Position numbers and translations under genes: made by a program
IMG/VR virus record: IMGVR_UViG_3300046063_000009
Strand: one strand, 5' to 3'
Length of the DNA: 56,695 bases
Origin: a virus
The notes under the pieces: generated by a model
The model's input: the letters and a program-made list of their open reading frames with translations, nothing else
Database searches by the model: none
Told to the model about the DNA's origin: nothing
Shown here: piece by piece, positions 1 to 56,695 of the stretch
Position numbering within the stretch: position 1 is the stretch's first letter
Layout: each line of letters opens with the position of its first letter

Positions 1-55
1 CTGCTGTCTCTTTCGCCGGAGCCTCGGAGCCCTCGCCAGGGATGTCGATCTCTGC
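1..55. repeat. Terminal direct repeat, left copy (identical to 56641-56695). The window is a closed 56,640-bp unit.
   Basis: The first 55 nt (ctgctgtctctttcgccgga...gatgtcgatctctgc) recur exactly as the last 55 nt of the window. Confidence 0.97.
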
Positions 56-754
56 CGCTTGGCCGTAGATCGACAGCCCGGTGAGCTCGCCGTCGAGAAT
101 CCGCTGCCACGGTTCGTCGGCCCACTCCAGGCCGAGCATCCAGGTTCCGGTCGGGTACTCGCGCGATGTTTCCCCCGTCGGACTCTGGAAGGTCTGTTCT
201 TCTTTGAGGGTCCAGCTCTCGATCGGGTCGGCCTGCCCGGTCAGGAGGTCGTGGTCAACGTCCACCTGCCGGTGCTCTTTCAGGAAGGTGTGTGCAGCGC
301 GCTCGATCTCCGCCTTGGAAATGACGTCCTCCTGCTTGTCGGCTTCCCCGGGGATGAGCACGGCCGCCCAGGTCTTCTGCTCGTGAGCATCGTCCTCGCC
401 CTCTCCGTCGACGTCGCTCTCGTCGTCTTTCCTGAGTAGGAGTTCGCTCTCGCGGGCCCACGCCGCTTCCGACGGTGAGCTCGGAGCGTCCGAATCAGCG
501 CTCTTGAACAGGACGAAACTGCTGTCCTGCGCAGGGGTCGCAACCCCCGAGACGACCGGCACTTCCAGGTCGAGGAGCGCTGTCTTCGCGCTGTCGTCCG
601 AGAAGTAGTCGTCAGGGTTTTGCTCCATGTCCGCACAGAGCGCTTCCGGGTCGTCGACCTCCGTGTCGTCCTCGAACTCGAGAACGCAGGCCTCGAAGTC
701 CTCGAACGGACCAAACGACTTTCGCTCATCGGCCTCCTGCTCCGTCTCGGACAT
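1..754 (-). CDS. Prohead protease (XkdF-like) / scaffold fusion, N-terminal 251 codons. The ORF is open at the window start and continues in frame through the repeat into 56003-56640 (463 aa in total).
   Basis: ATG at 754-752 is preceded by an in-frame TAA (757-755). Hand translation gives MSETEQEADERKSFGPFEDFEACV...WAAVLIPGEADKQEDVISKAEIERAAHTFLKEHRQVDVDHD...WMLGLEWADEPWQRILDGELTGLSIYGQAAEIDIPGEGSEAPAKETA with no stop down to nt 2. It is missing from the ORF track because it has no stop at this end. Motifs resemble the XkdF / Peptidase_S78_2 family. Confidence 0.7.
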   Translation of the reverse strand, partial: MSETEQEADERKSFGPFEDFEACVLEFEDDTEVDDPEALCADMEQNPDDYFSDDSAKTALLDLEVPVVSGVATPAQDSSFVLFKSADSDAPSSPSEAAWARESELLLRKDDESDVDGEGEDDAHEQKTWAAVLIPGEADKQEDVISKAEIERAAHTFLKEHRQVDVDHDLLTGQADPIESWTLKEEQTFQSPTGETSREYPTGTWMLGLEWADEPWQRILDGELTGLSIYGQAAEIDIPGEGSEAPAKETA

Positions 755-837
755 TTAGTAGACCCTTATCACTCATGTAAGAAACCCCTCGCATAACAAT
801 TCGATCCGTCAACTCTTCGGATGACACCCTCGCTGGG

Positions 838-854
838 AGTGACAGCGGCGATCG
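838..854. repeat. Isolated copy of the TGACAGCGGCGATCG motif also found at 9823-9837
   Basis: 15/15 nt identity (840-854 vs 9823-9837). It lies in the intergenic region about 85 nt upstream of the protease-scaffold start. Confidence 0.6.
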
Positions 855-888
855 TGCGGCCACTCAGAACAGAGCCAATATCGACGCG

Positions 889-1281
889 CTACGCGCCGAG
901 CGCGCGAAAGGTGAACACCGTGATACACAGAACGGCGAGCGTCCACCCGTAGAAGATCCCATCGAGCGCCCGGTCGAACCAGCGATTGTCGTAGTGTTCT
1001 CGCAGCGTGCAGGCGGCTTCCTCGCTACTCGCAGCGCGCTGCACGTCCCCTCGCACCACTTCGTGTCTCCAGAGAACGTAATCGCTGACGGCCTCCGCGA
1101 ACACGAACGCGGTTCCACCCGTCGCGAGCAGCGCGACGTCGATCGGGTCGGTCGTGATAAACTCCACGACGAGGAGCACGAACCCGATAGCGAACCCGCT
1201 AAACGTCAGCACGAGCTGCACTGCCTGCCAGTAGGGGCCTATCCCCTCGGCGAACAAGAACCGGAATAGGCCGGTTTGCAT
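889..1281 (-). CDS. Membrane protein (3-4 predicted TM helices), hypothetical
   Basis: Track ORF 889..1401 trimmed to the ATG at 1281 (MQTGLFRFLFAEGIGPYWQAVQLVLTFSGFAIGFVLLVV...). This gives a TAATG overlap with the upstream gene stop. Hydrophobic segments are present. Confidence 0.7.
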   Translation of the reverse strand: MQTGLFRFLFAEGIGPYWQAVQLVLTFSGFAIGFVLLVVEFITTDPIDVALLATGGTAFVFAEAVSDYVLWRHEVVRGDVQRAASSEEAACTLREHYDNRWFDRALDGIFYGWTLAVLCITVFTFRALGA

Positions 1282-1664
1282 TAGAGACCACCACCGAGCA
1301 TCCAGGACCAGACCACGAGGCCGATCATTGCACTCTGCTCCACCAGCGAGATAAGCACTCCAGCGACCAGCAGCGCCATCCCGATCGCGTACCCCCACCA
1401 CGACCGGCGCTTGTAGCGCGGTAGTCGGTCGTCCTCGTTCATCTGTACTAGCACCCGCTCGTACTCAAGTGGGTCGCATCGGCGTGTTTCTCGTGACCGA
1501 TCGCGCGCGGCCTTCCGGCGCTCTCGGTACTCCGCGTTCACCTCACAGACCAGGTGGCCGTACCAGACGCCGCTTCCGGCGAACAGCCACCCAGAGACGA
1601 GTGAGAGAAGCCAGGCGTAGTCGTACACCGTTGTGAGTCCCATACTCCACGCGCTCGCTGCCAT
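1281..1664 (-). CDS. Membrane protein, hypothetical
   Basis: Track ORF 1281..2027 trimmed to the ATG at 1664 (MAASAWSMGLTTVYDYAWLLSLVSGWLFAGSGVWY...). The upstream part is an Arg-rich shadow overlapping the real gene 1691..1927. Confidence 0.65.
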   Translation of the reverse strand: MAASAWSMGLTTVYDYAWLLSLVSGWLFAGSGVWYGHLVCEVNAEYRERRKAARDRSRETRRCDPLEYERVLVQMNEDDRLPRYKRRSWWGYAIGMALLVAGVLISLVEQSAMIGLVVWSWMLGGGL

Positions 1665-1690
1665 TCCGTGCGTGCGTACTCCCGCCTGGG

Positions 1691-1927
1691 TTATAGAACG
1701 TCTTGTCCCTGGGTCCCGAACTCGGTGTAGAGCGCCGAGACGAGATCCGAACCGTCTGAGCGCCGGGTGACTGCTGCCGGCCAGCGCGAGTAGATGTCCT
1801 CGGCCCTGAGCGTGACCAGCTCCATCGTATCGCCGTCGATCACGCGGTAGCAAAACGCCGGGACCGTCCAGACCTGATCGGCGGAGCGGTTCGAGGGCCC
1901 GTCCTGCCGACCGTACTGCTCGCTCAT
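1691..1927 (-). CDS. Hypothetical protein (78 aa)
   Basis: ATG start, ATGA overlap with the upstream gene, acidic composition. Confidence 0.7.
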   Translation of the reverse strand: MSEQYGRQDGPSNRSADQVWTVPAFCYRVIDGDTMELVTLRAEDIYSRWPAAVTRRSDGSDLVSALYTEFGTQGQDVL

Positions 1928-2223
1928 CGATCTTGCTCTCCGTGCTGCTCGGTACGCTCGTCGTCCGCGTACTTCTCGATCCAGTTATACATCGTGCCTC
2001 GGCTGAGTCCGGGTGCGTCCTCGTCATCCGAGCGGAGTTGCTTGTTCACGCGCCGGAGCATCGCTGATCGATTGTCGTCGGTCTCATCGCCGAGTCGCTC
2101 CAACACTTTGGGGAGCGAAGCATCGAAGGCGCGCTCGACGTCGCGCTCGCGCGGTGAGCGTGCAGCGTCGGCGTTCAGGTCCTTTACTATCATCTCGTAG
2201 CTATCGCTGTGGTGTTCAGACAT
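1924..2223 (-). CDS. Hypothetical acidic protein with a possible C-terminal HTH (LSRGTMYNWIEKY)
   Basis: ATG at 2223. The start overlaps the TGA of the orphan portal-end remnant (ATGTCTGA). Confidence 0.7.
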   Translation of the reverse strand: MSEHHSDSYEMIVKDLNADAARSPRERDVERAFDASLPKVLERLGDETDDNRSAMLRRVNKQLRSDDEDAPGLSRGTMYNWIEKYADDERTEQHGEQDR

Positions 2224-2257
2224 CGACGATCCTCACGAACGTATGCCGCTCGTTGGG
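2216..2257 (-). pseudogene. Orphan remnant of the ancestral portal 3' end (PNERHTFVRIVDV*)
   Basis: 14 codons match the last 14 codons of the portal ORF (2951-2910, PNERHTFVRIVDI*). Differences are almost all at synonymous third positions, and this copy uses the genome-typical G/C-ending codons. Confidence 0.75.
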
Positions 2258-2951
2258 GGCGTTACTGGTGTCGGTCGGAGTGACACGGTGGACAAAGCGC
2301 GACCAGGTTCTCCAGGTCGAACGGCTCCCCGCCAGCACTATACGGCGTGATATGATGGGCGTGAAGTGGCTGATCCCGAGCCCCGCAGTCCTGGCACGTC
2401 CACTTGTCGCGCTCGTAACAGTCCTGCCTCGCGTCGATCCACTCGGGCCGACTGTAGAACTCGACAGCCTCCCGGTCGGGGTTCCACTGTGGGTGATCCG
2501 AACCAGTAACCCCGAACATAGGGTTGCCCTCGGCAGTTCGGCGCGCAGAGAGCACCGACCGGAACACCTCTCGTTTCTCGGGACCCCAGATTTCCCAGGA
2601 ATTTTCTCTGTTCCCAGCGAGGAGCCGGGACGCGAGCGCGCGTCTGTCCTCGGATTTCTCCATCGCCAACCGGCACGCCTCGGACTGCGAGCGCGTCTCG
2701 ATCTCGTGCCGATCGAGCCACCGCCGGATCGTCTCTTTTGTCGTCTCAACATCGTACTCGCGCTCCAGCAGGTCGGCGATCTCTTTGGTCGATAGCTGGT
2801 CGTCGTGATAGCGGGCTTCCAGCCACTCTCGATCCCTGTACGGCTCCGGGTCCTTCGGTCGGTACGGCATAGTGTGGCGATACAACGCCACACCTAATCA
2901 GCGCTAGCCTCATATGTCAACTATCCTCACAAATGTATGTCTCTCATTTGG
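2258..2951 (-). mobile_element. Putative homing-type insertion: recoded portal 3' end + spacer + HNH endonuclease gene
   Basis: It is bounded by the duplicated portal end. The AT-rich block 2892-2951 is atypical for this genome. Confidence 0.6.
2262..2870 (-). CDS. HNH endonuclease with an N-terminal HTH-like domain
   Basis: C-terminal motif CQDCGARDQPLHAHHITPYSAGGEPFDLENLVALCPPCHSDRH (HNH with CxxC pairs). ATG at 2870; the track start 2891 is a GTG. Confidence 0.85.
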   Translation of the reverse strand: MPYRPKDPEPYRDREWLEARYHDDQLSTKEIADLLEREYDVETTKETIRRWLDRHEIETRSQSEACRLAMEKSEDRRALASRLLAGNRENSWEIWGPEKREVFRSVLSARRTAEGNPMFGVTGSDHPQWNPDREAVEFYSRPEWIDARQDCYERDKWTCQDCGARDQPLHAHHITPYSAGGEPFDLENLVALCPPCHSDRHQ

Positions 2952-4964
2952 ATGTAGGCAATGAACGCGGTACTGGAGGTTGCTGAAGTATTTGGTCTGG
3001 ACCTCCCGCTCCATACGCTTGAGATCCTGCATCGACACGCCACCGTCGGTCATCGATTTCAGTTCCTCGCACGCTTCGGTCGTCCGCGAATCCGAGGGAC
3101 CGCGCCACTCGAAGCGGTAGCGCGCTGGCGGTCCCTCCGCGTCCCGGTCACCGCCGGTATCGGATCGCTCCTCGTAGCCCTGTTCGCGGGCCGAGTTGAG
3201 CACTGCTGCGCTCTCGGTGCGCGCGACCGTCTCCAAGTCGTCTTTATCGATACCGGGAAACTGGTCGCCGAGAGCGTCGGTGAGGCTCCGCAGCGACCAG
3301 CCCGACGGTTGGGTGAGCTGGTCTTTGAACACCTGCTCGATCGTCGCCCGCGTCGCCTCCTCAAGCGCGTCGATCCCGCGGAAGACCGCTCCGCGATCGA
3401 TCGCTTCTTTGACGCGCTCGATCACGAACTCGGGGACTGACTGGTCGCCGGTCCAGCTTCGCTTCTCGATCTTCTCGATCGAACGTGGCTGTATTTGCTC
3501 CCTGTGGGCATCCAGTAGCCACTCTTCTAAGGTATCGTGTTCCGCTTTCGAGAGCGCACGCGCCGACGTACCGCTGGCTGTATCGGCGTTCTGTGCAACC
3601 GCCTCCTCGCTCCCGCTCGCACCATCGCCAGCGCCGCCGGCGAATCCGGCTGGCAGGCCACCCGAACCACCCGCCCCTTCATCCCCCTCGCTGGTCTGGA
3701 CCTCGATCTCGCCGTCGTCAACGATCAGCTCGTCGTCGCGGTAGGAGACGTCGAGGCCGACGCCAGCCAGTTGCTCGGCGGCCCGGCCCTGTTGGAGCCG
3801 TACCTGGGCGCGTTCCTCGCGCTCGGTGGCAGTCTGCTCGCGCTCGAACTCGAAGCGGAGGTCTTCGTTAATGTCCGGCCACAGCAGTTGTCGGTTGATC
3901 GCCTCCTCGAGATACCGGAGCATCACCCGAAAACCCCGCTGGGCGTAAGCGTCCTGCTGGGAGGAGTCAGTTGCTCGATTCGTGTTCTGGAAATCGTAGC
4001 CCGCATACGAGGCGTTGCACTTGAAGATCGCCCCGAGGACCTGCACCCACCACTTCGATCGTTCGAGGAGCTGGAGCTCGTTGTAGTTCGGCGAGATCGG
4101 CGTGAAATCCCACCCACCACGGGAGACGATATGCCGGTGTCGCTGCCCTTCGTTGAGCTCCCACTGCCGATCGACGCGCTTGAACTCCTCGGGGGGAATC
4201 GGGTGGTCCTCGGAGTCCTTCGCCGCGACGATCCCGCTCGGGCCACCCTCTTTGAGATCCTTGACCTCTTTATCGGAGAGTTCATCCAGTAGGTCGATCA
4301 CGCCGCTCCCCTTCTCGACGGGGCCATAGCCGTACTGATAGTTCTCCCGACCGCCCTGCGCCCAGCTAAACCAGACGACCTCCTCGAGCTCGAACTCCGC
4401 ATCGATACTCCGGGTCGAAAAGCTCGCCTGCACGTACCCCTCGGTGAGTCCGTACTTACTCACCCTCTTGTAGAAGCGTGCGGAATTCACCGGAACCGCC
4501 TCGACGAGCTTCCCAGCGGGGGTGTAGTGCTTCACCCAGGCCGCATCGCCGAGTTCCAGCAGATCACGAGCACATAACTCGCGCAGGTCGCGGAAGGTAA
4601 GCTCCGGGTGCAGCTCAGTCAGCGTGCGTCGTGCGTCAGTGATCGCGGTGTCGTCGACGTCCTCGCCCTCATCTCGGACGCGCAGCGTCCAGCTCGCGGT
4701 GGCCGCGTCCTGGGAGAGCGTATCGATGTATGACTGGGCAACCGGGTTGTCTCCGAAATCGCGCAGCGTGACCGGATCGTAGGGCTTCGGAAGGCCGTCC
4801 TGGTCGCGGATGTACCGACCGATTCCAGCATCCAGCGAGGCACGCCGCTCCACGTCGTCGTCTTTCTTGACAGCATCCTCCTCGCGGTCTTCGCTCTCAC
4901 CGGCCCCCGATCCCTGGTCACTCCCCTCCCCGGCACCCGACCGGAAGCGATCGAGGAATCCCAT
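2910..4964 (-). CDS. Portal protein fused to a C-terminal Mu F / SPP1 gp7-like head-morphogenesis domain
   Basis: 684 aa in the packaging/head region. The C-terminal part carries RTESAAVLNSAREQGY...YRFEWRGPSDSRTTEACEEL, typical of Mu F-like minor head proteins. Confidence 0.65.
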   Translation of the reverse strand: MGFLDRFRSGAGEGSDQGSGAGESEDREEDAVKKDDDVERRASLDAGIGRYIRDQDGLPKPYDPVTLRDFGDNPVAQSYIDTLSQDAATASWTLRVRDEGEDVDDTAITDARRTLTELHPELTFRDLRELCARDLLELGDAAWVKHYTPAGKLVEAVPVNSARFYKRVSKYGLTEGYVQASFSTRSIDAEFELEEVVWFSWAQGGRENYQYGYGPVEKGSGVIDLLDELSDKEVKDLKEGGPSGIVAAKDSEDHPIPPEEFKRVDRQWELNEGQRHRHIVSRGGWDFTPISPNYNELQLLERSKWWVQVLGAIFKCNASYAGYDFQNTNRATDSSQQDAYAQRGFRVMLRYLEEAINRQLLWPDINEDLRFEFEREQTATEREERAQVRLQQGRAAEQLAGVGLDVSYRDDELIVDDGEIEVQTSEGDEGAGGSGGLPAGFAGGAGDGASGSEEAVAQNADTASGTSARALSKAEHDTLEEWLLDAHREQIQPRSIEKIEKRSWTGDQSVPEFVIERVKEAIDRGAVFRGIDALEEATRATIEQVFKDQLTQPSGWSLRSLTDALGDQFPGIDKDDLETVARTESAAVLNSAREQGYEERSDTGGDRDAEGPPARYRFEWRGPSDSRTTEACEELKSMTDGGVSMQDLKRMEREVQTKYFSNLQYRVHCLHPNERHTFVRIVDI

Positions 4965-4975
4965 GCACGTCCCCC

Positions 4976-5329
4976 CTACGGCCCACCGAAGACGACGATC
5001 TCAGCCCGGTAGGTGTCATCCTCGTCTGCCCGAGCGGTGAGCGCTGCTCGCGTCCGGTAGGGCAGGGGATCGAGGAAGTGCGCGCGCTCGGTCACGCCCT
5101 CGGCAGCGTACTGGGTCTTCCAGTCGCCGTCCTGGTGAACGTCGAGATCGACCTGCACGTCGAGATCGTACACCGGAGGAGCACCCAGGACGCCGGTCTC
5201 GTCCGGCTCGTCGTCGTTGACGAAGATCGCCAGCAGACTCGCGTGCTCGTCCTCGGTGCTGGCCTCGACGCTAATGTTCTCGCCGGGCTCCAATTCACCG
5301 GAAACCGGCGCTAGTTCGTATATTCGCAT
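4976..5329 (-). CDS. Hypothetical acidic protein (117 aa)
   Basis: ATG at 5329, strongly acidic, with its own upstream intergenic region. Confidence 0.75.
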   Translation of the reverse strand: MRIYELAPVSGELEPGENISVEASTEDEHASLLAIFVNDDEPDETGVLGAPPVYDLDVQVDLDVHQDGDWKTQYAAEGVTERAHFLDPLPYRTRAALTARADEDDTYRAEIVVFGGP

Positions 5330-5389
5330 GAGGGCTCTGCACGAACGTCAGGCGCTATTACCCAAATAGTTACTGATAACTACCTGTCG

Positions 5390-5396
5390 AAAAAAA
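5390..5396 (-). terminator. Oligo-T (T7) terminator candidate, next to the palindrome TAGTTACTGATAACTA (5367-5382)
   Basis: A7 on the plus strand equals T7 on the coding strand, about 35 nt after the stop of the 5432-5539 ORF. Archaeal terminators are typically oligo-T runs. Confidence 0.45.
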
Positions 5397-5431
5397 GCCA
5401 AAACTCGTTCGATTCGTCGGTCGTGGCCTGG

Positions 5432-5539
5432 TCAGTGCCAGAACGATCGCCCGGTCAGGTAGGTTCCGAGGACGATCAGTAGGCAGGTGAGCAGGCCGAC
5501 CCCGAGGGTAGCGCCGAGGAGCACGCCCTCCATGCCCAT
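5432..5539 (-). CDS. Small single-TM protein (35 aa), tentative
   Basis: MGMEGVLLGATLGVGLLTCLLIVLGTYLTGRSFWH. The ATG lies 1 nt after the stop of the upstream gene. It is below the ORF-track size cut-off when trimmed. Confidence 0.4.
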   Translation of the reverse strand: MGMEGVLLGATLGVGLLTCLLIVLGTYLTGRSFWH

Positions 5540-5540
5540 A

Positions 5541-5735
5541 TCAGTACGCACCCCCCGCGCCGGTAGCCTGCTCGCCCTTGTCGTCGTCTTCGTCGGGTTC
5601 GTAGTGGCGGCAGTAGTAGTCGAGCCACCGGGAGAACGCCCAGCCGTGTTCGACCTGCGCGTTGAGGACGGCCGCGACGTCGTCTCGATCGACACCCGTC
5701 TCCTCGGCGATCTGCTGGCTGTCGATGCGGCTCAT
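5541..5735 (-). CDS. Small acidic protein, possible HTH (64 aa)
   Basis: MSRIDSQQIAEETGVDRDDVAAVLNAQVEHGW...; ATG start overlapping the upstream stop. Confidence 0.7.
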   Translation of the reverse strand: MSRIDSQQIAEETGVDRDDVAAVLNAQVEHGWAFSRWLDYYCRHYEPDEDDDKGEQATGAGGAY

Positions 5736-6028
5736 CGATCCTCATCCGTCTCTGACGAGTTCGTAGTATCGTCCTCATCACCTTCGCGGACGACCGTTAC
5801 CTCGGTGACTCCGTACATCGGATCGCCGCAGAAGGCGCACAGAGGCATCGCCGTTGGGATACCGCCGGTGATAGGGCAGAGGTCGCCACAGTCGGGACAG
5901 GCGACGATTGTGGCGGCCTGGTCGAGCGTTCGCCAGAGTGATCGGGTCGCGTCGGTATCGAACTCCATGTCTACCATCCGGCCGTCGAGAAACTCGACGC
6001 GGAACGTGGTCGTGTTTTGGTCGCTCAT
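5732..6028 (-). CDS. Zinc-ribbon protein (CPDCGDLC...CAFCGD)
   Basis: Trimmed to the ATG at 6028 (MSDQNTTTFRVEF...), giving a TAATG overlap with the upstream gene. It has two Cys pairs. Confidence 0.7.
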   Translation of the reverse strand: MSDQNTTTFRVEFLDGRMVDMEFDTDATRSLWRTLDQAATIVACPDCGDLCPITGGIPTAMPLCAFCGDPMYGVTEVTVVREGDEDDTTNSSETDEDR

Positions 6029-6654
6029 TAGTACGTGTGAATCCATTCGCCGCGCTCGATCTCACCGTCGGGCGTGATGTATGTGCTCCGGATGTCTGTC
6101 GAGCACTCTCGGTTCCGGTCGCGGCACTGGATGTTCGCCCGCTGGATCTCTTTGCGCTCGTCGACTTCGACCGCCTCTCGGATCGCCTCGGGGTTGAGGC
6201 CCTGCGTCCGCTCGCTGAACTCCTCAAACGCCGCGCGGACGTTCGCGACCGTCGCGTCGGCCTCGCCAGCCAGGAGGTCGGCGCGAAGCTGTTCGCGCTC
6301 CTCCTTGGCAGCAGCCTCCTCGGCAGCTTCTACCGCTCGGTGATGTTCCTGCGCCGCTTCGAGGTCTTCGCGCAGCGCGTCGAGCATCGTCTCGGGGAGC
6401 CTACTGCCCTGTGTTCGCGCACCGTTGATCCTTGGTGAGCGGGGGTACATGATCGCTCCGTGCTTCGCGCTGATCTCGTCGGTGTGGCCCGTTCGCTTCC
6501 GGCCACCGTTCCACTCCGCTCTCCACGCGATCTCGCCGCGCTCGGCGTCGGCCTCGAACGTGAGGCGAATTTCGGTCCCGTCCTCGGGGTCCTCAGTCGT
6601 GTGCTCATACGTCTCGAACTCCGGTCGCGCCATAGCGTCGTCGGGTTCTACCAT
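6028..6654 (-). CDS. Hypothetical acidic coiled-coil protein
   Basis: Track ORF 6028..6984 trimmed to the ATG at 6654 (MVEPDDAMARPEFETYEH...). This ATG sits exactly 16 nt downstream of conserved promoter copy a. The upstream extension overlaps the TerL 3' end. Confidence 0.7.
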   Translation of the reverse strand: MVEPDDAMARPEFETYEHTTEDPEDGTEIRLTFEADAERGEIAWRAEWNGGRKRTGHTDEISAKHGAIMYPRSPRINGARTQGSRLPETMLDALREDLEAAQEHHRAVEAAEEAAAKEEREQLRADLLAGEADATVANVRAAFEEFSERTQGLNPEAIREAVEVDERKEIQRANIQCRDRNRECSTDIRSTYITPDGEIERGEWIHTY

Positions 6655-6670
6655 GCTACATAGCATAATA

Positions 6671-6706
6671 ATGCCCGCCGCTATATAAATGTATAGCATA
6701 GCGGTG
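6671..6706 (-). promoter_or_regulatory. Conserved viral promoter, copy a
   Basis: Coding strand reads CACCGCTATGCTATACATTTATATAGCGGCGGGCAT, with the blocks GCTATGC / TACATTTAT (TATA) / CGGG(T/C)A, 16 nt before the ATG at 6654. Confidence 0.65.
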
Positions 6707-6757
6707 GGTGGGACGAGCGTCGCCTGGTCGCCGCTCAGGTGCGTGTGATCGCGTGCG

Positions 6758-8500
6758 TCAGGACTTGTGAACGCTGGTCTCGTACTGGCCCTGGCCCGCT
6801 CCAGCGCGGCCCAGCTTCTTCTCCGAAAATAGTGCGTACCGCATCGCATCGACACCGTGATCGTCCTCTTTGACCGGCTCGTCGCCGTCGTCCTGCCACG
6901 AGTAGCCCTGGATCTCGGTGAGCGTATCGGGCGGCTTATCGTCCGTCCGAAGGTGGCGATCGGCCTGGTGCGCTCGCGCGCCACGGATGAGGTGTACCTC
7001 GGCCCGACCGTTCTCGTCCACGCGGAGCCGGCGCTTCACCTCACGGATGCCATCGCTCACGTCCTTTCGCGCCGCCGTCGTGCGGAAGTACAGCGGATCG
7101 GGGATCTCTGTCTCGTCGGTTCCCTCTTCGCGGAGGTTCGCCGCGTAGCCACGGACGCCCTCTTTCCAGTCGGCGCGCTCGCCGCTGTCGTGGTCGGCGT
7201 AGACTCGCTCGACATGTTCGTACTCGTGTGGGGCCATCCGGTGCAGCGCTTCGCCCGCGATCTCGTCCGGTAGGGTGCGGGTGCGCATCAGCTCGCGGTA
7301 GAGGATGTACCCGTGCGTGGGGGTGCGCGCCCACCACTGCACGCAGGTTGGATCGGGTCGGTAGCCCCAGTCGATGCTCATGACGATCGGCGTGCCCTCC
7401 GGCGGGATCACGCGCGCTGGTTCGTACCCCGGATCGGCGTCGGGCGCTGCCTCGGCGTCGCCGGTCGGCGAGGAATAGGCGCGCTGTCTCGAGGCGAGGG
7501 TTTCGAAATTCGTAACCTGCCATTCGTCTCCAAGGAGATCGGCGACGTCCAGCGGGTTGATGACGTGGGTGGCGATCGAGAACTCGTCGTAGACGCGCCC
7601 CTCGTAGCCGACCCACTGCCCCCGGAGGAAGCGATCGGCGTCCGTCCCGGAGAACTGGTCTTTGAGCGTCGGCGCGTAGTCGTCGGGGTTGTGGATGTTA
7701 TCTTCGGTTTCGCCCTCGAAGACGTCGCCGACGCCCTCGTTGTAGAAGCGCTTATACAGCCAGTGCGTCGGGTCGTCGGGGTTCGTCGCGGCGTAGATCT
7801 GGCGCAGGGGGAGCTTCGGCACGTAGGGGTTCGACAGCGATTCGAGACGAAGGCGACCGGCGAGCATCAGCCACTCACCTTTCGTTAGTTCGATCACCTC
7901 ATCGACGCCGACGTGGCCGAGGTTCATTGACGCGACGTTGCCACCACCGCGCTGCGTGGAGCCGATCGTGTTCAGCCCCTTGTAGTATAGCACCGAGGTC
8001 GGCACCGTCGCCAGCGTCAGCTCATCGCACGCCTGGCAGGGCACCCGGATCGGGCCGTCGATCTCGGTGACGTCTTTCCCGAGGCGATTACGGATCGGTT
8101 CGCTCGTCTCGAACTCACAACCGGGGTTCGCGCAGTAGTGGCGAGGGTACAGCGGCGAGCGGATCTCAATGCGATGCCGGCTCTGGTGGTGATCGACGAC
8201 CTGGTTCTCTGGAAGCGTCTCGTCCAGCAGGACCTCCAAAGTGGTTTCCTTCAGCGAGGAGTGCGTCTTCCGGGCGAGTAGGCCACGGTTGCCCGGATAG
8301 AGGATCGACAGCAGGTAGGCCTTCTCGGTGACGGCGCGTGACTTCCCCGAACCGAACGCGCCCGATCCAAGGATCTCCGAAGCGGTCGATTCGAGAAAGC
8401 CGCTCTGCCACTCCAGTGGCTCGAACAGGTACGCGCGGGTCCCGGCACCGAAGCCACCACCGCCGGAGTCACCTACGCCTGCTCGGTCGTCTGTTGACAT
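6758..8500 (-). CDS. terL: Terminase large subunit with a zinc-ribbon insertion in the ATPase domain
   Basis: Walker A GSGAFGSGKSRAV, about 580 aa, packaging-module position. Trimmed to the ATG at 8500 (MSTDDRAGV...). Contains CANPGC...CQAC at aa 123-158. Confidence 0.8.
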   Translation of the reverse strand: MSTDDRAGVGDSGGGGFGAGTRAYLFEPLEWQSGFLESTASEILGSGAFGSGKSRAVTEKAYLLSILYPGNRGLLARKTHSSLKETTLEVLLDETLPENQVVDHHQSRHRIEIRSPLYPRHYCANPGCEFETSEPIRNRLGKDVTEIDGPIRVPCQACDELTLATVPTSVLYYKGLNTIGSTQRGGGNVASMNLGHVGVDEVIELTKGEWLMLAGRLRLESLSNPYVPKLPLRQIYAATNPDDPTHWLYKRFYNEGVGDVFEGETEDNIHNPDDYAPTLKDQFSGTDADRFLRGQWVGYEGRVYDEFSIATHVINPLDVADLLGDEWQVTNFETLASRQRAYSSPTGDAEAAPDADPGYEPARVIPPEGTPIVMSIDWGYRPDPTCVQWWARTPTHGYILYRELMRTRTLPDEIAGEALHRMAPHEYEHVERVYADHDSGERADWKEGVRGYAANLREEGTDETEIPDPLYFRTTAARKDVSDGIREVKRRLRVDENGRAEVHLIRGARAHQADRHLRTDDKPPDTLTEIQGYSWQDDGDEPVKEDDHGVDAMRYALFSEKKLGRAGAGQGQYETSVHKS

Positions 8501-8790
8501 GAGGTGCAGTACCGGCGTGCGTCCAACTCCGATTCGAGCGTGAGGCGCTGGCAGACCATGCACTCCGTGGCGAGGGGGTGACCGGGGAACTCGGGAGCGG
8601 ACACGTCCGCACCGAAGCGTTCGAGCGGTGACACCGCGCACTCCGTGCAGGTGTACCGTCGCCGACCATCTGGCCGGCGCACCCAGGTCGTCGCGACGTG
8701 GAGGTCCGGTTCGGCGATACCGTTTTCCGATCGACGACAGCTCGTACAGCGCGAGTCGAGGACCGTCTCATCGAGCACTTCCAGCGCCAT
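8473..8790 (-). CDS. Four-CxxC zinc-ribbon protein (105 aa)
   Basis: MALEVLDETVLDSRCTSC...YTCTEC...ECMVC...YCTSC. ATG at 8790. Overlaps the terL start by 28 nt. Confidence 0.7.
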   Translation of the reverse strand: MALEVLDETVLDSRCTSCRRSENGIAEPDLHVATTWVRRPDGRRRYTCTECAVSPLERFGADVSAPEFPGHPLATECMVCQRLTLESELDARRYCTSCQQTTEQA

Positions 8791-8797
8791 CGCCGAC

Positions 8798-9568
8798 TCA
8801 CTCCGCCTCGTACCCGGACGAACCAGCAGCACCGTCCGGGCCGGGCTCGGCCTCGGCCTCGGCGTCGGCGTCGGGGTTGGAAACCTCGATACTGCTGCCG
8901 TCCTCGAGGCCCACCTGGTCGGGCGAGGCTCCGACGAGTTGGGCGTGCTCGATGCCGGGCATTGAGTTGAGATCGACGCCAGCATAGACCTTCGCCTCGC
9001 TGATCCGGTGGTCCATCTCGCCCTCGACGCGGATGTCGGCCTGGTCGGGGGCCTTATCTATCTCGCCGAAGCTCTGCCGCATCTCGATCTCGTCGTAGAC
9101 CTGCTCGGAGACCTGGGTGCGCTGGTGGCGCTCCTCGCGCGTCCATTTGATGATGTCCTGTTTGGCCTGGCCGAGCCTGGTACCGACCGTGCTAAGTTTC
9201 GCGCTGTACTCCGTCGCGGTCATGCCTACGTCGTCGGGGTTGAGGCGCTGGAGGCGCTTCATCTCCTCTTGGAGCTCTTTCACCCGGTCCTCAGCCGCTT
9301 TGCGCTCTTTCCGGGCGGTGCTCGCCAGTTGCTCGAAGCTCTCGGTCTGCGAGCGGTGCTGATACATCAGAAAGCCAGTCCGCTGCTCGAAGCTCGCCGT
9401 CGTGGCTACCTCGTCAACCCACTGATCCATTCGTCCATCGTCCTTCTCGACGGCGTTCACTGAGACGCCGAACTCCTGGGCCAAGCGCTCGCAGCGCTGC
9501 GTGAACCCGACGCCCATCCGCGTCAGTTGTAAGTGCTGCTCACGCCGCTGGCGCAACTCTTTCCGCAT
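8798..9568 (-). CDS. Putative small terminase / DNA-binding packaging protein (position-based)
   Basis: Lies upstream of terL. N-terminal HTH-like GVGFTQRCERLAQEFGVSVNAVEKD, a coiled-coil middle and an acidic tail. Trimmed to the ATG at 9568. Confidence 0.4.
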   Translation of the reverse strand: MRKELRQRREQHLQLTRMGVGFTQRCERLAQEFGVSVNAVEKDDGRMDQWVDEVATTASFEQRTGFLMYQHRSQTESFEQLASTARKERKAAEDRVKELQEEMKRLQRLNPDDVGMTATEYSAKLSTVGTRLGQAKQDIIKWTREERHQRTQVSEQVYDEIEMRQSFGEIDKAPDQADIRVEGEMDHRISEAKVYAGVDLNSMPGIEHAQLVGASPDQVGLEDGSSIEVSNPDADAEAEAEPGPDGAAGSSGYEAE

Positions 9569-9677
9569 GATACCTTTTATCGCCGCGCTCTCGGTAAAAA
9601 GAACCCGGCACGAAGGGGGTGCGTGCAGCACGGCCAGCGCTGCCGTCCACCGGCCGGCGCTCCGATCTCTCCTGGCG

Positions 9678-9873
9678 ACTGACAGCGCACCCGGTCGAAT
9701 CGCTACCCGGAGGTGAGATCGAGCTGTCAGGCGTTAAGTAGGGGGCGCGGCAGCACTGACAGCGCTGCCGAGGGGATGGTGTGAGCGGTCGCTCGCGCCG
9801 GGGTGGGAGGCTACTTAAACACTGACAGCGGCGATCGATGGCTGGCTCCCGGTTCGGTGGGGAGCGCTGTCAG
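9678..9873. repeat. Array of five CTGACAGCG / CGCTGTCAG motifs with nested inverted repeats
   Basis: Motif copies at 9678-9687, 9723-9730 (inverted), 9754-9764, 9821-9830 and 9865-9873 (inverted). Inverted repeat GCTGTCAGgcgTTAAGTAG (9723-9741) / CTACTTAAacaCTGACAGC (9811-9829). Palindrome GGCAGCACTGACAGCGCTGCC (9749-9769). Confidence 0.8.
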
Positions 9874-10712
9874 CCCGCAGGGGAAGCGTCCGTGTGCTCG
9901 CCCTCCCCCTCGGGGACCACCCGATCGACGTAATTCACATACTTGATCCACTCGCGCATATCGTGCTCATCGATGTCGCGGTGGCGACCATCGGCGTAGT
10001 GCAGGTACGGCCGATAGCTCTCGATCGAGTGGCCGGTGAAGTCGAAGATCGTCGCCGTACCGAACGAACTCCCCTTCCAGCTCCGGCTATCCACCGAGTC
10101 GAAGGGGTGGCGCGAGCAGGAGGTAGCACTCCATGGAGTGTAGCCGAGCCCGTGGATCTTACAGTCGTGCTCGTGAGCGCGCTCGATAAACCAGGGGAAA
10201 TGCTTGTAGCTTCGTGGTTTGATCTCGTTTCCCGCTCCCGACCCGATCCCGCCGATCGCCACGTAATCGTAGCGCCGAACGAGGTCGAGAAACGCATCGC
10301 GGCCCCTGGTCGCGTGCCAGACGGGGATGCACGGTTTCCCGGCCTCAGATTCCAGGTGCTCGCGGATCTCGCGCACCGGCTCGGGGTCGTAGTCGAAGAT
10401 TGCATCCAGGTCCATGCCGAGGAAGAGGTCGATCTCGTGGCGCTTGACGCACTCCGCATACCCTTCGGCGTACTCGAACCAGTCGATCTCGTCCGGGTTG
10501 CCAGCCTTCTCGGAGCCACGCATGAACGTGTACGCACCGCTGTCGAGCATGAACGACTCCGGGGGAGCCTGTGGGTCGGGTTCGAGGAAAAGATCGCGTT
10601 GCCAGTCCTTGAGGTAGGCGTAGCTCTCGAGAAGGTACGGCGGATCGAGCACGCACTGCCGACCATCGAACAGAAAGTGTGCGCCGTGGGTCGCAGCGAG
10701 GTAGAGCTTCAC
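9870..10712 (-). CDS. dpdA: DpdA-like DNA-guanine transglycosylase (TGT superfamily)
   Basis: 280 aa with FMLDSGAYTF and VAIGGIGSG motifs. It is the last gene of the preQ0-synthesis operon. GTG start in a GTGA overlap with the upstream stop. Confidence 0.7.
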   Translation of the reverse strand: MKLYLAATHGAHFLFDGRQCVLDPPYLLESYAYLKDWQRDLFLEPDPQAPPESFMLDSGAYTFMRGSEKAGNPDEIDWFEYAEGYAECVKRHEIDLFLGMDLDAIFDYDPEPVREIREHLESEAGKPCIPVWHATRGRDAFLDLVRRYDYVAIGGIGSGAGNEIKPRSYKHFPWFIERAHEHDCKIHGLGYTPWSATSCSRHPFDSVDSRSWKGSSFGTATIFDFTGHSIESYRPYLHYADGRHRDIDEHDMREWIKYVNYVDRVVPEGEGEHTDASPAG

Positions 10713-11680
10713 GAGTCCTCGTCCTCGTTGCTACCGTCTTCATCGTCTCCATCGGAGTCGTCTTGTCGATCGTCTGACGAGCCCTCTAAGACGGCCTCCG
10801 TTGGAGCCTGCGCAGCACCGGCCTCGTCGGCATCGGTAGGCGGATCGACCACGCTAATCTCGAACTCGTCGCCACACTCGGGACAGCGCACGGCGAGCAG
10901 TTCGGCTCTCTCGCCGCTGTCATCGGCGTCCGCGCTCGGTGCGTCCTCGTCGAGGTCAGTAGTGCCGTCCTCGCTGTCGGCGCTGCTGTCGCCGCTGCTG
11001 TCGCCGGCTGTGGCTGCCTCGGAGTCGCCGTCGCTGCCGTTGCTCTCGTCGCTCGGAACCGTCGATGGAATGACGCGCACACCTTCGACGCGCTTTCGAT
11101 CAGGCGAGTGGTCGGCGTCCGGTAGCTCCTCGGGGTGGTCGGTGGCTTCGTCGTCCTCGTCTTGGGTTTCGCTCGGCGGGGTCGGGTCCACCTCCTCGAA
11201 GAACTCGTCGATGTCGTATAGCCCCTGCTCGATCATCTCGTCCACTTCGTCGCTGGTGAAGCCAGTAGTATCAACAGCGAGGTCATCGACGTCAGCCAGT
11301 TCGCTGAGTTCGATCTGGAGGTTGTCGTAGTTCCAAATGGAGTCGAACGCGGTCTTGTTATCCGCGATCCGCGCTGCGCGTACTTCCTCCGGCGAGAGAT
11401 CGTCGCGAACCATGATCGGGACGCGATCGAGTCCAAGATCGAGCGCCGCTAACCGCCGCCCGTGACCTTTGATGATAACGCGCTCCTCGTCTACGACGAT
11501 CGGCTGATCCCAACCACTGAGGATCGATTTCTTCAGGTCGGCGATTTGCTTCGGTGGGTGATCCTGGGGATTCTGCTCGTAGGGGTTGATCGACTCCAGC
11601 GGGACGATCTCGACGTCAGTGTGCATCCGCACGTCTGGTGTCTCGCCGTCGTCTCCGTCCTCGCCGTCGCTATCGCTCAC
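10709..11680 (-). CDS. ParB/Srx-domain protein (DpdB-like) with an acidic linker and a C-terminal zinc-ribbon motif
   Basis: IVPLESINPYEQNPQDHPPKQIADLKKSILSGWDQPIVVDE..IIKGHGRRLAALDLG is a ParB N-terminal domain signature. RCPECGDEFEI near the C-terminus. GTG start at 11680 (alternative ATG at 11626). Confidence 0.65.
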   Translation of the reverse strand: MSDSDGEDGDDGETPDVRMHTDVEIVPLESINPYEQNPQDHPPKQIADLKKSILSGWDQPIVVDEERVIIKGHGRRLAALDLGLDRVPIMVRDDLSPEEVRAARIADNKTAFDSIWNYDNLQIELSELADVDDLAVDTTGFTSDEVDEMIEQGLYDIDEFFEEVDPTPPSETQDEDDEATDHPEELPDADHSPDRKRVEGVRVIPSTVPSDESNGSDGDSEAATAGDSSGDSSADSEDGTTDLDEDAPSADADDSGERAELLAVRCPECGDEFEISVVDPPTDADEAGAAQAPTEAVLEGSSDDRQDDSDGDDEDGSNEDEDS

Positions 11681-12297
11681 CGTGCGTCACCTCCCTGCTG
11701 CGTAGACAGTGAGAGGAGATCGAGGACTTCGCCTTTGATTTCGGGGTCGGAGCGCGCCTCGCCACGCAGCGCGCTCGTCCGGGTAGTGGAGTTCGGTTCG
11801 CGCACGCCGCGCAGGCGCATACAGTCGTGGGTCGCCTCGATCACGACCACGACCGCGACCGGCGATAGCTCCTCGTGGATAGCATCGGCGACCTGCGTAG
11901 TGAGGCGCTCCTGTACCTGTGGGCGTCGTGCGTAGCCGTCCACGACCCGCGCGAGCTTCGAGAGCCCGACGATCCGCTCGGCAGGGATGTACCCGACGTG
12001 CGCGCACCCGGTGAACGGGAGGAAGTGGTGGGCACACATAGAGGCGACTTCGATGTGGTCGACCAGCACGAGTTCGTCCGTGGCATCCTCAGTGAAGGCG
12101 GTACGCAGGTGCTCGCGCGGATCGACCTGGAGACCGCCGAGCAGTTCATCAATGCGAGAGCCGGCGACCCGCTCGGGGGTCTGTGCCAAGTGCTCAGAGT
12201 CAAGATCGATGCCGATGGCGTCCATGAACGCAGCGAAGTGCTCTGCTGCGGCGTCGTGATCGGGCGACAGGGTTCCGGTAGCGCTGGATTCAGTCAT
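11677..12297 (-). CDS. folE: GTP cyclohydrolase I
   Basis: VASMCAHHFLPFTGCAHVGYIP...GLSKLARVVDGYARRPQVQERLTTQVADAI is the canonical FolE core. ATGA overlap with queE. Confidence 0.9.
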   Translation of the reverse strand: MTESSATGTLSPDHDAAAEHFAAFMDAIGIDLDSEHLAQTPERVAGSRIDELLGGLQVDPREHLRTAFTEDATDELVLVDHIEVASMCAHHFLPFTGCAHVGYIPAERIVGLSKLARVVDGYARRPQVQERLTTQVADAIHEELSPVAVVVVIEATHDCMRLRGVREPNSTTRTSALRGEARSDPEIKGEVLDLLSLSTQQGGDAR

Positions 12298-13091
12298 ACG
12301 CCAACCGCCTGATCCCAGAGGTTCACCTGTAACCGCGGAGAGAAGCGCCAGCCACGCTCCTTACAGATCGCCGCCACCTCCGGCGCGGCCGCGCGGAGCT
12401 GTTCGCGGGTCGCGCCGGCTGGCATGAGCTGCACGCGCTCAGGGTTGATCGAGAACCGATCGATTAGCGCGTCGATCTCGGCAAGCCCTGGATCATCGTG
12501 ACCGGCGAGAACGAACTTCCAGCTCACGCGCTCCTCACCTGTGTAGGAGCGAACGGCTTCGGATCGGATTCGCTTGGCCTCGCTCATCCCCGAGTTCGAG
12601 AGCTTCAGGCTCACGTTGTATCGGTCGATCCACGAATCGAGTGGCCCGGCCGTCCGGTCGATAGTGCCGTTCGTCTCAATCTCGGTAGTGAGCACGTCCG
12701 CATCGCGCAGCAGCGCCATGAGCGATAGCTGATGGAGCATCGGTTCGCCACCAGTAATGACCAGGTGCGCCCCACCGGATCGGAGGCGATCGAGCCAACC
12801 GCGAGCCTCCCAGTGCGTCAGTAGGTCATCGATAGTCCACTCGTCGGCGCTACGCCACGTTTCGATTGTATCACAGACCCACGTCGCGCCCGCCTCGGCG
12901 TTCGGCTCCAGCTCATCTTGTGAGCGGTCGGGATCGGGCGGCGCTCCACAGAGCAGGTTACACCCGCCAGTACGCAAGAACACCGCCGGAGTACCAGCGT
13001 GCGGTCCCTCACCCTGGATTGAGTAGAACGTCTCGGCGACCGGGAGCGATGCTGAAGTGAGATCGTCGGATGCTGGTCTCGGATCACTCAC
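12294..13091 (-). CDS. queE: 7-carboxy-7-deazaguanine synthase (radical SAM)
   Basis: ETFYSIQGEGPHAGTPAVFLRTGGCNLLC is the QueE N-terminal signature. GTG start overlapping the queD stop. Confidence 0.85.
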   Translation of the reverse strand: MSDPRPASDDLTSASLPVAETFYSIQGEGPHAGTPAVFLRTGGCNLLCGAPPDPDRSQDELEPNAEAGATWVCDTIETWRSADEWTIDDLLTHWEARGWLDRLRSGGAHLVITGGEPMLHQLSLMALLRDADVLTTEIETNGTIDRTAGPLDSWIDRYNVSLKLSNSGMSEAKRIRSEAVRSYTGEERVSWKFVLAGHDDPGLAEIDALIDRFSINPERVQLMPAGATREQLRAAAPEVAAICKERGWRFSPRLQVNLWDQAVGV

Positions 13092-13566
13092 TGACTCTCA
13101 CCTCGGCAGTGACCGCGTACTTCGACGTCTCGTATAGCGTCAGTCTGACTCCCTGCACCGCGTCGTGCTCGTACACTAAGCGCCGCGCCATCCACCAGAC
13201 CAGCGTCTCGCAGGTCGGGTCGGTCTCGAAGGTGTGGACGCGCTCGGCGGCCTGCCCCTCGATGTCGCCGGAGGCGAGCACGTCGGCGAGGGGGTCGTCC
13301 TCGAACAGCAGCACCGCGTGATCCACCGCGTCGAGCGTATCGCGGAGGTCCTTGAGATCGACCGGCATCGCTCTAGTAGCGCCATCGGGGTCGGTACTGG
13401 GGTCGGGGTCCATCATGGAGACGACCGCTGCGAGTTCCCAGCGTAGGTTATGACCGTGGACGCTCCCGCAGGCTCCATCGTACTCGAACAGTCGGTGGGC
13501 CGTGCTCGTGCTCTGCTCGACGGTAAGCACGCGCTCGTCGGGATCGAGATCTGTGTCAGTTGGCAT
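13084..13566 (-). CDS. queD: 6-carboxy-5,6,7,8-tetrahydropterin synthase
   Basis: HRLFEYDGACGSVHGHNLRWE (QueD/PTPS His motif), 160 aa, within the operon. Confidence 0.8.
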   Translation of the reverse strand: MPTDTDLDPDERVLTVEQSTSTAHRLFEYDGACGSVHGHNLRWELAAVVSMMDPDPSTDPDGATRAMPVDLKDLRDTLDAVDHAVLLFEDDPLADVLASGDIEGQAAERVHTFETDPTCETLVWWMARRLVYEHDAVQGVRLTLYETSKYAVTAEVRVSE

Positions 13567-15076
13567 ACTCGATCACCTCCCCAGCGCCGTTGATCCGAAA
13601 CGCCGTCTTCCGCATGAAGCACGGTCCGCACTCCCCGCAGTGGAGCTCGCCGTCTTCGTAGCACGACCAGGTAAGATCGAGTGGCGCACCGAGATCGAGC
13701 CCCCGCCCGACGATCTCGTGTTTCATCAGGTTGCCCACCGGCATCGATACGTCTACGTGAGCGTCCGCGGCCGTCGCGTAGGGCAGCACGTCGGCGAAGC
13801 AGTCAATGAAGGCCATCTCGTTGTCGGGGAACGCGCCGGCTTCCTCGAGATTGTTCCCGAGAGCGAGGACGTCGTAGCCCTGCGCTTCGGCGATACCGGT
13901 AGCGACCGAGAGCATGAGCAGGTTGCGAGCGGGCACCCACTCGTGCGCGAACTCCGCGCCCTCCTCGCCACCGGCTATCGCAGCCGCCTCCTCGCTGGCA
14001 GCGTCACCGTTGCCAGCCAGCAGCGCCGATCCGCCGATCATGTCGTAGACATCGGTATCGGCGACCAGCAGCGGGACGCCGAGACGGTTCGATATTTTCT
14101 CGACTGCTGCGCGCTCGGAGTCCTCCGATCGGTGGCGATAGGAGAAGTGCAGCAGCGTCACGTCATAGCCCTCAGCGAGCATCTGCGAGGCGACCGTCGT
14201 GGAGTCCAGGCCGCCCGAGGCGATGACCAGCGCTCGCGCGCTCTCGCTCCCGCTCTCATCGTGCCTCGAAGCGTGGCTGTCGAACGCCGGCATCGGCGTC
14301 GGCGGCGCGAGCGAGTGCGTGCGGATCTCCTCGTCAGTGATCGTGGTCAGCGTGTAGGGGTCGATCTCGCGCGTCGAGATCCCGCCGGCATAGAGGCCGT
14401 CCTGGTCGGGCGGGAGCGAGGCGCGGAGGTAGCGCTCCGACGATGAGAAATAGAGCGTCCCCAGGTGGTCGTCGTACATGAGCGCGAGGGGCTTGTAGTT
14501 GCACGCCAGATGGAGGCGATCGGGGTGCTCGCGGTCGAGCACCGCCAGCGCGTAGGAGCCGACCACCTCGTTGACCAGGATGTCGCGCAGGTCCTCGTCG
14601 CTCCCGTCCCACGTCGCGGCGAGCAGGCATGGCAGGACTGCCGTATCGATCTCGCTCACTGGATCGAGGTCATACGCTTCGCGCAGCTCGTCGTCGTTAG
14701 CGATCGTCCCGTTGTGACTCACCCAGTAGCGCCCGCTCGGATCGGGGAAGGGCTGAACGTCGCTATCCGGGTCCTTCTGCTCGACGTACTCAGTGGTCGG
14801 CTCCGCGCGATTGTTATTGATGATCGCCCTGGCAGCAGTGAACCCGAGCGCTTCGGGCTTTGTCGAGCCGGCGGCCCGGAGCGGGGCAGTCGCGTCATCG
14901 GGGTGGCCGACCTCGCGATTGAGGCCGACCCCGCCCTCGGGAGTGATGCCGACGTACCCACAGGAGTCGCGCCCACGGTCGGCGGCGGCCTCGATCACCG
15001 TTGCGAGACGTGAGAGCCTGGCCGGAGCGAGGTCGTCAGGAGGGTGTCGAACGAACAGTCCGCTGATCGAGCACAT
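13556..15076 (-). CDS. queC: Glutamine amidotransferase (class II, Ntn) fused to 7-cyano-7-deazaguanine synthase (Gat-QueC)
   Basis: Starts MCSISGLF (catalytic Cys2). The C-terminal half has ALVIASGGLDSTTVA (PP-loop) and WSCYEDGELHCGECGPCFMR (QueC zinc site). Confidence 0.85.
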   Translation of the reverse strand: MCSISGLFVRHPPDDLAPARLSRLATVIEAAADRGRDSCGYVGITPEGGVGLNREVGHPDDATAPLRAAGSTKPEALGFTAARAIINNNRAEPTTEYVEQKDPDSDVQPFPDPSGRYWVSHNGTIANDDELREAYDLDPVSEIDTAVLPCLLAATWDGSDEDLRDILVNEVVGSYALAVLDREHPDRLHLACNYKPLALMYDDHLGTLYFSSSERYLRASLPPDQDGLYAGGISTREIDPYTLTTITDEEIRTHSLAPPTPMPAFDSHASRHDESGSESARALVIASGGLDSTTVASQMLAEGYDVTLLHFSYRHRSEDSERAAVEKISNRLGVPLLVADTDVYDMIGGSALLAGNGDAASEEAAAIAGGEEGAEFAHEWVPARNLLMLSVATGIAEAQGYDVLALGNNLEEAGAFPDNEMAFIDCFADVLPYATAADAHVDVSMPVGNLMKHEIVGRGLDLGAPLDLTWSCYEDGELHCGECGPCFMRKTAFRINGAGEVIEYAN

Positions 15077-15089
15077 GACAGTATGCGAA

Positions 15090-15117
15090 CTACCCGAGCG
15101 ACCGAGGGTAAATATTG
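15090..15117 (-). promoter_or_regulatory. Promoter candidate for the deazaguanine operon
   Basis: Coding strand reads CAATATTTACCC...CGGGTAG, 13 nt before the ATG at 15076. It shares the CGGGTAG element with the conserved promoters. Confidence 0.4.
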
Positions 15118-15181
15118 TGAGTCTAACGGTTCGAATAAAAGGCGTAGGGAGGTCGTAACTCCGGCAGCGTTGGCGCTCCGG

Positions 15182-15400
15182 TTAGGTAGCGTCGCCCTGC
15201 TCGTCGTCCAGCACGGACGGATCGGGACCGACGATCACACTGCTGGTCGCGGTAGTATCGAAGCGAACATCACAGGAGTAGCAGCGGTACTCGCCGGCTA
15301 CCGCGTCCGCGCCGACGTGGCCCACCGCCTCGGAACCACACAACGGGCATGGAGGCTCCGGCGAGGCATCGCCCCGATCGCACGACGGATCGTTACCCAT
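15182..15400 (-). CDS. Zinc-ribbon protein (72 aa)
   Basis: CPLCGSE...CYSCD; ATG start; acidic. Confidence 0.7.
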   Translation of the reverse strand: MGNDPSCDRGDASPEPPCPLCGSEAVGHVGADAVAGEYRCYSCDVRFDTTATSSVIVGPDPSVLDDEQGDAT

Positions 15401-15785
15401 CGTCGGCGGCGCTGTCCTCGGCGGGATCGGAGGCGTCCGAGAACAAGAAGCGCCCGGCAGCCTGGTCGCCGGTGAGCGTCACCTGATCCTCGTCGACGTC
15501 GGCGAACAGCGGTGCCTGCTTGTCGGCAGACTGCCGGTCGGGTGCGCCAGTATCGGCGCGATCATCGACGCCGAACTCGCTGGCAGTAGGCCGATCGGTG
15601 ACCGACTCGGGATCGCCCGGATCGACTTGCGCTCCGTAATCGGTGAGCGAGCTTGGCGCGTCGGTCGGCGCTTCGACGGTCGCTCGACCAGCACCATCGA
15701 CGGCGAACTCGTGCTGCACATCGATAGCGGGGTGTGACCGATTCCCCTCGGCAGTGATATCGGCGTCCTCATCGCCCTGGGCCAT
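15393..15785 (-). CDS. Hypothetical highly acidic protein (130 aa)
   Basis: ATG at 15785, start/stop overlaps on both sides, D/E-rich. Confidence 0.7.
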   Translation of the reverse strand: MAQGDEDADITAEGNRSHPAIDVQHEFAVDGAGRATVEAPTDAPSSLTDYGAQVDPGDPESVTDRPTASEFGVDDRADTGAPDRQSADKQAPLFADVDEDQVTLTGDQAAGRFLFSDASDPAEDSAADDG

Positions 15786-16069
15786 CAGCTCTCGACCTCC
15801 TCGGAGGCGGAGTCGGCGTCGGTATCGGTGCTCGCCTGCTCGCCGTCGGCGTCATAGCGCTCGCGGCGGACGGAGCACTCGTCGAGCGAGCGGTGGGTAT
15901 CGACGTGGTTACAGACCGTGCACCGATAGATCTCGCGCGTCGATCCGCTGGGGTACTCGACGGTCTCGGCTTCGTAATCGTGGCGCGTCTCGGCGAACTC
16001 CGCCCGGCTCATCTCCGCGTCCTCGTCCTCGACGGGCAAACCGTCGAACGGGTGGGTGTAGAGTCGCAT
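15785..16069 (-). CDS. Small Cys-containing protein (94 aa)
   Basis: Trimmed to the ATG at 16069 (MRLYTHPFDGLPVEDEDAE...CTVCNHVDTHRSLDEC), giving an ATGA overlap with the upstream gene. Confidence 0.65.
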   Translation of the reverse strand: MRLYTHPFDGLPVEDEDAEMSRAEFAETRHDYEAETVEYPSGSTREIYRCTVCNHVDTHRSLDECSVRRERYDADGEQASTDTDADSASEEVES

Positions 16070-16671
16070 CACGCCACCTCCAGCTCCTGCTCCTGCTCCT
16101 GCTCTCGATCGCGGGTGCGTGCTCGTGGCTGCACCGCTGCGAGCCACACGTCGTACTCATCGATCTCAGCAGCGGCGCACCGCGTCGCGTCCATGCACGC
16201 CGGGCAGGGGAGGCGTGGGCCGAGCGGGCCGTCACACCGCGAGTCGTTATCGGTGGGACAGCCGTGTTCCGCAGCGAAGCGGGCAACCTGTGCGACCGTC
16301 CGGGTCACGCGCTGGTCGGGGTCGATCAGGGCGACCAGCGAAGCGCGCAGCAGGTGCTTACAGCCGAGACCGCGATACTCGCAGTCGGGGCAGGTACACG
16401 CGCCGGTTGCGAGATCGACGCGGTAGGTGTCGGTCTCGCTGCCGTCGCCGGTCGCGGCGACATCCACCAGGCCCCCCGCGTCGGGGGTGGGAACGACAGC
16501 GAGGATCGGAGCCTGTAAGCAGGCGCGCTCGTAGCGGCCAGTCTCGATCGCGGCGGCGGTCAACTCGGAGTGCTCCGGGGCGAGCTGTGGCTCACTGGTC
16601 GTGGTTGTCGGGTCGGACGATACAGCGTCAGCTTCTTTGTCGGGGGTTGTGTTCGATGCCATGCGTACCAT
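16069..16671 (-). CDS. SWIM zinc-finger protein
   Basis: CTCPDCEYRGLGCKHLLRA fits the SWIM CxCxnCxH pattern, and further Cys clusters follow downstream. Confidence 0.65.
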   Translation of the reverse strand: MVRMASNTTPDKEADAVSSDPTTTTSEPQLAPEHSELTAAAIETGRYERACLQAPILAVVPTPDAGGLVDVAATGDGSETDTYRVDLATGACTCPDCEYRGLGCKHLLRASLVALIDPDQRVTRTVAQVARFAAEHGCPTDNDSRCDGPLGPRLPCPACMDATRCAAAEIDEYDVWLAAVQPRARTRDREQEQEQELEVA

Positions 16672-16788
16672 TCCGCTGAAGCGAGGCGCGACCCGGACGG
16701 TGCGTCACCACCGTCCACGCAACTCTCATCGGCGCGCGCTGCACTGTACGGAGAGCTGGCTGGCCGTCCATCGCTTCGCTAGCAGTTA

Positions 16789-16825
16789 GTGCCCCGTTAT
16801 AGATAAATGTAGGGCATAGCGATAG
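16789..16825 (-). promoter_or_regulatory. Conserved viral promoter, copy b
   Basis: Coding strand reads CTATCGCTATGCCCTACATTTATCTATAACGGGGCAC. Confidence 0.6.
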
Positions 16826-16881
16826 CGGTCGCGGTGCCGGTGCACACCTATCGCTCGGCGATCGGCGCGTGCTGCGCGGGC

Positions 16882-17046
16882 CTACCCTGTTAGGTCATCG
16901 TGGAGCGCTTCGAGCGTATCGAGTTCGTCGGCGAGTTGCGCGCGCTGGTTGGCATCGAGATCTGTATGGGAGCGCGCTAGCGTCAGTTCATCAATCGCGG
17001 TAGCGAGCCGGTCGTCGGGGGCGGGAGGAGAGTACGCCGATCCCAT
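16882..17046 (-). CDS. Small acidic protein (54 aa), not in the ORF track
   Basis: Hand translation MGSAYSPPAPDDRLATAIDELTLARSHTDLDANQRAQLADELDTLEALHDDLTG*. A TATA-like GTATTTATCG lies 22 nt upstream of the ATG. Confidence 0.5.
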   Translation of the reverse strand: MGSAYSPPAPDDRLATAIDELTLARSHTDLDANQRAQLADELDTLEALHDDLTG

Positions 17047-17270
17047 GGCCGCTGGTTCGGCGGGTTAGTCGATAAATACGGGGGACAGTGCTGCTGGGAT
17101 AACGTCTGACGGACCCGAGAATTATACGATGCGGCCGTAAAGGTGGCCTCACGGGCCGCGAGGAAGGTGCCGATGCACCCTCTGGTACTGTCGACGTGGA
17201 TCGGCACCGACACAGGCATCTCACCCCGTCGCCTCGCGGTTCCGAATCACCACCCTCGAGGAGCGGTCGA

Positions 17271-19118
17271 TCAGAGCACGTCCGACCGGAGGTCATCGAT
17301 CTGGTCGCGACGGCTCTGCTGCTCTATGATCTGTTCGAGGCCGGCGATGTTCAGCGAGTAGGCCTTCTTCCGGCCCTGTTTGTGCTCGGTGAGGATGTTC
17401 TGCTCGGCGAGGCCCGAGAGCACGGAGCGGACGGTGGTTTTGCCCGCATCGATCATCGGAAGCACGTCATCAACCGTCTGGGGACCGTCGACATCGGCGA
17501 GGTAGAACACGACCTTCCAGAAGTGCTCGTCCGAGCGGTCGGCCGACTCGGCGACAGCGGTGATCTGCTCGCGGACCGGATCGGCCCGGAGGAACTCGAC
17601 TCGCTCAGTGAAGTCCTCCGAGACGACTGAGGCGCGCTCGCGTAGCTGTTCGTTCTCCGCTTGGAGGTCTTCGACCGTCTCGCTCAGGTCATTGACCTCC
17701 GCCTGGAGGGCATCGCGGTCCTCGCGTACGGCGTCGAGCTCGTCGGTCGTCCCCTCGGAGGTGACCGGGTCGAACTCATCGGGACCGAAGCGCCGGAGAA
17801 CGGACTCGGCCTGCTCAACGAGATCCCCGCGCAACGATTCGAGGTCGCGCAGCGTTTCGAGTTCGGCTTCCAGTTGCTCTATCTGCTCGCGCTGCTCGGT
17901 GTGCTCCGCGCGGGCCTCCTCAAGTGCCTGCGACGTCTCCGATAGCTCCTTTTCGAGCTCGGCGCGCTCGGCGCGCAGCTCCTCTACCTGCTCGACTAGC
18001 TCCGGGGCCTGCACCTCCTCGGCGATGCTCCCCGAGACCTCGCCGGACTCGGCCATGTCGAAGAACTGCTGCATCGCGCGAGCGAGGCGGTTGTCGTCCT
18101 CGCGGGCCTCTTGAAGCTGGTCTACCCGCTCGGCGAGACGTTCGCGTTCGCTGCGTAGCTGGTCGATCTCGGCTTCCCGCTCGCTGCGCTGTTCGGCGTC
18201 GGCTTCGACCTCCTCTTGGAGCTCGGCGAGGACGGCTGCGAGGTCCTCGTCTGGATCTGGCAGGCTAAAGGTCTCCTCGCGGGGGTCGGGCGAGCGGCGC
18301 TTGCGAACGTCGGTCGGGCCGACGAGCGCGCCATTAGTGATCGTCCGACCACGCGCCATGATCTCGCCGACGTCCAGGGCGAGCAGCGTGCTGGCCTCGC
18401 ACTGGAGGGACTTCGCTGCGCGCTGGGCATCGTCGCCCTCGAGACCGTGGGCGATCCAGTCCTGGCAGAGCCGAATCACGCCGTTGTGGATGAACGCGCG
18501 GCGCTGGTAGCTCACGACCGTCGAGATCCCGAGGTTTCCCCCCTCGGTGGCAGCGCGGATCAGCTCGCCGCGACAGCGCCGGACGTACTCGCCTTTCTCC
18601 TCGGGCTCCGGTGCGTTGTCCTTCGGCGCGAGCCAGTGGGCCTCGTCGCCGACCAGCAACGAGCGGGTCCGATCGCCGGCTCGATACTTAGCGTGAGCGC
18701 GCTCGTTGAGCGACCGGAGCGCTTTCGCTGCCGCGAGGTGGACGCGCGAGCGCTCCTCAGTGGGATCAGCGTAGGTCGAAACGTCCACCAGCAGCTTCAT
18801 CCCGCGATCGAGAACCCACTCGCCGACGCGCTCCAGGTCATCGAGCGAGACGGCGAGATCGATCCCCTCGGCTTGGCGTGCGCCAACCACCACGAGATCG
18901 GCGTCTTCGTGGCGGACGGGAGTGAGCGCGCCGAGGCGTTCGATCACGAGCGTCGGCAGGCCCACTCCGGCGAGGTCTTCGAGCACGACGGCATCCGTGT
19001 TCGACTTCCCCGTGTTCGAGGTGCCCTCGATTGAGAGCCGGAAGTCGTTCGCGGCGACGGGATCGAACTCGATCGACCCGAGTGTGACGGTGCTGTCGGC
19101 TTCGCTCTCAGTGCTCAT
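17271..19118 (-). CDS. HerA/FtsK-like P-loop ATPase with a long coiled coil and a C-terminal winged-helix domain
   Basis: Walker A SIEGTSNTGKSNT and Walker B LLVGDEAHWLAP. About 200 aa of heptad-like E/R/L-rich sequence. C-terminus GKTTVRSVLSGLAEQNILTEHKQGRKKAYSLN. Trimmed to the ATG at 19118. Confidence 0.6.
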   Translation of the reverse strand: MSTESEADSTVTLGSIEFDPVAANDFRLSIEGTSNTGKSNTDAVVLEDLAGVGLPTLVIERLGALTPVRHEDADLVVVGARQAEGIDLAVSLDDLERVGEWVLDRGMKLLVDVSTYADPTEERSRVHLAAAKALRSLNERAHAKYRAGDRTRSLLVGDEAHWLAPKDNAPEPEEKGEYVRRCRGELIRAATEGGNLGISTVVSYQRRAFIHNGVIRLCQDWIAHGLEGDDAQRAAKSLQCEASTLLALDVGEIMARGRTITNGALVGPTDVRKRRSPDPREETFSLPDPDEDLAAVLAELQEEVEADAEQRSEREAEIDQLRSERERLAERVDQLQEAREDDNRLARAMQQFFDMAESGEVSGSIAEEVQAPELVEQVEELRAERAELEKELSETSQALEEARAEHTEQREQIEQLEAELETLRDLESLRGDLVEQAESVLRRFGPDEFDPVTSEGTTDELDAVREDRDALQAEVNDLSETVEDLQAENEQLRERASVVSEDFTERVEFLRADPVREQITAVAESADRSDEHFWKVVFYLADVDGPQTVDDVLPMIDAGKTTVRSVLSGLAEQNILTEHKQGRKKAYSLNIAGLEQIIEQQSRRDQIDDLRSDVL

Positions 19119-19395
19119 CGTCGGACTCCGCTGGGAGCGCGTACACGCCGACGTGAAGCGGCTCGTCTTTGCCATCGCAGACCGATTCGCCGGGCGAGAG
19201 GTAGCGGTGCATCGTCCCGCTGGTGAACGTCGATAGCTCCACCAGTACCACGCTATCAGGTTGGCGCTCCGCGCTGCCGGGTACATCCTCCCAGGAGGGA
19301 TACGTAGACACTACCGTCGGGTCGCCGAGGCTGTCGCCGGTCTCTGGAGCGGAGAGAGTCTGCACCTCCTTCTCGTAGGAAGCGGGCTCACCCAT
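19108..19395 (-). CDS. Hypothetical protein (95 aa)
   Basis: ATG start, operon overlaps, acidic. Confidence 0.7.
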   Translation of the reverse strand: MGEPASYEKEVQTLSAPETGDSLGDPTVVSTYPSWEDVPGSAERQPDSVVLVELSTFTSGTMHRYLSPGESVCDGKDEPLHVGVYALPAESDDEH

Positions 19396-19780
19396 CGTCG
19401 GACTCCTCGGAGTGCTTCTCGCGTAGGTACGGGGGCAGCGTCCGGGTCCCTAAATCGGTCCACTCACTCGGGTCCGAGAGCTTCAGCGCGATCTGCACCG
19501 CCTCGACTTCCGACAGGTCGTGCTCGTCGGCAACGGCACGCAGCAGGGTTCCGATATGTGCGAACTGCCGCTCGTCCTCTAGCTCCTCGTCTTCTGTGCC
19601 GGTGACGGTAGCGATCCCCGCATCGACCTCGATCAGCGCGGTGTAGGAGCTGCTGTTTTCGAGGAGGTCCTTTGCCTGCTGGACCGCTTCGTCGTAGTCA
19701 TCGGCGTCGAGTTCGGCGGGGTCATCGAAGGGGTGCGTCGTCGCCTCGACCGGGATCGAGTTATCAGACTCGTCACTCAT
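19388..19780 (-). CDS. Hypothetical acidic protein (130 aa)
   Basis: ATG start, 8-nt overlaps on both sides. Confidence 0.7.
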   Translation of the reverse strand: MSDESDNSIPVEATTHPFDDPAELDADDYDEAVQQAKDLLENSSSYTALIEVDAGIATVTGTEDEELEDERQFAHIGTLLRAVADEHDLSEVEAVQIALKLSDPSEWTDLGTRTLPPYLREKHSEESDDG

Positions 19781-20246
19781 CGTGGCCTCCGGTGGCGAAG
19801 CGGTCGAGATCGTCGGCTACCTCAACGGCCAGGCTCGCCGGGCGATCGTAGACGAACTCTAGCTCGTCGCCAGCGTGCGCGCCGAAGCTGGTCGTCTCGC
19901 CGTCTACCTCCTGGGTGAGGGTGACGGGTGACTCGACGGAGTGCTCACTTTTTTTCGGCGTCGGGTCGTCGGTGGGGCGATCGAAAAATCGATTCAGGCG
20001 ATCCTGGAGCGCGAGCAACTCCGCACGCTCGCAGGGGATCACGGTGGTTGCCTCCCGGTCGTCGGGACTGAGCACGAGGCCGTAGTCGTGGCGCGCCTCC
20101 GCGCCGAATGACTGGGGGAGCGCGACCCCGAACAGTCGGTGCTCGTCTGGATCGAAGTCGAGCGGCGCGCGCTCCTCGTGGTCGGTGTCAGTAGCGGTCT
20201 CTGCGGTGCTCTCGCGGTCGGGGTCGGATCGTGGATCGTCGGTCAT
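19773..20246 (-). CDS. Hypothetical acidic protein (157 aa)
   Basis: Track ORF trimmed to the ATG at 20246 (MTDDPRSDPDRESTAE...). The upstream extension is an Arg-rich shadow. Confidence 0.65.
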   Translation of the reverse strand: MTDDPRSDPDRESTAETATDTDHEERAPLDFDPDEHRLFGVALPQSFGAEARHDYGLVLSPDDREATTVIPCERAELLALQDRLNRFFDRPTDDPTPKKSEHSVESPVTLTQEVDGETTSFGAHAGDELEFVYDRPASLAVEVADDLDRFATGGHDE

Positions 20247-20353
20247 GGTAGGTAGGTCATGGTAGGTCGGTCGTGGGTCGGCGGTCGGTGGTCCGGTAGC
20301 GGTGAGCCGGTGCCGTAGGCGTCTCGCGGTCCGAGAGGGTTCAATAGAGCGGG

Positions 20354-20632
20354 CTACTCTTCGCTGGGGAGCACTTCGTCGTGCAGATCGGAGAGCTGGT
20401 CGCGACGCCGACGCTCGACCAGCGAGAGCCGACGGTCTGACGTACCGAGTAGCGCTACGAGGGCAGCGGCGTGCTCGTCGCTCGCTCCGCAGTGATTGTT
20501 CTCCCATGCGGCGACAGCGTTGTGCGTCACATCGAGCCGGTTGCCGACATCAGCTTGCGACCAGCCGCGCGCCTCGCGACGCTCGCGGAGCTCGGCACCC
20601 AGCGGCGGGGTGGGGTCGGGATCCTCAGACAT
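20354..20632 (-). CDS. XRE/Cro-type HTH transcriptional regulator
   Basis: LRERREARGWSQADVGNRLDVTHNAVAAWENN is a classic HTH_3 signature. Trimmed to the ATG at 20632. Confidence 0.8.
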   Translation of the reverse strand: MSEDPDPTPPLGAELRERREARGWSQADVGNRLDVTHNAVAAWENNHCGASDEHAAALVALLGTSDRRLSLVERRRRDQLSDLHDEVLPSEE

Positions 20633-20894
20633 CGCTGTTTTCGGTCCGGTTGCCGACGATCGCGACGATCTCCTCTGCACCGCCGATCCGCGCGCGCCCC
20701 GCTCGCAGGAGATTATCGACGTTCGACGCGCTCGTATCCATGAGATCGGCCGCTTCCCGCCGCCCGACCCCGTGGATCTCCCGGAGCGCGTAGGCAAGCG
20801 CCTGGCGCTCGCCGATGATTTTTGTCGTGGCGAGGCGGTCGGCGTCCGCTCGAATCCGGTCAGCGACCCCTGGCTTCGAATCGACCCCGTTCAT
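20625..20894 (-). CDS. HTH DNA-binding protein (sigma-70 region 4 / LuxR-like)
   Basis: GERQALAYALREIHGVGRREAADLMDTSASNVDNLLRAGRARI. Confidence 0.5.
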   Translation of the reverse strand: MNGVDSKPGVADRIRADADRLATTKIIGERQALAYALREIHGVGRREAADLMDTSASNVDNLLRAGRARIGGAEEIVAIVGNRTENSDV

Positions 20895-21145
20895 CGGGGC
20901 TCGAAGACTGCCTTCTCGGGGCTGCCGTGGACTTTTTCAAACCCAAAGTGCTCGATGACCTCGGCGACGAACCCGAGGTCTTCCATCCGGCTGAGTGTCT
21001 GACCGGGAGTGACGACGACCCGTTCGTCGCTGTGCGCGAGTTCGTACCCTACATCGACGAGGGTTTTGCCGTCGGCTTGGTGGATGTCGTTAGCACGCAG
21101 TTCCTCGGGGACGGCTGTCGTTTCAGTGGTGTTGTGGTCCGTCAT
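20891..21145 (-). CDS. Hypothetical protein (84 aa)
   Basis: Trimmed to the ATG at 21145 (MTDHNTTETTAVPEE...). Confidence 0.65.
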   Translation of the reverse strand: MTDHNTTETTAVPEELRANDIHQADGKTLVDVGYELAHSDERVVVTPGQTLSRMEDLGFVAEVIEHFGFEKVHGSPEKAVFEPR

Positions 21146-21268
21146 GGTCCGTCTACACCGCACCCTAAGAGGTGCAACCACTTAAACTTGCCCCTATAGA
21201 AATGCAAACCCAGGTCGCGGGGGTTAGGAAGCCCCCCAACCTACTTTGCTCGCGCTGACGCGCTCGTT

Positions 21269-21820
21269 TCAGGGGTCTTCGGAGTCCGCGCCGAAGCGGC
21301 CTGCCTGCGCGTACTCGTGCGCCCGGTTCACGATCTCGGCGTTGGCCACGCTCTCGCCCACTATGCGCAGGAACTTCACGTCGCCCTTGTCGCCGCGTTC
21401 GAGCATCACGTCGAACAGGTCGGAGAGCAGGTCGAAGCGAACCTCGTCCTGCACTCGATCGCCGTGGGCGCGTTCCGTCTCGATCCGCAGCAGGCGCGCT
21501 TCGGGGAAGTCGTACACGTCGCTCGGCTCGTTACGCGCGGAGCCGACGTACACGCACGTCCACACCGTGTCGCTCTCGGTAGCGTAGAAGCGCGTGTTGC
21601 CGTAGTTCTCCAGCAGCGCGTAGCCCTCGCGCTCGACCCACTCGTCTGCGCGGTCGGCGGCCTTCGCCTGCACCTGCATCGGGCGGCCCTGCGCGAGATC
21701 GAGCACGACGTCTCCTGGCTCGATCGGCAGGTCGCCTGTACGGGCTCGTGGAGCCGGCGTCGCCTGCTGATCTGTCTCGCTGTCCTGTGCCTCTGTCGTA
21801 GCGTGGTCGGGTTCGCTCAT
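21269..21820 (-). CDS. Hypothetical acidic protein (183 aa)
   Basis: The ATG at 21820 lies 16 nt after promoter copy c (the track start 21832 is a GTG). N-terminus MSEPDHATTEAQ is paralogous to that of the next gene. Confidence 0.75.
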   Translation of the reverse strand: MSEPDHATTEAQDSETDQQATPAPRARTGDLPIEPGDVVLDLAQGRPMQVQAKAADRADEWVEREGYALLENYGNTRFYATESDTVWTCVYVGSARNEPSDVYDFPEARLLRIETERAHGDRVQDEVRFDLLSDLFDVMLERGDKGDVKFLRIVGESVANAEIVNRAHEYAQAGRFGADSEDP

Positions 21821-21836
21821 GCTACGTCCCACCTAA

Positions 21837-21871
21837 CTACCCGCAAGAAAATAAATGTATAGCATAGCGCC
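21837..21871 (-). promoter_or_regulatory. Conserved viral promoter, copy c
   Basis: Coding strand reads GGCGCTATGCTATACATTTATTTTCTTGCGGGTAG, 16 nt before the ATG at 21820. Confidence 0.65.
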
Positions 21872-21945
21872 CGCTCCGCTCTCGGAGACGTGGCTGGCAG
21901 GAAAAGGGTGCAGCACAGCGGCTCGGTGTCGATGCAGCGCGTCGG

Positions 21946-22881
21946 TTACTCGGTGTCCACGTCGAGGTCGCTCATCGCGTGCAGGTGCTCAAGCGCCTCG
22001 CCCTCGTACTTGAACGTCGCCCCGCACGCGCAGGTATATTCGTGCGACATCGATTCCATGCTCACCGAGTCGCCTTTCACCAGCTCGTCGGCGTCGGCGT
22101 CGTAGCCGTACTCGAACCGCTCGGCGAACACCACCTCCACCTCGATCCCGTGCTCGATCTCGCCGATCTCAGCCAGGAGATCGAGCATCGCGGTGCGCAC
22201 GCGGTCGAGCGAGCGCACGATGTTGGTCGCGCTGCCGTTCTCAGGGACCTCCACGTACAGGCCCTCGGCGTCTACGTCGAAGGCGTCGGCGATCGTGCGC
22301 GCCTGCTCGACGGAGCCGACCTTTACGATCGACTTGTAGTTGATCGCGTCGAGCGCTGCGTCGGCGTGCTCGTAGTCGCCGCCGTTTAGCAGCGCCTCGC
22401 CGTGCTCGCGCGCTGCCTGGGCGTGCCATTCCATCGTGAACGCATCGGGGAGCAACGTGGGCTCGTAGTTCTCCGCGTCGGTGCCCTCGAGAGCGCGCTC
22501 GGCGTCCTCGATCGTCTGCTCGGTGTCGGTGTCGTCGCTGTCGTCTGCCTGCTCCGCCTCGGGGTCGCTCTCGTTCTCGGCCTCGTCCTCGTCGGCGATC
22601 TTCTCGGCCTGCTCGTCGGCATCCAGCGCCTCGTTGACCAGGACCTCATCGACCTTGGCTTCGAGGATCGCGTCGTACAGGTCGGCGGTCTTCTTCCCGA
22701 CCGGCGAGACGCCTGGCGTCTCGCTCGCCAGGGGTTTGAGATCGCCGTAGACGATCTCGCCATCGTCGTCGCGCGTCTTGTAGTCGAGTGCCTTCTGCAC
22801 CTGCTCGCGCACGTCCTCGACGCGCGCGTCGTCAATATCTTCGATCTGTACCTCGGTCGTAGCGTCGTCAGTTTCGCTCAT
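21946..22881 (-). CDS. Hypothetical highly acidic protein (311 aa)
   Basis: The ATG at 22881 lies 16 nt after promoter copy d. N-terminus MSETDDATTEVQ. Confidence 0.75.
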   Translation of the reverse strand: MSETDDATTEVQIEDIDDARVEDVREQVQKALDYKTRDDDGEIVYGDLKPLASETPGVSPVGKKTADLYDAILEAKVDEVLVNEALDADEQAEKIADEDEAENESDPEAEQADDSDDTDTEQTIEDAERALEGTDAENYEPTLLPDAFTMEWHAQAAREHGEALLNGGDYEHADAALDAINYKSIVKVGSVEQARTIADAFDVDAEGLYVEVPENGSATNIVRSLDRVRTAMLDLLAEIGEIEHGIEVEVVFAERFEYGYDADADELVKGDSVSMESMSHEYTCACGATFKYEGEALEHLHAMSDLDVDTE

Positions 22882-22897
22882 GCTACACCGCAAAATA

Positions 22898-22933
22898 CTA
22901 CCCGCCGCTATATAAGTGTATGGGGTAGCGGTG
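22898..22933 (-). promoter_or_regulatory. Conserved viral promoter, copy d
   Basis: Coding strand reads CACCGCTACCCCATACACTTATATAGCGGCGGGTAG, 16 nt before the ATG at 22881. Confidence 0.6.
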
Positions 22934-23019
22934 ATTCGGTATCGGGGAGGGCGACCGGAGGGGTCGGCGCGCTTGCCTGCTGTGGCAGGTTTTATTCACG
23001 GTCGCCCGGAGTTAACCCT

Positions 23020-23439
23020 ATGCAACGAGTGATACGCGAGGGCGATGCGGACGATCGGGCGGCGCGCGAGCGCCGTGACCCACCGGCCGGTGGCGAAGAC
23101 GAGGATGGCGAGCCGGCCTGGAGCGAGGATCACGCTACCCGCGACCGGGTTCCCGCGTCAGTATGTGTCGCCTGTAAGACGAGCCAAGGCGATCAGACCG
23201 GCGGCGGCCCGCGGCGGGCGCTGGAGACCGGCGAATACCTCTGTGAGAACTGTCTCGAAAGCCTGCGGCGCTTTCGGCGCGATCGGGAGGTGGTCAGCTT
23301 CGTCGGTCGCGCCGCGGAAGACGAGGAGGCCCGCGCGATCGTCGAGGAATGGTTTCGCGGGTTCATGGACGCCCTGGGTGGCACTGCCGAGACTGTCTAT
23401 CCGGCGGGGCCGAACCGCGATACGCCGCCTCAGCGATAA
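23020..23439 (+). CDS. Zinc-ribbon protein (139 aa)
   Basis: This is the internal ATG of track ORF 22402..23439 (MQRVIREGDADD...CVACK...CENC...). A TATA-like GTTTTATTCA lies 21 nt upstream. It is divergent from the 22881 gene. Confidence 0.65.
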   Translation: MQRVIREGDADDRAARERRDPPAGGEDEDGEPAWSEDHATRDRVPASVCVACKTSQGDQTGGGPRRALETGEYLCENCLESLRRFRRDREVVSFVGRAAEDEEARAIVEEWFRGFMDALGGTAETVYPAGPNRDTPPQR

Positions 23440-23558
23440 GTTCCGACAAGACGGGACGACCGAAGGGCAGTGACACCCTTGCTCGAACCCGTCGACCCCA
23501 GGTGTCGGGCGGGCCGAACGGGCACTTGAGTGCTGCACGCCATCGTAACCGCGCGGCG

Positions 23559-24842
23559 TCACCAGGCCTGTCTGGCGACCCAGTGAGCATAAATGTCGCT
23601 GAGGTCCGAGGGGTTGGCAACGAAGACGCAAATGTCGCCGTCCAAAATCCCGTGTTTAGCGCGAATATCCCCCGACCGAGTGTCCGCCGATGATCCGACG
23701 CCGGACCCTCTCGTCTGGCCGTATCCGATCTGGTAGCCGCCGGGGTTAGTAGCTACGTCAGTGACCGTGCCGTTGGCGTCCGGGAACTGATCGACCGAGG
23801 TCGATACCTCGACCGCCGAGTTTGCAGCGCTTTGTGAATCCGGCGTTTCGAAGTCGGCGTCGGTTAGCTGCGACCCGGTATCGTCGCGGACCTTCTGGGG
23901 ATCGAAGGCGAGAGCGACGACTGAAGCCGCTCCAGCCGTCAAATCTATATTCTGAAGCTCGACGCTCACGTTTTCGTCATCCGGGGCGACCCGAACCGCG
24001 AACAGCGCCTCCCAACCTCCCGTCTGAGAAGGGCTGAACGGTCCGGCCTCCGATCCTTTCGTCCTGACCACGCTATCGACATCGCCGAGAGTGATGAACG
24101 ACAGTGACCCCGCGTGGACTTCTAGATCCGACGTGCTCGCGTCGGCCTCGACCTCGATGACAACATGGCCGTTGCCGGAGATCGGGCCACGTCCGCCCAG
24201 CCCCGTGCCCGCGTCGGTCGGTTCGGCAGAGGTCGTCGCAATGTCTCTATTGATCTGCCCGTTCCGACCGTTCGTCCAGGTCTCGCCCCAGCTCGACTCT
24301 CCAACGTTGTACCAGTTATAATCTAATACCAGTCTCTGAAACGTAGTCAACGCGCGGATGACGTCTATTGTTTGCTTCTCGCCGACGACCGAGCCCTGGC
24401 GCTTGCCGTAGACGTCTACCTCTTCGGGGCCGTGATCGCCCGTGTGCTCGAGAAAGTAGCCGTCCGAAAGGTCGCCTCCGGGGCTCGTGTCTAAGCCGAC
24501 GGTCACGCGATCATCGCCGGACAGCTCTTGATTGATCGCAAGGGACCCTGACACTTCGCTGACGAAATTAACCGTGTACCTGAATCGCTCGGCTGTTTTG
24601 AACAGCAAGACATCGCCGGCGTCTGGCTGGAGGACGAACACGTCCTCGTCGCCTATGCGTTGGTCATCGAAGTGCGCGTAAGCGCCGATGTTCTCGTACT
24701 GTAACAGTTCGCGCGCACCATTGCGGTAGAGACGATACCTTTCGGGACTGTAGCGATAGTGGGCGGCGAGGTCGGCATTGTTCTGCGTCGTCCTCGAAAG
24801 CTGGTTTCCGAACGCATCTTCCCAGTCGTTTGGTGAGCTCAT
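23559..24842 (-). CDS. Hypothetical beta-rich protein (427 aa), function unknown
   Basis: Long clean ORF with an ATG start, Gly/Ser/Thr/Asp-rich. The 5' third has visibly lower GC. It is flanked by duplicated gene-end sequences. Confidence 0.8.
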   Translation of the reverse strand: MSSPNDWEDAFGNQLSRTTQNNADLAAHYRYSPERYRLYRNGARELLQYENIGAYAHFDDQRIGDEDVFVLQPDAGDVLLFKTAERFRYTVNFVSEVSGSLAINQELSGDDRVTVGLDTSPGGDLSDGYFLEHTGDHGPEEVDVYGKRQGSVVGEKQTIDVIRALTTFQRLVLDYNWYNVGESSWGETWTNGRNGQINRDIATTSAEPTDAGTGLGGRGPISGNGHVVIEVEADASTSDLEVHAGSLSFITLGDVDSVVRTKGSEAGPFSPSQTGGWEALFAVRVAPDDENVSVELQNIDLTAGAASVVALAFDPQKVRDDTGSQLTDADFETPDSQSAANSAVEVSTSVDQFPDANGTVTDVATNPGGYQIGYGQTRGSGVGSSADTRSGDIRAKHGILDGDICVFVANPSDLSDIYAHWVARQAW

Positions 24843-24953
24843 CGGTGATTGGTGTTGATCGGTGCGCCCACGACAGGCGCGTTCCGTCTAACCGTTCGTG
24901 TGGAGTCTGCCCCCAATAAGTTTCGCCGCCGCTGGACTGAATGGAAAAGGTAG

Positions 24954-25109
24954 AAGTTTGGAGTAGGGAACGAACCGGACGACGAAACGCGCGAAGCGAT
25001 CCAACAGTGGTTTCGCCAGCTCATGGACGCCCTTGGCGGCGTTGCCTCGGTTGTGTTTCCGGCGGGTTCGTACCGTGGCGATCGGCGGCTCGGTAAGCTC
25101 CGGTGGTAG
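24954..25109 (+). pseudogene. Start-less remnant paralogous to the C-terminus of the 23020-23439 protein
   Basis: Hand translation KFGVGNEPDDETREAIQQWFRQLMDALGGVASVVFPAGSYRGDRRLGKLRW*, compared with VGRAAEDEEARAIVEEWFRGFMDALGGTAETVYPAGPNRD. There is no start codon after the preceding in-frame TAG. Confidence 0.6.
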
Positions 25110-25165
25110 CGTATGGTCTTTGGTCCCCACCCCCGGTGGTAGCGTATGGTCTTTGGTCCCCACCC
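25100..25165. repeat. Perfect 33-bp tandem duplication (2 units)
   Basis: ccggtggtagcgtatggtctttggtccccaccc occurs at 25100-25132 and again at 25133-25165. Confidence 0.95.
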
Positions 25166-25385
25166 GCCGCTTGGCTATCAATTTGTGCAGATCAGGTGGA
25201 AGCCCGCGCGATACGAGCGCCGTCCGTATGACCAGTGCGAACGGTGCGGACGGTTCCGATCGACTATCCGGCGCTGGCTCCGTCCCTCTGGGCTCCCCCT
25301 CATCGGAGGAACCGAAGTGGTGCAGCGTGAGCGGTGCTTGGAGTGCGAGCGCCTCGGCGGGAAGGAAGTGGTCTATTCCTGGTGA
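25146..25385 (+). CDS. Possible small basic zinc-ribbon protein (79 aa), tentative
   Basis: CERCG...CLEC pairs. The ATG lies inside the second 33-bp repeat unit. The basic composition is atypical for this proteome. Confidence 0.3.
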   Translation: MVFGPHPPLGYQFVQIRWKPARYERRPYDQCERCGRFRSTIRRWLRPSGLPLIGGTEVVQRERCLECERLGGKEVVYSW

Positions 25386-25545
25386 TTAGAAGTTGCTCGG
25401 TGACCTGGAGGATCGACACGCCGCCGACGAAGCACGACCCTACCTCCGGAGCGGTGTCGCTCGTACGCAGGGGTTACGGCGGCGCGTGGCCCCTACACTC
25501 GGCAGTGCAGCGCCAAGTGGCTTAGTTCTCGTGTTTCAACCGCCG

Positions 25546-25589
25546 AAAAAAGAGAACCGAAACGCGGTGTGGAGCCGGCGCGCTGCCGG
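25546..25589 (-). terminator. Hairpin plus T6 terminator candidate after the 25590 gene
   Basis: CCGGC-GCGCT-GCCGG stem-loop (25575-25589) directly after the stop, and T6 on the coding strand at 25546-25551. Confidence 0.45.
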
Positions 25590-25982
25590 TTACAGGTCGG
25601 TGGCGTAGGCATCGAGCCAGTCGTCAACGAAGCCGGCCGCTAGTATCCACTCCTCGCGCTCCAGTTCGGCTATCACGTCCCACTTGAACTCCTGGTGGTG
25701 ATCGAGCGCCGTCGAGTCGTCGGTCCGATCGGCGAGCAGCGCGAGCGCGAGCTGCGCTGGCCCGCTGCCGCCGTAGCCGATCTGGAAGCCGTCGGGCGAG
25801 TGGTTGCGAAGGTCGTTTCGCGGTGGGAGTGCCGACCCGTCCGGGCGATCGACGCTACCGGGGCCGGCGTCGCCGAAGCCCCGCCCGTGGTAGACGGGGA
25901 TGCTCGCGCCCTCGCCCTCGCTCGCGGGTTCACTCTCGGCGACAGTTATGCCGGGGATCGAGTCGTCCTCTGACTCGGCCAT
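25590..25982 (-). CDS. Hypothetical protein, possibly DUF6166-like
   Basis: NHSPDGFQIGYGGSGPAQLALALL resembles the DUF6166 core. This is recalled from memory and not verified. Confidence 0.55.
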   Translation of the reverse strand: MAESEDDSIPGITVAESEPASEGEGASIPVYHGRGFGDAGPGSVDRPDGSALPPRNDLRNHSPDGFQIGYGGSGPAQLALALLADRTDDSTALDHHQEFKWDVIAELEREEWILAAGFVDDWLDAYATDL

Positions 25983-25983
25983 C

Positions 25984-26199
25984 TTAGTCGTCTCCCTCGG
26001 CGGCTTCAGTTCCGTCGTCGTCCGCGTCGGTGCTATCGGCCTTCAGATCGAGGCCGTGCTCCTCGACGCAGGCGGTGCAGGCGAAGCCCATGTGGTCCGG
26101 GCCGTGCTCGTGATATTCGAGGATCGCCAGGCGCAGGCGCTCGGTGTGGTCGTCGGGGTCCTGGTCGCTGTCGTGTTCGGCGTACAGAGCGCAGTTCAT
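25984..26199 (-). CDS. Small acidic protein (71 aa)
   Basis: ATG start, ATGA overlap with the upstream gene, CTAC motif. Confidence 0.65.
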   Translation of the reverse strand: MNCALYAEHDSDQDPDDHTERLRLAILEYHEHGPDHMGFACTACVEEHGLDLKADSTDADDDGTEAAEGDD

Positions 26200-27533
26200 C
26201 GGTTGCCTCCATCGGTGGCCTCGGCATCAGCTTCGGCGTCGGCCATGAGCTCCTGAAGCGCGGCCTGTCGGTCCTCGTGCTCGGCAGCGCGATCGGCGAC
26301 GGACGCCGAGACCTGCGCGAGCGTGGCGAGGCCTTCTTCTTCGGCGGTGGAGATCGCCTGCTGGCCGTCGCCGGCCTGCTGGCGCTCCTGCTCGATCCGG
26401 TACTCGTAGTTCTGTTCAACCTGCTCGATGACCTGGTGAGGGTTGAACAGCAGATCGTTGCTCATCCGCACGTACCCGCGGAAGGTGCTGCCCTCGGTGT
26501 TATCCCACTCGTGCTCGAGGACCGCCGTCACCCCGGAGTGCAACTCCCAGGCGTTCGGCGTGTAGCGGTCCTCGGCGCGGGCCTGCGTGTAGCCCGCTGC
26601 GAGCCTGGCGAACTCCGCTGGGAAGCCCTGGAGCTCGAAGAACTCGGTGAGATCGAACGGTAGCTCGAACAGCGGGATCTCCACATCCAGCGCTTCGCGG
26701 ATCGCCTGGTGGAGCTCGTCGGCTACGACATCGATCTTCGTCAGTATCGCCTCCCACCACTGGGTGAACTCGCCAGGCTCGCCGACGTGCCGGCGGGTGA
26801 GGCGGTCGGTGAGGTTTCGCATCGAGTTCGTGCAGGCGGTGTCCTGGGCGAAGCCCTCGGCGTAGAACGCGCGGTTGCCGAAGTAGTCGCCCCCGGAGGT
26901 GAACCCGAGGACGACCGGGTCGTCCTCGCCGGGAAGCTCGACCTCGCGGGTGTCAAATAGCCCATCGAGCACGAACGTCCCGCCACCGTTGTAGGTGCGG
27001 AACTGACCGTAGAACGCGCTCGCTAAGTCGTGCTCGCGGATCGCGTTCTCAAGCGGGCCGTAGGCCGTCGCGGGGTTGATGATCGTATAGCTATCCGAGA
27101 AGGTCTTCCACAGGGGATCGATTAGACCCCGGCGCGTGCCGTCGGCGTCCTCGTGTCGGTGCTCGCCGCGGAGCCAGCTCTCGATCTTCTCCGGTGAGTA
27201 GACCGCGTTGAAGCGGTCGGTGCTCACCCACGCAGCGCCGTCTTCGTCGTAGCGGATCTCGGCGCTGCCGCCAGCGTCCTCAATCGCCTCCTCGACCGCG
27301 AACGCGCGCTGGGCGGTGAGGTGATCGGGCAGCGGGAACTCCCAGGAGACCGAGGTGGTCTCGGCGGAGTACAGCCCGCCCTGGCGTGGGTGCTGGCGCA
27401 GCACCTCGCTGAAGCTGCGACACTCATCGGCCGCCACACCGTAGGTGTCGCCGTAGTAGTCGGGGATCGTTACCTCGTTCGCGCTCCGCCGGTCCAACCC
27501 GGCGAAGTGGATCGTTCGTTCTGGTGCGACCAT
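26196..27533 (-). CDS. Hypothetical protein (445 aa), possibly DUF932-like
   Basis: Long acidic ORF. GFAQDTACTNSMRNLT resembles the conserved Cys/Asn region of DUF932 phage/plasmid proteins. This is a weak call made by eye. Confidence 0.6.
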   Translation of the reverse strand: MVAPERTIHFAGLDRRSANEVTIPDYYGDTYGVAADECRSFSEVLRQHPRQGGLYSAETTSVSWEFPLPDHLTAQRAFAVEEAIEDAGGSAEIRYDEDGAAWVSTDRFNAVYSPEKIESWLRGEHRHEDADGTRRGLIDPLWKTFSDSYTIINPATAYGPLENAIREHDLASAFYGQFRTYNGGGTFVLDGLFDTREVELPGEDDPVVLGFTSGGDYFGNRAFYAEGFAQDTACTNSMRNLTDRLTRRHVGEPGEFTQWWEAILTKIDVVADELHQAIREALDVEIPLFELPFDLTEFFELQGFPAEFARLAAGYTQARAEDRYTPNAWELHSGVTAVLEHEWDNTEGSTFRGYVRMSNDLLFNPHQVIEQVEQNYEYRIEQERQQAGDGQQAISTAEEEGLATLAQVSASVADRAAEHEDRQAALQELMADAEADAEATDGGNR

Positions 27534-27615
27534 AGTGGTGCAACTCTCCGCGATAGCCCGACCGAGCCGACCGGAGCACTGCTGGCCCGGAACGCGCCAT
27601 CGCTACCATAGCTTT

Positions 27616-27649
27616 CTACCCGGTAAGATATAAATGTACGCATAGCGCC
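27616..27649 (-). promoter_or_regulatory. Conserved viral promoter, copy e
   Basis: Coding strand reads GGCGCTATGCGTACATTTATATCTTACCGGGTAG. Confidence 0.6.
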
Positions 27650-27739
27650 GGATCGACGGCCGGACCGACCTCCGACCCCCACCGTGTCCGCTGCTATCCG
27701 CGGCTGTGGTACTATCCAGGCGAGGAGCGAGGCAGCGAG

Positions 27740-27772
27740 AAAAAGTGACGCGCGTGTAGCGTGCAGCGCGTC
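27740..27772 (-). terminator. Hairpin plus T5 terminator candidate
   Basis: GACGCGC...GCGCGTC stem (27747-27772) immediately after the stop at 27776-27778, followed on the coding strand by TTTTT (27740-27744). Confidence 0.5.
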
Positions 27773-27775
27773 GGG

Positions 27776-28171
27776 TTAGCTGGTCGCCGGCGGTGCCGAC
27801 GCGGTGGTGTCATCGGCGTCGATCTCGCTGGTGACGTCAGCCAGCGAGGTAACGAGACGATCGATTGCTGCCGAGCGGGAGCGTGGCGTCTCGGTCCAGC
27901 CGGCGTCAGTCATGAGTGTCGAGAGCTGGTCGTCGGAGCACTCCTCGAGCATGGCGCGGATGCGGCGCTCTGAGCTGAGGGCGTGGTTCCGTGCAGTGCG
28001 ACCGTCAAGTTGCCCGCTCTGAGTGCGATAGTCGTAGCGCTCGGCGACCAGCGTCCAGGGCACCGAGGTATCGAGGTAGGCCGCGAGTTCGGCGGGGGGA
28101 GCACGGAGGTCGGGATTGATCCCTCGGAACGAAGGTGTCGATGCCGTGGACAAATCAGGATCGGCAGCCAT
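27776..28171 (-). CDS. Hypothetical protein (131 aa)
   Basis: ATG at 28171 with TATA-like CCTATAAATAAAA 24 nt upstream. It is the first gene of the leftward early block. Confidence 0.75.
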   Translation of the reverse strand: MAADPDLSTASTPSFRGINPDLRAPPAELAAYLDTSVPWTLVAERYDYRTQSGQLDGRTARNHALSSERRIRAMLEECSDDQLSTLMTDAGWTETPRSRSAAIDRLVTSLADVTSEIDADDTTASAPPATS

Positions 28172-28311
28172 GAACGAGTCTATGACCTCCGGCGGTTTTA
28201 TTTATAGGGTGCGTTTCGCCTCACGGTAGTCATACTTCAATGGATCGCCGGACGGGAGGCAGGTAGCTACCCGGACAGGTATAATTCGGTGGCCCTTTGA
28301 TTTCGACTGGA

Positions 28312-28350
28312 GCGCTGTCGATACCCCATACATTTACACGTTACGGGACA
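28312..28350 (+). promoter_or_regulatory. Conserved viral promoter, copy g (the only plus-strand copy)
   Basis: GCGCTGTCGATACCCCATACATTTACACGTTACGGGACA, 24 nt before the ATG at 28375. Confidence 0.55.
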
Positions 28351-28374
28351 TAAATTGAGGATAGCAGTGCAGTT

Positions 28375-29481
28375 ATGTCGGGATGCCACGGCACTCCGAT
28401 CCGATCACTCACCATGAGCAACCAGAACACAACCGCCGACCAGCAGGGCGATCACCGCCACGACCTTCCCTCCGACCCCGAGGACGAGGACGAGGGCGGG
28501 CGTGCAGGCTCGTCGTACACGTACGACCGGATTCACGCGGAGTACATTCCGCGCGAGCTGCGGCGCATGGCTCGCGCTCTCGATCTCGATGAGTCGGTGA
28601 TCGATCTCGCGCTCACCGTCGAGGAGCAGGCAGCGAGCGACGATCAGGAGCGCGAAGCGACCTTCAGAAGCACCGACGGGCGCGCAGCGGCGTGCCTGTT
28701 CGTTGCGCTGCGCCTCCAGGGTACCGGGGTGCCGATCTCGCAGGTGGTGGAGGTTTCGCGCGTCGAAAAGCGAACGATCCAGAACGCATACCGCGAACTC
28801 GTCCGGCGTTTGGGCCTGGAAGTACAGCCCGCACGCACCGGCCCGTTTCTCGAACGGTTCATGGACGAGCTCGGCGTGCCCGACGAGAGCCGCGAGCGCG
28901 CTCGGCGACTCCTCGAGGACGCGAAGGACGCGGGCCTCACTAGATCGAATCCCTCGGCGTCGAAGCGGACGCCAGTGCCACAGACCCTCGCTGGCTGTCT
29001 GGTCTACATCGTCGGGCGGATGGACGACCTCGGCATCTCGCAGGCAGCGATCGGTCGCGAGACGGGCGTGGCAGCGCCGACGATCCAGAAGCACTGGCTC
29101 AGGCTCGCGCGAGAGCTCCAGGTAGACGTCGAGCCACGCACGTTCGAGGCCAGCCCTGGGGACGGGAGTGCTGGCGAGGGGCGGTTCGGGACGGTCGATG
29201 ACGTCTTCGACGAGCTTCGCGAGCACGACCAGATTGGACCAGCACTGACGACCGACCTGGAGGCCGCTGCGCGCCGAACGATCCTCGACAGCGAGCTGCT
29301 GATCGGCGAGAAGCGGGTCGCGGGCGTGGTCGCCGGATCGATCTGGCACGTCCTTCGCGAGCAGCCCCGGTCGGAGCGCCCGATCGAGCAGCGCGATCTC
29401 GTTGCTGCGCTGCCGGTCTCGACGCCGACCGTGCGGAAGCGCGCCGACGAGTTCGACGAGGCGCTGCACGGAAGCGACTAA
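28375..29481 (+). CDS. TFB (TFIIB)-like protein: cyclin-fold core repeats without the N-terminal zinc ribbon
   Basis: AAACLFVALRLQGTGVPISQVVEVSRVEKRTIQNAYRELVRRLGL and TLAGCLVYIVGRMDDLGISQAAIGRETGVAAPTIQKHWLRLAREL match the two TFIIB cyclin repeats. A third similar segment is VAGVVAGSIWHVL...VAALPVSTPTVRKRADEF. There are no N-terminal Cys pairs. An alternative ATG is at 28414. Confidence 0.7.
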   Translation: MSGCHGTPIRSLTMSNQNTTADQQGDHRHDLPSDPEDEDEGGRAGSSYTYDRIHAEYIPRELRRMARALDLDESVIDLALTVEEQAASDDQEREATFRSTDGRAAACLFVALRLQGTGVPISQVVEVSRVEKRTIQNAYRELVRRLGLEVQPARTGPFLERFMDELGVPDESRERARRLLEDAKDAGLTRSNPSASKRTPVPQTLAGCLVYIVGRMDDLGISQAAIGRETGVAAPTIQKHWLRLARELQVDVEPRTFEASPGDGSAGEGRFGTVDDVFDELREHDQIGPALTTDLEAAARRTILDSELLIGEKRVAGVVAGSIWHVLREQPRSERPIEQRDLVAALPVSTPTVRKRADEFDEALHGSD

Positions 29482-29515
29482 GTAAACGATATAGCACGAT
29501 ACGATTCATACTGGC

Positions 29516-29992
29516 ATGGATCACGACTCCGATCCCCGGCACCTACCGAGTGGCTGCCTGCTCTGCGGGCGTCCACAACCTTCCCATCCAGCGCCGAGCG
29601 GCCATCTCTGTCATACCTGCCTGCGCGAGCGTGGCGAGGAGTGGGTACTGGAGCGCTTCGTGGATCACGGGTTCGCTACCGTGCTCGAGACGCGCGAGGA
29701 AACGGAGCGCTACGTCGGCGAGGAGGAGCCGGTGAGCAGGTGGACAGTTGACTCGGTGGAGTGTCGGTGGTGCGCGATGACGGTCGACATCGGGCGCGCA
29801 GCGCTGCGCGATGAAGCGGTGATCGCCACCGAGAGCCTGCCGTTTGAGCGCTACCCGCACCTGGCGACGGTCTGGTGCCAGACGTGCGCGATTCCAAACG
29901 ACCTGCTCTGCTCCGATCACACCCGCGACGTCGTGGACGACCACACTCCGATCGAGCACGTCGCGATCGAGGCGCTACGCCCCGGAGCGTAG
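29516..29992 (+). CDS. Cys-rich (multi zinc-finger) protein (158 aa)
   Basis: CLLCG...CHTC...CRWC...CQTC...C. ATG start 35 nt after the TFB-like stop. Confidence 0.7.
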   Translation: MDHDSDPRHLPSGCLLCGRPQPSHPAPSGHLCHTCLRERGEEWVLERFVDHGFATVLETREETERYVGEEEPVSRWTVDSVECRWCAMTVDIGRAALRDEAVIATESLPFERYPHLATVWCQTCAIPNDLLCSDHTRDVVDDHTPIEHVAIEALRPGA

Positions 29993-29999
29993 TGTAACG

Positions 30000-30266
30000 C
30001 TAGCTCTCGGACTCAGGCGATCGATCGAACACGAACTCCGACTCGGCTGCTCGTCGAGATGGATCATCGATCACCTCGGCTGTCGCGGCATCGGTATCCG
30101 CGGCGCTTCCGGCGACCCCCGTACAGATGGAGGTGAGCATCCCCAGGCCGAAGGCCGCGGCCGGGACAAACAAGTACACCAACACTTCGATACCGGGGAC
30201 CGTACCGGGGTCGAACGGAAGCACCGGGAGGCCGAGGGCGAGGCTGAGAACGAGTCCCCCGGTCAT
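30000..30266 (-). CDS. Small membrane protein (2 TM) with an acidic tail
   Basis: MTGGLVLSLALGLPVLPF...VLVYLFVPAAAFGLGMLTSICTGV. ATGA overlap with the upstream gene. Confidence 0.7.
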   Translation of the reverse strand: MTGGLVLSLALGLPVLPFDPGTVPGIEVLVYLFVPAAAFGLGMLTSICTGVAGSAADTDAATAEVIDDPSRRAAESEFVFDRSPESES

Positions 30267-30529
30267 TGGGATTCGAGCGGGTCGGAGCCGGGTGACTTGC
30301 CGAACTCTTCGTCGTGCGTCTCGATCAGCTTCCCGAGGGTGCGATCGAACTCCGAGCGGACGTCGCGGAGATCGTCGGTCGGGCTGCCGCTCACCTCCAC
30401 CGAGATCGACCCGAGCTGCCCCCGGATCGACGGCGGAATATCACTCGACTCCTCGAACTCCTCCTCCATACCGGCGCGCATCATCTCCTGCAGAAACCCA
30501 CCCTCACCGCGACCGCCGCCACTACCCAT
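30263..30529 (-). CDS. Hypothetical acidic protein (88 aa)
   Basis: ATG at 30529, acidic. Confidence 0.65.
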   Translation of the reverse strand: MGSGGGRGEGGFLQEMMRAGMEEEFEESSDIPPSIRGQLGSISVEVSGSPTDDLRDVRSEFDRTLGKLIETHDEEFGKSPGSDPLESQ

Positions 30530-30704
30530 TGTTCGCCTCCGTGATCGCAGCGGTGTCGTGGGCGAACTCCTCGGCGTCGGTTCCGATCGGTGTCTTTGCG
30601 CTCACAGTGCAGCGTTCGTTTCCGGCTCCATAGGTGTGTATGCTACCCGGGAGGAACGTGAATCGAACGTCGGACGACTGGCTGACGGAGCTTTAGGAGG
30701 CTGG

Positions 30705-30778
30705 GGTGTCACCCTGGCGTATGTCGAGTGGTGACGGCTCGGGTGACATACTGAGTATCGGGGTGACGGGGGAGTGAC
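30705..30778 (+). promoter_or_regulatory. (G/A)GTGAC repeat array, candidate operator of the RHH protein
   Basis: GGTGtCACC palindrome at 30705-30713. GGTGAC at 30730, 30742 and 30762, and AGTGAC at 30773, with spacings of 12, 20 and 11 nt. The last copy overlaps the GTG start. Confidence 0.45.
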
Positions 30779-31193
30779 AAGCAGCGAGAAGGCCGAGCGC
30801 CAGTCGATCCGACTGTATGACGACCAGACCGAGATCCTTGATCCGCGGATCGGAGACGGGGGGTTCGAGAACCGCTCCGAGGCGATCAGAGAGATGATTG
30901 AGGCCTACCCGGAGCTGCGCAGCGAGATCGACGCGCTCCGAGAGAACCGCGATGCGCTGCTCGATGAACACGAGCGCGAGCGCGCCGAGTTGGAGCGGGA
31001 GATCGACCGACTCGAAAACCAGTATCGCGTGCTGGTCAACGAGCGCCAGGACGAGAACCTGCCAGTGCCGCTCGACCGTGACCACGCGCTGCGCCGGTAC
31101 GCCGAGCGCCAGCAGCGCCGGAGCGAGCAACCCTTCTACCGACGGTGGTGGTGGCGGCTCGCCGGTGAGCCGGAGCTCGCGACCGGCGACTGA
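30774..31193 (+). CDS. Ribbon-helix-helix (CopG/Arc-like) regulator with a coiled-coil C-terminal half
   Basis: QSIRLYDDQTEILDPRI..GFENRSEAIREMIE fits a beta-strand/helix/helix pattern. GTG is the only available start after the in-frame stop at 30744. Confidence 0.6.
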   Translation: MTSSEKAERQSIRLYDDQTEILDPRIGDGGFENRSEAIREMIEAYPELRSEIDALRENRDALLDEHERERAELEREIDRLENQYRVLVNERQDENLPVPLDRDHALRRYAERQQRRSEQPFYRRWWWRLAGEPELATGD

Positions 31194-31706
31194 TCGAGGA
31201 AGCACAGAACCGACGTCGAACGCGAGCCGCCGAAGCCACCGACCGTGTTTATGGGCTCGACGTCGCCGCGCTATCCGAGACGGTGGACGCTCGAAGGTGG
31301 TTCGGTGGCGGGTGGTGGCTCGCGCAGCGACCCCGGCCGCCGATGCCAGTGCGAGACGGGCGGGTGCGAACTCCGATCACCGACCGGCAGCGGTGCGCCA
31401 CCGGGATCGCTACGAGAGGGCCGCTCTTCTGAGCCTTCATCGAGTGAGACACGACCGCACGACAGCGTGTCGTCCTCGATTAGCCCCGTACCAGGGGCAA
31501 CACCCGGAGTGCGTGAGTCCCTCCAGATTCACGCAGGGTGACCGGGGTACCCGAGAAGGAGACCGGAGCGGTCTTAATCATTTCCGAACCGTGAGTAACA
31601 TTAACTGAGTCTCTACTTTCCCGCAACTACCGAGCGCTGCTGGCACGCGCTGGACTTGGAAGGCCGAGAGCGGTACCTGTTAACCGATAGAGGTGTTTTT
31701 TACAAT

Positions 31707-31861
31707 TTAGCGGTAACAATATCCGGGGCTGCACACTTTGCACACTTTCTGGAGTATCTTAAGGATGGAGAGCAAAGGGGAGTAGCGTATTTCACCTCTC
31801 CATAGTAAGGAGATCGCTAAAACCGTGCAAAGTATGCAAAGCAGGTTAATATTACCGCTAA
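31707..31861. repeat. Nested inverted repeats with 9-mer iterons in an AT-rich patch, candidate replication origin
   Basis: Outer arms TTAGCGGTAA (31707-31716) / TTACCGCTAA (31852-31861). GCACACTTT x2 (31731-31748) faces GTGCAAAGTATGCAAAGC (31825-31842). Inner stem ATGGAGAG (31765-31772) / CTCTCCAT (31797-31804). Confidence 0.5.
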
Positions 31862-31935
31862 TCGGTCGCCATCAAGCGGTGGCTGATGGCCGTGCTGGTA
31901 GCTCACCGCTCACCGACTTCGTGTTCCGGTGGCCG

Positions 31936-32301
31936 TTAGCCGAACTCGTCCAGGTAGCACTGCACTGTCGCCTCGCCGTGGAACCACGCGAGCAGCACCT
32001 CGCCGTGGCAGACAAACGGACGCTCGGGCGAGCCCTCGATCACGCCATCAACGCACCAGCAGCCAAGCACCTCACCGCGCAGATCGGTGAGCGCGCGCTT
32101 GAACTCCGTGCCGTTCACGGGATCGTCGAGCCGTTGATCGAACCACTCCTCGTACTTCTCGATGGACTCCGCGCGGGTGTGCTCGCCGCCGGCCTCCTCG
32201 AGAACGTAGGGGTTCCCGAAGCGCGAGCTCCGATCGACGCGCCGAGTGACGGCGTCCTCGCGCTGGCGCATATTGACCAGCTTCGTCACGCGGTCTCTCA
32301 T
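31936..32301 (-). CDS. DUF4326-family protein
   Basis: SSRFGNPY...LRGEVLGCWC...FVCHGEVLLAWF matches the DUF4326 pattern. ATGA overlap with the primase-helicase stop. Confidence 0.7.
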   Translation of the reverse strand: MRDRVTKLVNMRQREDAVTRRVDRSSRFGNPYVLEEAGGEHTRAESIEKYEEWFDQRLDDPVNGTEFKRALTDLRGEVLGCWCVDGVIEGSPERPFVCHGEVLLAWFHGEATVQCYLDEFG

Positions 32302-35135
32302 CAGTCAAGCACCCTGCGTACCGCTGTCTCCCGCTCGGTGCTCTCGTCTTCACCGGCTGGCTGCACGTCTACACCACCGTCGGTCATCGGCTCGCCGCTC
32401 TCACCCCCGTTACTACCGTCCCCCTCGCTGTCGTCGTCCTCGTCGTCCTCTTCGTACGCTCCGAGGCCGCCCATCGGTTCACGGGTCTGCTCCTCGGCGT
32501 CCTCGCCATCGTCTTCGCGCTCCCGGAGATCGTCGAGCATCGCTCCGGGATCGAAGCCGAGCTCGTCCAGCGCGTTCCCGTTGAACTTCACGCCGACGTA
32601 AGCCGTCCACTGGCGACCGTTCGGTTTCACCTTCCGCCGCCCGTCGGTGATCTGTCCGTCGGTCTTTAGCTCTCGAGTGAGCTTTGTCTGGGTTTCGACT
32701 TCCGCACCGACGTGCTCGGCAGCGAACCTCGCGTACAGCGCGTGAGCGACCGGCTTCACGATCACGTCCTCCGGCGACCCGGTGACCTTCAAGCAGCTCT
32801 GCTTGAAGCGCTTGATCGTATCGCCGTAGGCCTCCCACTGGTCGCGCTTATCCACGACGTGCGGATCGTGAGTAAACCCGCCCTCGCGCTGGAGTCGAGC
32901 ATACCCTTCGAGCGCCCAGTTGAGGATGCCGGGGAGTTCATTCTCGATGATACGATCTGCGAGGTCGCGGTCCTGCTGGCTCCGCGGGATCGTCTCGGGG
33001 AACATAATGTGCAGCCAGCGCTCGTGGAAGGCGTCGTCGGCGTCATTCGCGGGGGGGACGCGATTCGTCGCAAAGAGGTGCTTCGCCGTCGGGTCGAACT
33101 GGAACTTGTTCTCACCCTTCCGCTCGGCAGAGACCGGATCGCCGCCGCCGACGATCGATTTGAACAGGCCCACTGATTCGAGCGTATGGGTCTCGAGCTC
33201 GTTCGAGATGTTGGCGAGCTTCCCCTGAAGCTCGGCCTTCCCCCACCTGGAGTTCACCAGCGAGTCCAGGTTCTCCGCCGAGACGTTACGCTGGCCGATC
33301 AGCTCTTTGACGATCGTCAAGAAGGTACTTTTCCCAGAGTCCTTCGGGCCGAGCAGCAGCGCCGCGCGCTTGTGTGGCTGGCCCCAGTGGTGCAGGCAGT
33401 ACCCGACGTACTCCTGTAAGGTGGCAGCGTTCTCTTCGGTCACTACGCTTCCCAAGAACTCCTCAAACTCGGGGCACTCGGCTTCGGGCTCGTAGACGGT
33501 CGGTATCCCCCGGACGAACCGGAAGGCCGGGTCGTGCTCGCCGAGGGTGACGTCGTCGGGCGTCGAGATGTCGAGGACGCCGTTCTGCACGCAGACCGCT
33601 CCGTCGGGACCGCCGATGTCGTCTATCGGCACCTGCGTCAGTCGCTTCACGACCGCCATGATCTCGTTCTCTCGGTTCACCCGGTACTCGGTGCCGAGCG
33701 CGCTAGCGAGGCGATTCTGAATCGGTGCCGATCCCCGCCGGTAGACCCCGGTGCCGGAGTCGTAGCAGAACACGTCGTTCATCTTCCCCTCGTGGGTCAC
33801 CTCCGTAATCACGGGCGTCTCACGGCGCACCTCGGTCGCCGCGTTCTGGAGCGCGCGCCCGTGGCTCCCCGCCTCGGTGGAGATAAACGAGTCGCGCACG
33901 TCGCCCCAGTGATCGCCCCGCGCCTGATCGCCGTCCTCGTAGCTCGGCCCGACCTCCGCGACCGGTACGTCCTCGGCAGCACTCTCGCTCGCAGCATCCG
34001 CCGACGTCGATGTCGCTGCCGCCTGCTCGCCCGGATCGTTCGACGTGGCCTTGGCTTCGCTGTGAGCGGTCGGTGCGTCGGGGACGTCGTAGCCCTGCTC
34101 TCGCGCAGCGTCGTAGATCGACCGCCAGGTCTGTGCATCTAGCCCATCGGGGACCCACTCACCGCACTCGATCTCGCCGACGAGCATCCCGAGCAGGTAG
34201 CCAGCGTGGCCGGTCACACCGTGTCGCCAGCACCGGAAGGTCTCGCCATCCTCGTCGACAAGGAAGTTCGCGCCCGTCGAGGAGTTATGGACCGGATGTT
34301 CGCAGCGCTCGCCAGCCGGGTACTGCGAGCGCGCGATGAGATCGTAGACGTCCAGGTCCACCGGCTCGCCCGACGCTGCTGTCGAGCCGCCACTACCGCT
34401 CGCGCTCGCGCTCCCAGCACCGCCGGAGCTCGTATCGATCCAGGGGACCCACTCGTCGGAGGTCGGATAGTCCTCGTCGGGGTGCTCTGCGTCCCACTCG
34501 TCGGCATCAGGCATCGGGTTGAACACCCACCAGGCGCGTTGTAGCCACTCTTCGAAGCGTGCCTGGTCGCTCTCGTCGAGCACGGCCGGCGTGTTGCTGT
34601 CATCGGTGAACTCCTCGGCGTCCCCGGTGACGGTAAAGTAGCGCCCCTCGGAGTACGCCGCGATCTCCCGGCTCGCGCTGCCGTCGGGCGCGTCGATCGC
34701 CTGGTTCGTCCACCACTCGGGTATCGAGACGCCCTTCAGTATCGGGTGCAGGCCGCTCCCCGAGGGTGAGCGCTCGGTGTAGCATCCCTCCAGCAGCGAG
34801 AGATCAGGCACCCAGGAGTCGCCCTCGGGGTCGTTGTCTGGCACGTCGACGTCGATACCGAGGTAGTCGTCGGCGGTTGAGAAGACGAAGCCAATCCCCG
34901 CGTAGCCATGTGCCCGCTCGCCCTCGACGGCAGTGTCGAACGGTGCCCAAGTAGCGAGATCGTCGGCCTTCGCGTAGCCGGTGCCGTTGGCCTCGCGCGG
35001 GATCTTCGTCGCTTTACTGTTGCGCTCGCCAGTCTCCCAGCAAATCCACTGGCCGCGCCTCCGCAGCTCGGTCGGGACGAGACGGTAGCGTTCGGATGCC
35101 GATGGCTGGTCGTCAGGGTTACTCTCTGCGGCCAC
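32301..35135 (-). CDS. Bifunctional primase-polymerase (AEP) / D5-P4-type SF3 helicase
   Basis: HGYAGIGFVFSTADDYLGIDVDV (prim-pol motif) and ALLLGPKDSGKSTFLTIV (Walker A). 944 aa with an acidic C-terminal tail. GTG start. Confidence 0.8.
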   Translation of the reverse strand: MAAESNPDDQPSASERYRLVPTELRRRGQWICWETGERNSKATKIPREANGTGYAKADDLATWAPFDTAVEGERAHGYAGIGFVFSTADDYLGIDVDVPDNDPEGDSWVPDLSLLEGCYTERSPSGSGLHPILKGVSIPEWWTNQAIDAPDGSASREIAAYSEGRYFTVTGDAEEFTDDSNTPAVLDESDQARFEEWLQRAWWVFNPMPDADEWDAEHPDEDYPTSDEWVPWIDTSSGGAGSASASGSGGSTAASGEPVDLDVYDLIARSQYPAGERCEHPVHNSSTGANFLVDEDGETFRCWRHGVTGHAGYLLGMLVGEIECGEWVPDGLDAQTWRSIYDAAREQGYDVPDAPTAHSEAKATSNDPGEQAAATSTSADAASESAAEDVPVAEVGPSYEDGDQARGDHWGDVRDSFISTEAGSHGRALQNAATEVRRETPVITEVTHEGKMNDVFCYDSGTGVYRRGSAPIQNRLASALGTEYRVNRENEIMAVVKRLTQVPIDDIGGPDGAVCVQNGVLDISTPDDVTLGEHDPAFRFVRGIPTVYEPEAECPEFEEFLGSVVTEENAATLQEYVGYCLHHWGQPHKRAALLLGPKDSGKSTFLTIVKELIGQRNVSAENLDSLVNSRWGKAELQGKLANISNELETHTLESVGLFKSIVGGGDPVSAERKGENKFQFDPTAKHLFATNRVPPANDADDAFHERWLHIMFPETIPRSQQDRDLADRIIENELPGILNWALEGYARLQREGGFTHDPHVVDKRDQWEAYGDTIKRFKQSCLKVTGSPEDVIVKPVAHALYARFAAEHVGAEVETQTKLTRELKTDGQITDGRRKVKPNGRQWTAYVGVKFNGNALDELGFDPGAMLDDLREREDDGEDAEEQTREPMGGLGAYEEDDEDDDSEGDGSNGGESGEPMTDGGVDVQPAGEDESTERETAVRRVLD

Positions 35136-35556
35136 CGATGATCACCGTCCCTCGCCGTTCTTCCTTTCGCCTGAATCGCCGCTAAACTGGCGATTGAAGG
35201 GGGTAAGGGTCTGAATCCAGTCGGTACTATTATTTGGTTGGGTGGTCTTTAGAATCATGCGTTGTCACGTGTCGGCGTGCTAGAACCATGCTGTATGCGT
35301 GAAGCGGTGCTGAACGTAGCTCCACGCGGTCGGGGCTGTGATCGCGCTCAACTGATCCGCTCATGCTGCTGGTCAGGGACGGCCGGTCATGCGGTCGTAG
35401 TGCAGCGGCGTAGCAACCGAGGTCGTCTCCGGTCACGGCGCGCGTCCCGCGAACGAGCCTACTACAATCCCGTACCGGGGGCACGCGGTGGCCGACGACG
35501 GCCCTGCGGTTGTTCTTCGGTGTGATGCGTCCTCTCATAGACGTGTCTAGCGTAAT

Positions 35557-35592
35557 CTACCCCGTGGCAGATAAATGTACGCGATAGCGACC
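35557..35592 (-). promoter_or_regulatory. Conserved viral promoter, copy f
   Basis: Coding strand reads GGTCGCTATCGCGTACATTTATCTGCCACGGGGTAG, about 420 nt upstream of the primase-helicase start. Confidence 0.6.
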
Positions 35593-35693
35593 ATATGCGA
35601 CTCCATAAGTGGCGCACGCGACCGCTCACGCGCCAGCACGCCATCGTTGTCGAGTGCGCAGCTCCTAACTCCCCCCGGGTAGTCGCCGATACC

Positions 35694-36314
35694 TCAGTAG
35701 TAGACACGGGTCAAGTCAAAGAAGCCGGAGTAGTATACGTTAGCATCCATTGAGTAGCAGAGCCCTATTCCACCACCCGCCGAGTAGCGGTTACCATCAG
35801 TGTGCGTCAGATCGGGAGCTGATCGATCGAACGTATCCTTCCCATCGATTCCTGCCGTACTCGACTCTTGGATCCGAACAGAAAAATCTCCAGCAGAGTT
35901 CTCCCAGCCAACGAATCTAGTGTCTCTGTTATCATTGTACCCGTCTGAGATGGTACCAGCGTCAACCCGAGCGACCCGCGTTAGCTGAATGAAACCATTA
36001 CCATCACGTCCGTCAGCATACCCGAGCACCGCAGATTCGCTGGCATCCAGGACAGCGAAGTAAAAATGACTACCATCGATAGCTCGAAAGATCGCCCCTG
36101 AATAAACGTGGTTTCGCATAAACGTCCGTATCTCGCCTTCGGCTGGAGCAGAACTGGAACTCCCGTCATTGACTATCCAAGCCTCTTCACCACCTGACTC
36201 TGAGAAAGTCAAACACGCTTCTCCGTCAACCACGCCCTTCCCTGAACTGCTTGATACGTGCCCTGGTGGATCTGTGCTATAGCCATCGTATTGAGTCCAA
36301 TCAACGAGCGACAT
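35694..36314 (-). CDS. Fibre-associated protein, possibly a concanavalin-A-like lectin/LamG fold
   Basis: Last gene of the tail module, lower GC, beta-rich Gly/Ser/Asp composition. The fold assignment is a guess. Confidence 0.55.
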   Translation of the reverse strand: MSLVDWTQYDGYSTDPPGHVSSSSGKGVVDGEACLTFSESGGEEAWIVNDGSSSSAPAEGEIRTFMRNHVYSGAIFRAIDGSHFYFAVLDASESAVLGYADGRDGNGFIQLTRVARVDAGTISDGYNDNRDTRFVGWENSAGDFSVRIQESSTAGIDGKDTFDRSAPDLTHTDGNRYSAGGGIGLCYSMDANVYYSGFFDLTRVYY

Positions 36315-36338
36315 TTTAGCAGTGTAAAGGCCTTGTAT

Positions 36339-36707
36339 TTAACTCTCCCACGATTCGGTCGTCTGTCGACTAGGGGTAGCAGGGGGTATCTCCTCCCAGG
36401 AATCGCTATCAGCAACCGCTCCGAAGCCAGGGGGTATCTCCTCCCACCCCTCAAAGGGTACCGCTCCACTCTTCGATACCGGCGTTCCCGAGACGGAGAC
36501 GTATGAGTCGCCACCACCGTCCAGCAGCGACTCGCCAGAGATGAACTCATAGTCGTGCTCGCCAACGCCGAGGGGCACCCGATCACCTGATTGAAACACA
36601 TACGTCGAGGCTGCCGAGATCTGCCCGTCGATGCCGATGAGCTGGAGGCCGAAGTCCGGCGGTCCCGGTTCCTCCCAGCGTTCGACGGTTTCGAGCGTGC
36701 CGACCAT
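36339..36707 (-). CDS. Hypothetical tail-module protein (122 aa) with an internal WEEIPP duplication
   Basis: The 19-nt repeat cagggggtatctcctccca occurs at 36380-36398 and 36428-36446. ATG at 36707. Confidence 0.65.
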   Translation of the reverse strand: MVGTLETVERWEEPGPPDFGLQLIGIDGQISAASTYVFQSGDRVPLGVGEHDYEFISGESLLDGGGDSYVSVSGTPVSKSGAVPFEGWEEIPPGFGAVADSDSWEEIPPATPSRQTTESWES

Positions 36708-36811
36708 TAGTTCTGTACCTCACCGTCGTATCGGTCGATCTGCTCGCCGACCATCATTGCTCGCTTCTGGTATTGGGTTGTATGGTGTGACATGGTTACT
36801 ACCTCGTGCAT
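36707..36811 (-). CDS. Small ORF (34 aa), tentative
   Basis: MHEVVTMSHHTTQYQKRAMMVGEQIDRYDGEVQN. It fills the gap between the fibre stop (36822) and the next start, with a TAATG-type overlap. Confidence 0.3.
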   Translation of the reverse strand: MHEVVTMSHHTTQYQKRAMMVGEQIDRYDGEVQN

Positions 36812-36821
36812 AGTGAGCAGC

Positions 36822-39023
36822 TCACCGCAGCGGTTGATATTGGACTCTGACATCAACACTGGCGCTTCCCTCTGTCTCTGAAAGCACAACCGCCCAGTTC
36901 CCAGCCGATTCGTCGTAATAGACTTTATCAACCGTTACTCCCACGTCCGATAGCCCTCCCCGCCCCGCCACGCTCACATCGAACTCGGACGGTTGGATCG
37001 GTCTAGAAAGTGCAGTCAAATCGGCGAACGAAAGCGTTGCTGAACCGCCGGCAGAGATCGTAGCAGTCTGGGTTTTGCTAATCGGATCGGCAAATCGCAT
37101 ATCCTCCTGACAGAGAAGCCCGGCAGCATACCCATCAGCTGTCGACCCGTCGAAATAGTTGACAGCCACATCGTCCGAATGCCCCCAGTACACACTTTGT
37201 CCCGAGCTGTTAGGACTAGAACTGATATTCACTTCTCCATTGTTGAATGTCGCTCCCCCTTTTCTTCCAATATGCCCGACATAGGTATTCGAGAAATTGC
37301 TCTGGAACCGGATCGCTTCGTCGTATTCAGCGTCTTGACAAACAATATATTCATAGATTGAGAGCCCAGTCCCTGAATCAACGACTGTAGAGGCCCCCGA
37401 AAGAGCTTTCTCATGCTTTATTTCGTTAATTCTGATTCGATGGTTGCTTCCAGAGAGGCGCACCATCGTCGTCGTGTCAGACTGGGATTCCTGTGCTATC
37501 GATTCAAAGCGCGCTTCCAATCCCGAATTGTTAACGTTGAGAACAATACTGTCGTCTTCTGGTCGGACGAGAATCGGCCCACACTCGATCGAATGAGCGC
37601 CTCCTCCGTTTGCATGAATGAAGCGGCCAGTATAGCTGAAGGCCGATAACTGCCCCCACCGAGCTGTAAATGGCCCAAATGAATCCAGATGGATCACGGG
37701 GTCAGTCCAGTTGGCGAAGCGAACACGGCCGAGATTGAAATGGCGGGCGTTAGCTCCAGAGAAATGGATCGCACTGCCGCCAGTCCGATCCACGTAACTT
37801 GAGCCGTCGAAGTTTAGATCGGTCATGAAGGCTCTCGCAGCGTCATTGAAACCTGAAACATCGAGACCATCGGCCGCTAAATCAGTCATCTCGATTATGG
37901 TCTCGCCGATCCCACGGCCAATGAGGCTCTTCCCGCCGAGACCGCTCAGCGTCGCTGCTTCCGTTATCCGTTTGGATGGAAGCAAAATTATTCCGTTCTG
38001 CGATCCCGAGCCGGTACCGTTAATTGCATCGATGGCATCTTGGACGGGGGTTGTGGTCGCAGTGGGGTCTATCGCATCGATGGCCCCCAATCCCTCCGCA
38101 ATCGGAACGACAAGTCCATCCCAGGCGGCTTGGATGTTGCTGTTGGCTATGTCGTTGACTACCTGCTCTGTAGTTACCGACGTGAGCGGGGTCGTCCCGC
38201 CGAGAGCCTGCCCGTCGTGGCGGTGGCTCGTATCCGATTTTCCATCGAGTTCCTGTTTCCTCCCGACGTCGCTCGCTGTACTCGGCGCGGAGCTTACCCG
38301 TGCTGCCGAGAGTTCTGCACGGGCGTTCTGAATACCACCCGCTCCATCGCTCTCGGCGTACAACCGGGCGAGCGGCGTCCCGTCGATCGCCAGGTCGTAG
38401 CTCTGCTCCGTCCCTGCTGCTGCGTTCCCGTCTACCGGCGCATCGACGATCGCTCCATAGCCACCGGGGTTCGTCCCGAGGTCGTGCGGGAAGGCGTTCT
38501 TCGACACCCGGTCGTCCAACTCACCGACCACGCCTTCTACCGTTCCGGCCTGAAAGTCTCCATCAGAATCGGTGACGACGGTACTCTCGGCATCCTGATG
38601 TTGAGCACGCCAGTTATGTACGTACCCGTCGGGAAGTACATCGTCAAATCCCTGCGGGACGTAGACGACGCCGAGTAGGAGTTCGTCGCCCTGGAGCGTC
38701 GCCGGCTCAGGTGCGGCGGCTGGCGTTCCGGCGCGAAGACCGATCGTACTGGCCGCCGTATCGAAATAGATGGTATCCCAACGGTCGTAGGTCCCATCCC
38801 CGACACCGACGGTGAGACTCGTCCCGCTCGCGCTCGCCTCGGTACCGAGGTAAACTGCCGTCCCACCACCGACGTCAACCTCACGCACGTTCGCCGTTGG
38901 CGAGATTTCGAAGTCGACCGGGGCTCGTACCCCGTTCCCGGCCAGCCCCTCTGTCACCGCACGGAGCTGTACCTCGAATAAGGGATTGCCCTGCGGCCAG
39001 TCGAAGCCCGGAGCGTTCGGCAT
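36822..39023 (-). CDS. Tail fibre / tailspike with a right-handed beta-helix (pectate-lyase-like) C-terminal part
   Basis: 733 aa. GIILLPSKRITEAATLSGLGGKSLIGRGIGETIIEMTD followed by repetitive beta-helix-like turns. The C-terminal half has clearly lower GC. Confidence 0.65.
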   Translation of the reverse strand: MPNAPGFDWPQGNPLFEVQLRAVTEGLAGNGVRAPVDFEISPTANVREVDVGGGTAVYLGTEASASGTSLTVGVGDGTYDRWDTIYFDTAASTIGLRAGTPAAAPEPATLQGDELLLGVVYVPQGFDDVLPDGYVHNWRAQHQDAESTVVTDSDGDFQAGTVEGVVGELDDRVSKNAFPHDLGTNPGGYGAIVDAPVDGNAAAGTEQSYDLAIDGTPLARLYAESDGAGGIQNARAELSAARVSSAPSTASDVGRKQELDGKSDTSHRHDGQALGGTTPLTSVTTEQVVNDIANSNIQAAWDGLVVPIAEGLGAIDAIDPTATTTPVQDAIDAINGTGSGSQNGIILLPSKRITEAATLSGLGGKSLIGRGIGETIIEMTDLAADGLDVSGFNDAARAFMTDLNFDGSSYVDRTGGSAIHFSGANARHFNLGRVRFANWTDPVIHLDSFGPFTARWGQLSAFSYTGRFIHANGGGAHSIECGPILVRPEDDSIVLNVNNSGLEARFESIAQESQSDTTTMVRLSGSNHRIRINEIKHEKALSGASTVVDSGTGLSIYEYIVCQDAEYDEAIRFQSNFSNTYVGHIGRKGGATFNNGEVNISSSPNSSGQSVYWGHSDDVAVNYFDGSTADGYAAGLLCQEDMRFADPISKTQTATISAGGSATLSFADLTALSRPIQPSEFDVSVAGRGGLSDVGVTVDKVYYDESAGNWAVVLSETEGSASVDVRVQYQPLR

Positions 39024-39117
39024 GAGTAGGTCTTAATCCAGTAACCGACCACGCGAAAGAAAAGACTGCCGAGGCTGTGGGTAGCGATAGTCTCTATCCG
39101 CCGCTCAGATACCGCTC

Positions 39118-40176
39118 CTACCGCACGAGGAACCCGACGTCGGCGCGCAGCGGCTCGTCGTCTTTGGTGAACGGTCGGGCCGTCGTCGCCCAGACGAGCC
39201 GCCCGGTCGTGTCAAACACGCCGAGCTCGCTGATCGACACCGGCTGATTTGCTGGCTCGTCCGGCGGGGTGTAGGAGCGGACGGTGAGGCGTTCCTGATC
39301 GAACCGCCGGTCGGCGTCTCTCCGGAACTCCTCGGTCGTGAGTGCCGTCGCGCTCTTCGAGAACGCGCTTGTTCCGCTGCCGAAGGCCATCTCGGCGAGA
39401 CCGACGATCACGGCCGGCGTGCGCAGCGCCTCTGCGATCGCTGCCTCGCCGTTGTTCGTCACGACGGCCACGCCCTGCCCCCGCCCGGTGATGGTAAAGG
39501 TATGCGTGAGTTCGACTTCGTGATCGACGTCGAGGAGCACCGTCGAGTCGGCTTCGACCGTCGTCCGAGCGAGGAGCCGTCCGGGGTCGCTGCTATCGTA
39601 CGCGCCGGTCTCGAGCTCCACGGTGCCGCTGGTATCCGCTTCGCTGCCGAGTTGCTGGCCCGTCGTGAAGTCATACGGCGCTCGCGCGTGCAGTTGGTTC
39701 GCGTTCTCACCGTCGATCTTGCCGGCCGCGTCCCGTCGCGTTGCCGGTAGCTCCGCGCCGAGTGCGCTGTCGGTGACGCTCGCCCGGTCAGTGTCTGTTC
39801 CGAGCGCCGCAGCGTCCTGCGCACCCGCCTTCCCGTCGAGTGCGTCACGTATCGCGTTCCGTCCGCCCTCGGTGATCGTCTTGGAGGTGACCGTGACCCC
39901 CGCCACCCCCCCATCGGGGAACGGTCCTCGGTAGTCGCCACCGACGCCACGCCCGCTACCGTGCTCCGCGTCCGGGTGGCCCGAGACGAGCATCGCCTCG
40001 CCGCTGTCGGTAGCGAGATCGCGCGTCGCGAGGGCCACGTCCACGCTCACGTCGATCGTGTTCCCGGCGAACGCGAGCTGTCGGTCCTGCTCACCGGGGA
40101 CCACGATGAATCGGGAGTCAAGCTGTCGAGTGCGCCGGGTGTTTGCCGCGACGTACTCCTCGACGGAGCGGGGCAT
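39118..40176 (-). CDS. Tail/baseplate protein with an internal domain duplication
   Basis: Two similar halves (GGRNAIRDALDG...ALGAELPATRRDA and NNGEAAIAEALRT...ALTTEEFRRDA). Tail-module position. Confidence 0.6.
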   Translation of the reverse strand: MPRSVEEYVAANTRRTRQLDSRFIVVPGEQDRQLAFAGNTIDVSVDVALATRDLATDSGEAMLVSGHPDAEHGSGRGVGGDYRGPFPDGGVAGVTVTSKTITEGGRNAIRDALDGKAGAQDAAALGTDTDRASVTDSALGAELPATRRDAAGKIDGENANQLHARAPYDFTTGQQLGSEADTSGTVELETGAYDSSDPGRLLARTTVEADSTVLLDVDHEVELTHTFTITGRGQGVAVVTNNGEAAIAEALRTPAVIVGLAEMAFGSGTSAFSKSATALTTEEFRRDADRRFDQERLTVRSYTPPDEPANQPVSISELGVFDTTGRLVWATTARPFTKDDEPLRADVGFLVR

Positions 40177-40177
40177 C

Positions 40178-41518
40178 TCACACCCCTCCGAGTTTGCCGG
40201 TCCGCGCTGGCAACCAGCAAATCTTCGCCGGTACGATGTCCTCTATTGTGACCGAGTGGCACACCATCTTGTCCCGAAAGAGCGTAAAGCGCATCCTCCG
40301 CACGCTTCCGACCGGTCCGCGAACGGTTTTCGACCGGATCACCTCGTCGTCCACGATCAGCGAGCCCGTCACGGTTAGCTCGCCCTGTGGGATCGCGCCG
40401 CCAGCCGTGTACTGCTCGCCAAGGACGACCTCGCACTCGACGCGGATCTGTTGGGGGTAGACTGGGTTCGCCGGCTCGATGCTCATGTTCTGGAAGGTAG
40501 CGATGTCGCCAGGATCCTCCGGGGCCGCCGGGTCGTTCGGCGAGCGCGTCGGTGTCGTCGGCGGTCCGCGCTGACTAGTGTGAATCTCCTGTCCGTAGAT
40601 CTCAGCGGTTCCCGAGGGCACGTTCTCGCCGTCGAAGGTAGTGCCAGGTTGCTCGTGGACTCGGATACCGGCGGTAGGTTGACCGTCCTCGCCTTTCACA
40701 TCCGACCCGATCCCTGGTGTGGTCCCGAAGTCGCTCTCGTAGTCGGCGTACGAATCCTTCCCATCGACGGTCTGCTGGTAGGCATCATAGCCAGCCTGGT
40801 CGCTCCCATACCGCTGCTGGGCTTTGGCGACGTGCTTGTCGGCTTCCTCTTGACTCCAGCCTTTATCCAGGAGGTCCTGTTTGTACTCGCTCCATGAGGA
40901 AGCGTCTGAGACCCGGTCCTGAAACTGCTCGTAGTCACCACCATCGGCCCACTTGTACGACCCGTTCGAGCCCGCCCCGCTCGCGACGTCGTAGCCCTGG
41001 CCGTTCTGTTCGTAGTCGCTCTTGAAGGAGTCGAAGCCAGCTTGATCGCTGCCGTATTCGGCCTGCTGGTCGGCGATGGTCGAGTCGGCCTCGCTCCCCG
41101 AGTAGCCGTTGTTCACGAGGTAGTCGCGGTACTCGCTCCAGCTATCGACCGAACTGTCACCCCCGTAACTCCCGTCCGTGTTCGAGAGGTCGTCGTTCGT
41201 CAGGTAGTCTTTGTACTCATCGAAGCTGCTGTATCGGTTCTTCGCATCCGTCGTGATCGCGCTCGCCTCGCTCGGCGTGTACCCGTTCTTGACCAGGTAG
41301 TCCTCGTACTCTGAATACGAATCCACTGAGTCGGGGGAGCCGTCGCCGTCGGGGTCCCACGATCCCCCCTGTCCTCCTTCGAGATCGTTCTGGAAGTCGG
41401 GGAAGTCCCCGGTCCCGCGTCTGAATCGGTCAGTGTCGTCACTGACGGGCGATTCCTCGCTGATCGGCCGGATGAGGCCGGCCCATATCTTCTTTTTCTC
41501 GCGGCTGAGTGCTGGCAT
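40178..41518 (-). CDS. Tail/baseplate protein with SWSEY(R/K)DYL repeats and a C-terminal Ig-like domain
   Basis: Three to four copies of S(W/Y)SEYxDYLxxNGYxxSEA... Confidence 0.6.
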   Translation of the reverse strand: MPALSREKKKIWAGLIRPISEESPVSDDTDRFRRGTGDFPDFQNDLEGGQGGSWDPDGDGSPDSVDSYSEYEDYLVKNGYTPSEASAITTDAKNRYSSFDEYKDYLTNDDLSNTDGSYGGDSSVDSWSEYRDYLVNNGYSGSEADSTIADQQAEYGSDQAGFDSFKSDYEQNGQGYDVASGAGSNGSYKWADGGDYEQFQDRVSDASSWSEYKQDLLDKGWSQEEADKHVAKAQQRYGSDQAGYDAYQQTVDGKDSYADYESDFGTTPGIGSDVKGEDGQPTAGIRVHEQPGTTFDGENVPSGTAEIYGQEIHTSQRGPPTTPTRSPNDPAAPEDPGDIATFQNMSIEPANPVYPQQIRVECEVVLGEQYTAGGAIPQGELTVTGSLIVDDEVIRSKTVRGPVGSVRRMRFTLFRDKMVCHSVTIEDIVPAKICWLPARTGKLGGV

Positions 41519-41523
41519 GAGTA

Positions 41524-42108
41524 TTAGTCTCCGTTGCGCTCTCCCGTCCCGGTAGCCTCGTCCTCGCTGTTAGCTTCCCCCTCCCGCAGACCGAGTGGAT
41601 CGGCCCGCCCGAGCCGGCCTAACCACTTAATCTCAACCTTCGCGGACGCCGGATCGACTACGTACCACACGGCAGTCGAGAGCATCAACACGCCCATCGT
41701 GACTGCCAGCACGCCGTAGGCGGCAAATTGGTGCTCCAGACTCCCTACTGACGTGTAGCGGAAGGCCACATACCCGGCGAGTAGGCTCCCGAGTATCCAG
41801 AGCCACGAGCGCACCTCTGCCGACGGTAGCAGTCTCCCGCTCACCTGCTCGGGTGTGCTTCGATTTCGCCCTGGAACCGAGTCGCTACGAACCTCAGCCG
41901 GTGCCTCCTGCATGGTACGGATCTCGACCAGGATAGCGAAGCACACCACGCCCAGCAGCACCCACGGGAGAGCGTATAGCCACTGGGTGAGGGTAATGCT
42001 CCCAGCGAGCAGCGGCGTCGTCCACGCGATGAACACTACCACCCCGCCGAGGATCACGGCTCCATCGAAGTGATCGCCGTCGCCTGCCGTCGAGTCGCTA
42101 CTGGACAT
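41524..42108 (-). CDS. Multi-pass membrane protein (4-5 TM) inside the tail module
   Basis: Trimmed to the ATG at 42108 (MSSSDSTAGDGDHFDGAVILGGVVVFIAWTTPLLAG...). Confidence 0.65.
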   Translation of the reverse strand: MSSSDSTAGDGDHFDGAVILGGVVVFIAWTTPLLAGSITLTQWLYALPWVLLGVVCFAILVEIRTMQEAPAEVRSDSVPGRNRSTPEQVSGRLLPSAEVRSWLWILGSLLAGYVAFRYTSVGSLEHQFAAYGVLAVTMGVLMLSTAVWYVVDPASAKVEIKWLGRLGRADPLGLREGEANSEDEATGTGERNGD

Positions 42109-43579
42109 GGCCTGTGAGTCCGATCGTAGCGATGCCGGAGGTATTAGTGCTCGTCTCGGAGACCACGAACTCACCGAGCACGGGTCTGCGGTTCGGCGGG
42201 TCCCAGCGCACGGGGAGGCGCTGGCCGGATCGGATCGCGTGAAAGCGACGGTCGGCGATCTCGAAGGTCATCGCCGTTTCCTCCCAAGCGTTCTCGGCGA
42301 GAAACCCCTGCGCGCGAGCGAGTGCTTCCCGGTTTGTTTGGATCTTCGGGTCCGACAGTGGCTCCGATCGTGGCGAAACCCCATAGAACTGGATCGAGGC
42401 GTCGTCACGAGCGGCCACCTGGACGTCGCCCGCTCCCTGCACCGTCACCTCGTTCACCACGTCGTCGTAATCGCGGTCGATCTCCGCGCTCACGACCGCC
42501 GTGCTGTCGTAGTCGATCGACAGCCCACTCGGTGCGGGTGTGCTCCCCGTCGGTTCGTAGTGTAGCACGTCGTTGCGGTCAACCCAGGAGGTCGCCTGAT
42601 CCTCCGTGCCAAGCGTCTCGATCAGTTCGAAGACCGTGCTATCGACCCGGCGCGTGATCGTTCGACCGCTGTTCTCGACCCCACCCGTCCCCAGGTCGGG
42701 GCCGCCGCCGAGCGTACGCTGGCGAACCGCGATCGGTTTCGTTCGGCAGTGATCGATGAGCGCACCCCGTGGCTCGCCCAGTGGCGAGGTGATCTCGAAC
42801 CTATAGCGCAGCGTCCCCCCGCCGAGTTCGGCGGTGATAAGGTCGCCCCTCGGTGTGGCGTCCTCCGCACGGAGCCGGTAGGTCTCGAAGCCGGTGGCCG
42901 GACCCGAGTCGCTGTCGCCAAGCGGCCAGACGTACTGATGGGTTCCGTCGTGCAGCGCCACCTCCGCTCGAAACTGCCCCCCCTCGTTGTTCACCAGCAC
43001 GCGCGTTACCAGCTCGGCGACCTGGCCCTCGCCAGGGATCGCGCCCGCCGGCACCCCTGAGTAGGTCGCAGCGTACTCGCCGGCCGCGCCGCCGCGCCAC
43101 CCGGCGAACAGCATATCCGCACCGTACTGCCGGTACGTATCGCTCTGGAAGTCACAGACCTCGAACACGGGGATGTTCGCGCTCCACCCGTCGGGGCTGC
43201 TGCCGGTATGCACTGTCACCGCACTCTCCTGCCGAGCGCGCGTCTCGATCGCCCGCCGGATGATCTTCCCCGTATCCATCTCGTAGAACGGCCGGTTGAC
43301 GTCTACCTGCTGGAGTCCATAGCGATTGTCGCGCACGTCCAGCCCGAGGAAGCCACCGTTGCCCTCGACGGAGGGCTGGCCGACCAGCGTGCCGGTGAAC
43401 TCCGTCTCGCCGTCGCGGGTTACGATCACCTGGTCGCCGCTGTCGATCCCTCGGTTCGCGTCCGTGTTCGTCACGGTGAGCGTCCCCCGCCCGAGCCGGG
43501 TGCCGTCGGCGCTATCGAGGCTCACGTCCACCAGGCCATCGACCGGCGCTCCGTCCGCTGTCGCCTCCCAGACGGGCAT
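42098..43579 (-). CDS. Baseplate hub / distal-tail (Tal/Dit-like) protein (position-based)
   Basis: 493 aa, three genes downstream of the tape measure gene. Confidence 0.5.
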   Translation of the reverse strand: MPVWEATADGAPVDGLVDVSLDSADGTRLGRGTLTVTNTDANRGIDSGDQVIVTRDGETEFTGTLVGQPSVEGNGGFLGLDVRDNRYGLQQVDVNRPFYEMDTGKIIRRAIETRARQESAVTVHTGSSPDGWSANIPVFEVCDFQSDTYRQYGADMLFAGWRGGAAGEYAATYSGVPAGAIPGEGQVAELVTRVLVNNEGGQFRAEVALHDGTHQYVWPLGDSDSGPATGFETYRLRAEDATPRGDLITAELGGGTLRYRFEITSPLGEPRGALIDHCRTKPIAVRQRTLGGGPDLGTGGVENSGRTITRRVDSTVFELIETLGTEDQATSWVDRNDVLHYEPTGSTPAPSGLSIDYDSTAVVSAEIDRDYDDVVNEVTVQGAGDVQVAARDDASIQFYGVSPRSEPLSDPKIQTNREALARAQGFLAENAWEETAMTFEIADRRFHAIRSGQRLPVRWDPPNRRPVLGEFVVSETSTNTSGIATIGLTGHVQ

Positions 43580-43583
43580 CGTA

Positions 43584-43796
43584 TCAGCGACTCACCCGCT
43601 GGCCTTTGAACAGCGGCGGCCCGACCGACTCCGCTCCATAGTTGAGGGCCTTTCGCACCGGCTCACCGCCCTCCGAGACGAATAGGACCGTACCGAACTC
43701 GCTCTCGCTGTCGTCCTCGGGTCGGCTTGGGTACGTCTGATTTCGGCGGCTGAGTAGTTCGCGCAGATCACACAACGGCAGGCGGTCGTGGCTCAT
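43584..43796 (-). CDS. Hypothetical protein (70 aa)
   Basis: ATG start with an ATGA overlap. Confidence 0.55.
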   Translation of the reverse strand: MSHDRLPLCDLRELLSRRNQTYPSRPEDDSESEFGTVLFVSEGGEPVRKALNYGAESVGPPLFKGQRVSR

Positions 43797-44143
43797 AGTC
43801 GCTCCCGCGGCTGCCGCTCGCGCTCACGGCCCCGCTCCCGATCGTTCTCGAGTTCCTGTCGGTGGCGCGCCCGCCCGATAGCGAGCGCGACGAACCCGAC
43901 CGTCACGAGGACCATCGCCACGATCCCACCGTTGATCGCCTTCGCGGTCTCCCCGGTGATGATCACCGCCTGGGCGCTGCCGAGTGCGAACGCGATTCCA
44001 ATGATGATACCGAGCGCGCCGCTACCGGCTAAGAAATCGGTGAGCAGCGTGGTGTGCTCGGCCGTCCGGTCAACTGCCGTCTGCCGGTCGTCGGGGGCGC
44101 TGCCGTCGCGCCCGGGGTCCGTTTTAGGTTTAGATGTGGGCAT
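43793..44143 (-). CDS. Membrane protein (2 TM) with a basic C-terminal tail, inside the tail module
   Basis: Trimmed to the ATG at 44143 (MPTSKPKTDPG...GALGIIIGIAFALGSAQAVIITG...GGIVAMVLVTVGFVALAIG...). Confidence 0.6.
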   Translation of the reverse strand: MPTSKPKTDPGRDGSAPDDRQTAVDRTAEHTTLLTDFLAGSGALGIIIGIAFALGSAQAVIITGETAKAINGGIVAMVLVTVGFVALAIGRARHRQELENDRERGRERERQPRERL

Positions 44144-44588
44144 CGATATGAGTGAACTCCAGGTCGAATCCGTACTCTTTCGCGAGGTCCTGGTCACGGT
44201 TTTCTTCTGCTCGGTACATCGTTAGCATCCCCGTAATCTGCCGGCCATCCCAGCGGAACTCATCGAGCCCGCCACCGCTGGTCGCCGCCGCAATAATGTC
44301 AGGTCCCCACTCTTTCGCTGCGCGTCGGAGTTCGTTCTCGAATCCGTAGTTGTCGTTCGAGTACGCTCCCGAGTTCGGGTAGTGGCTCGCCTCGGTGGCT
44401 TTCATCTCGCCGGTGATTTGGTAGGTCTCGGTGTTTATCACGATGTTCGTCCCGAAGATCTCGTTCAGCGTCGAGATCGCCGCCCGGGTGATCAGGTCGT
44501 TATCCAGCTTCACCTCGACACGGTTTGCTTTAAGCACGAACGTCTCGGTGCCGTCGGCCTTCACTAATTTCGTAGTAGGTTGTGCCAT
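44130..44588 (-). CDS. Distal tail protein-like (152 aa, position-based)
   Basis: Track ORF 44130..44969 trimmed to the ATG at 44588 (MAQPTTKLVKADGTETFVLK...). It lies directly after the tape measure stop. Confidence 0.55.
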   Translation of the reverse strand: MAQPTTKLVKADGTETFVLKANRVEVKLDNDLITRAAISTLNEIFGTNIVINTETYQITGEMKATEASHYPNSGAYSNDNYGFENELRRAAKEWGPDIIAAATSGGGLDEFRWDGRQITGMLTMYRAEENRDQDLAKEYGFDLEFTHIDAHI

Positions 44589-44622
44589 CTGTCTCTCCTG
44601 TGGTGGTATCGTAGTGGCCGAT

Positions 44623-46797
44623 TCAACGCCCGGAGTAGCCCGTCCGTAACCCGACGTCGGTGCCGATCTCCTCGGCGAGCATCCGGACGAGCTCTTGCAT
44701 CCGCGACCGCGACATTTGCGAGAGGTCCATCGTCTGATCGCCGATCTCGATAGTCCCGACGAGCGGCCCGTCGCCTGCCTGTCCACCGTTGGTCGCCTGG
44801 GCGGTCCCGCTACCGCCGCCCATCGCCTCCGCGAGCACGCCGCCGAGCGCCTCGGGATCGAACCCGCGCGACACGTCTGCGGGGGCTGGCACGACCGTCT
44901 CGCCTGGATGGAGCATCGCCGCTCCAGCCTGCTCGATGACCCCCCCGACGGCGAGCTGCGGCAGGTCAACCGTCGCCCCGCCGAAGGATTTCCCCCCGAC
45001 GTTGATCGTCGGCAACCCGACCGTCTCGGGAATCATCGCGTTCCAGGTGTCAGAAAAAATTGAACTCGCCGCTCTCGATACCGCGCCGGCCAGCCGCGAG
45101 ATCCGCCCGGGAAGCCGGCGTTCGAGATCGGCGATCGCGCTCCCCAACCGATCGAACGGTTTGAGCAGCGCCCTCTTCGCCGAGGACGCCACCCCGGTTA
45201 GCTTCTGCCACACGGTTCGACCCGCGCTCGCGCTCGTCCGAACGAGCCAGTCGTAGGTGCCCGTCACCCAATCGATCACGCCGCCTTTGAACCCCCTCCA
45301 CGCGCCGACCGCCGGCTGGACGACGTTCGTGTCGAGCCACTGGCCGACGCCGGCGAAGGTTCGCTCCCAGACATCGAAGAGCACGCCAGCGACCCGGCCA
45401 GCCTCACGGAAGCCAGCATCCACCGCCGGCACCAGCCCCTCGTCGATCTTTGAGGCGAAGCCGTTGATGAACCCCCCGAGCACGGCGATGATCCCGCCCC
45501 CACCGAGTGACCACGCGGTGAGGATCGCGTCGGCCGTCCCGGGGCCGATCCATTTGCGCAGCTTCTCGCCATACTCGCTGACCGTATCCATCACCCCGGA
45601 GTTCTGGAGCTGCCGAACGACCGCCACGCCAAGCGCCGCCCCGATCGCCGCTCCCCACGACTTCCCGCCCGCGAACTTGAGGATCGACCACCCGATCCGT
45701 AGCATCGACTTCAGCGGTCCCTTCAGTCTCCCGAGCCACCTCGCTGCCGTCTGGACGGCGCTACGGATGTACTGGCCGATGTTCAGCTTCGCGAACGCCC
45801 GGACGATCCTGCCGACCCACCCGCGCGCCCACTTCACAGCGCCACTGAGCGCCCCCCGGAGTGCCCCCGCTGCACGACTCGCGTACTGCCTGACCAGCCG
45901 CGGCAGCTCGCGGAGCCGGGGGATTCGAGCGAGCAGTCGGCCGACCCACTTCTTTACCCACCCGACGAGGCCTGACAGTTGCGCGCGGAACCACCGGGCC
46001 GCCTTCCCGGCGATCGCCTTTACGAGCTGCCACAGCCGCGCCAGTCGCGGGAACTTCGCCAGCAACCGACCGACCCACTTCTTTGCCCACCCGACCAGAG
46101 AACCGAGGAGCCGAGTAAACCAGCGCCACGCTTTGCCGGCGTACAGCTTGAGCGTCTGCCAAATCGCTCGCAGCGAAGGGAACTTCGATAACAGTCGGCC
46201 CACCCACTTCTTCGCCCACCCAACGAGTCGGCCAAGCGTCCCGGTAAACCAGCGCCATGCCTTCTGCGCGACCCCTTTGATGAACTGCCAGGCTTGCGAG
46301 AGCGAGGGGAGGCGGGCGAGGATGCGACTCACCCACTTCTTTACCCACCCGACAGCGCGCCCGAGAATCCCCTTGAGGAAGGCGACTGCTCTGCCGATCC
46401 ACTTCTTCACTAGAGACGGGATTGCCTTTAGCCGCTTCCAGATCGCCAGCACGCGGTTGATCGCCCGGAGTATCCACCCGATCGCCGAGCGGACGAGGCC
46501 CGCTGCCTTCCCGAACAGCCGGAGGATACCGAGCAACGACGTGAACTTCGCGATGAGGAAAAACAGCGTCCCGTTGAGCACCTCAGCCTTCGTATCGAAG
46601 CGATCGACCTGCCCCGAGGCCCGATCCATCGCCCCCGAGAACCGTCCCGTCTTCGCTGCGCCTCCGGCCATCCGACTGTTTGCGGCCTCCGTGCTCTCGG
46701 CGGCCTGCTGCGTCGCATCCTGGTACTTCTCAACTTCCTGCTGGGCCTCGTTGACCCCCGCGACCTTCGCTACCCACTCCAGCCCGCCGACGATCAC
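44623..46797 (-). CDS. Tail tape measure protein
   Basis: 724 aa, downstream of the chaperone pair. It has a helical repeat array, Gly-rich hydrophobic segments and a GTG start. Confidence 0.8.
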   Translation of the reverse strand: MIVGGLEWVAKVAGVNEAQQEVEKYQDATQQAAESTEAANSRMAGGAAKTGRFSGAMDRASGQVDRFDTKAEVLNGTLFFLIAKFTSLLGILRLFGKAAGLVRSAIGWILRAINRVLAIWKRLKAIPSLVKKWIGRAVAFLKGILGRAVGWVKKWVSRILARLPSLSQAWQFIKGVAQKAWRWFTGTLGRLVGWAKKWVGRLLSKFPSLRAIWQTLKLYAGKAWRWFTRLLGSLVGWAKKWVGRLLAKFPRLARLWQLVKAIAGKAARWFRAQLSGLVGWVKKWVGRLLARIPRLRELPRLVRQYASRAAGALRGALSGAVKWARGWVGRIVRAFAKLNIGQYIRSAVQTAARWLGRLKGPLKSMLRIGWSILKFAGGKSWGAAIGAALGVAVVRQLQNSGVMDTVSEYGEKLRKWIGPGTADAILTAWSLGGGGIIAVLGGFINGFASKIDEGLVPAVDAGFREAGRVAGVLFDVWERTFAGVGQWLDTNVVQPAVGAWRGFKGGVIDWVTGTYDWLVRTSASAGRTVWQKLTGVASSAKRALLKPFDRLGSAIADLERRLPGRISRLAGAVSRAASSIFSDTWNAMIPETVGLPTINVGGKSFGGATVDLPQLAVGGVIEQAGAAMLHPGETVVPAPADVSRGFDPEALGGVLAEAMGGGSGTAQATNGGQAGDGPLVGTIEIGDQTMDLSQMSRSRMQELVRMLAEEIGTDVGLRTGYSGR
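45784..46482 (-). repeat. About 5.4 tandem copies of a 129-nt (43-aa) unit within the tape measure gene
   Basis: VGW(V/A)KKWV recurs at aa 149, 192, 235 and 278 (and degenerate at 321). The units are Trp/Arg/Lys-rich, e.g. GWAKKWVGRLLSKFPSLRAIWQTLKLYAGKAWRWFTRLLGSLV. Confidence 0.85.
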
Positions 46798-46845
46798 GAT
46801 GCTTGCCCCCCACCCGCCTGCCGAGTGGTTGCGATAGCTATCGCG

Positions 46846-47184
46846 TTACTGCTCGCTGCGCTGCTGGCCGTCGCCGACGTTCGAGAGCCCCGCCTGCCGT
46901 CGAGCCCGATCGCCTTCCGCCTCGGCCCGATCGGACTTCGCCTGCTCGTGTTCCTGATGAAGCACGAGATACCGCCAGACCGAGTGTTCGGAGAGCCCGG
47001 GCGTCTCCTCGACGGATACCTCGCGGCGATACAGCGGCGGGTACACCCACCACAGACGTTTCGAGAGCCAGCGCCGTGTCCGTGCCCAGAAGCCAGACGG
47101 CTCCATGTACGTGCGCGTAACAGTGCGCTTCCCGAGCGTGGTCTCAAGCGGAACGTTGGCTTCTTTCGCCAGCAGCAGTTGCAT
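46846..47184 (-). CDS. Tail assembly chaperone, T-like frame (position-based)
   Basis: Lies between the G-like ORF and the tape measure gene. Its frame stays open upstream to 47265, overlapping the 3' end of the G-like ORF in the -1 frame. Confidence 0.45.
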   Translation of the reverse strand: MQLLLAKEANVPLETTLGKRTVTRTYMEPSGFWARTRRWLSKRLWWVYPPLYRREVSVEETPGLSEHSVWRYLVLHQEHEQAKSDRAEAEGDRARRQAGLSNVGDGQQRSEQ

Positions 47185-47207
47185 CGCATGGCGCTGGTAG
47201 AGACTGA

Positions 47208-47750
47208 CTACTGGGTTCTCCGGGCGCTCGTCTCGGATCGCTCGTCTGAGTTTTCCTCTTCGCCCTCATCGAGATCGACCCCGCCCGGATCGGGGAGGTG
47301 GCCTTCGAGCTGGGCACCAAGGTGCGAACTCAGCCCGGTCAGGAACGTGCTCAGGGTTGCGTTCTCCTCGTCGGCGAGCGACCAGTCGTCGGTTTTCGCC
47401 TCCGCGACCTCCCGGTAGTAGCGCTCCATCTGCACCTTCCCGCCGCCGCCGGCGGTCTGTTCGATACAGTCGCTCATGATCTGGTTCGTTCTGAACCAGC
47501 TTATATCGGTGAAATCAAACCACCATGCCCGCGGTGACCGCCCCTCGCTCTCGGCGACGTCCGGGTCCTCGGTGAGCACGACCCGCTCGGCATCGCTCGA
47601 GACCATCGCGTCCTGAAAGCTCCCGAGATCGTAATCGGCGTACTCCGCTGGGAGCCCCGTTTCCGGGTCGATCTCCTCGCGCCCCGCTTCCGAAGCCCCT
47701 GGCGTCTCGTCCTCTCGCCCGGCCACCGCTCGCCCCGATTCATTGTCCAT
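47208..47750 (-). CDS. Tail assembly chaperone, G-like (position-based)
   Basis: Acidic 180-aa protein. The ATG at 47750 lies 4 nt after a CGGGTAG element (the track start 47765 is a GTG). Confidence 0.5.
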   Translation of the reverse strand: MDNESGRAVAGREDETPGASEAGREEIDPETGLPAEYADYDLGSFQDAMVSSDAERVVLTEDPDVAESEGRSPRAWWFDFTDISWFRTNQIMSDCIEQTAGGGGKVQMERYYREVAEAKTDDWSLADEENATLSTFLTGLSSHLGAQLEGHLPDPGGVDLDEGEEENSDERSETSARRTQ

Positions 47751-47754
47751 CTGT

Positions 47755-47789
47755 CTACCCGGCACTCACGATAGACGGCAAATAAAATA
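47755..47789 (-). promoter_or_regulatory. Promoter candidate for the chaperone/tape-measure operon
   Basis: Coding strand reads TATTTTATTT...CCGGGTAGACAG-ATG. Confidence 0.4.
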
Positions 47790-48134
47790 CGTCGAGTATA
47801 GGGGTTGCTTTATCCACCCGATCGACACAACAGTAATGGAGGTCGCCTCCATTGGGTAGCCCGACCGCCGGAGGGCTGAGAAGGTCTGTGTCGTCGGACT
47901 TCAGTTCGGGTCCTCCGAACGGTCACGAACACGCTACCATGCGCGCGGCTTCCCCCCGCGCGGGTCGGCCCGGTCTTCCCTCCCCCCTGGTTGGCGGGCG
48001 ACCCCCAACCATCGCCGGCCCTCTCACCGCCGCCGTGAACCACCCGCCGATCACCTGCCGGAACCCGGACGGTTCACGGGGTTACTTCCGATATAATTAT
48101 AGCCAAATAAACCTCGGAACGAGTAGAGTTGCGC

Positions 48135-49376
48135 ATGGTAGACCACGAAACAATCGTTGTCGATGAGGACGACACACACAGACTCTCGCTTCGTGACGGC
48201 GACGTAGTCGAGAATCTGCTGATCGACATTACGGCCCCGGGCGCGGCCTGGGCGATCGACTGCTGGGGTGACGGCTGGGAGCTCCGTAACATCGGTATCG
48301 AGGGCAAGGTCGATCGGGCGACCGGGCCGAAGAAGGGCCTTCGTCCGGGCTGTCCCGAGGGCGGCCACGGGCTCGTCGAGAACTGCTACTTCTCCGGGCG
48401 GGCCTACGACATGGGCTGGGCCTGGGACTTCGGGAACTGCTGGATTCGGGCCAAGCACGCCGGCCACATCGACTTTCGATACGTCACCGTCGTCGATGCC
48501 GCTGACAACGGGATCTATGGGACGGGGCCGAACAAGGACGACTCGCCGCAGCGCGGCCACGGGACGGCAAAGATCGAGAAGTGCCACGCCGAGAACAACG
48601 GCAACGGGAGCTTTCGCCTGGGCGGAGCCGGGGCTGAGATCGCCGATTCGACTGTCCTGATTGAGCAGAAGACGCCGCCGACCACCCATCCGAACCCCCA
48701 CGGTGCTCGCGGCGTCGTCGCAGAGGGGGCGGACGGGATCGAGGTACGCGACTGCGACATCAAGTTCACCGGCACCGACGGGTATGGCGTCGCGGCAGTC
48801 GATAGCTGGACGGGAACCCCTATCGAGGTCTACGACTCCCGTATCACCGGGCCCATCGGCGATTCCGTTCGGCTCCACGACTCCGAACACGGCCCGCAGG
48901 CCGCCGACCCGACCCCCCGCCCGGGCGTCCCGCTGACCGCCAACCAGGCGGCGACCGGGGGCATCCCGGCGCGGCCGGAAAACGCGAAGTACGTGACGGT
49001 CCAGGGCGTCGGACAGCGCGGGGCTGGAGCTTTTGACTACGAGCTCCGGGCGGCCGGTGGGAAGATATGGCCCGGCGAGGACGCTTCCGCGGAAGACCGA
49101 ATCCACTCAGGACAGACAGTCGCCGAAGGCCGTGTCTGGGCTCCTTGGTTTGATGATTTCTGGGTGAGCCCCAGTGCGGACCTCGACGTCACGGTTGGAG
49201 ACGATCAGGCGCTGGTGACGCTCGACGGCGAGCCGCTCGACGTCGGTGTAATGGACCTTCCGAGCCAGCAAATAGATCAAGAGGCGGTCGAAAAGCGGGC
49301 GCGCGAGTTGTTCGAGCAATACCGAGCGGAGTTCCTTGACGAGACGGAAGCGTTCGTCGCGGAGTACGGCCAATGA
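48135..49376 (+). CDS. Right-handed beta-helix protein (pectate-lyase-like), putative glycan depolymerase
   Basis: VTVVDAADNGIYGTG, KCHAENNGNGSFRLGG and GVVAEGADGIEVRDCDIKFTGTDGYGVAAV are PbH1-like turns. ATG at 48135 with TATAATTATA / CAAATAAACC upstream. It is on the opposite strand to the surrounding tail genes. Confidence 0.65.
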   Translation: MVDHETIVVDEDDTHRLSLRDGDVVENLLIDITAPGAAWAIDCWGDGWELRNIGIEGKVDRATGPKKGLRPGCPEGGHGLVENCYFSGRAYDMGWAWDFGNCWIRAKHAGHIDFRYVTVVDAADNGIYGTGPNKDDSPQRGHGTAKIEKCHAENNGNGSFRLGGAGAEIADSTVLIEQKTPPTTHPNPHGARGVVAEGADGIEVRDCDIKFTGTDGYGVAAVDSWTGTPIEVYDSRITGPIGDSVRLHDSEHGPQAADPTPRPGVPLTANQAATGGIPARPENAKYVTVQGVGQRGAGAFDYELRAAGGKIWPGEDASAEDRIHSGQTVAEGRVWAPWFDDFWVSPSADLDVTVGDDQALVTLDGEPLDVGVMDLPSQQIDQEAVEKRARELFEQYRAEFLDETEAFVAEYGQ

Positions 49377-49606
49377 GAGATTCGTACCGCGGTGGACTAG
49401 ACTCGCCGGCCGGCGACGAGGCGCGGTCAATCCTCGAAGCCATCAACGACAACGCGACGGCGTTCGGGATGGGAATGATGATCGGGGCAGCGCTGGTTAT
49501 CGGCTTCGCTATGACGCTGGTATGGAAAGTCCGACTGTGCTTGATCGACCTTTGGTTGTGGGCCGACCCTCCAGACGATTGGGACACTACACTACATGAC
49601 CCATAA
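49373..49606 (+). CDS. Small membrane protein (77 aa)
   Basis: TM segment FGMGMMIGAALVIGFAMTLVW. ATGA overlap with the beta-helix gene stop. Confidence 0.55.
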   Translation: MRDSYRGGLDSPAGDEARSILEAINDNATAFGMGMMIGAALVIGFAMTLVWKVRLCLIDLWLWADPPDDWDTTLHDP

Positions 49607-49937
49607 ACAGTAACAGCGCCACCCCGCCGAGGAGGACGCCCACGCCGATCATCGTCCCTCCGAGCGCGTACCACGGCTCGGTCTGAATCGTCCGCAACCC
49701 CGGCGGCGCGTCGGGACCGACTCGCCGGAAGCCCAGCGCCACCGCGTAGTACACGAGCGCGACCACGAGCGCCCCACCGGTCAGCCCTTCGATGCCGAGC
49801 AACAGCCCGATGAGTATGGTCGCGGCGATGGCCTGCCCGATGGCCGTGCCGAGGATGAAGGCGTGGAGTTCGTCGTAAGTAAGACTGCCCCCGACCGGAA
49901 GTGAGACAACCGGGTCGCTTCCCTGTACCACGATCAC
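49587..49937 (-). CDS. Membrane protein (3 TM, 116 aa)
   Basis: AIGQAIAATILIGLLLGI, GGALVVALVYYAVALGF and MIGVGVLLGGVALLLFMG. GTGA overlap with the upstream gene. Confidence 0.65.
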   Translation of the reverse strand: MIVVQGSDPVVSLPVGGSLTYDELHAFILGTAIGQAIAATILIGLLLGIEGLTGGALVVALVYYAVALGFRRVGPDAPPGLRTIQTEPWYALGGTMIGVGVLLGGVALLLFMGHVV

Positions 49938-50263
49938 TCCTCCCCCGGGGTGTGGCTGTTGTCTCGGTCAGCGTCGTCGGTGGTTGTATCACCGGAACGA
50001 TCGAGGCTGCCGTCTTGTTCTCCGGTGGGGGCTCCGGTCTGTTTGACAGACGCCGCCCGACCGTCGCCGCGTTCGATCTGCCGCCGGGTGACGTACTGTG
50101 AGATCAACGCCACGACCAACACTGTGAGTTGATCGTAGACGGGTCCGGGGTTGGCAAACCCCATCGCTTTACCGAGATACGAAAACCCCCAGATTACGAC
50201 GATAAACCCGATAATGAAGCTTTCAAGGTCGGCCTCACCCGGCGATTTCAAACCCCGGGCCAC
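49934..50263 (-). CDS. Membrane protein (2 TM, 109 aa) with an acidic tail
   Basis: FIIGFIVVIWGFSYLG and LTVLVVALISQYV. GTG start. Confidence 0.6.
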   Translation of the reverse strand: MARGLKSPGEADLESFIIGFIVVIWGFSYLGKAMGFANPGPVYDQLTVLVVALISQYVTRRQIERGDGRAASVKQTGAPTGEQDGSLDRSGDTTTDDADRDNSHTPGEE

Positions 50264-50433
50264 TATCCGTCATCTCTCGCCGAAACCCAGTACGCTACGC
50301 CGACCGAGATGCAGAAGCTTCCGACCATCGCGATCTCGTCCGGGAGGGTTGCCGCCGCTGCGAGCAGGCCAGTAACGACGACGGGAAACCGAAGTCCGAG
50401 CGCCGTCGAACCGAGGGTACCGATAGTTCCCAT
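50263..50433 (-). CDS. Small membrane protein (56 aa)
   Basis: Trimmed to the ATG at 50433 (MGTIGTLGSTALGLRFPVVVTGLLAAAATLPDEIAMVGSFCISVGVAYWV...). Confidence 0.5.
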   Translation of the reverse strand: MGTIGTLGSTALGLRFPVVVTGLLAAAATLPDEIAMVGSFCISVGVAYWVSARDDG

Positions 50434-50444
50434 GAACGGATCAC

Positions 50445-51407
50445 TCAGACGTAGGCCGTTGAGGCCGAGTCTTCGACCGTGATCTCGACACCGAGCGGGG
50501 TGATCGAAACGTCGGGTTCGATCGGGTCCGACCCCGAGGGGAGATCGTGCGGGGCACTCTCTATCTGGCACTCCGTACAGGTGATCGTCAGCGTGTTTCC
50601 GTTCGGTCGGGTGAACTCCATCGACGCCTCGAAGCCGCCGGCCGTCGGTGAGGTCAGCTCGTTGTAAATGGCGTTATCCGTCACCCGAATCGTCGGCTCC
50701 AGGCTATAGCCCAGATTCCCGTACAGGATCTCGAACGGATCGACGCCCGTAGTGTCGTCCAGGTACCGGCCTTCCTGAAGGTTGTTCTCGATCGTCAACG
50801 AGAAGTCCTGCACCCGAGCGAAGCTGGTTCCGAATAGCGACAGCGACGATGAAACGTCTTTGAACAGCCACGGGTCGGCTTCCGGGGGAGAGATGCCTGA
50901 CGTTGCGCTCGTGCCCGATGAAACACCCAGTCCCCAATAGTCCAGACTCACGGTGAGTTCGTCGTCGTTCGAGATCGACAACTCCCCGGAGTTCGGCACA
51001 CAGCCGTCGAACGTTCGGACGATATTCGAGCCCGACCCCCGACCGTACAGCACTGCCTCGATCGTCTGTGAGGGGGGTAAGCCGTTCATCTTCGGCGTGA
51101 TCGTGTGCGTATAGGGCGCGGACGACCCGGTGACGGTGTCCGTTCCGAGCAGATACGCCAGCGGCGCACCATCGACCAGCGTGATCGGAATGTCACCGCC
51201 CTGGAACTCGCGCTGGCCTCGGTGATGCTGGTGGCCCTCACGGGTCCCACCGACAACGTGACTCAGCATCCAGTTCTGCTCGGGGTCTGGTAGCGAGGCG
51301 TCCTCTTGGATCTTCCCGAACGCGCGCGCCGGGCTTACGCTCGTCCCCTGCGTCGATTCCACGCCGACGCCGAGTTGGGCGTCTTCTGACTTGTACGGTG
51401 CAGCCAT
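50445..51407 (-). CDS. Major tail (tube) protein, siphovirus type
   Basis: 320 aa, beta-rich, located between the neck genes and the chaperone/tape-measure genes. No sheath gene is present. Confidence 0.55.
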   Translation of the reverse strand: MAAPYKSEDAQLGVGVESTQGTSVSPARAFGKIQEDASLPDPEQNWMLSHVVGGTREGHQHHRGQREFQGGDIPITLVDGAPLAYLLGTDTVTGSSAPYTHTITPKMNGLPPSQTIEAVLYGRGSGSNIVRTFDGCVPNSGELSISNDDELTVSLDYWGLGVSSGTSATSGISPPEADPWLFKDVSSSLSLFGTSFARVQDFSLTIENNLQEGRYLDDTTGVDPFEILYGNLGYSLEPTIRVTDNAIYNELTSPTAGGFEASMEFTRPNGNTLTITCTECQIESAPHDLPSGSDPIEPDVSITPLGVEITVEDSASTAYV

Positions 51408-51820
51408 TATTCACTCGCCTCCGTTGGTTCCGCGTCTGCTTCGCTCTCGCTCTCGATCTCGCTGCCTGTGCTCTCGGTACCTTCCGTCGCCTCGATCGGT
51501 CCCTCGGCAGTCGTCGCGCCGGCTGGCTCGTGCTCTGGAGTGCCGTTGTCGGCTTCCTCGACGAGTTCCAGCCCGTCGTAGTGCTCTGCCAGGTCCTCCT
51601 CGATTCGGCGGGCGCGTTGCCCGGCGTGCTGAGGGTTGTCGCCAGCGAACTCGAAGGGGAGCCGGTCGCGCACGTCGAACTCAGTGGGCGAGTCCGGTGT
51701 AGCGTAGCGCGTCCGAAGGGGGCGCAGGTAGCGCCGCCGTCCCTCGGCGATCGGGAAATCGTCGTCCGGGTCCGCGCCGGGGTGACGATAGATTTTCAGT
51801 CGCTCGGTTGAACGTAACAT
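51407..51820 (-). CDS. Neck/tail-completion protein (position-based)
   Basis: ATG at 51820; TAATG overlap with the tube gene. Confidence 0.5.
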   Translation of the reverse strand: MLRSTERLKIYRHPGADPDDDFPIAEGRRRYLRPLRTRYATPDSPTEFDVRDRLPFEFAGDNPQHAGQRARRIEEDLAEHYDGLELVEEADNGTPEHEPAGATTAEGPIEATEGTESTGSEIESESEADAEPTEASE

Positions 51821-51861
51821 GGTCGTGGTGTGGTCTGGTTCGGTTCGTGTACTCAGTCAGG

Positions 51862-52368
51862 TCAGGATCGCAGCATCGGCAGCGTCCGCGAGTCCGCCCG
51901 GTAGCCGACGGTACACTCCATCGCCCACCAGCCGAACGTCGAATCGTTCACTGGGACACCCCGGATCTCAAGTGTATCCCAGTCTCCCGGCGTTCCCGGG
52001 TTAGAGCTGCGCTTCCGGCCGCCCTCACAGACCCGGCGCACTGCCGTCCACAGGTCCTCGCGGCGGTCGCGGCTCCGTGGGGTAGCGATCTCGATAAAGC
52101 AGGCAGCGTCGTAATTGACGCTGAATAGCTCCAGATCGGCGTACTCGTGTCCCCGCTCGCTCGTCTCGGCCACGAGGACGTACTCGTTAGTGTAGTCTAC
52201 CCCCTTTCGAGCCTGCCCCGCTTCGTTCTCAGTGCGGAGTTCGATGAGATCCGGGCGCTCGATCCCCGAGTCTGGTGGCAGGTCGCCAGCCTCACCGTCC
52301 GGCCAGTGCGTATCGATAAACGAGTGCGTGAGCGCCGTCACGTCCTGTGTGGGTTCGCCGAGGGACAC
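51862..52368 (-). CDS. Neck/tail terminator-like protein (position-based)
   Basis: 168 aa, GTG start, head-tail joining region. Confidence 0.5.
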   Translation of the reverse strand: MSLGEPTQDVTALTHSFIDTHWPDGEAGDLPPDSGIERPDLIELRTENEAGQARKGVDYTNEYVLVAETSERGHEYADLELFSVNYDAACFIEIATPRSRDRREDLWTAVRRVCEGGRKRSSNPGTPGDWDTLEIRGVPVNDSTFGWWAMECTVGYRADSRTLPMLRS

Positions 52369-52370
52369 GG

Positions 52371-52577
52371 CTACTCACCGCCTCCAGAAGTATCGTTGTC
52401 GTCGTCCTCGGTCACGTCATCGCCGCCGATCCTGAGCTCCGCTTGGACGTCGCGCAGCGCGTCGAGGTATGCCTCGGGCCGTGCATCGCCGTCCTCATCG
52501 CCATCGGCGAGGCCGTGCAGCGTGGCGTGGACGTCGCGCTTGAGCAGGTATGGTCCGCCGATACTGTCGGGGGTCAT
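52371..52577 (-). CDS. Hypothetical acidic protein (68 aa)
   Basis: ATG start with an ATGA overlap. Confidence 0.6.
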   Translation of the reverse strand: MTPDSIGGPYLLKRDVHATLHGLADGDEDGDARPEAYLDALRDVQAELRIGGDDVTEDDDNDTSGGGE

Positions 52578-53146
52578 TCCTCGCCACCTCTGGTGGTCTC
52601 GGGAACGTCCACGTCGTCGGCGTCGAGTAATTCGACCATGCCCGATTGAAGGAGGTTGCCGGTGTCGCTCGCCTCATCCGCGACGATCTCCTGGGAGCGC
52701 GCGAACATGAGATCGAGCGCGTCCTCGACCAGCTTCCGGCCGGCCTCGGGGTCGTCGGAACCCTCGTACTTCGCGGCGAGCGCGTCGGCTTTGCGCTTGC
52801 CCTCCTCGAGCGAGCGCTCGGCGAAGAACACGCCCTCAGTGCCGTTCTCAGCGATCGCGTGAATGACGATCCAGGTCACGGCTGCCTTGTGGGCACCGCT
52901 GTTCGCCTCCATTCCCTCCGCGAGCGCGGCGTCTTTCAGCCCACTGTCGAGATCGGGCCACTTCCGATCGACCCACTCGCGCAGCGGATCGAACGGTGGT
53001 TGCGAGCCGGCGAACGCGGTCGGGTAGTTAACGTACTCCGCATAATCAGCAGTGTAGGCCACCCGGCCGGCGGCCCCCAGACCGGCGATCGCTTCCTCGG
53101 CGGCCTGCTCGTCGAACTCGAACGAGACGCTTCCCGCGCGGGTCAT
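52574..53146 (-). CDS. Head-tail joining protein (HK97 gp10-like?, position-based)
   Basis: 190 aa in the connector gene set. Confidence 0.45.
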   Translation of the reverse strand: MTRAGSVSFEFDEQAAEEAIAGLGAAGRVAYTADYAEYVNYPTAFAGSQPPFDPLREWVDRKWPDLDSGLKDAALAEGMEANSGAHKAAVTWIVIHAIAENGTEGVFFAERSLEEGKRKADALAAKYEGSDDPEAGRKLVEDALDLMFARSQEIVADEASDTGNLLQSGMVELLDADDVDVPETTRGGEE

Positions 53147-53553
53147 CGCGTGAACCCCGTGATAGCGTCCTCAGGGATGTCGATCCACTCAATCCGGGTA
53201 TGCTCGCCGACCAGTGGGTCGGCTTCGAGCGCTTCGATCGAGGGGTAGGTTGAGATACCCGCTCCACCCTCCATCCGGGCGAGTGTGAGTTGGCCGCTCG
53301 GGTGTGGATAGAGCGTCCCCTGCGCGACCGCCCGCTCGACGGTCGTACCTGCCGGAGTTCCCGTCTCGCGCTTCAACAGGTTGAACCGGAGAGGATCTAA
53401 CCCGTCGGCATGGCCCGGCTCCGATCCGCTTCGTTCGCGGTCGTCCGTGGCGGCCTCCTTAGCGCGCTCGCGGTGGCTCTCCTCGTCATGCTGCCGGTCG
53501 TCGGTGCGTTCCTCCTCGGTATCGCCGTCGCTGGTGGACTGTGGATCGCTCAT
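53143..53553 (-). CDS. Hypothetical head-module protein (136 aa)
   Basis: ATG start with ATGA overlaps on both sides. Confidence 0.6.
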   Translation of the reverse strand: MSDPQSTSDGDTEEERTDDRQHDEESHRERAKEAATDDRERSGSEPGHADGLDPLRFNLLKRETGTPAGTTVERAVAQGTLYPHPSGQLTLARMEGGAGISTYPSIEALEADPLVGEHTRIEWIDIPEDAITGFTR

Positions 53554-54422
53554 AGGCTCGGTCTCCTGCGGTAGGCTTGCGTCGCGTCTCGCGCAGCGGC
53601 GAACAGCTTCCCCGCTGCCGTCGTCTGATCGGGCGTGTTCTCCGGGCCGGAGGCGAGCATCGATCCGTACTGGTCGGTATGGATCAGGTCGGCCGCGACG
53701 AACTTCGCGCAGGCGTTACGCAACTCTCCGGGGACGCTCGCGCTCGGCTGGGCGTACTCCGTCTCGGCGTTCGCCGCCGTCTGTGCGCTCTCGTCGGTGC
53801 CGTAGCGGTAGCTCAGTCGGACGAGCAGCGGTGCGAGCGTCGGCTGGCTCCGTCCGTGCAGTCCGATCGCCCCGCTGCTGGTCGTCGTCCCCTCGCCACT
53901 GAAGGCAGCGAGATCGACGTGCAGTAGGCCAGAGCGCGCGTCGAGAACGAAGTCGTTGCCGTCGCCGAGCGCCCGGCCTTCGTTGGCTGTGATGTCCGTC
54001 TCTCCGTTCTCGTGGAGCACCACTACCGAGTCGCCAGCGCTCCCGTCGATCGATCGCACGTCCAGGTGATTGAGTACCGCGAGCACGCGCCGCCGCCCGC
54101 CGCCTCGGCGACCGATCCGACCGCCAGCTACTCCGTAGCCTCGACCGCGAGCGCGCCCGTGCATCGATCGCCCGCCGCGAACTGGCGTGCGGCGCTGACT
54201 GTGGCTCCGCTGCGCTGTCACCTCGATGTCGCTCACTCGGCGCGTGCGCCATGCCCGTCCGGTGATCCGGTCGATCCGGCTGGACGCGCGCAGCAGTAAC
54301 TCGCGCACCTGCTCGTCGGTCGGGTCGCTTGAGGCGTCGAAAGTCTTGTTCCGAATGTAGACCGCGACGTCACTCGGGTCTGCGTAGGGCACCTCATCGA
54401 CCAGTTCGGAGGTGACGGACAC
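53550..54422 (-). CDS. Head-tail connector/adaptor (gp6-like N-terminus) with an Arg/Gly-rich insertion
   Basis: The N-terminus YADPSDVAVYIRNKTFDASSDPTDEQVRELLLRASSRIDRITGR resembles gp6-like adaptors. The RGG-rich segment is at aa 72-113. Confidence 0.5.
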   Translation of the reverse strand: MSVTSELVDEVPYADPSDVAVYIRNKTFDASSDPTDEQVRELLLRASSRIDRITGRAWRTRRVSDIEVTAQRSHSQRRTPVRGGRSMHGRARGRGYGVAGGRIGRRGGGRRRVLAVLNHLDVRSIDGSAGDSVVVLHENGETDITANEGRALGDGNDFVLDARSGLLHVDLAAFSGEGTTTSSGAIGLHGRSQPTLAPLLVRLSYRYGTDESAQTAANAETEYAQPSASVPGELRNACAKFVAADLIHTDQYGSMLASGPENTPDQTTAAGKLFAAARDATQAYRRRPSL

Positions 54423-54442
54423 GAGCGATCAGTACCTCCGCG

Positions 54443-54766
54443 TTACCTCCGCGCTCCCGATGGGTCCGGGCCGACGACCATGAGCCACACCGAGACCGAG
54501 CCGCCGGTCGTCGTCGAGCCATCGACGTTGACCGTCGTCTGACTCGCGCCCGCACTGCTCACGTAGAAGTCGCCGTCTGCCCCGCCCGTTACCAGGGGGA
54601 AGACGTCGCCAGTAGCGAAGTCCTGCTCGTGGTTGACGACGGTCGAGCCGGTGCCGTTCGCATCGGTGTCAACCGAGACGGCGTGGAGCTCGATCGTGTA
54701 GGCCGCGAGGCCGAACACGCCGAGGCTGTTCTCGATCAACTGGAGGGCGGTGTCAGTCGCGGCCAT
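54443..54766 (-). CDS. Small head protein, possible decoration protein (107 aa)
   Basis: Trimmed to the ATG at 54766 (MAATDTALQLIENSLG...). It lies directly after the capsid gene and is beta-rich. Confidence 0.5.
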   Translation of the reverse strand: MAATDTALQLIENSLGVFGLAAYTIELHAVSVDTDANGTGSTVVNHEQDFATGDVFPLVTGGADGDFYVSSAGASQTTVNVDGSTTTGGSVSVWLMVVGPDPSGARR

Positions 54767-54782
54767 TAGTGTGTCACCGCCA

Positions 54783-56006
54783 TTACGCGAGGTTCTCCAG
54801 TGCGTAGGTCCGGCGAGTCGATTCTCCGACCATCGAACCGTAGGCATCGACGGCGAAGTCCTCGACCGGCGACGTGCGCGCGAGGGGGTGCATCGTCACG
54901 TCCTGAAGCATCCCTGCGTAACCCGCGCTCATGTCGTGGCTGATGAACACCCGCTCGCCGTTGACATCGCGCAGGCCGTGGGTCTCGAAGATCGGGGTAT
55001 TGTCCACGATAATCGCGTTGAAGCCGAAGTCGAAGGTGTCGCCCGGACTATCGTACCGGGAGAACTCCGTGAGATCCGACTTCAGGTCCTCGAACGTGGT
55101 GTGATCGGTCAGGTGGGCGATATTGTCCCGCGAGCTTTTGCCCTCTCGCCGCAGCTTCTTGATCTGCTCGCGGACCTTGTTCAGCGTAACCTGCGCGCCC
55201 GCCTCGTCGGCGATCTGCGCGGCGGGGTCGTTCACGAAGTCGAGGATGCCGAGGAAGCCGTTCGAGTCGTTGGCGTTCCCAGCAGCCGTGAGGTTCGACC
55301 CCCGCCCGAGGAGCATCTGGCGCTCCTCGTACTGCCGGATCGACCTGACCTGCGCTTCCTCGGTGAGTGCCCGCGTCGAGCGTAACGTCTGGGCGGCGAG
55401 CTGTACGAAGTCGCTCACCGTGTTCTGTCGCCCGTAGGCGTACACGTCGTAGGAGTGGTTCAGGTAGCTGTCGTCGTTCTCCGGCCAAGCTGGATTAGCC
55501 GACTCCCCGCCCTGGAACGAACTCGTATCCCCGATGTCGATCTCCTCGTCCACCTCGATAGTGTCCTGCTGGACGGCGACCCGGGGCACCATATCGGCGA
55601 AGGGCGTTGCCTCGTCGTCGGTGATGTAGACTTCAGGGGTGAAGTAGATCGGAATCGAGAAGTTCGCCCGCTCCATGTTCTTCTCGATCGCCTGCTTTGC
55701 CACGTAATCGAACGAGGCGTTGCGGTCCTGGCGGAACGACTCGTTCATCGCCTCGAACGTGGGCCGCCAGTGCTTCATCAGATCTTCTCTCAGATCGATC
55801 GGCTGGCCCGTAAGGTGGCCGTAGGGGTCCCAGTACGGCACCTCATCGCCCGGAACGCCGTACTTTTTCTCGATGAGGTCGGCCATGACGTTTCCGCCGC
55901 CGACGCCGAACGATCGCGTGTTCGCTGCACGGGTCTCGGAGTTACCCGAGGGTCTCCCCTGTGACTTGACGACGCCCTGCGGGTAGCTTTTCACGCGCCC
56001 GCTCAT
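54783..56006 (-). CDS. Major capsid protein, HK97 fold
   Basis: 407 aa, immediately downstream of the protease-scaffold gene (ATGA overlap). Length and sequence pattern are typical of HK97-family capsid proteins. Confidence 0.7.
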   Translation of the reverse strand: MSGRVKSYPQGVVKSQGRPSGNSETRAANTRSFGVGGGNVMADLIEKKYGVPGDEVPYWDPYGHLTGQPIDLREDLMKHWRPTFEAMNESFRQDRNASFDYVAKQAIEKNMERANFSIPIYFTPEVYITDDEATPFADMVPRVAVQQDTIEVDEEIDIGDTSSFQGGESANPAWPENDDSYLNHSYDVYAYGRQNTVSDFVQLAAQTLRSTRALTEEAQVRSIRQYEERQMLLGRGSNLTAAGNANDSNGFLGILDFVNDPAAQIADEAGAQVTLNKVREQIKKLRREGKSSRDNIAHLTDHTTFEDLKSDLTEFSRYDSPGDTFDFGFNAIIVDNTPIFETHGLRDVNGERVFISHDMSAGYAGMLQDVTMHPLARTSPVEDFAVDAYGSMVGESTRRTYALENLA

Positions 56007-56695
56007 TCTCCGTCACCGCCTGGAGCCAGCGAGATGTCGTCCGTGGTCATGCGGGACTTCTGCTCGTCCTGCTCGAACTCGGGATCGAACACGCTCTTAC
56101 GGACGACCTGGTTGCCGTCCTCGTCGGTCTCGAGGTCGTCGTCGTCGAGCCCGAGTATGGACTTGACAGCGCTTGTCGCGCCCTTCTCCGCACCCTTCTC
56201 GGCAGCTTCCTCTGCTACCTCGTCGACGTCCACCTCCGTGTGCTCTTTCTCGTCGTCGTCCTCGCCACCCTTGGTGCCGCTCGCGCCGCTCTCGGCACCG
56301 CCGGATTCGTCGTCGTCCTCACCTTCGGAGTCCTTATCGACCTGCTCGTGCAGCGTCGAGATCTCCGCCTCAGCCGAGTCCATCCGCTCGGCGAGGTCTT
56401 CCTGCTTGGAGACGAGATCCTCCTGGGTATCCTGTACGTTCGTTGCGATGTCGTTCGTCTTCTGGGTCAGGTCGTGGATGTCGCTGAGGGAAACCTCGTC
56501 CTCGCCGCTCTCCTTGCCTGACTCCTCGTCCTCGTCAGTCATGGGTATGCTTTTGAACTGCGTATGGAGTGTATCGGCAGCGCTAGCGAGACAGCGCCGC
56601 GCTTCCGCTTCGCTGGCGCGCTTCGCTGCTGCTCGCTCGTCTGCTGTCTCTTTCGCCGGAGCCTCGGAGCCCTCGCCAGGGATGTCGATCTCTGC
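56003..56695 (-). CDS. Protease-scaffold fusion, C-terminal part (continuation of 1-754 across the circular junction)
   Basis: The frame of track ORF 56003..56542 stays open upstream through 56543-56695 (...AKETADERAAAKRASEAEARRCLASAADTLHTQFKSIP-MTDEDEE...). The C-terminal part is hyper-acidic and coiled-coil-like. Confidence 0.7.
   Translation of the reverse strand, partial: AEIDIPGEGSEAPAKETADERAAAKRASEAEARRCLASAADTLHTQFKSIPMTDEDEESGKESGEDEVSLSDIHDLTQKTNDIATNVQDTQEDLVSKQEDLAERMDSAEAEISTLHEQVDKDSEGEDDDESGGAESGASGTKGGEDDDEKEHTEVDVDEVAEEAAEKGAEKGATSAVKSILGLDDDDLETDEDGNQVVRKSVFDPEFEQDEQKSRMTTDDISLAPGGDGE
56641..56695. repeat. Terminal direct repeat, right copy
   Basis: Identical to nt 1-55. 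Confidence 0.97.

Follow-up and report, generated by a model that had tools for sequence, protein, structure and literature searches.

A free-standing HNH endonuclease cassette of the homing type, approximately 0.7 kb long, has probably inserted into the 3' end of the portal gene, a gene with a gpF-like domain, in a tailed virus of haloarchaea, bringing with it a replacement for the end of the gene it entered. The cassette lies on the minus strand of a 56,695 nt viral genome (IMG/VR record IMGVR_UViG_3300046063_000009, the whole of which is referred to here as the window), and appears to be composed of a donor-type portal 3' end, a 39 nt spacer containing a promoter-like element, and a gene encoding a protein with a helix-turn-helix (HTH) module and an HNH domain. 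Assignment to the homing class is based on a nuclease domain whose catalytic and metal-binding residues are intact, a separate HTH module, a patchy presence among relatives, one repeatedly used site, and the alteration of that site in carriers. It is from such features of sequence that we infer nuclease cleavage and homing by the HNH protein.

Two ends for one portal gene

The portal gene (2910..4964, minus strand) encodes a 684 aa fusion of a portal domain (Pfam Phage_portal, E = 3.8e-25) and a Mu gpF-like domain (aa 555-637, which match Phage_Mu_F weakly). The protein shares approximately 50% identity with the HCTV-2 and HHTV-2 proteins named 'Portal and Mu gpF-like', and 98% with P0001, which is encoded on the metagenomic contig L003. 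At its C-terminus, the conserved gpF motif, HPNERHTFVR, precedes IVDI and the stop, the ORF terminating in HPNERHTFVRIVDI, also written as HCLHPNERHTFVRIVDI. The last 13 codons and the stop (2910..2951, minus strand) have a second copy, an orphan at 2216..2257 on the same strand, beyond the TAA stop codon of the HNH gene (2264-2262). The orphan encodes PNERHTFVRIVDV and a stop, reading CCC AAC GAG CGG CAT ACG TTC GTG AGG ATC GTC GAT GTC TGA from 2257 to 2216. The two 42 nt copies are identical at 31/42 bases, with a longest identical run of 8 nt, and the 11 differences fall in nine codons; 13 of the 14 codons, the stop included, have the same meaning, the only amino acid change being V to I. 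A preliminary description made from the window alone had reported this arrangement, the near-complete synonymy of the 11 differences and the overlap between the orphan TGA and the next ATG, and its coordinates for the portal end, HNH stop and orphan were all confirmed.

The A/T-ending codons that it had regarded as atypical are likewise real. GC3 is 4/13 in the portal-joined copy, which has an AT-wobble spelling, and 11/13 in the orphan, compared with 78% in the rest of the portal gene and 76% in the HNH ORF; the last 18 portal codons, at 5/18, have the lowest value among all 667 such windows of the gene. This bias is largely the arithmetic result of changing two-fold codons that end in G or C, and alone it is therefore no proof of selection.

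L003 provides an example of the empty site. This 2.7-kb contig, in which the absence of an HNH gene holds for the portal locus, the rest of the genome being outside the contig, carries a portal gene (218-2272) with a GC-rich end that abuts a gene for a 99 aa protein (2265-2564), the two sharing the same stop/start overlap (ATGTTTGA). Such a junction had been predicted for HNH-less relatives. The corresponding 99 aa gene of the window (1924..2223, minus strand) originally overlapped the portal stop via ATGTCTGA, which at 2223-2216 now links the orphan TGA to the ATG of this ORF; gp24 of HCTV-2 is also 99 aa long and abuts the portal gene. A second break in homology is found approximately 450 nt downstream of the cassette, and haloviral genomes are mosaic.

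Alignment of the window with L003 gives 98.05% identity on the left and 96.9% on the right, with an offset between the two alignments of exactly 694 bases, in agreement with the proposed portal-preserving insertion of approximately 694 bp. Over the native stretch 2258-2216, 42/43 bases are the same as in the functional portal end of L003, as would be expected if the orphan is the ancestral portal end, displaced by the cassette, and the 325 nt that follow it contain four mismatches, which is the backbone level. The 42 nt repeat is not a product of chance, since a 13-residue in-frame match with a stop is backed by the L003 portal end. The in-frame copy, meanwhile, differs from L003 at 11/42 positions and from the orphan at 11/42. 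The uninterrupted junction of the L003 type joins CGCGAGCACGTCCTGCAC to CCCAACGAGCGGCATACGTTCGTG, which can also be written as AACCTCCAGTACCGCGAGCACGTCCTGCAC joined to CCCAACGAGCGGCATACGTTCGTGAGGATCGTCGATGTTTGA. The possibility that L003 is itself derived from a carrier by repeat-mediated deletion was rejected, because its portal end carries none of the recoded variants and has native sequence absent from the window.

The right junction (2258..2261, minus strand) consists of a CGC filler (2261-2259) after the HNH stop, with identity to the empty-site allele from 2258; a blastn alignment of window 2258-1803 to L003 2230-2686 and a three-way codon alignment agree on this position. The right flank of the cassette is native from its first base, and the left side is formed by a short divergent tract. 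This imported, donor-type portal 3' tract (2913..2997, minus strand) comprises 2952-2997, which replaces native sequence, and 2913-2951, which is part of the portal-joined repeat copy and has the orphan as its native twin. It has 20 mismatches to L003 in 85 nt, compared with 29 (1.3%) over the 2184 nt before it, of which the nearest 328 nt are free of mismatches. Differing codons number 16/29 in the tract (11 synonymous, five not) against 26/655 elsewhere (Fisher p = 7.5e-14), the replacements being H>Q, I>T, E>V, V>C and V>I. The divergence reaches upstream past the repeat to 2965, and probably to 2997. On account of its five amino acid changes, the tract of approximately 85 nt looks like a donor allele, not the result of pure synonymous recoding. 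The original proposal that the cassette recodes its own target can be retained with respect to the replacement end, but requires amendment in that the tract is approximately 85 nt rather than 42 nt long and is not purely synonymous.

The HNH gene and its spacer

The HNH endonuclease gene (2262..2870, minus strand) encodes a 202 aa protein in which a helical linker connects an N-terminal HTH to a zinc-finger HNH core at the C-terminus. Its start is placed at the ATG at 2870, since the N-terminal sequence MPYRP is conserved among family members. Within the ORF beginning at a GTG codon, the Pfam HNH domain matches aa 166-208 (E = 2.5e-11) and the winged HTH match is weak, as are the HTH_33/HTH_32 matches to the three-helix N-terminal module. 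The latter occurs in duplicate in P0056 and HCTV-5 gene 111, and is also present in gp80 and gp84, other HNH genes of HCTV-2. An alignment of eight family members has the pattern CxxC..HxHH..N..CxxCH..H invariant, corresponding to C159, C162, H170, H172, H173, N188, C193, C196, H197 and H201. The AlphaFold2 model has a mean pLDDT of 80.5, with helices at 14-54 (pLDDT above 90) and a beta-beta-alpha core at 170-200. Searching the PDB with this model using Foldseek matched the generic HNH core alone (best E = 0.008), a result that does not separate homing from packaging types; by sequence, the closest solved relative of the core is 5h0m, the HNHE of GVE2 (E = 1.8e-12). A profile search of genome contigs with the family alignment returned distant bacterial HNH domains alone, and no haloarchaeal provirus.

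The 39 nt between the portal stop and the HNH start (2871..2909, minus strand) contain a TATA-like ATTAGG (2898-2893, at -28), an inverted repeat formed by GGTGTGGCG (2894-2886) and CGCCACACT (2879-2871), and CACACT immediately 5' of the ATG. A TTAA-like hexamer is found at -28 to -30 from the HNH start in 9/11 cassettes, lineage L007 having a TA-rich but weaker hexamer at -31, and the blocks TTAAGTGTGGC and CACACYATG are common to the cassette spacers. A conserved hairpin 5' of the HNH start was also considered; it folds in the window, but the consensus is not supported across cassettes. A scan for sigma-70 promoters and terminators was uninformative in the case of an archaeal virus.

It had been suggested that the recoded portal end doubles as the promoter of the cassette, through a promoter-like motif 35-55 nt upstream of the HNH start. 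As worded, this found no support: with the start at ATG 2870, the motif CATACATTTGTG (2939-2928) is 58-69 nt upstream, and it is without the flanks and the fixed 30 nt spacing of the promoters of this virus. The TATA-like element at -28 is the likelier candidate, and transcription of the HNH gene would probably begin from it to give a leaderless or near-leaderless mRNA.

Recurrence at one codon position

The same layout of portal end, HNH gene and orphan is found in five further virus lineages (L055, L008, L078, L007 and L079). All six orphans are intact, in frame and terminated by a stop, and those of the five further lineages each match their own lineage's tail. They begin at the H-P-N codons of the gpF motif, to within approximately 4 nt, in 5/6 lineages, that of L079 starting about two codons further in. 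Full-length homologues of the HNH protein were encoded directly after a portal or gpF-like gene in all ten cases examined, being 45-55% identical except for that of HCTV-5 at about 30%; in HCTV-5 and in the clade of L005, L006 and L009, the HNH gene is present and the orphan absent. No family member was found after the portal gene in HCTV-2, HHTV-2, L113-L116 or about 17 IMG/VR contigs, and the gene is absent from HVTV-1 and HCTV-1. HCTV-2 has two HNH genes of another type elsewhere in its genome. A megablast of 9 kb against cultured phages and a single-protein portal scan of IMG/VR gave no match, and scanning IMG/VR with the 17-mer GARMGACATACATTTGT produced mostly unrelated matches, the relevant ones being L066 and L070 only.

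The degree to which the two ends differ varies between carriers. In L055, 11 base changes across 19 codons leave the encoded amino acids the same, and the orphan is 95% identical to the portal end of HCTV-2 (3/59 differing), compared with a backbone identity of 84%. In L008, L007 and L079 the in-frame tails are unlike the orphans in both sequence and length. By contrast, L078 has a portal-joined end that hardly departs from its orphan, the changes being confined to the site, and heavy recoding is hence not obligatory. The proline codon of HPNERHTF is CCG or CCC in 21/21 HNH-less alleles and CCA, CCT, GTG or ATC in 8/10 HNH-linked alleles, with differences inside the three following codons in the remaining two. 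In four lineages, including the orphan-less L009, the part of the portal gene nearest the HNH gene has a GC3 of 28-49%, against 78-91% in the rest of the gene. L066 was dismissed as an exception to this pattern, as the lineage is generally low in GC, and a low-GC donor for the whole cassette was excluded because the HNH ORF has normal GC, GC3 included. The presence of an empty site in L003 and recurrence at the same codon lend support to the logic of a free-standing homing endonuclease put forward in the preliminary description, activity and mobility being predictions in both accounts. Pairwise HNH identities roughly track those of the portal proteins, a congruence equally compatible with repeated homing and with a long-standing, mostly vertical association that was sometimes lost.

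A mobile cassette and its alternatives

Under the favoured explanation, the HNH protein would recognise the HPNERHTF-coding sequence of HNH-less alleles and cut or nick it at or near the H/P-N codons, the predicted site. In a mixed infection, the break would be repaired from an HNH-carrying genome, with the left end recombining inside the portal gene to leave a conversion tract of 50-85 nt, and the recipient DNA from the break onward being retained on the right side as the orphan. Once in place, the orphan could also provide the right homology arm in subsequent rounds of homing. Because a full substitute for the gene end, stop codon included, comes with the cassette, the portal is expected to stay functional. 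The carrier allele would be protected through the site being split and through P/N codons and wobble bases that differ from the target; as the orphan retains the right half of the presumed target, immunity would have to come from the site splitting and the P/N codon changes.

Phage group I introns commonly harbour HNH endonucleases, and an intact orphan that would restore the same protein is what might be anticipated were it the second exon or extein of a portal gene interrupted by a self-splicing intron or an intein. Such an arrangement is barely credible here, as the portal frame runs through a complete copy of the end to a stop, followed by a spacer and a separate start codon, the HNH ORF is out of frame with the portal, and an Rfam search of 1900-3300 detected no intron or other RNA family, only a chance snoRNA match (E = 0.59). 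The repeat might instead have arisen in place, by insertion of the HNH gene with local duplication of the portal end, the upstream copy being later recoded as an AT-rich promoter or through avoidance of self-cleavage or of repeat deletion. Needing no donor allele, this would suit the synonymous copies of L055, the appearance of L078 as a young stage, the normal GC of the HNH ORF, which excludes a low-GC donor, and the AT-wobble enrichment shared by four lineages. It is nevertheless very improbable, given that the divergent tract extends 14-46 nt upstream of the repeat, into sequence that is not duplicated, with five replacements typical of a diverged allele; that three lineages have in-frame tails differing from their orphans in sequence and length; and that divergence in the remainder of the portal gene amounts to just 1.3% for the same period. 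Ordinary illegitimate or homologous recombination, a 'moron'-type gain in which the nuclease had no role and the recurrence represents one old insertion passed on vertically with repeated losses, is also unlikely. The rough congruence of HNH and portal identities, the mosaicism of haloviral genomes, with its second homology break nearby, and the deduced nature of the nuclease activity all accord with it; yet untranslated orphans should decay under old descent, whereas all six are intact. Furthermore, the window orphan is at backbone divergence (1/43) and that of L055 below it (3/59 versus 16%), orphans match their own lineage's tail while the in-frame ends have diverged, the junctions cluster at the same codon boundary in all lineages but L079, and carriers are altered specifically at the junction codons.

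A role in DNA packaging has to be weighed against these, in which the HNH protein would be a cofactor of the HK97 gp74 type working with the terminase and portal, and the repeat a by-product of its acquisition. The zinc-finger core (PF01844) and position in the head and packaging module are shared with HK97 gp74 and GVE2 HNHE (PMC5304195, PMC3592412, PMC8861465), the latter, the nearest relative of the core by sequence, having been described as a component of the packaging machine (PMC5304195). Moreover, tblastn detects HNH genes situated at the genome ends of Paenibacillus cos phages, with approximately 25% identity, and the gene is always beside a head-assembly gene, with HNH and portal divergences roughly congruent. 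Several defining features of gp74, the cofactor that the preliminary description had named among the possible refutations of its interpretation, are nonetheless missing. According to the summary of Kala et al. 2014 in PMC8861465, the packaging role of HNH proteins is specific to Terminase_1, whereas the large terminase of the window (6758-8641) matches Terminase_6N and Terminase_3 only. The genes of gp74-type proteins adjoin terminase genes and the cos site (PMC3592412, PMC5304195); that of the window encodes a 202 aa protein with an added HTH and is approximately 3.9 kb from the terminase gene. As the window is a circular assembly with a 55 nt overlap and its relatives are circularly permuted (PMC3950731), no cos cleavage is expected. 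Presence in HCTV-5 but not HVTV-1 or HCTV-1, absence from the locus in the 98% identical L003 and in HCTV-2, HHTV-2 and L113-L116, and the intact orphans at one codon position in six lineages, which this role leaves unexplained, all make it quite improbable.

Homing endonuclease genes (HEGs) are found inside essential genes elsewhere within group I introns, as inteins, in the T4 mobA/gene 60 bypass cassette and in the nrdA gene of Aeromonas phage Aeh1 split by mobE. The cassette resembles these in interrupting a conserved essential gene without destroying its product, but it does so without splicing, translational bypass or a protein made in two pieces, the gene simply being given a new terminus by an imported end. 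It is also similar to the free-standing HEGs of T4-like and other phages, among them the Seg and Mob proteins and cases of 'intronless homing', with HEGs adjoining essential genes (PMC10448857), in being a stand-alone nuclease with a modular DNA-binding domain beside an essential gene. As with these, it is patchily distributed among close relatives, with recombination boundaries at the gene and co-conversion of flanking markers, mobility in the present case being predicted. To our knowledge, the phage examples are situated between genes, without a replacement target end or a displaced native end, and literature searches for a phage precedent of such a layout found none, though this is not exhaustive proof.

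There is also a close likeness to the 'mobile ORF' hybrids of fungal mitochondria, described in atp6 of Allomyces macrogynus, atp6, atp9, cox2 and nad3 of Glomus sp., atp9 of Rhizopus and cox2 of Mortierella (PMC3630166 and references therein). In these, too, an endonuclease ORF is found in the 3' part of a host gene, with a foreign C-terminal copy joined in frame and the native copy displaced downstream. The native copy is nearer the sister sequence than is the in-frame copy, at 91-98% versus 64-81% in the fungi and 98% versus 74% here, and many of the differences are synonymous in both. However, the host is a tailed virus rather than a mitochondrion, and the nuclease is of the HTH-HNH type instead of LAGLIDADG or GIY-YIG. 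The fungal ORFs are often fused in phase, while here there is a stop, a 39 nt spacer and an ATG with its own promoter-like element. A further distinction is that one codon position of a structural gene has been reused across virus lineages, with the carried ends enriched for AT at wobble positions.

It is possible, though this is advanced tentatively, that the cassettes are active natural 'home-and-rescue' drives in archaeal viruses. When HNH-less relatives infect the same cell, the HNH protein would then cut their portal/gpF gene in its most highly conserved coding region and, the target being essential, viable progeny would arise only via repair that copies the cassette together with its cleavage-immune end. 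Beyond being a fossil, the displaced native end would form a right homology arm renewed at each homing event, and wobble recoding would be selected for immunity and against repeat-mediated loss. Engineered HomeR and other recoded-rescue drives similarly use a nuclease that targets the 3' part of an essential gene and carry a recoded, cleavage-resistant replacement (PMC7968924), but these are synthetic Cas9 systems in diploid animals, whereas the cassette is viral, its protein nuclease is of natural origin, and its action as a drive is putative.

The arrangement would represent a fifth route into an essential gene for viral HEGs, beside introns, inteins, split genes and translational bypass. 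Re-termination by an imported end, known so far from fungal mitochondria, would thereby extend to archaeal viruses, where it involves another nuclease family and recurs at a single codon. It may account for one kind of mosaic boundary in haloviral genomes, and the concrete predicted target, together with a natural series of carriers from the barely changed L078 to the heavily recoded, bears on how immunity and co-conversion may shape a structural gene. The HCTV-5 and HVTV-1 pair is culturable, making the idea experimentally accessible, and the cassettes may prove to be a natural counterpart of recoded-rescue gene drives.

Structure of the portal locus

The 684 aa portal ORF (2910-4964, minus strand), which ends ...YRVHCLHPNERHTFVRIVDI before its stop, encodes a fusion of a portal protein with a Mu gpF-like domain (Phage_portal in Pfam, E 3.8e-25; Phage_Mu_F, weak), the C-terminal motif of which, HPNERHTFVR, is conserved in all relatives. 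A 39 nt spacer on the same strand separates the portal stop from an ORF for an HNH endonuclease (Pfam HNH, E 2.5e-11; N-terminal helix-turn-helix (HTH) match weak). This gene was taken to start at the ATG at 2870, since proteins of the HNH family begin with a conserved MPYRP, and stops with a TAA at 2264-2262. Three bases past this stop, on the same strand, begins an orphan portal end (2257-2216), encoding PNERHTFVRIVDV and a TGA fused with the ATG of a 99 aa ORF (1924-2223, minus strand) as ATGTCTGA. The orphan and the 42 nt copy joined to the portal (2910-2951) are identical at 31 of 42 bases, in runs of at most 8 nt; of the 11 differences, a single one alters an amino acid. The GC3 of the last 18 portal codons (5/18) is the lowest of all 667 same-size segments of the gene; it is 78% in the rest of the portal gene, 76% in the HNH ORF and 11/13 in the orphan, the G+C content of the whole window being 64%.

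The zinc and catalytic residues of the HNH protein are invariant across eight family members. In an AlphaFold2 model (mean pLDDT 80.5), a helical linker connects an N-terminal module of three helices to a beta-beta-alpha core. Two proteins of the cultured virus HCTV-2 (L084, NC_021319.1), gp80 (49663-50199) and gp84 (52835-53299), are also HNH proteins, though with a different nuclease core (HHxNGxxxDNRxxNL), sharing only the HTH module with the window's protein (~33-40% identity over 53-64 aa). This common module suggests that DNA-binding modules have been shuffled between haloviral nuclease genes, and the presence of these two genes elsewhere in HCTV-2 makes it untenable to claim that the family has no HNH at all.

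An uninterrupted site and the extent of foreign DNA

A protein search found a 684 aa portal (P0001), 98% identical to that of the window, on L003, a short JGI metagenomic contig (2,758 bp). There the portal gene (218-2272) runs directly into the 99 aa gene (2265-2564), with the same 8 nt overlap as in the window and no HNH gene; the locus is hence polymorphic for the insertion, and this is exactly the junction, of portal end abutting the homologue of 1924-2223, that the preliminary description had anticipated in an HNH-less relative. With blastn, window 5181-2923 aligned to L003 1-2259 at 98.05%, and window 2258-1803 to L003 2230-2686 at 96.9%; the offset between the two registers, 694 bases, agrees with the size originally proposed for the insertion. 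The orphan is the native end, matching the functional portal end of L003 at 42 of 43 bases. A window-like genome cannot have given rise to L003 by deletion, because the portal end of L003 carries no recoded base and keeps the native GAG CAC GTC CTG CAC, gone from the window. Two further relatives (contigs L113-L116), with portals ~53% identical to the window's, also have no HNH gene after the portal.

The end joined to the portal is foreign. Between the window and L003, 29 mismatches (1.3%) lie in the first 2184 nt, the last 328 of which are identical, and the 85 nt that remain (window 2997-2913) contain 20. Accordingly, 16 of the last 29 portal codons differ (11 synonymously; the other five give H>Q, I>T, E>V, V>C and V>I), compared with 26 of the 655 before (Fisher p 7.5e-14). 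This cluster means that the foreign tract, a short conversion tract on the left side, extends beyond the repeat, 14 to 46 nt further upstream, where it substitutes for native sequence with no duplication. The right junction is sharp, the sequence being native from the first base (four mismatches in 325 nt against L003). Such asymmetry is the pattern expected from a left end recombined within the portal gene and a right end at a fixed boundary.

Two smaller features were observed nearby. On the minus strand, CTCCAGTACCGC in the portal gene (2973-2984) matches CACCAGTAACGC at the HNH 3' end (2259-2270) at 10 of 12 bases, in the same register yet 14 nt nearer the PNER codons, with a weaker analogue in L055, an HCTV-2-like contig, and in HCTV-2; matches this good occur ~10 times in 113,390 positions, and this one may be microhomology left by the original join, or chance. 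Homology between the window and L003 breaks at ~1800-1815, within a 78 aa ORF (1691-1927), at a second mosaic boundary ~450 nt downstream of the cassette.

Reuse of the site in other virus lineages

HNH homologues with 45-55% identity were found on metagenomic and viral contigs only, and the same site is reused: all ten full-length homologues examined lie directly after a portal or gpF-like gene with the same end motif. An orphan follows the HNH gene in five further lineages (L055, L008, L078, L007 and L079), though these lineages do not count as phylogenetically independent; no orphan follows the HNH gene of the L005/L006/L009 clade, and contig L077 ends too soon to be scored. Every orphan is its own lineage's tail, intact, in frame and stop-terminated, and begins inside the His codon of H-P-N or immediately past it, the first bases being C CCC AAC in the window, G AAC in L055, AAC in L008 and AC CCG in L078 and L007. 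In L055, for instance, the orphan encodes NERHTFVRQVDALVDEGGF and a stop, and the in-frame end specifies the identical 19 residues with 11 synonymous differences in 57 nt; this orphan is 95% identical to HCTV-2, compared with 84% for the backbone. In L008, the in-frame end reads ...HSFVRYVEQ and the orphan NCRHTFVRHVEGM, each before a stop. The HHTV-2-like L078 has an extra 38 aa ORF with two CxxC pairs (~765-880) between HNH gene and orphan. In L079 (1-105 and 709-845), the portal-joined tail (...HIACRHTYTQSFNA) is ~30 residues shorter than the orphan tail (DRHTFTHTFDVGKADVE...TN), such that the imported end truncates the portal C-terminal extension there.

The cultured virus HCTV-5 (L080, NC_021327.1, 67233-67976) has a more distant homologue (~30% identical), gene 111, with two HTH modules, directly after a separate gpF-like gene, 110, and with no orphan. 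Its close relatives HVTV-1 (L081) and HCTV-1 (L082) have the gpF-like gene followed by a zeta-toxin gene with no HNH between; motif codons of HCTV-5 and HVTV-1 differ by Y>F, F>L and CGC>AGA.

Carriers differ from empty alleles at the site itself. The Pro codon is CCG or CCC in 21 of 21 HNH-less HPNERHTF alleles, followed by AAC (AAT in the low-GC L066); in HNH-linked alleles this position is CCA, CCT, GTG or ATC in eight of ten, the other two differing within the next three codons, and the Asn codon is also altered in several (AAT, CAT, CAC, TCA, TCC). CAT ACA TTT is common to the window, L055, L005 and L006, with CAC ACA TTT in L009 and CAT TCA TTT in L008. The only HNH-less allele with CAT ACA TTT, and no HNH gene nearby, is that of L066 (IMGVR_UViG_3300046051_000007), where it reflects genome-wide codon usage rather than recoding; the portal of this lower-GC relative extends ~150 aa past the gpF motif. 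The exception is L078, whose in-frame end, CCA TCC at the site aside, is almost identical to the orphan. The GC3 of the HNH-proximal portal end is 28-49% in four lineages, versus 78-91% in the rest of the gene; that of the HNH ORFs is 67-87%, so the cassette was not derived wholesale from a low-GC donor. The bias was not treated as proof of selection, since changing GC-ending two-fold codons yields much of it arithmetically.

Expression, mechanism and significance

The recoded portal end had been suggested to double as the cassette promoter. The window contains a strong recurrent motif, TACATTTAT, on the minus strand at 6685-6693, 16803-16811, 21851-21859, 27630-27638 and 35571-35579, with near copies at 22912-22920 (minus) and 28329-28337 (plus); nine matches with ≤1 mismatch were found against 0.64 expected by chance. 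This virus-wide promoter-like motif reads, in context, GCTATGC-TACATTTAT-N8-GGGTAG, with a start codon ~30 nt past the core. However, TACATTTGT in the recoded stretch (2937-2929) has neither flank and lies 58 nt from the HNH ATG, and across cassettes this stretch is ~59 to 110 nt from the HNH start. The suggestion is therefore not supported in the window, but may hold in L077, as there the spacer is absent and recoded ACATACATT lies at -33 to -26. Given the missing flanks and spacing, and a TTAA-like hexamer recurring 28-30 nt upstream of the start in nine of 11 cassettes (ATTAGG, 2898-2893, in the window), the likely promoter was placed in the spacer; in L007 the hexamer, at -31, is TA-rich and weaker, and TTAAGTGTGGC and CACACYATG are common to many cassettes. 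Based on what is understood of haloarchaeal promoters, it would generate a leaderless or near-leaderless mRNA. The nucleotides immediately ahead of the HNH ATG (2871-2894, minus strand) form a 9 bp inverted repeat, GGTGTGGCG/CGCCACACT, with a 6 nt loop. Its role could be that of an operator or of a hairpin at the mRNA 5' end. L007 has a comparable repeat, and L078 and L079 have weaker ones, but RNAalifold found no consensus helix.

The HNH core is closest in sequence to GVE2 HNHE (5h0m, E 1.8e-12), described as a component of the phage packaging machinery (PMC5304195), which would suit a packaging cofactor of the gp74 type. Such a function is nevertheless very improbable here: Kala et al. 2014 (as cited in PMC8861465) report it as restricted to Terminase_1 large terminases, whereas that of the window matches Terminase_6N and Terminase_3, and the HNH gene adjoins neither terminase nor cos site, is absent from close relatives and encodes an additional HTH module. 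The genome is also a circular assembly: its first 55 nt (1-55) exactly repeat its last 55 (56641-56695), and L004, an independent 27.7 kb Logan contig, spans the ends at 100% identity, indicating a complete genome with a unit of ~56,640 bp. This agrees with the circular permutation of the genomes of cultured relatives, such as HCTV-2 (PMC3950731).

Rather than packaging, the proposed mechanism is one of homing. In a mixed infection, the HNH protein would cut or nick the HPNERHTF-coding site of empty alleles, and repair would copy the donor's portal end, spacer and HNH gene; recipient DNA right of the break would survive as the orphan, later serving as right homology arm, and the carrier would be protected by its split site and altered codons. 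Pairwise HNH identities roughly track those of the portals, and thus the association is an old one, for the most part within lineages; that the orphans are so fresh argues for continuing or recent conversion events over a single ancient insertion.

Among described systems, the nearest parallels are the mobile-ORF gene hybrids in the mitochondria of Allomyces and Glomus (PMC3630166), which have the same three-part layout and identity pattern. By contrast, here the host is an archaeal virus, the nuclease is of an HTH-HNH type and never fused in phase, and one codon of a structural gene is used repeatedly. General behaviour is held in common with phage free-standing homing endonuclease genes (PMC10448857), for which a limited literature search found no description of this layout. 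The design also parallels engineered home-and-rescue drives (PMC7968924). The system is of moderate to high interest, as it is recurrent, makes a precise prediction of its target and offers a culturable virus pair as a test system.

Follow-up and report, generated by a model that had tools for sequence, protein, structure and literature searches.

The question raised by this locus is whether seven similar sequences in the 56.6-kb genome of a metagenomic tailed virus of salt-loving archaea (haloarchaea) are promoters of one class and, if so, which protein reads the sequence blocks that they share. Viruses of this kind possess no RNA polymerase of their own and, to our knowledge, few of their regulators have been characterised. 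The seven sequences very probably are complete haloarchaeal promoters that form one class, and it is highly likely that they control a single regulon. All seven strings quoted in a preliminary description of this DNA match the window (the whole stretch that was analysed, 56,695 nucleotides) exactly, at the positions and on the strands reported there; consistent with the single promoter class that it proposed, all are intergenic and oriented toward downstream genes:

6652..6706, minus strand: promoter copy a, CGCTATGC block to ATG, exact match, 43.1 bits, predicted start ~6659
16769..16825, minus strand: promoter copy b, exact match, 41.7 bits, predicted start ~16777
21818..21871, minus strand: promoter copy c, exact match, 41.9 bits, predicted start ~21825
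22879..22933, minus strand: promoter copy d, core TACACTTAT, upstream block GCTACCC, 40.4 bits, predicted start ~22886
27598..27649, minus strand: promoter copy e, upstream block 1 nt nearer the core, 30.9 bits, predicted start ~27604
28312..28377, plus strand: promoter copy g, GATACCC, TACATTTAC and CGGGACA, 37.1 bits (leave-one-out 25.9), predicted start ~28363
35536..35592, minus strand: promoter copy f, exact match, 42.1 bits, predicted start ~35545

Both strands of the genome were scanned with a weight matrix of 34 columns, indexed (idx) from -11 to +22 around the TACA core. The seven sites score 31-43 bits (15.5-37 bits in leave-one-out runs), whereas the next-best match in the genome, at 13 bits, is at the null level (12-18 bits in shuffled genomes). 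The gap between 31-43 and 13 bits indicates that there are exactly seven members and no intermediates, all seven in intergenic DNA and none in coding DNA. The exact word TACATTTAT occurs five times compared with 0.02 expected from dinucleotide shuffles.

The transcription start was predicted by placing TTAT (idx 5-8) at -27/-28, following the consensus of other haloarchaea, so that the start falls at idx 34. In this geometry, an upstream block, CGCTAYSC, is located at about -44 to -37 and is followed by an invariant TACA at the BRE position, a TTTAT TATA box, an SGGGTAG block at -18 to -12, and a W-W pair at -11/-10 (idx 23-24) that is present in all seven copies (TA, TA, TT, TA, AA, AT and AA in copies a to g, respectively), an assignment that depends on the predicted start. 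Six of the seven copies contain TAGC at idx 30-38, with (G)TAGC as the predicted start site, and in copies a-f an ATG is found at idx 38-41, 4-7 nt beyond the predicted start (in copy a, GTAGC is at idx 34-38 and ATG at idx 39). The TATA box recognised in the preliminary description is borne out (TTTAT in six copies, TTTAC in copy g), as is the distance of 16 nt between the last block and the ATG in copies a, c and d. Two other points require revision: the term "tripartite" is too narrow given that the -10 W-W pair and the start-site TAGC are conserved as well, and GCTATGC, which had been assigned to the BRE, lies upstream of it, at -43 to -37, the haloarchaeal geometry placing the invariant TACA at -34 to -31. 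GCTATGC is an extended-BRE or upstream element, not the BRE.

The basal haloarchaeal promoter consists of a CGAAA BRE, TTWT at -27/-28 and WW at -10/-11, and the mRNAs are mainly leaderless (Brenneis et al. 2007, PMC2151090; Babski et al. 2016, PMC4983044). The viral promoters resemble it in the TTWT box, in the W-W spacing (7 of 7 copies) and, for copies a, c and d, in the position of the ATG a few nucleotides past the predicted start. They differ in that about 45 bp are conserved compared with about 10, in the additional blocks at -44 to -37 and -18 to -12 together with TAGC at +1, and in the BRE, where TACA after variable bases departs from the CGAAA consensus and the A residues alone agree. 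Across the seven copies, pairwise identity is 0.94 in the core TACAyTTAy and 0.70 in the SGGGTAG block versus 0.36 and 0.31 in the spacers; blocks are thus kept while spacers are randomised, which argues for selection over recent copying.

The credible genes start 5 to ~410 nt beyond the seven sites. Copies a, c and d drive, respectively, a 208-aa ORFan (6028-6654) located in the packaging module, with the terminase and portal genes on either side, a 183-aa acidic ORFan (21269-21820) and a 311-aa acidic ORFan (21946-22881). These three copies have in common an 85-nt repeat (D3) that takes in the first ~12 codons (MxEPDDATTE), beyond which the encoded proteins are unrelated; given this link by duplication, there are at most five independent copies of the promoter. 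An inverted repeat, CCGCTAT/ATAGCGG (7-bp and 6-bp arms), is found only in the paralogous copies a and d, and a stem-loop or inverted repeat as a general feature was discarded on account of its absence from five of the seven copies. A run of four T (T4) is present ~45 nt upstream of copy c. The most diverged copy, g, drives a gene for a TFB-like protein.

The fixed distance to start codons claimed in the preliminary description holds for copies a, c and d but not for the credible genes behind b, e and f. The first credible gene after copy b encodes a SWIM zinc-finger protein (16069-16671, ~106 nt past the predicted start) and that after copy e a 445-aa protein (26196-27533, ~71 nt), whereas copy f is followed by ~410 nt of apparently non-coding DNA and then by the gene for a D5-type primase-helicase (32301-35135). 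The conserved ATG of b, e and f probably opens no real gene. The ORFs that begin there are Arg-rich, have a GC3 of 0.56-0.65 (47 codons and 0.65 in the case of copy b) compared with at least 0.72 in the credible genes here, and are not called by public gene callers. The leaders of b, e and f show no mutual alignment, and shuffled versions of the 410 nt behind promoter f fold equally well (z = -0.17); RNA-element readings were rejected, the window containing neither an Rfam family nor a tRNA.

Related genomes reveal which parts of the promoter persist. In a strain variant (L090) that is 98.5% identical overall, there are 8 differences in the ~62 nt around copy e, none of them in the blocks, and the 4-bp CCGG arms at this copy are lost; the contigs found for sites a, c, d and f are identical to the window. 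A second metagenomic virus lineage (L097, L098 and L100) keeps the arrangement sCTAwkC-GTAsm-TATA-N8-GGTAG before orthologous genes, although the orthologous proteins are only 39-46% identical between the window and this lineage. Related promoters precede orthologues of the gene behind copy e, of the N-terminus encoded behind copy d and of the TFB-like gene; for example, the promoter of the L098 orthologue of the e gene aligns with copy e as GTAsm-TTTwwA-N8-GGTAG-WW with identical spacing. In the second lineage, GCCTAATCGGTAGC-TTTAWA is present in at least 5 + 2 copies, frequently with a G-rich stretch and GGTA(G/C) behind it at the same idx 18-22; of the TTTAW sites, at most 10 in number, 4 show this combination, compared with 0 of 73 in six control loci. 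Thus, taken strictly, the block is not "virus-specific" as had been proposed, homologous architecture being present in another lineage. The flanks do differ by virus: CGCTAYSC/SGGGTAG here, GCCTAATC in the second lineage, AACATAACCG in L099 and TTTCCC-N3-GGGAAA in HHTV-2. The GGTAG block is absent from L099 and L101, although both encode TFB-family members.

Relatives identified by way of the capsid protein (HHTV-2, HCTV-2 and ~18 IMG/VR contigs) or of the primase (L093 and L094) lack the motif. A scan of IMG/VR for TACATTTAT-N8-GGGTAG identifies 65 single chance matches in unrelated contigs, nearly all of low GC, and the pattern GCTATGC-N1-2-TACATTTAT-N8-GGG has one chance match in JGI metagenomes (a 39% GC contig) and only three chance bacterial matches in 185,579 reference genomes (GTDB). 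Given that these scans return chance matches only, the exact motif is confined to the present virus within the three collections. A megablast search with 10 kb against isolate phages yields no match, an IMG/VR scan for homologues of the TFB-like protein and a scan for those of the e-gene protein find none, and a blastn search of plasmids with the promoter gives chance Listeria matches only. The nearest isolate, HHTV-2 (51% capsid identity), contains five copies of a promoter of its own, TTTCCC-N3-GGGAAA-sc-TTTAT-N23-GTGTAGCAGG, which was found in the present analysis, and no TFB-like gene is present in its genome; hence, a repeated promoter needs no viral TFB.

The blocks of the present virus are likely to be read by a dedicated factor rather than passively inherited. 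The viral TFB-like protein mentioned in the preliminary description is indeed encoded in the window, next to a divergently transcribed gene:

28375..29481, plus strand: TFB paralogue without zinc ribbon; residues 1-45 disordered, cyclin repeats ~47-250, third HTH-containing helical repeat 274-365
27776..28171, minus strand: p131, a 131-aa protein of unassigned fold, divergent from the TFB-like gene; the pair is kept in L098 and L099

The two cyclin repeats of the TFB-like protein are identified by a match to PF00382 (1.2e-17) and by phmmer similarity to the PDB entries 1d3u_B and 1ais_B (1e-16), and the structure model (pLDDT 74.8) is matched by Foldseek to 1d3u_B with a TMt of 0.72. There are no CxxC pairs of a zinc ribbon in residues 1-45, which are predicted to be disordered, and the ORF is inextensible upstream. 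Five of the six aligned homologues begin directly at the core, and the short N-terminal extension of P0078 likewise contains no CxxC pairs. Neither a B-reader nor a B-linker is present: the region alignable with TFB/TFIIB starts at query residue 60, equivalent to core residue ~10, and canonical TFBs in a library of 1.84 billion proteins match query residues 60-250 only. A split TFB with the ribbon supplied by the plus-strand Zn-ribbon ORF at 23023-23439 was considered and rejected, as Pfam and PDB comparisons give no TFB ribbon match. Both virus lineages encode a ribbon-less, three-repeat TFB paralogue. The gene in the window is preceded by motif copy g, and the homologues in L097, L100 and L099 are preceded by the repeated motif of their own virus. 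The TFB-like protein is the leading candidate for the reader of the class-specific blocks.

The mechanism that we favour can be outlined as follows. The seven copies of one archaeal promoter, extending from about -45 to +8, would direct a co-regulated gene set, with host TBP bound to the TTTAT box and a TFB-family protein contacting both flanks of the box. RNA polymerase would initiate ~27 nt downstream of TTTAT, at (G)TAGC, producing leaders of 4-7 nt for a, c and d and of 12 to ~410 nt for g, e, b and f. Beyond a generic promoter, the class would be defined by TACA in place of the CGAAA BRE, by SGGGTAG at -18 to -12 and by CGCTAYSC just above the BRE. In Pyrococcus furiosus, cyclin repeat 1 of TFB1 (F192) cross-links to DNA at positions -20 and -16/-17, and BRE recognition is the task of the HTH in repeat 2 (PMC13502027). 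The viral blocks would lie at the equivalent DNA contacts, of cyclin repeat 2 at the BRE and of cyclin repeat 1 at -16 to -20, and the upstream block would adjoin the presumed position of the extra C-terminal domain; SGGGTAG reaches -12, past the contact zone of cyclin repeat 1. The coincidence of block positions with TFB contacts points to a TFB-family core as the reader of the class. There is an even chance that the dedicated factor belongs to the TFB family, and confidence in the statement as a whole, from one regulon of complete promoters up to reading by a TFB-family core, falls somewhat short of even. The narrower assignment, to the viral ribbon-less paralogue specifically, is tentative.

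Lacking the zinc ribbon and the B-reader, the viral TFB could occupy TBP-promoter complexes and not recruit polymerase, and accordingly would be no ordinary initiation factor; its predicted effect at the promoters of this class is feedback shut-off or competition with host TFB, not activation. An extended, rather doubtful version of this scheme is that the three-repeat ribbon-less TFB of a family of tailed haloarchaeal viruses, together with host TBP, reads sCTAwkC/GTAsm upstream of TATA as well as GGGTAG, and acts as a sequence-specific TFB decoy that switches off the virus's own multi-copy, putatively early promoters, and possibly those of the host, thereby timing the infection programme. 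Should the decoy reading be correct, a viral factor would, for the first time, be shown to hijack the archaeal pre-initiation complex through its TFB step. The genome offers a small, defined regulon of seven promoters with ~45 conserved bp each, and a candidate trans-factor derived from the basal machinery, a TFB core devoid of the domain that recruits polymerase; a second lineage keeps both this factor and the promoter architecture. If the two are linked, they provide a natural system for studying how a TFB core reads both sides of the TATA box and how a ribbon-less TFB affects the pre-initiation complex, and the motif could guide searches for early and anti-defence genes of haloarchaeal viruses, as is already the case in crenarchaeal viruses. 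If the link fails, the class nevertheless provides a haloarchaeal case, and a clean one, of an established viral strategy.

An alternative, unlikely but the strongest of those considered, is that a strong host-type core is flanked by operators (CGCTAYSC, SGGGTAG and TAGC) for a conventional viral regulator of the RHH, HTH or wHTH type that would switch the class off or on, the TFB-like gene being a plain member of the regulon. Such control is the documented mechanism of the closest known kind (compare Aca8 of rudiviruses, PMC11065993), and the HHTV-2 promoters combine a palindrome of the type bound by dimeric regulators with the lack of a TFB-like gene. The window itself encodes an RHH protein (30774-31193), a sigma70_r4-like HTH protein (20625-20894) and a wHTH at the C-terminus of the product of 17271-19286. 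These candidates have no homologue in the compared stretches of L097/L098/L100 (12 kb + 7.5 kb), where, among the predicted regulators of the window, only the TFB-like gene has one (the p131 gene is shared, too); other regulators in common may lie beyond these stretches. Furthermore, the blocks are neither dyad-symmetric nor directly repeated in all copies, CCGCTAT/ATAGCGG being limited to a and d, and their positions match TFB contacts.

The behaviour of CGGGTAG outside the seven promoters bears on the same alternative. This word occurs 17 times in the genome compared with 7.3 expected, and 10 of the 17 occurrences are intergenic (intergenic DNA makes up 9.9% of the genome), nine of these on the coding strand. 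It is found alone at six further intergenic sites, at a variable distance from the TATA box, which is more in keeping with an independent operator than with a TFB contact at a set position. The recurrence of CGGGTAG at other promoters had been noted in the preliminary description, which placed two of the sites at late and structural operons; 47755-47761 is at the tail-operon promoter, and 15090-15117 precedes a 7-deazaguanine biosynthesis cluster, not a structural operon. Stand-alone elements include:

9703..9709, minus strand: intergenic, upstream of gene 8798-9631
15090..15096, minus strand: precedes the GATase-QueC gene, with the TATA-like AATATTTAC 11-12 nt before the element
28267..28273, minus strand: 5-7 nt past AATTATAC, where the p131 and TFB-like genes diverge; overlaps the palindrome GGTAGCTACC
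30643..30649, minus strand: intergenic, in the divergent region 30530-30773
47755..47761, minus strand: at the predicted start of the tail-operon promoter, TATTTTATTT 18 nt upstream

The palindrome GGTAGCTACC (28262-28271) was dismissed as a meaningful element, being single and no more than expected by chance.

Haloarchaea possess several TFB and several TBP paralogues. The blocks might, accordingly, tune the promoters to one particular TFB/TBP pair of the host, such that the viral genes join a host regulon and no viral DNA-binding factor is involved, which we regard as rather improbable. The match of the TATA flanks to contacts of the TFB core is compatible with this possibility, as is the abundance of TFB paralogues in haloarchaea and their plasmids (182 plasmid records), and the two virus lineages with the common architecture may share host types; a published proposal holds that promoter variants are distinguished by different TBP/TFB variants (PMC2151090). 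Against host tuning speak the finding of the strict pattern in none of the 185,579 reference genomes bar the three chance bacterial matches, and conservation of ~45 bp, far more than the choice of a paralogue requires. That the promoter together with the start codon is a cassette spread by recombination, its likeness reflecting ancestry with no dedicated factor, an origin proposed for T4-type promoter stem-loops and, in the account given in PMC3950731, for the HGTV-1 motif, is quite improbable: although the 85 nt common to a, c and d, including ~12 codons ahead of unrelated remainders, are the signature of a mosaic junction and b, e and f retain the ATG at idx 38-41 probably without a real gene, the spacers are randomised and the blocks kept, the strain variant differs in spacers only, the blocks persist where orthologous proteins have diverged to 39-46% identity, and inverted repeats are missing in five of the seven copies.

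The promoter class has several partial counterparts. In crenarchaeal viruses such as SIRV2, SMV2 and SSVs, early (anti-defence) genes are preceded by a strong BRE/TATA core with virus-specific consensus sequences around it (Bhoobalan-Chitty et al. 2024, PMC11065993). Judged by analogy, the present class is a haloarchaeal variant of this "virus-specific consensus regulatory sequence", a known kind of control sequence in a new setting. In both cases, a near-identical core is found at several genes with flanks that are conserved within but differ between viruses, the downstream genes are mainly poorly conserved ORFans, and the gene of the presumed regulator bears the motif itself. The differences are that the present virus is tailed and has a haloarchaeal host, the BRE is the non-canonical TACA and not purine-rich, a conserved block lies after the TATA box and before the -10 region, a replication gene (primase) also belongs to the class, and the role of candidate regulator falls to a truncated TFB instead of a wHTH or leucine-zipper protein. 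Non-canonical TFB family members used by a mobile element or a stress regulon are represented by TFB3 of Sulfolobus, which keeps the ribbon and has lost the core, and by TFIIB homologues on thaumarchaeal integrative-conjugative elements (PMC6101591; PMC6563490). The truncation of the viral protein is the reverse of that in TFB3: the core is kept, the ribbon and the B-reader are lost, and a third repeat is gained.

Among haloarchaeal tailed viruses, HGTV-1 has a TATA box with an inverted repeat before many early-side ORFs, likened to T4-type PeSLs (Sencilo et al. 2013, as summarised in PMC3950731). The two viruses have in common a repeated promoter-bearing motif and signs of module shuffling (here, the promoter and 5' codons of a, c and d), but in the present virus the inverted repeat is found only in a and d and the copies are far fewer. 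HHTV-2 has, like the present virus, a repeated complete promoter with identical TTTAT-N25-GTAGC spacing and the start-site word GTAGC; it differs in the upstream palindrome and in having neither a GGGTAG block nor a TFB-like gene. Its leaders, unlike those of the present virus, are 15-20 nt long and Shine-Dalgarno-like in appearance.

The family of seven promoter copies in the window is real and highly non-random. All seven strings quoted in the preliminary description match the window exactly, and each copy is oriented to a downstream reading frame:

6706-6671, minus strand: copy a, between the terminase and portal genes
16825-16789, minus strand: copy b, first credible gene encodes a SWIM zinc-finger protein
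21871-21837, minus strand: copy c, before an acidic ORF
22933-22898, minus strand: copy d, before an acidic ORF
27649-27616, minus strand: copy e, first credible gene encodes a 445-aa protein (26196-27533)
35592-35557, minus strand: copy f, first credible gene encodes the primase-helicase
28312-28350, plus strand: copy g, TFB-like gene (28375-29481) downstream

The string TACATTTAT occurs 5 times against 0.02 expected. With a weight matrix derived from the seven copies, the members score 31-43 bits; elsewhere, on both strands, no site exceeds 13 bits, a score that shuffled genomes also attain, so that the family is discrete, with exactly seven members. The proposed comparison of motif counts inside and outside coding DNA places none of the seven full motifs in coding DNA.

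The window begins and ends with a perfect 55-nt direct repeat (1-55 and 56641-56695); the identical termini indicate a complete genome that assembled as a circle of 56,640 bp (G+C content 64%), with nearly all genes on the minus strand. It encodes portal, large terminase, major capsid, tape-measure and baseplate proteins, as well as a 7-deazaguanine biosynthesis cluster and a D5-type primase-helicase. The capsid proteins of Haloarcula virus HHTV-2 and of HCTV-2 have 51% and 47% identity, respectively, to that of the window, and no DNA similarity was found among isolate phages; judging from sequence, the source is thus an uncultured tailed virus of haloarchaea. The window is matched exactly by a Logan contig of run SRR18079254, and variants at 95-98% identity are present in JGI samples 3300046055 and 3300046057.

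Counted from the T of the invariant TACA (idx 0), the copies contain the following elements:

idx -10 to -3: CGCTAYSC (one base closer in copy e)
idx 0-8: TACAyTTAy
idx 16-22: SGGG(T/C/A)A(G/T/C)
idx 23-24: W-W, in 7 of 7 copies
idx 30-38: TAGC, in 6 of 7 copies
idx 38-41: ATG in copies a-f (idx 46 in g)

The promoter had been described as tripartite; five conserved parts are found, not three. In haloarchaeal promoters, TTWT is centred at -27/-28, with a CGAAA BRE just 5' of it and WW at -10/-11, and the mRNAs are mostly leaderless (PMC2151090; PMC4983044). With TTAT (idx 5-8) set at the published TTWT position, the predicted start is idx 34; in a, c and d this base is the G of GTAGC. Given this start, the W-W pair falls at exactly -11/-10 in every copy, SGGGTAG at -18 to -12, TACA at -34 to -31, which is the BRE position, and CGCTAYSC at -44 to -37. 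Thus, the GCTATGC block, initially assigned to the BRE, is an element upstream of it.

The word CGGGTAG also occurs outside the class, 17 times in all against 7.3 expected; 10 of the 17 occurrences are intergenic, in 9.9% of the genome, and 9 of these 10 are on the coding strand. The earlier observation that it is shared with other promoters stands:

15096: upstream of the QueC cluster, 4 nt further from the TATA than in the class
47761: predicted start of the tail operon
9709, 23141, 28273 and 30649: further sites outside the class

Because its spacing from the TATA varies, CGGGTAG apparently can act independently of the class geometry.

A strain contig 98.5% identical to the window (L090) differs at eight positions (substitutions, one insertion and one deletion) within 62 nt around copy e, and all eight lie outside CGCTATGC, TACATTTAT, CCGGGTAG, AAA and GTAGCGATG; the insertion brings back the 2-nt spacing found elsewhere in the class, and the variant has lost an upstream in-frame ATG. 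A full HMMER scan of 1.84 billion representative proteins shows that the family of the TFB-like protein is small, comprising P0074-P0078 (35-41% identity) and P0100. The contigs L097/L098 and L100, a second virus lineage that encodes members of this family, have tail genes 38-49% identical to those of the window and look like tailed viruses. A repeated promoter of their own, GCCT-AATCGGTA(G/C)C-TTTAWA, is present in at least five copies (L097/L098) and at least two (L100), one of them directly 5' of the TFB-like gene:

L097: 1131, 4674, 9395
L098: 1658, 2913, 3220, 4672
L100: 577, 1372

In this lineage, a G-rich segment plus GGTA(G/C) follows the TATA at idx 16-23, as in the window, at 4 of at most 10 TTTAW sites, compared with 0 of 73 sites in six control loci, namely, HHTV-2, HCTV-2, two primase-based relatives (L093 and L094) and two other contigs with TFB-like family members (L099 and L101). 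L099 has a different shared motif, AACATAACCG..TATA, at 5189 and 6156. Downstream of the second-lineage promoters lie a 46%-identical orthologue of the e gene and orthologues of the TFB-like gene and of d in its N-terminal part; the e pair has identical spacing:

Window: GCGCTATGC-GTACA-TTTATA-TCTTACCG-GGTAG-AA
L098: GCCTAATCG-GTAGC-TTTTAA-CCCCGGGC-GGTAG-TA

This shared architecture before orthologous genes indicates that sCTAwkC-GTAsm-TATA-N8-GGTAG-WW predates this virus and was kept while the adjacent proteins diverged to ~40-45% identity; the label "virus-specific" accordingly needs correcting. The promoter interpretation is well supported by the geometry and by these two levels of comparative evidence, and the copies are very probably promoters of one class.

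Pfam finds TFIIB repeats in the TFB-like protein, and in a phmmer search the TFB/TFIIB cores of 1d3u, 1ais and 1vol align with residues 60-257. In the AlphaFold model (pLDDT 74.8), the N-terminal residues 1-45 are disordered, and two cyclin repeats are followed by a linker and then by a third domain of five helices; the best target-normalised Foldseek match is the Pyrococcus TFBc/TBP/BRE-TATA complex (TMt 0.72). The zinc ribbon, B-reader and B-linker are absent, and no upstream extension of the ORF is possible. No zinc ribbon is present in any of the six homologues; apart from P0078, with its short N-terminal extension, they begin right at the cyclin core, and all have the third C-terminal repeat, which in this family contains an HTH. 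A search of isolate phages found no homologue, and haloarchaeal plasmid TFBs match the core only; all occurrences of the ribbon-less family are on virus-like metagenomic contigs, with none among the isolate phages and plasmids searched. TFIIB homologues are carried by mobile elements of Thaumarchaeota (PMC6563490), TFB goes unmentioned in a large survey of tailed archaeal viruses (PMC8651126), and our literature search found no report of a ribbon-less viral TFB. The divergent arrangement of the TFB-like gene and a gene for a 131-aa protein (27776-28171, minus strand) is kept in L098 and L099; the region between them may serve as a regulatory switch; it contains the palindrome GGTAGCTACC and, at 28194-28208, a second TATA, CCTATAAATAAAACC.

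It is established that the zinc ribbon recruits RNA polymerase, that the B-reader and the B-linker open the promoter and that the BRE is read by the HTH of cyclin repeat 2 (restated in PMC13502027), and in P. furiosus TFB1, F192 of cyclin repeat 1 forms cross-links to DNA at -20 and -16/-17 (PMC13502027). The TACA and SGGG blocks flank the TATA at TFB contact positions and so, by analogy, would sit on two known contact zones of the TFB core; the upstream block would adjoin the place of a domain appended after repeat 2. Under the mechanism that we propose, the seven copies would define a regulon whose promoter core is used by host TBP and RNA polymerase and whose class-specific blocks would be read by a TFB-family core, most likely that of the viral ribbon-less paralogue. 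This paralogue would occupy TBP-promoter complexes without recruiting polymerase and hence would turn off the class, the more diverged promoter of its own gene (g) included. That a dedicated factor reads the blocks is likely; for its being a TFB-family protein the chances are about even, and its identity with the viral paralogue is a tentative assignment. Both the role of the TFB-like protein at these promoters and an early timing of the class are hypotheses; given where copy a lies, the class extends beyond a replication or "early" block. A compact cis-regulon paired with an unusual basal-factor paralogue is of interest as a directly testable system.

HHTV-2 has five copies of TTTCCC-N3-GGGAAA-sc-TTTAT-N23-GTGTAGCAGG (369, 1679, 5934, 22290 (+) and 38688 (-)), with the same TTTAT-N25-GTAGC spacing as the window class. 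The ATG follows GTGTAGCAGG after 8-11 nt, one promoter of this type is found in a metagenomic relative (L079, 7456), and the literature examined contains no description of it. This analogous promoter in a virus without a TFB-like gene speaks against the TFB link, as do L099 and L101, which encode family members but lack the GGTAG block, and the other spacings of CGGGTAG. The closest described kind of system is the "virus-specific consensus regulatory sequence" of crenarchaeal viruses, which surrounds a strong BRE/TATA core in front of early genes, most of them anti-defence, and is repressed by a regulator whose own gene bears the motif (PMC11065993, the main text of which does not mention haloarchaea). 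A conventional RHH or HTH regulator, as in rudiviruses, could read the blocks in the same manner; with the blocks located on TFB contact zones, we consider this possible but unlikely. Tuning of the promoters to one host TFB/TBP paralogue would likewise involve these zones and dispense with a viral factor; such tuning appears somewhat less likely still. In the haloarchaeal myovirus HGTV-1, a motif of the type "TATA box plus inverted repeat" recurs and has been compared to the promoter stem-loops of T4 (PMC3950731); in the window class, an inverted repeat is not found at every copy.

The genes behind the copies are heterogeneous in their spacing. Behind a, c and d, credible acidic ORFs open 5 nt after the predicted start; an 85-nt repeat common to these copies covers the first ~12 codons (MxEPDDATTE), the rest of the three proteins being unrelated, which looks like a promoter-plus-start cassette joined to different genes. 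Passive spread of such a cassette is nevertheless an improbable source of the class as a whole because conservation is block-wise, unlike recently copied DNA, with pairwise identity high in the core (0.94) and the third block (0.70) and only 0.36 (idx 9-15) and 0.31 (idx 25-33) in the spacers. Behind b, e and f, the first credible genes begin ~106, ~71 and ~410 nt from the predicted start, so that the fixed distance to start codons does not extend to the whole class; the ORFs from the ATG after these copies have GC3 of 0.56-0.65 and Arg-rich products and are not called by public gene callers. The ~410 nt between promoter f and the primase start (35136-35545, minus strand) contain no credible ORF (a 102-codon ORF has GC3 of 0.64, is Arg-rich and is absent from the public record) and yield neither an RNA structure signal nor an Rfam match. 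Oligo-T runs 5' of c and e are consistent with separate transcription units. The sequences after the stop codons upstream of these two copies (about 21885-21945 and 27690-27775, minus strand) are alike, each with TAACC(C)GACGCGCTGCA and then a run of four or five Ts, and probably are related terminators.

Several other features of the genome deserve mention. Divergent from promoter d is a 138-aa ORF (23023-23439, plus strand; also called by the Logan gene caller) with a CxxC...CxxC zinc ribbon. A TATA of its own, GTTTTATTC (22990-22998), precedes the ATG of this ORF by 22 nt; the ORF has no match in Pfam or PDB and shares a 33-nt repeat (FMDALGG) with 25018-25050 and the TFB-like gene. The non-coding 730-nt stretch at 31206-31935, which adjoins the primase operon and contains several AT-rich tracts, is a possible replication origin, with no strong repeats detected by a repeat finder. 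The 7-deazaguanine (queuosine/archaeosine-type) cluster (9870-15076, minus strand) encodes a ParB_N-domain protein, GTP cyclohydrolase I, a radical-SAM QueE-like protein, QueD/PTPS and a GATase-QueC fusion, which suggests modified guanines in virion DNA. The genes in 35140-39100, including that of a baseplate protein (36822-39023), have a third-position G+C below that of the rest of the genome and may be a recently acquired host-recognition module. The tape-measure gene contains four in-frame 129-nt tandem repeats (45893-46356).

Follow-up and report, generated by a model that had tools for sequence, protein, structure and literature searches.

A likely 7-deazaguanine DNA-modification operon with a ParB-linked DpdA in an uncultured haloarchaeal tailed virus

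The window, i.e., the whole 56.6-kb stretch of DNA analyzed here, is a complete genome with a 55-bp terminal repeat. It comes from an uncultured tailed virus of haloarchaea, with a structural gene order matching that of HHTV-2 (Saparoviridae). Between positions 9870 and 15076 lie six intact minus-strand genes (Table 1), coding for Gat-QueC, QueD, QueE, FolE, a ParB-like protein, and a DpdA-type transglycosylase, with overlaps of 4, 4, 4, 8, and 11 nt. The list of open reading frames reproduces exactly the coordinates and the 4- to 11-nt overlaps of the original prediction, and the motifs that it quoted for FolE, for QueD and QueE, and for Gat-QueC were all found in the translations. JGI/Logan gene calls on the same contig agree for the boundaries of Gat-QueC and QueD and for the queE start, which is what their locus covers, the rest of the operon falling outside. 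The sole noncoding gap at the operon head is an AT-rich patch, with TATA-like elements 33 to 64 nt upstream of the gat-queC ATG, that we regard as a putative archaeal promoter. At the other end, CGCTGTCAG repeats sit just downstream of dpdA; the motif cluster beside the parB-dpdA pair is unique and a candidate parS-like site.

Table 1. Genes of the operon and the AT-rich patch at its head
Feature	Position	Strand	Product or basis
dpdA	9870-10712	-	280 aa
ParB-like gene	10709-11680	-	323 aa
folE	11677-12297	-	206 aa
queE	12294-13091	-	265 aa
queD	13084-13566	-	160 aa
gat-queC	13556-15076	-	506 aa
AT-rich patch (putative promoter), TATA-like elements TTTTATT, AATATTTA	15100-15145	-	read from sequence

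The family matches of the operon are far beyond chance, and the claimed route from GTP to preQ0 is complete, all four enzymes being there and intact. The folE product, GTP cyclohydrolase I, opens the route from GTP; it contains MCAHHFLPF and QVQERLT (Pfam, 1.2e-62; NCBIfam FolE, 8e-64, exceeding the cut-off) and is 62% identical to the FolE of HCTV-5. QueD, a 6-carboxy-tetrahydropterin synthase (Pfam PTPS, 1e-12; phrog_2389, 1.5e-17), carries the Cx3HGH motif, read as CGSVHGHN in the translation, and is 40% identical to its HCTV-5 counterpart. QueE is a radical-SAM 7-carboxy-7-deazaguanine synthase (phrog_2076, 1.9e-55), with weak matches to the NCBIfam QueE models and an unusual cluster motif, C-x3-C-x24-C; its C44, C48, and C73 are invariant in the QueE alignment and the insertion is common to halovirus QueEs. 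It is 46% identical to the HCTV-5 QueE and 32% to that of phage 9g.

Gat-QueC joins a glutamine amidotransferase of class II (N-terminal Cys2) to a QueC PP-loop ATPase (Pfam QueC, 1.2e-53; GATase_7, 2.6e-13; phrog_10428, 1e-120), and its translation shows MCSISG (Cys2), SGGLDS, and C472-x7-C480-x2-C483-x2-C486. As had been predicted, QueC exists only as this fusion, the sole QueC in the genome. We aligned it with the Gat-QueCs of Sulfolobales, Vulcanisaeta, thaumarchaea, and phage 9g, and it retains every residue invariant across the archaeal and 9g proteins: Cys2, RGRD, RAEPTTE, and HNGxIAND in the Gat part, S287/G289/D291/S292/T293 of SGGLDST in the PP-loop, and the Zn cysteines C472/C480/C483/C486. 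The closest named homologues are cellular proteins of Sulfolobales (45 to 48% identity over the full length), and the 9g protein is about 38 to 40% identical, also over the full length; none of the best 120 matches came from Halobacteria. The Gat-QueCs of Sulfolobales and other Thermoproteota act in tRNA modification with ArcTGT, in a pathway without ArcS, whereas here, in a Halobacteria virus, the partner enzyme is a DNA transglycosylase. By sequence, FolE, QueD, and QueE are halovirus-type and Gat-QueC is nearest to the cellular Sulfolobales proteins, which indicates mixed origins.

DpdA was assigned from profiles and fold. The ORF matched phrog_887 (7.8e-42) and nothing in Pfam or NCBIfam. 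The HMM of its family recovered the DpdAs of 9g (3e-21) and EC151 (9e-22), hhalign of the family alignment against 9g DpdA gave 98.6% probability (E, 1.3e-15), and BLASTP against the same protein gave 7e-11. The AF2 model (pLDDT, 84) found Cap10 and bacterial TGT as best PDB matches and phage DpdAs as best BFVD matches in Foldseek. The protein consists of a bare TIM-barrel core in which neither an extra tRNA-binding domain nor a conserved Zn cluster is present, and hhalign against E. coli Tgt was not significant. Invariant residues include D57 (LDSGAF), D101/D103, H133, and D205/D208 (FDSVDS), although at residue level the catalytic Asp of TGT is not securely matched: D205 aligns with the Tgt nucleophile, but only D208 is common with 9g DpdA. 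The predicted DpdA-type nature of this ORF is borne out: it groups with phage DNA transglycosylases, and the acidic and His residues that are invariant are all present. Judging from these comparisons, it is a compact TGT-superfamily DNA guanine transglycosylase of a ParB-linked clade related to DpdA1. DpdA4 (DUF6610), a subfamily described as archaeal-virus-specific, was rejected as an identity; HCTV-5 gp68, a DUF6610 protein (2.9e-59), reached only 0.14% probability against this family in hhalign.

Taken together, the operon is likely a self-protection DNA-modification operon of this virus. FolE, QueD, and QueE would convert GTP into 7-carboxy-7-deazaguanine (CDG), the QueC half of Gat-QueC would turn CDG into preQ0, and ammonia from the glutamine amidotransferase half would make the nitrile a formamidine, giving archaeosine (G+). 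DpdA would then swap guanine for the 7-deazaguanine base in already replicated viral dsDNA by a TGT-like double displacement in which an Asp serves as nucleophile alongside a general acid/base. By analogy, the ParB-like protein, translationally coupled to DpdA, may assist as a subunit that loads DpdA onto DNA or keeps it there, a parallel to DpdB of bacterial Dpd and to the ParBs that activate phage thymine dioxygenases. If so, a sizeable fraction of the viral dG would be dG+, and the DNA would resist host restriction enzymes. The que enzymology and the formation of dG+ by the 9g DpdA and Gat-QueC are taken from the literature; gene content, motifs, families, folds, and synteny come from this analysis, and from them we infer the base in this virus, the timing of amidation relative to insertion into DNA, and the ParB role.

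The original prediction missed the probable part of the ParB-like protein in the machinery, as well as the non-DpdA4 nature of the DpdA and the haloarchaeal viral context with its Gat-QueC of archaeal cellular type. The ParB-like protein matched phrog_620 (7.7e-44) and Pfam ParB_N (1.4e-5; 25.5 bits, slightly below the 26.3-bit cut-off). Its N-terminal part (residues about 20 to 162, folded in the AF2 model) has the ParB/Srx NTP-binding fold, and an acidic disordered tail follows; best PDB matches of the model were the Noc, ParB, and KorB CTPase folds (Foldseek E, about 1e-6). The GxxRxxA motif (G72, R75, and A78) is conserved in 74 ParB partner proteins. Within this DpdA clade, a ParB_N gene is directly upstream of dpdA in 83 of 87 loci (IMG/VR and other) and in 67/75 loci of GTDB genomes, the two often overlapping by 4 nt. 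No description of the pairing was found in the literature searched. A DpdB/DndB-type identity was rejected, with no DpdB match in PADLOC or NCBIfam and GxxRxxA instead of DGQQR.

It is possible, if somewhat unlikely, that the ParB-like gene is unrelated to modification and serves partitioning, regulation, or packaging, perhaps binding the repeats downstream, and only adjoins dpdA. HHTV-2 retains a homologue (ParB domain 46% identical, at the equivalent genome position) with no DpdA, so the gene may be a resident with some other function, and the motif cluster could be its parS-like site. DpdA1 enzymes also work alone: the 9g type is active without any ParB (PMC6884629) and none occurs among the genes of 9g, EC151, and Dp-1, so a ParB requirement is not general. 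However, the adjacency persists in about 150 of 162 loci whatever the neighbors, in bacterial prophages of many phyla and in archaeal viruses. In haloviruses the ParB module is again attached to DNA-modifying enzymes: HHTV-2 has it as the partner of a TAGT glycosyltransferase, HCTV-2 as a fusion with an N6/N4 methyltransferase, and the environmental halophages eHP-27/28 as fusions with C5 methyltransferases. Besides, the AF2 model has no recognizable DNA-binding or dimerization domain after the NTP-binding fold. We consider the gene probably part of the modification machinery, and there are two precedents. In bacterial Dpd (Salmonella Montevideo; PDB 7UI4), as here, the gene of a TGT-like DNA transglycosylase is accompanied by one for an NTPase-fold protein of the ParB superfamily, the ParB-like ATPase DpdB, which DpdA requires for preQ0 insertion (PMC10164549); that system differs in having the DpdC-K restriction components and a much larger DpdA, the window protein giving no PADLOC DpdA match. 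In phages with 5-methylpyrimidine (thymine) dioxygenases (PNAS 2026, PMC13229309), a short ParB-fold protein, also without an obvious DNA-binding domain, adjoins the post-replicative base-modifying enzyme and is needed for its activity. The NTP-motif residues of these 5mYOX-associated ParBs were dispensable in vivo, however, and the enzyme is of the Fe/2OG class and targets T, unlike DpdA. Neither that study nor the ParB-CTPase survey mentions a link to DpdA or 7-deazaguanine.

As for the inserted base, it is probably dG+. The stated association of Gat-QueC with dG+ is correct in the literature (PMC6884629, PMC10484667), with dG+ in phages that have Gat-QueC as a general rule (PMC10484667). 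In E. coli, 9g dpdA alone yields dPreQ0 in DNA, and dpdA plus gat-queC yields dG+ (5 to 18% of G), also in a queC deletion strain (PMC6884629). Homologues of QueF, YhhQ, DUF6884, DpdA4, TAGT, or methyltransferases were found nowhere else in the window, so the Gat domain would be its only tailoring function. An operon that modifies viral DNA with dPreQ0 (or dADG, or a mixture) instead seems unlikely. It would follow if the Gat domain merely fed ammonia to the nitrile-synthase reaction of QueC: asparagine synthetase B likewise combines a class-II GATase with a PP-loop ATPase, the Gat part matches NCBIfam asn_synth_AEB (1.6e-7) and a relative matches Pfam Asn_synthase, and Gat-QueC is without biochemical characterization (PMC5699537). 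Gene content had also predicted dG+ for HVTV-1 and Dp-1, whose actual base is dPreQ1. Against this, the outcome in E. coli DNA, dPreQ0 or dG+, depended solely on whether 9g Gat-QueC was present (PMC6884629), the nearest cellular relatives are Sulfolobales proteins that are reported to stand in for ArcS when tRNA archaeosine is made, and the residues that these share with 9g Gat-QueC are all conserved here.

Archaeosine occurs in haloarchaeal tRNAs, which would favor a cluster that mainly raises the host supply of preQ0 and archaeosine for tRNA as auxiliary metabolism, DNA modification being marginal. This role, once proposed for que-gene phages without a recognized DpdA (PMC6884629), is very improbable here, where a translationally coupled gene codes for a DpdA that lacks a tRNA-binding domain and belongs to the family now taken as the signature of DNA modification, encoded by every virus known with 7-deazaguanine DNA (PMC10516641).

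The preferred dG+ reading has its closest parallel in the dG+ cluster of phage 9g (Queuovirinae), which has the same five functions (FolE, QueD, QueE, Gat-QueC, and DpdA1), QueC likewise only as a Gat fusion, and a homologous DpdA (317 aa, 23% identity). However, the 9g que and dpdA genes are interspersed with others and include no ParB gene, whereas those of the window form one overlapping operon in a virus of an archaeal host, with parB preceding dpdA and with QueD and QueE much nearer the halovirus versions. The 7-deazaguanine pathway was not found in HHTV-2, including 33 kb of its genome sequence that we inspected. The dPreQ1 cluster of the Druskaviridae (HVTV-1, HCTV-1, and HCTV-5) consists of FolE, QueD, QueE, QueC, QueF, and DpdA4. 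The window virus, of a Saparoviridae-like lineage, has no QueF, Gat-QueC in place of plain QueC, an added ParB gene, and a DpdA unrelated in sequence to their transglycosylase, but shares with them haloarchaeal hosts and the C-x3-C-x(19-24)-C insertion of QueE.

The DNA-modification operon comprises six minus-strand genes, from gat-queC through dpdA, that overlap successively by 11, 8, 4, 4 and 4 nt (coordinates in the table below). All six ORFs had been described in the original prediction and were found at exactly the same coordinates in our ORF list, linked by the claimed overlaps of 4 to 11 nt, and every catalytic motif quoted there is present in the translations. We could read CAHH and a downstream Cys in FolE, Cx3HGH in QueD, three cysteines in QueE and, in QueC, SGGLDS and four zinc cysteines. 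The gene set for the route from GTP to preQ0 is complete, as had been proposed, with family matches for FolE, QueD, QueE and QueC that are far beyond chance. The fusion of QueC to an N-terminal Cys2 class-II amidotransferase was also confirmed by invariant residues and Pfam domains (QueC at 1.2e-53, plus GATase_7/GATase_6), and the whole protein matches phrog_10428 at 1e-120. Independent JGI/Logan gene calls for the same contig agree with the boundaries of Gat-QueC and QueD and with the start of queE, the rest of the operon being outside that locus. A single non-coding stretch is located at the head of the operon, with TATA-like AT-rich elements 33 to 64 nt before the gat-queC ATG. On its upstream side, this putative promoter gap is adjoined by a 72-aa zinc-ribbon-like ORF (CPLCG...CYSC; 15182-15400, minus strand), and a SWIM zinc-finger protein (Pfam 1e-5) is encoded farther upstream (16069-16671, minus strand). 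Both genes are kept in the relatives L004 and L175.

Operon genes and other loci carrying QueE insertions or DUF6884 genes
Feature	Location	Strand	Length and family match
Gat-QueC	13556-15076	-	506 aa
QueD	13084-13566	-	160 aa; PTPS (Pfam) 1e-12
QueE	12294-13091	-	265 aa; phrog_2076 1.9e-55
FolE	11677-12297	-	206 aa; Pfam 1.2e-62, NCBIfam above cut-off
ParB-like protein	10709-11680	-	323 aa; phrog_620 7.7e-44
DpdA-like protein	9870-10712	-	280 aa; phrog_887 7.8e-42
QueE with insertion, other loci	L011:10781-11566; L092:7301-8092; L093:6617-7414; L022:155-919		
DUF6884 loci	L002:8805-9239; L007:8744-9154; L013, L015, L017, L052, L055-L057, L069, L084, L088		

In the proposed pathway, FolE would convert GTP to H2NTP, QueD H2NTP to CPH4, QueE CPH4 to CDG, and the QueC half of Gat-QueC CDG to preQ0. 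This enzymology is well established. The Gat half would carry out a glutamine-dependent amidation to the G+ formamidine, either before or after insertion into DNA. Once the viral DNA has been replicated, DpdA would replace its G with the 7-deazaguanine base, probably assisted by ParB. The association of Gat-QueC fusions with dG+, which had been stated in the original prediction, agrees with the literature: it was demonstrated for phage 9g in E. coli (PMC6884629) and PMC10484667 formulates it as a general rule, the in vivo production of the formamidine having been shown for the 9g Gat-QueC only (PMC6884629). Homologues of QueF, YhhQ, DUF6884, DUF6610, TAGT and methyltransferases were not found elsewhere in the window, so the Gat domain would be its sole tailoring function. 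We consider it highly probable that the operon is a DNA 7-deazaguanine system, and dG+ is, with a good deal less confidence, the favored main base.

The window Gat-QueC keeps all the invariant positions of an alignment (A3) with proteins from Sulfolobales, Vulcanisaeta, a thaumarchaeon and 9g, namely, Cys2, RGRD, RAEPTTE, HNGxIAND, the SGGLDST PP-loop residues and the four zinc cysteines. Its nearest relatives are metagenomic proteins (51 to 56% identity), and the next-nearest matches with a named source are cellular, from Sulfolobales and other Thermoproteota (45 to 48%), while identity to the versions of bacterial phages is ca. 38 to 40%. Among the matches listed from the phage collection, there was no full-length Gat-QueC of an archaeal virus. 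FolE, QueD and QueE are closer to the halovirus versions, given their higher identity to HCTV-5 (62, 40 and 46%, respectively) than to 9g (52, 24 and 32%). The cluster motif of the window QueE is C-x3-C-x24-C (residues 44 to 73), instead of the usual C-x3-C-x2-C found in bacterial phage QueEs. In halovirus QueEs, an acidic insertion of 19 to 24 residues separates the second radical-SAM cysteine from the third, resulting in C-x3-C-x(19-24)-C. In HVTV-1, which belongs to the family of HCTV-5, dPreQ1 amounts to ca. 30% of G, and the insertion-bearing QueE would therefore be functional, provided that the HVTV-1 enzyme has the same insertion.

While the pathway as such is familiar, its archaeal setting, the mixed descent of its genes and the conserved partnership with ParB are new and open to testing, and the most novel aspect is a clade of ParB-coupled DpdAs that reaches far beyond the window. 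The DpdA-like protein had no Pfam, NCBIfam or PADLOC match, and PDB sequence searches with this protein, with the family profile or with 9g DpdA retrieved only chance matches, so that the link to TGT rests on the fold and on a bridge via phage DpdA. There are ca. 1,500 homologues of ca. 245 aa, nearly all unannotated, and the family profile search recovered 535 clusters (50% identity) at E <= 1e-30 and 2,703 at E <= 1e-10. The family alignment (A1) matched 9g DpdA by hhalign (98.6%, E 1.3e-15), its HMM matched the DpdAs of 9g and EC151 at about 1e-21 by hmmsearch (2.8e-21 for 9g), and the window protein aligned directly with 9g DpdA by BLASTP (22.6% over 252 aa, E 6.7e-11). These matches and that to phrog_887 substantiate the DpdA-type transglycosylase originally claimed. 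Identity is 34 to 45% inside the clade versus ca. 23% to 9g; judged from these comparisons, the window DpdA is similar to the 9g-type DpdA1 but appears to belong to a separate clade. We found no description of this clade in the searchable literature and no haloarchaeal carrier among the species-representative genomes.

The positions invariant in A1 are D57 (LDSGAF), D101/D103, H133 (IPVWH) and D205/D208 (FDSVDS). H133 pairs with the His of “lpcfH” in 9g, and a conserved active-site His is a feature of DpdA1 that is absent in DpdA2. The catalytic Asp pair of TGTs consists of a general acid/base, in a DSGG-type motif, and a nucleophile on a later strand. D208 is common to the window and 9g proteins, and D205 pairs with “MFDCV” of E. 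coli Tgt only in a non-significant alignment (A1, hhalign 0.4%), which nonetheless pairs the expected motifs locally. By spacing and motif type, the window invariants would correspond to Asp95/Phe99, Asp130, His181 and Asp256 of Salmonella DpdA (PMC10164549), with D205 and D208 both candidates for the nucleophile. The AlphaFold (AF2) model is a TIM barrel (pLDDT 84). In Foldseek, the PDB structures closest to it were Cap10 (9ntn) and TGT entries of the Z. mobilis type (TM ca. 0.5, E 7e-5 to 8e-4), a modest similarity with other TIM barrels scoring close behind; its best viral structure matches were phage DpdAs. The window protein has no tRNA-binding domain, and the zinc-binding CxCxxC...H subdomain is absent, with no invariant Cys in A1 and the end of the protein ca. 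70 residues past the last barrel motif. It keeps the acidic residues and groups with the DNA transglycosylases, in line with the original prediction. Membership in DpdA2 was rejected (hhalign probability of 0.5% and BLASTP E > 1 against YP_008125322 of Vibrio phage nt-1). DpdA4 (DUF6610, PF20314) was discarded too, by the lack of a Pfam match in the window DpdA and by hhalign of A1 against HCTV-5 gp68 (0.14%), a control that matches DUF6610 at 2.9e-59. The A1 HMM had no match in the 18.6-kb CPt10 region around QueC, a region outside which DpdA3 (the phiST/Campylobacter phage type, CGPG_00065) may fall.

A ParB_N gene was located directly upstream of dpdA, on the same strand, in 83 of the 87 viral or metagenomic loci of the clade, overlapping or abutting it in 38 of those 83. 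The same position was found in species-representative genomes (67 of 75 loci), most of them from Clostridia, Bacteroidales and Veillonella and prophage-like by appearance, plus one Archaeoglobus MAG. Downstream of dpdA, these loci have either a YhhQ-type preQ0 transporter or QueC-QueD-QueE-FolE, and only the window and its 98% relative have a Gat domain among those surveyed. Fusobacterium phage phiFN37 is the nearest example in culture, and its ParB and DpdA overlap as they do in the window (by 4 nt). The Archaeoglobus MAG (JACDNT010000021, L009/L098) has a ParB-DpdA-YhhQ module at 7474-9435, in a virus-like region adjoining terminase, portal and TFIIB-like genes; by its gene content, it would be a second archaeal lineage with ParB-linked DpdA, apparently relying on preQ0 salvage. 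The window points to an exchange of the transglycosylase module among archaeal viruses and bacterial prophages. A DUF6884 (PF21818) gene is often found directly downstream of ParB-linked dpdA, and also near the DpdA4 of a 34-kb halovirus-like contig (L092, 15276-15743), which makes it a candidate, uncharacterised component of viral 7-deazaguanine systems.

Residues 20 to 162 of the window ParB-like protein form a ParB/Noc/KorB-type nucleotide-binding fold (AF2 model; Foldseek E ca. 1e-6), with a Pfam ParB_N score of 25.5 bits versus the cut-off of 26.3 bits. Within the P-motif (Box II) GxxRxxA, G72, R75 and A78 are at least 85% conserved in 74 partner proteins and invariant in the ParB alignment (A4). 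The window version reads GHGRRLA, not the DndB/SspE-type DGQQR. The C-terminal half (residues ca. 165 to 323; window 10709-11200) is an acidic, predicted-disordered tail, and most ParB partners of the clade are ca. 160 to 180 aa long, without such a tail. The tail of the window protein includes a short beta-hairpin bearing one CPECG knuckle (residues 261 to 276, pLDDT ca. 78). PADLOC gave no DpdB match for the window protein, the sole match being to the ParB-MTase N-terminus. Bacterial DpdA shows activity only in the presence of DpdB, a ParB-like ATPase (PMC10164549), and a class of phage thymine dioxygenases requires a ParB partner (PMC13229309). DpdA is unmentioned in the latter work and in a recent overview of ParB-CTPase fold proteins, and a literature search on DpdA with ParB retrieved the bacterial system only. 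DpdA1 of 9g is active alone (PMC6884629), and ParB is missing from the gene sets of 9g, EC151 and Dp-1. The ParB-like protein is probably part of the modification system, and the conserved upstream gene suggests that the window DpdA would need a partner protein for activity; we put a functional requirement for ParB in the modification at slightly under an even chance. The near-universal partner offers a concrete account, open to testing, of the way in which a small DpdA might find, or stay on, dsDNA, and it ties viral DpdA to both the DpdB need of bacterial DpdA and the ParB activation of phage thymine dioxygenases.

This halovirus ParB domain recurs in relatives, joined there to other DNA-modifying enzymes. 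In HHTV-2 (L001, 11128-11937 and 11927-12790), a ParB 46% identical to that of the window overlaps the gene of a TET-associated glycosyltransferase (TAGT in Pfam, 2e-30), and this virus may glycosylate its own DNA. HHTV2_22 had been considered as a diverged DpdA, which was rejected (BLASTP E 0.7); it is a TAGT glycosyltransferase. In HCTV-2, gp11 (P0271) is a halovirus ParB_N fused to an N6/N4 DNA methyltransferase, and the environmental halophages eHP-27 (P0359) and eHP-28 (P0342) have C5-methyltransferase-ParB fusions. The ParB_N domains of this set are 46 to 54% identical, and it looks as if catalytic cassettes were swapped on a constant ParB adaptor. The broadest reading, to which we give somewhat less than an even chance, would be that the DpdA clade consists of obligate two-component transglycosylases with a small ParB-fold NTPase, that ParB is a general, swappable DNA-modification adaptor (attached in related haloviruses to a TET-associated glycosyltransferase or to N6/N4 and C5 methyltransferases), and that, in the window, the genes of an archaeal virus point for the first time to archaeosine as the main replacement of G in its DNA, via an archaeal-type Gat-QueC.

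Modifying DNA with 7-deazaguanines is one of the major strategies of phages against restriction and, in vitro, against Cas9. For archaeal viruses, the literature found has measurements of dPreQ1 (HVTV-1) and of trace dCDG (STSV-2) only. The window has the same functional gene set as 9g, here in an archaeal virus, and differs from the known halovirus system, in which a plain QueC, QueF and DpdA4 lead to dPreQ1. It would represent a second, independent 7-deazaguanine route in haloviruses, with another transglycosylase and another tailoring enzyme, and a possible source of halophile-adapted enzymes to install archaeosine in DNA. The system does not stand alone: there are the 98% relative (L004) and L092, which pairs Gat-QueC with QueF and DpdA4. 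The latter (Logan SRR32481257) contains, at 6357-17893, QueF, QueD, QueE, FolE, Gat-QueC (53% identical to that of the window), DUF6884, an adenine methyltransferase and DUF6610/DpdA4, so that a single virus has two distinct enzymes for tailoring preQ0.

The same 55 bases are found at both ends of the window as an exact direct repeat (1-55 and 56641-56695), indicating a circularly assembled, complete genome of ca. 56.64 kb. It has a GC content of 64%, strongly acidic encoded proteins and the gene set of an archaeal tailed virus (portal, large terminase, tail-tube protein, D5-type primase-helicase and TFIIB-like transcription factor); no tRNA genes were found. Its morphogenesis module is collinear with that of Haloarcula virus HHTV-2 (MCP 51%, portal 47%, TerL 50% and tail tube 59% identical), and by this shared module the virus appears akin to the Saparoviridae (HHTV-2, HCTV-2). 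The que genes and DpdA are missing from the 33 kb of HHTV-2 that cover the equivalent region. In cultured tailed viruses of archaea, only Druskaviridae have been reported to carry the pathway, plus a lone DpdA in HRTV-29 (PMC8651126). Megablast of positions 1-25000 found no match among 50,697 phage records, and sensitive blastn of 9000-16000 against the phage collection gave only short QueC/Gat-QueC segments at ca. 70% identity; the operon region is absent from the collection searched. An identical Gat-QueC is also recorded on a JGI contig of 56,695 nt and in SRA run SRR18079254, where this virus is assembled too. The single near relative in IMG/VR is L004, a 15.6-kb contig (DpdA 98% identical), and the DpdA of another contig, L022, which ends before any queC, is 45% identical.

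Between dpdA and the ORF at 8798-9631 there is an intergenic cluster (9676-9873) of the motif CGCTGTCAG, which occurs nowhere else in the window. Both orientations are represented among its four exact copies, and one copy overlaps the stop codon of dpdA. The cluster region includes an inverted repeat of 19 nt (9723-9741/9811-9829), and L004 has the same motif cluster after dpdA (positions 10852, 10895 and 11040). Located just upstream of the packaging genes, the cluster is a candidate pac, parS-like or regulatory site. Elsewhere in the genome, the GC content dips to 0.54 (mean 0.64) at 36001-38000, over an ORF of 733 aa (36822-39023) with no Pfam match, possibly a recent acquisition or a gene for host recognition.
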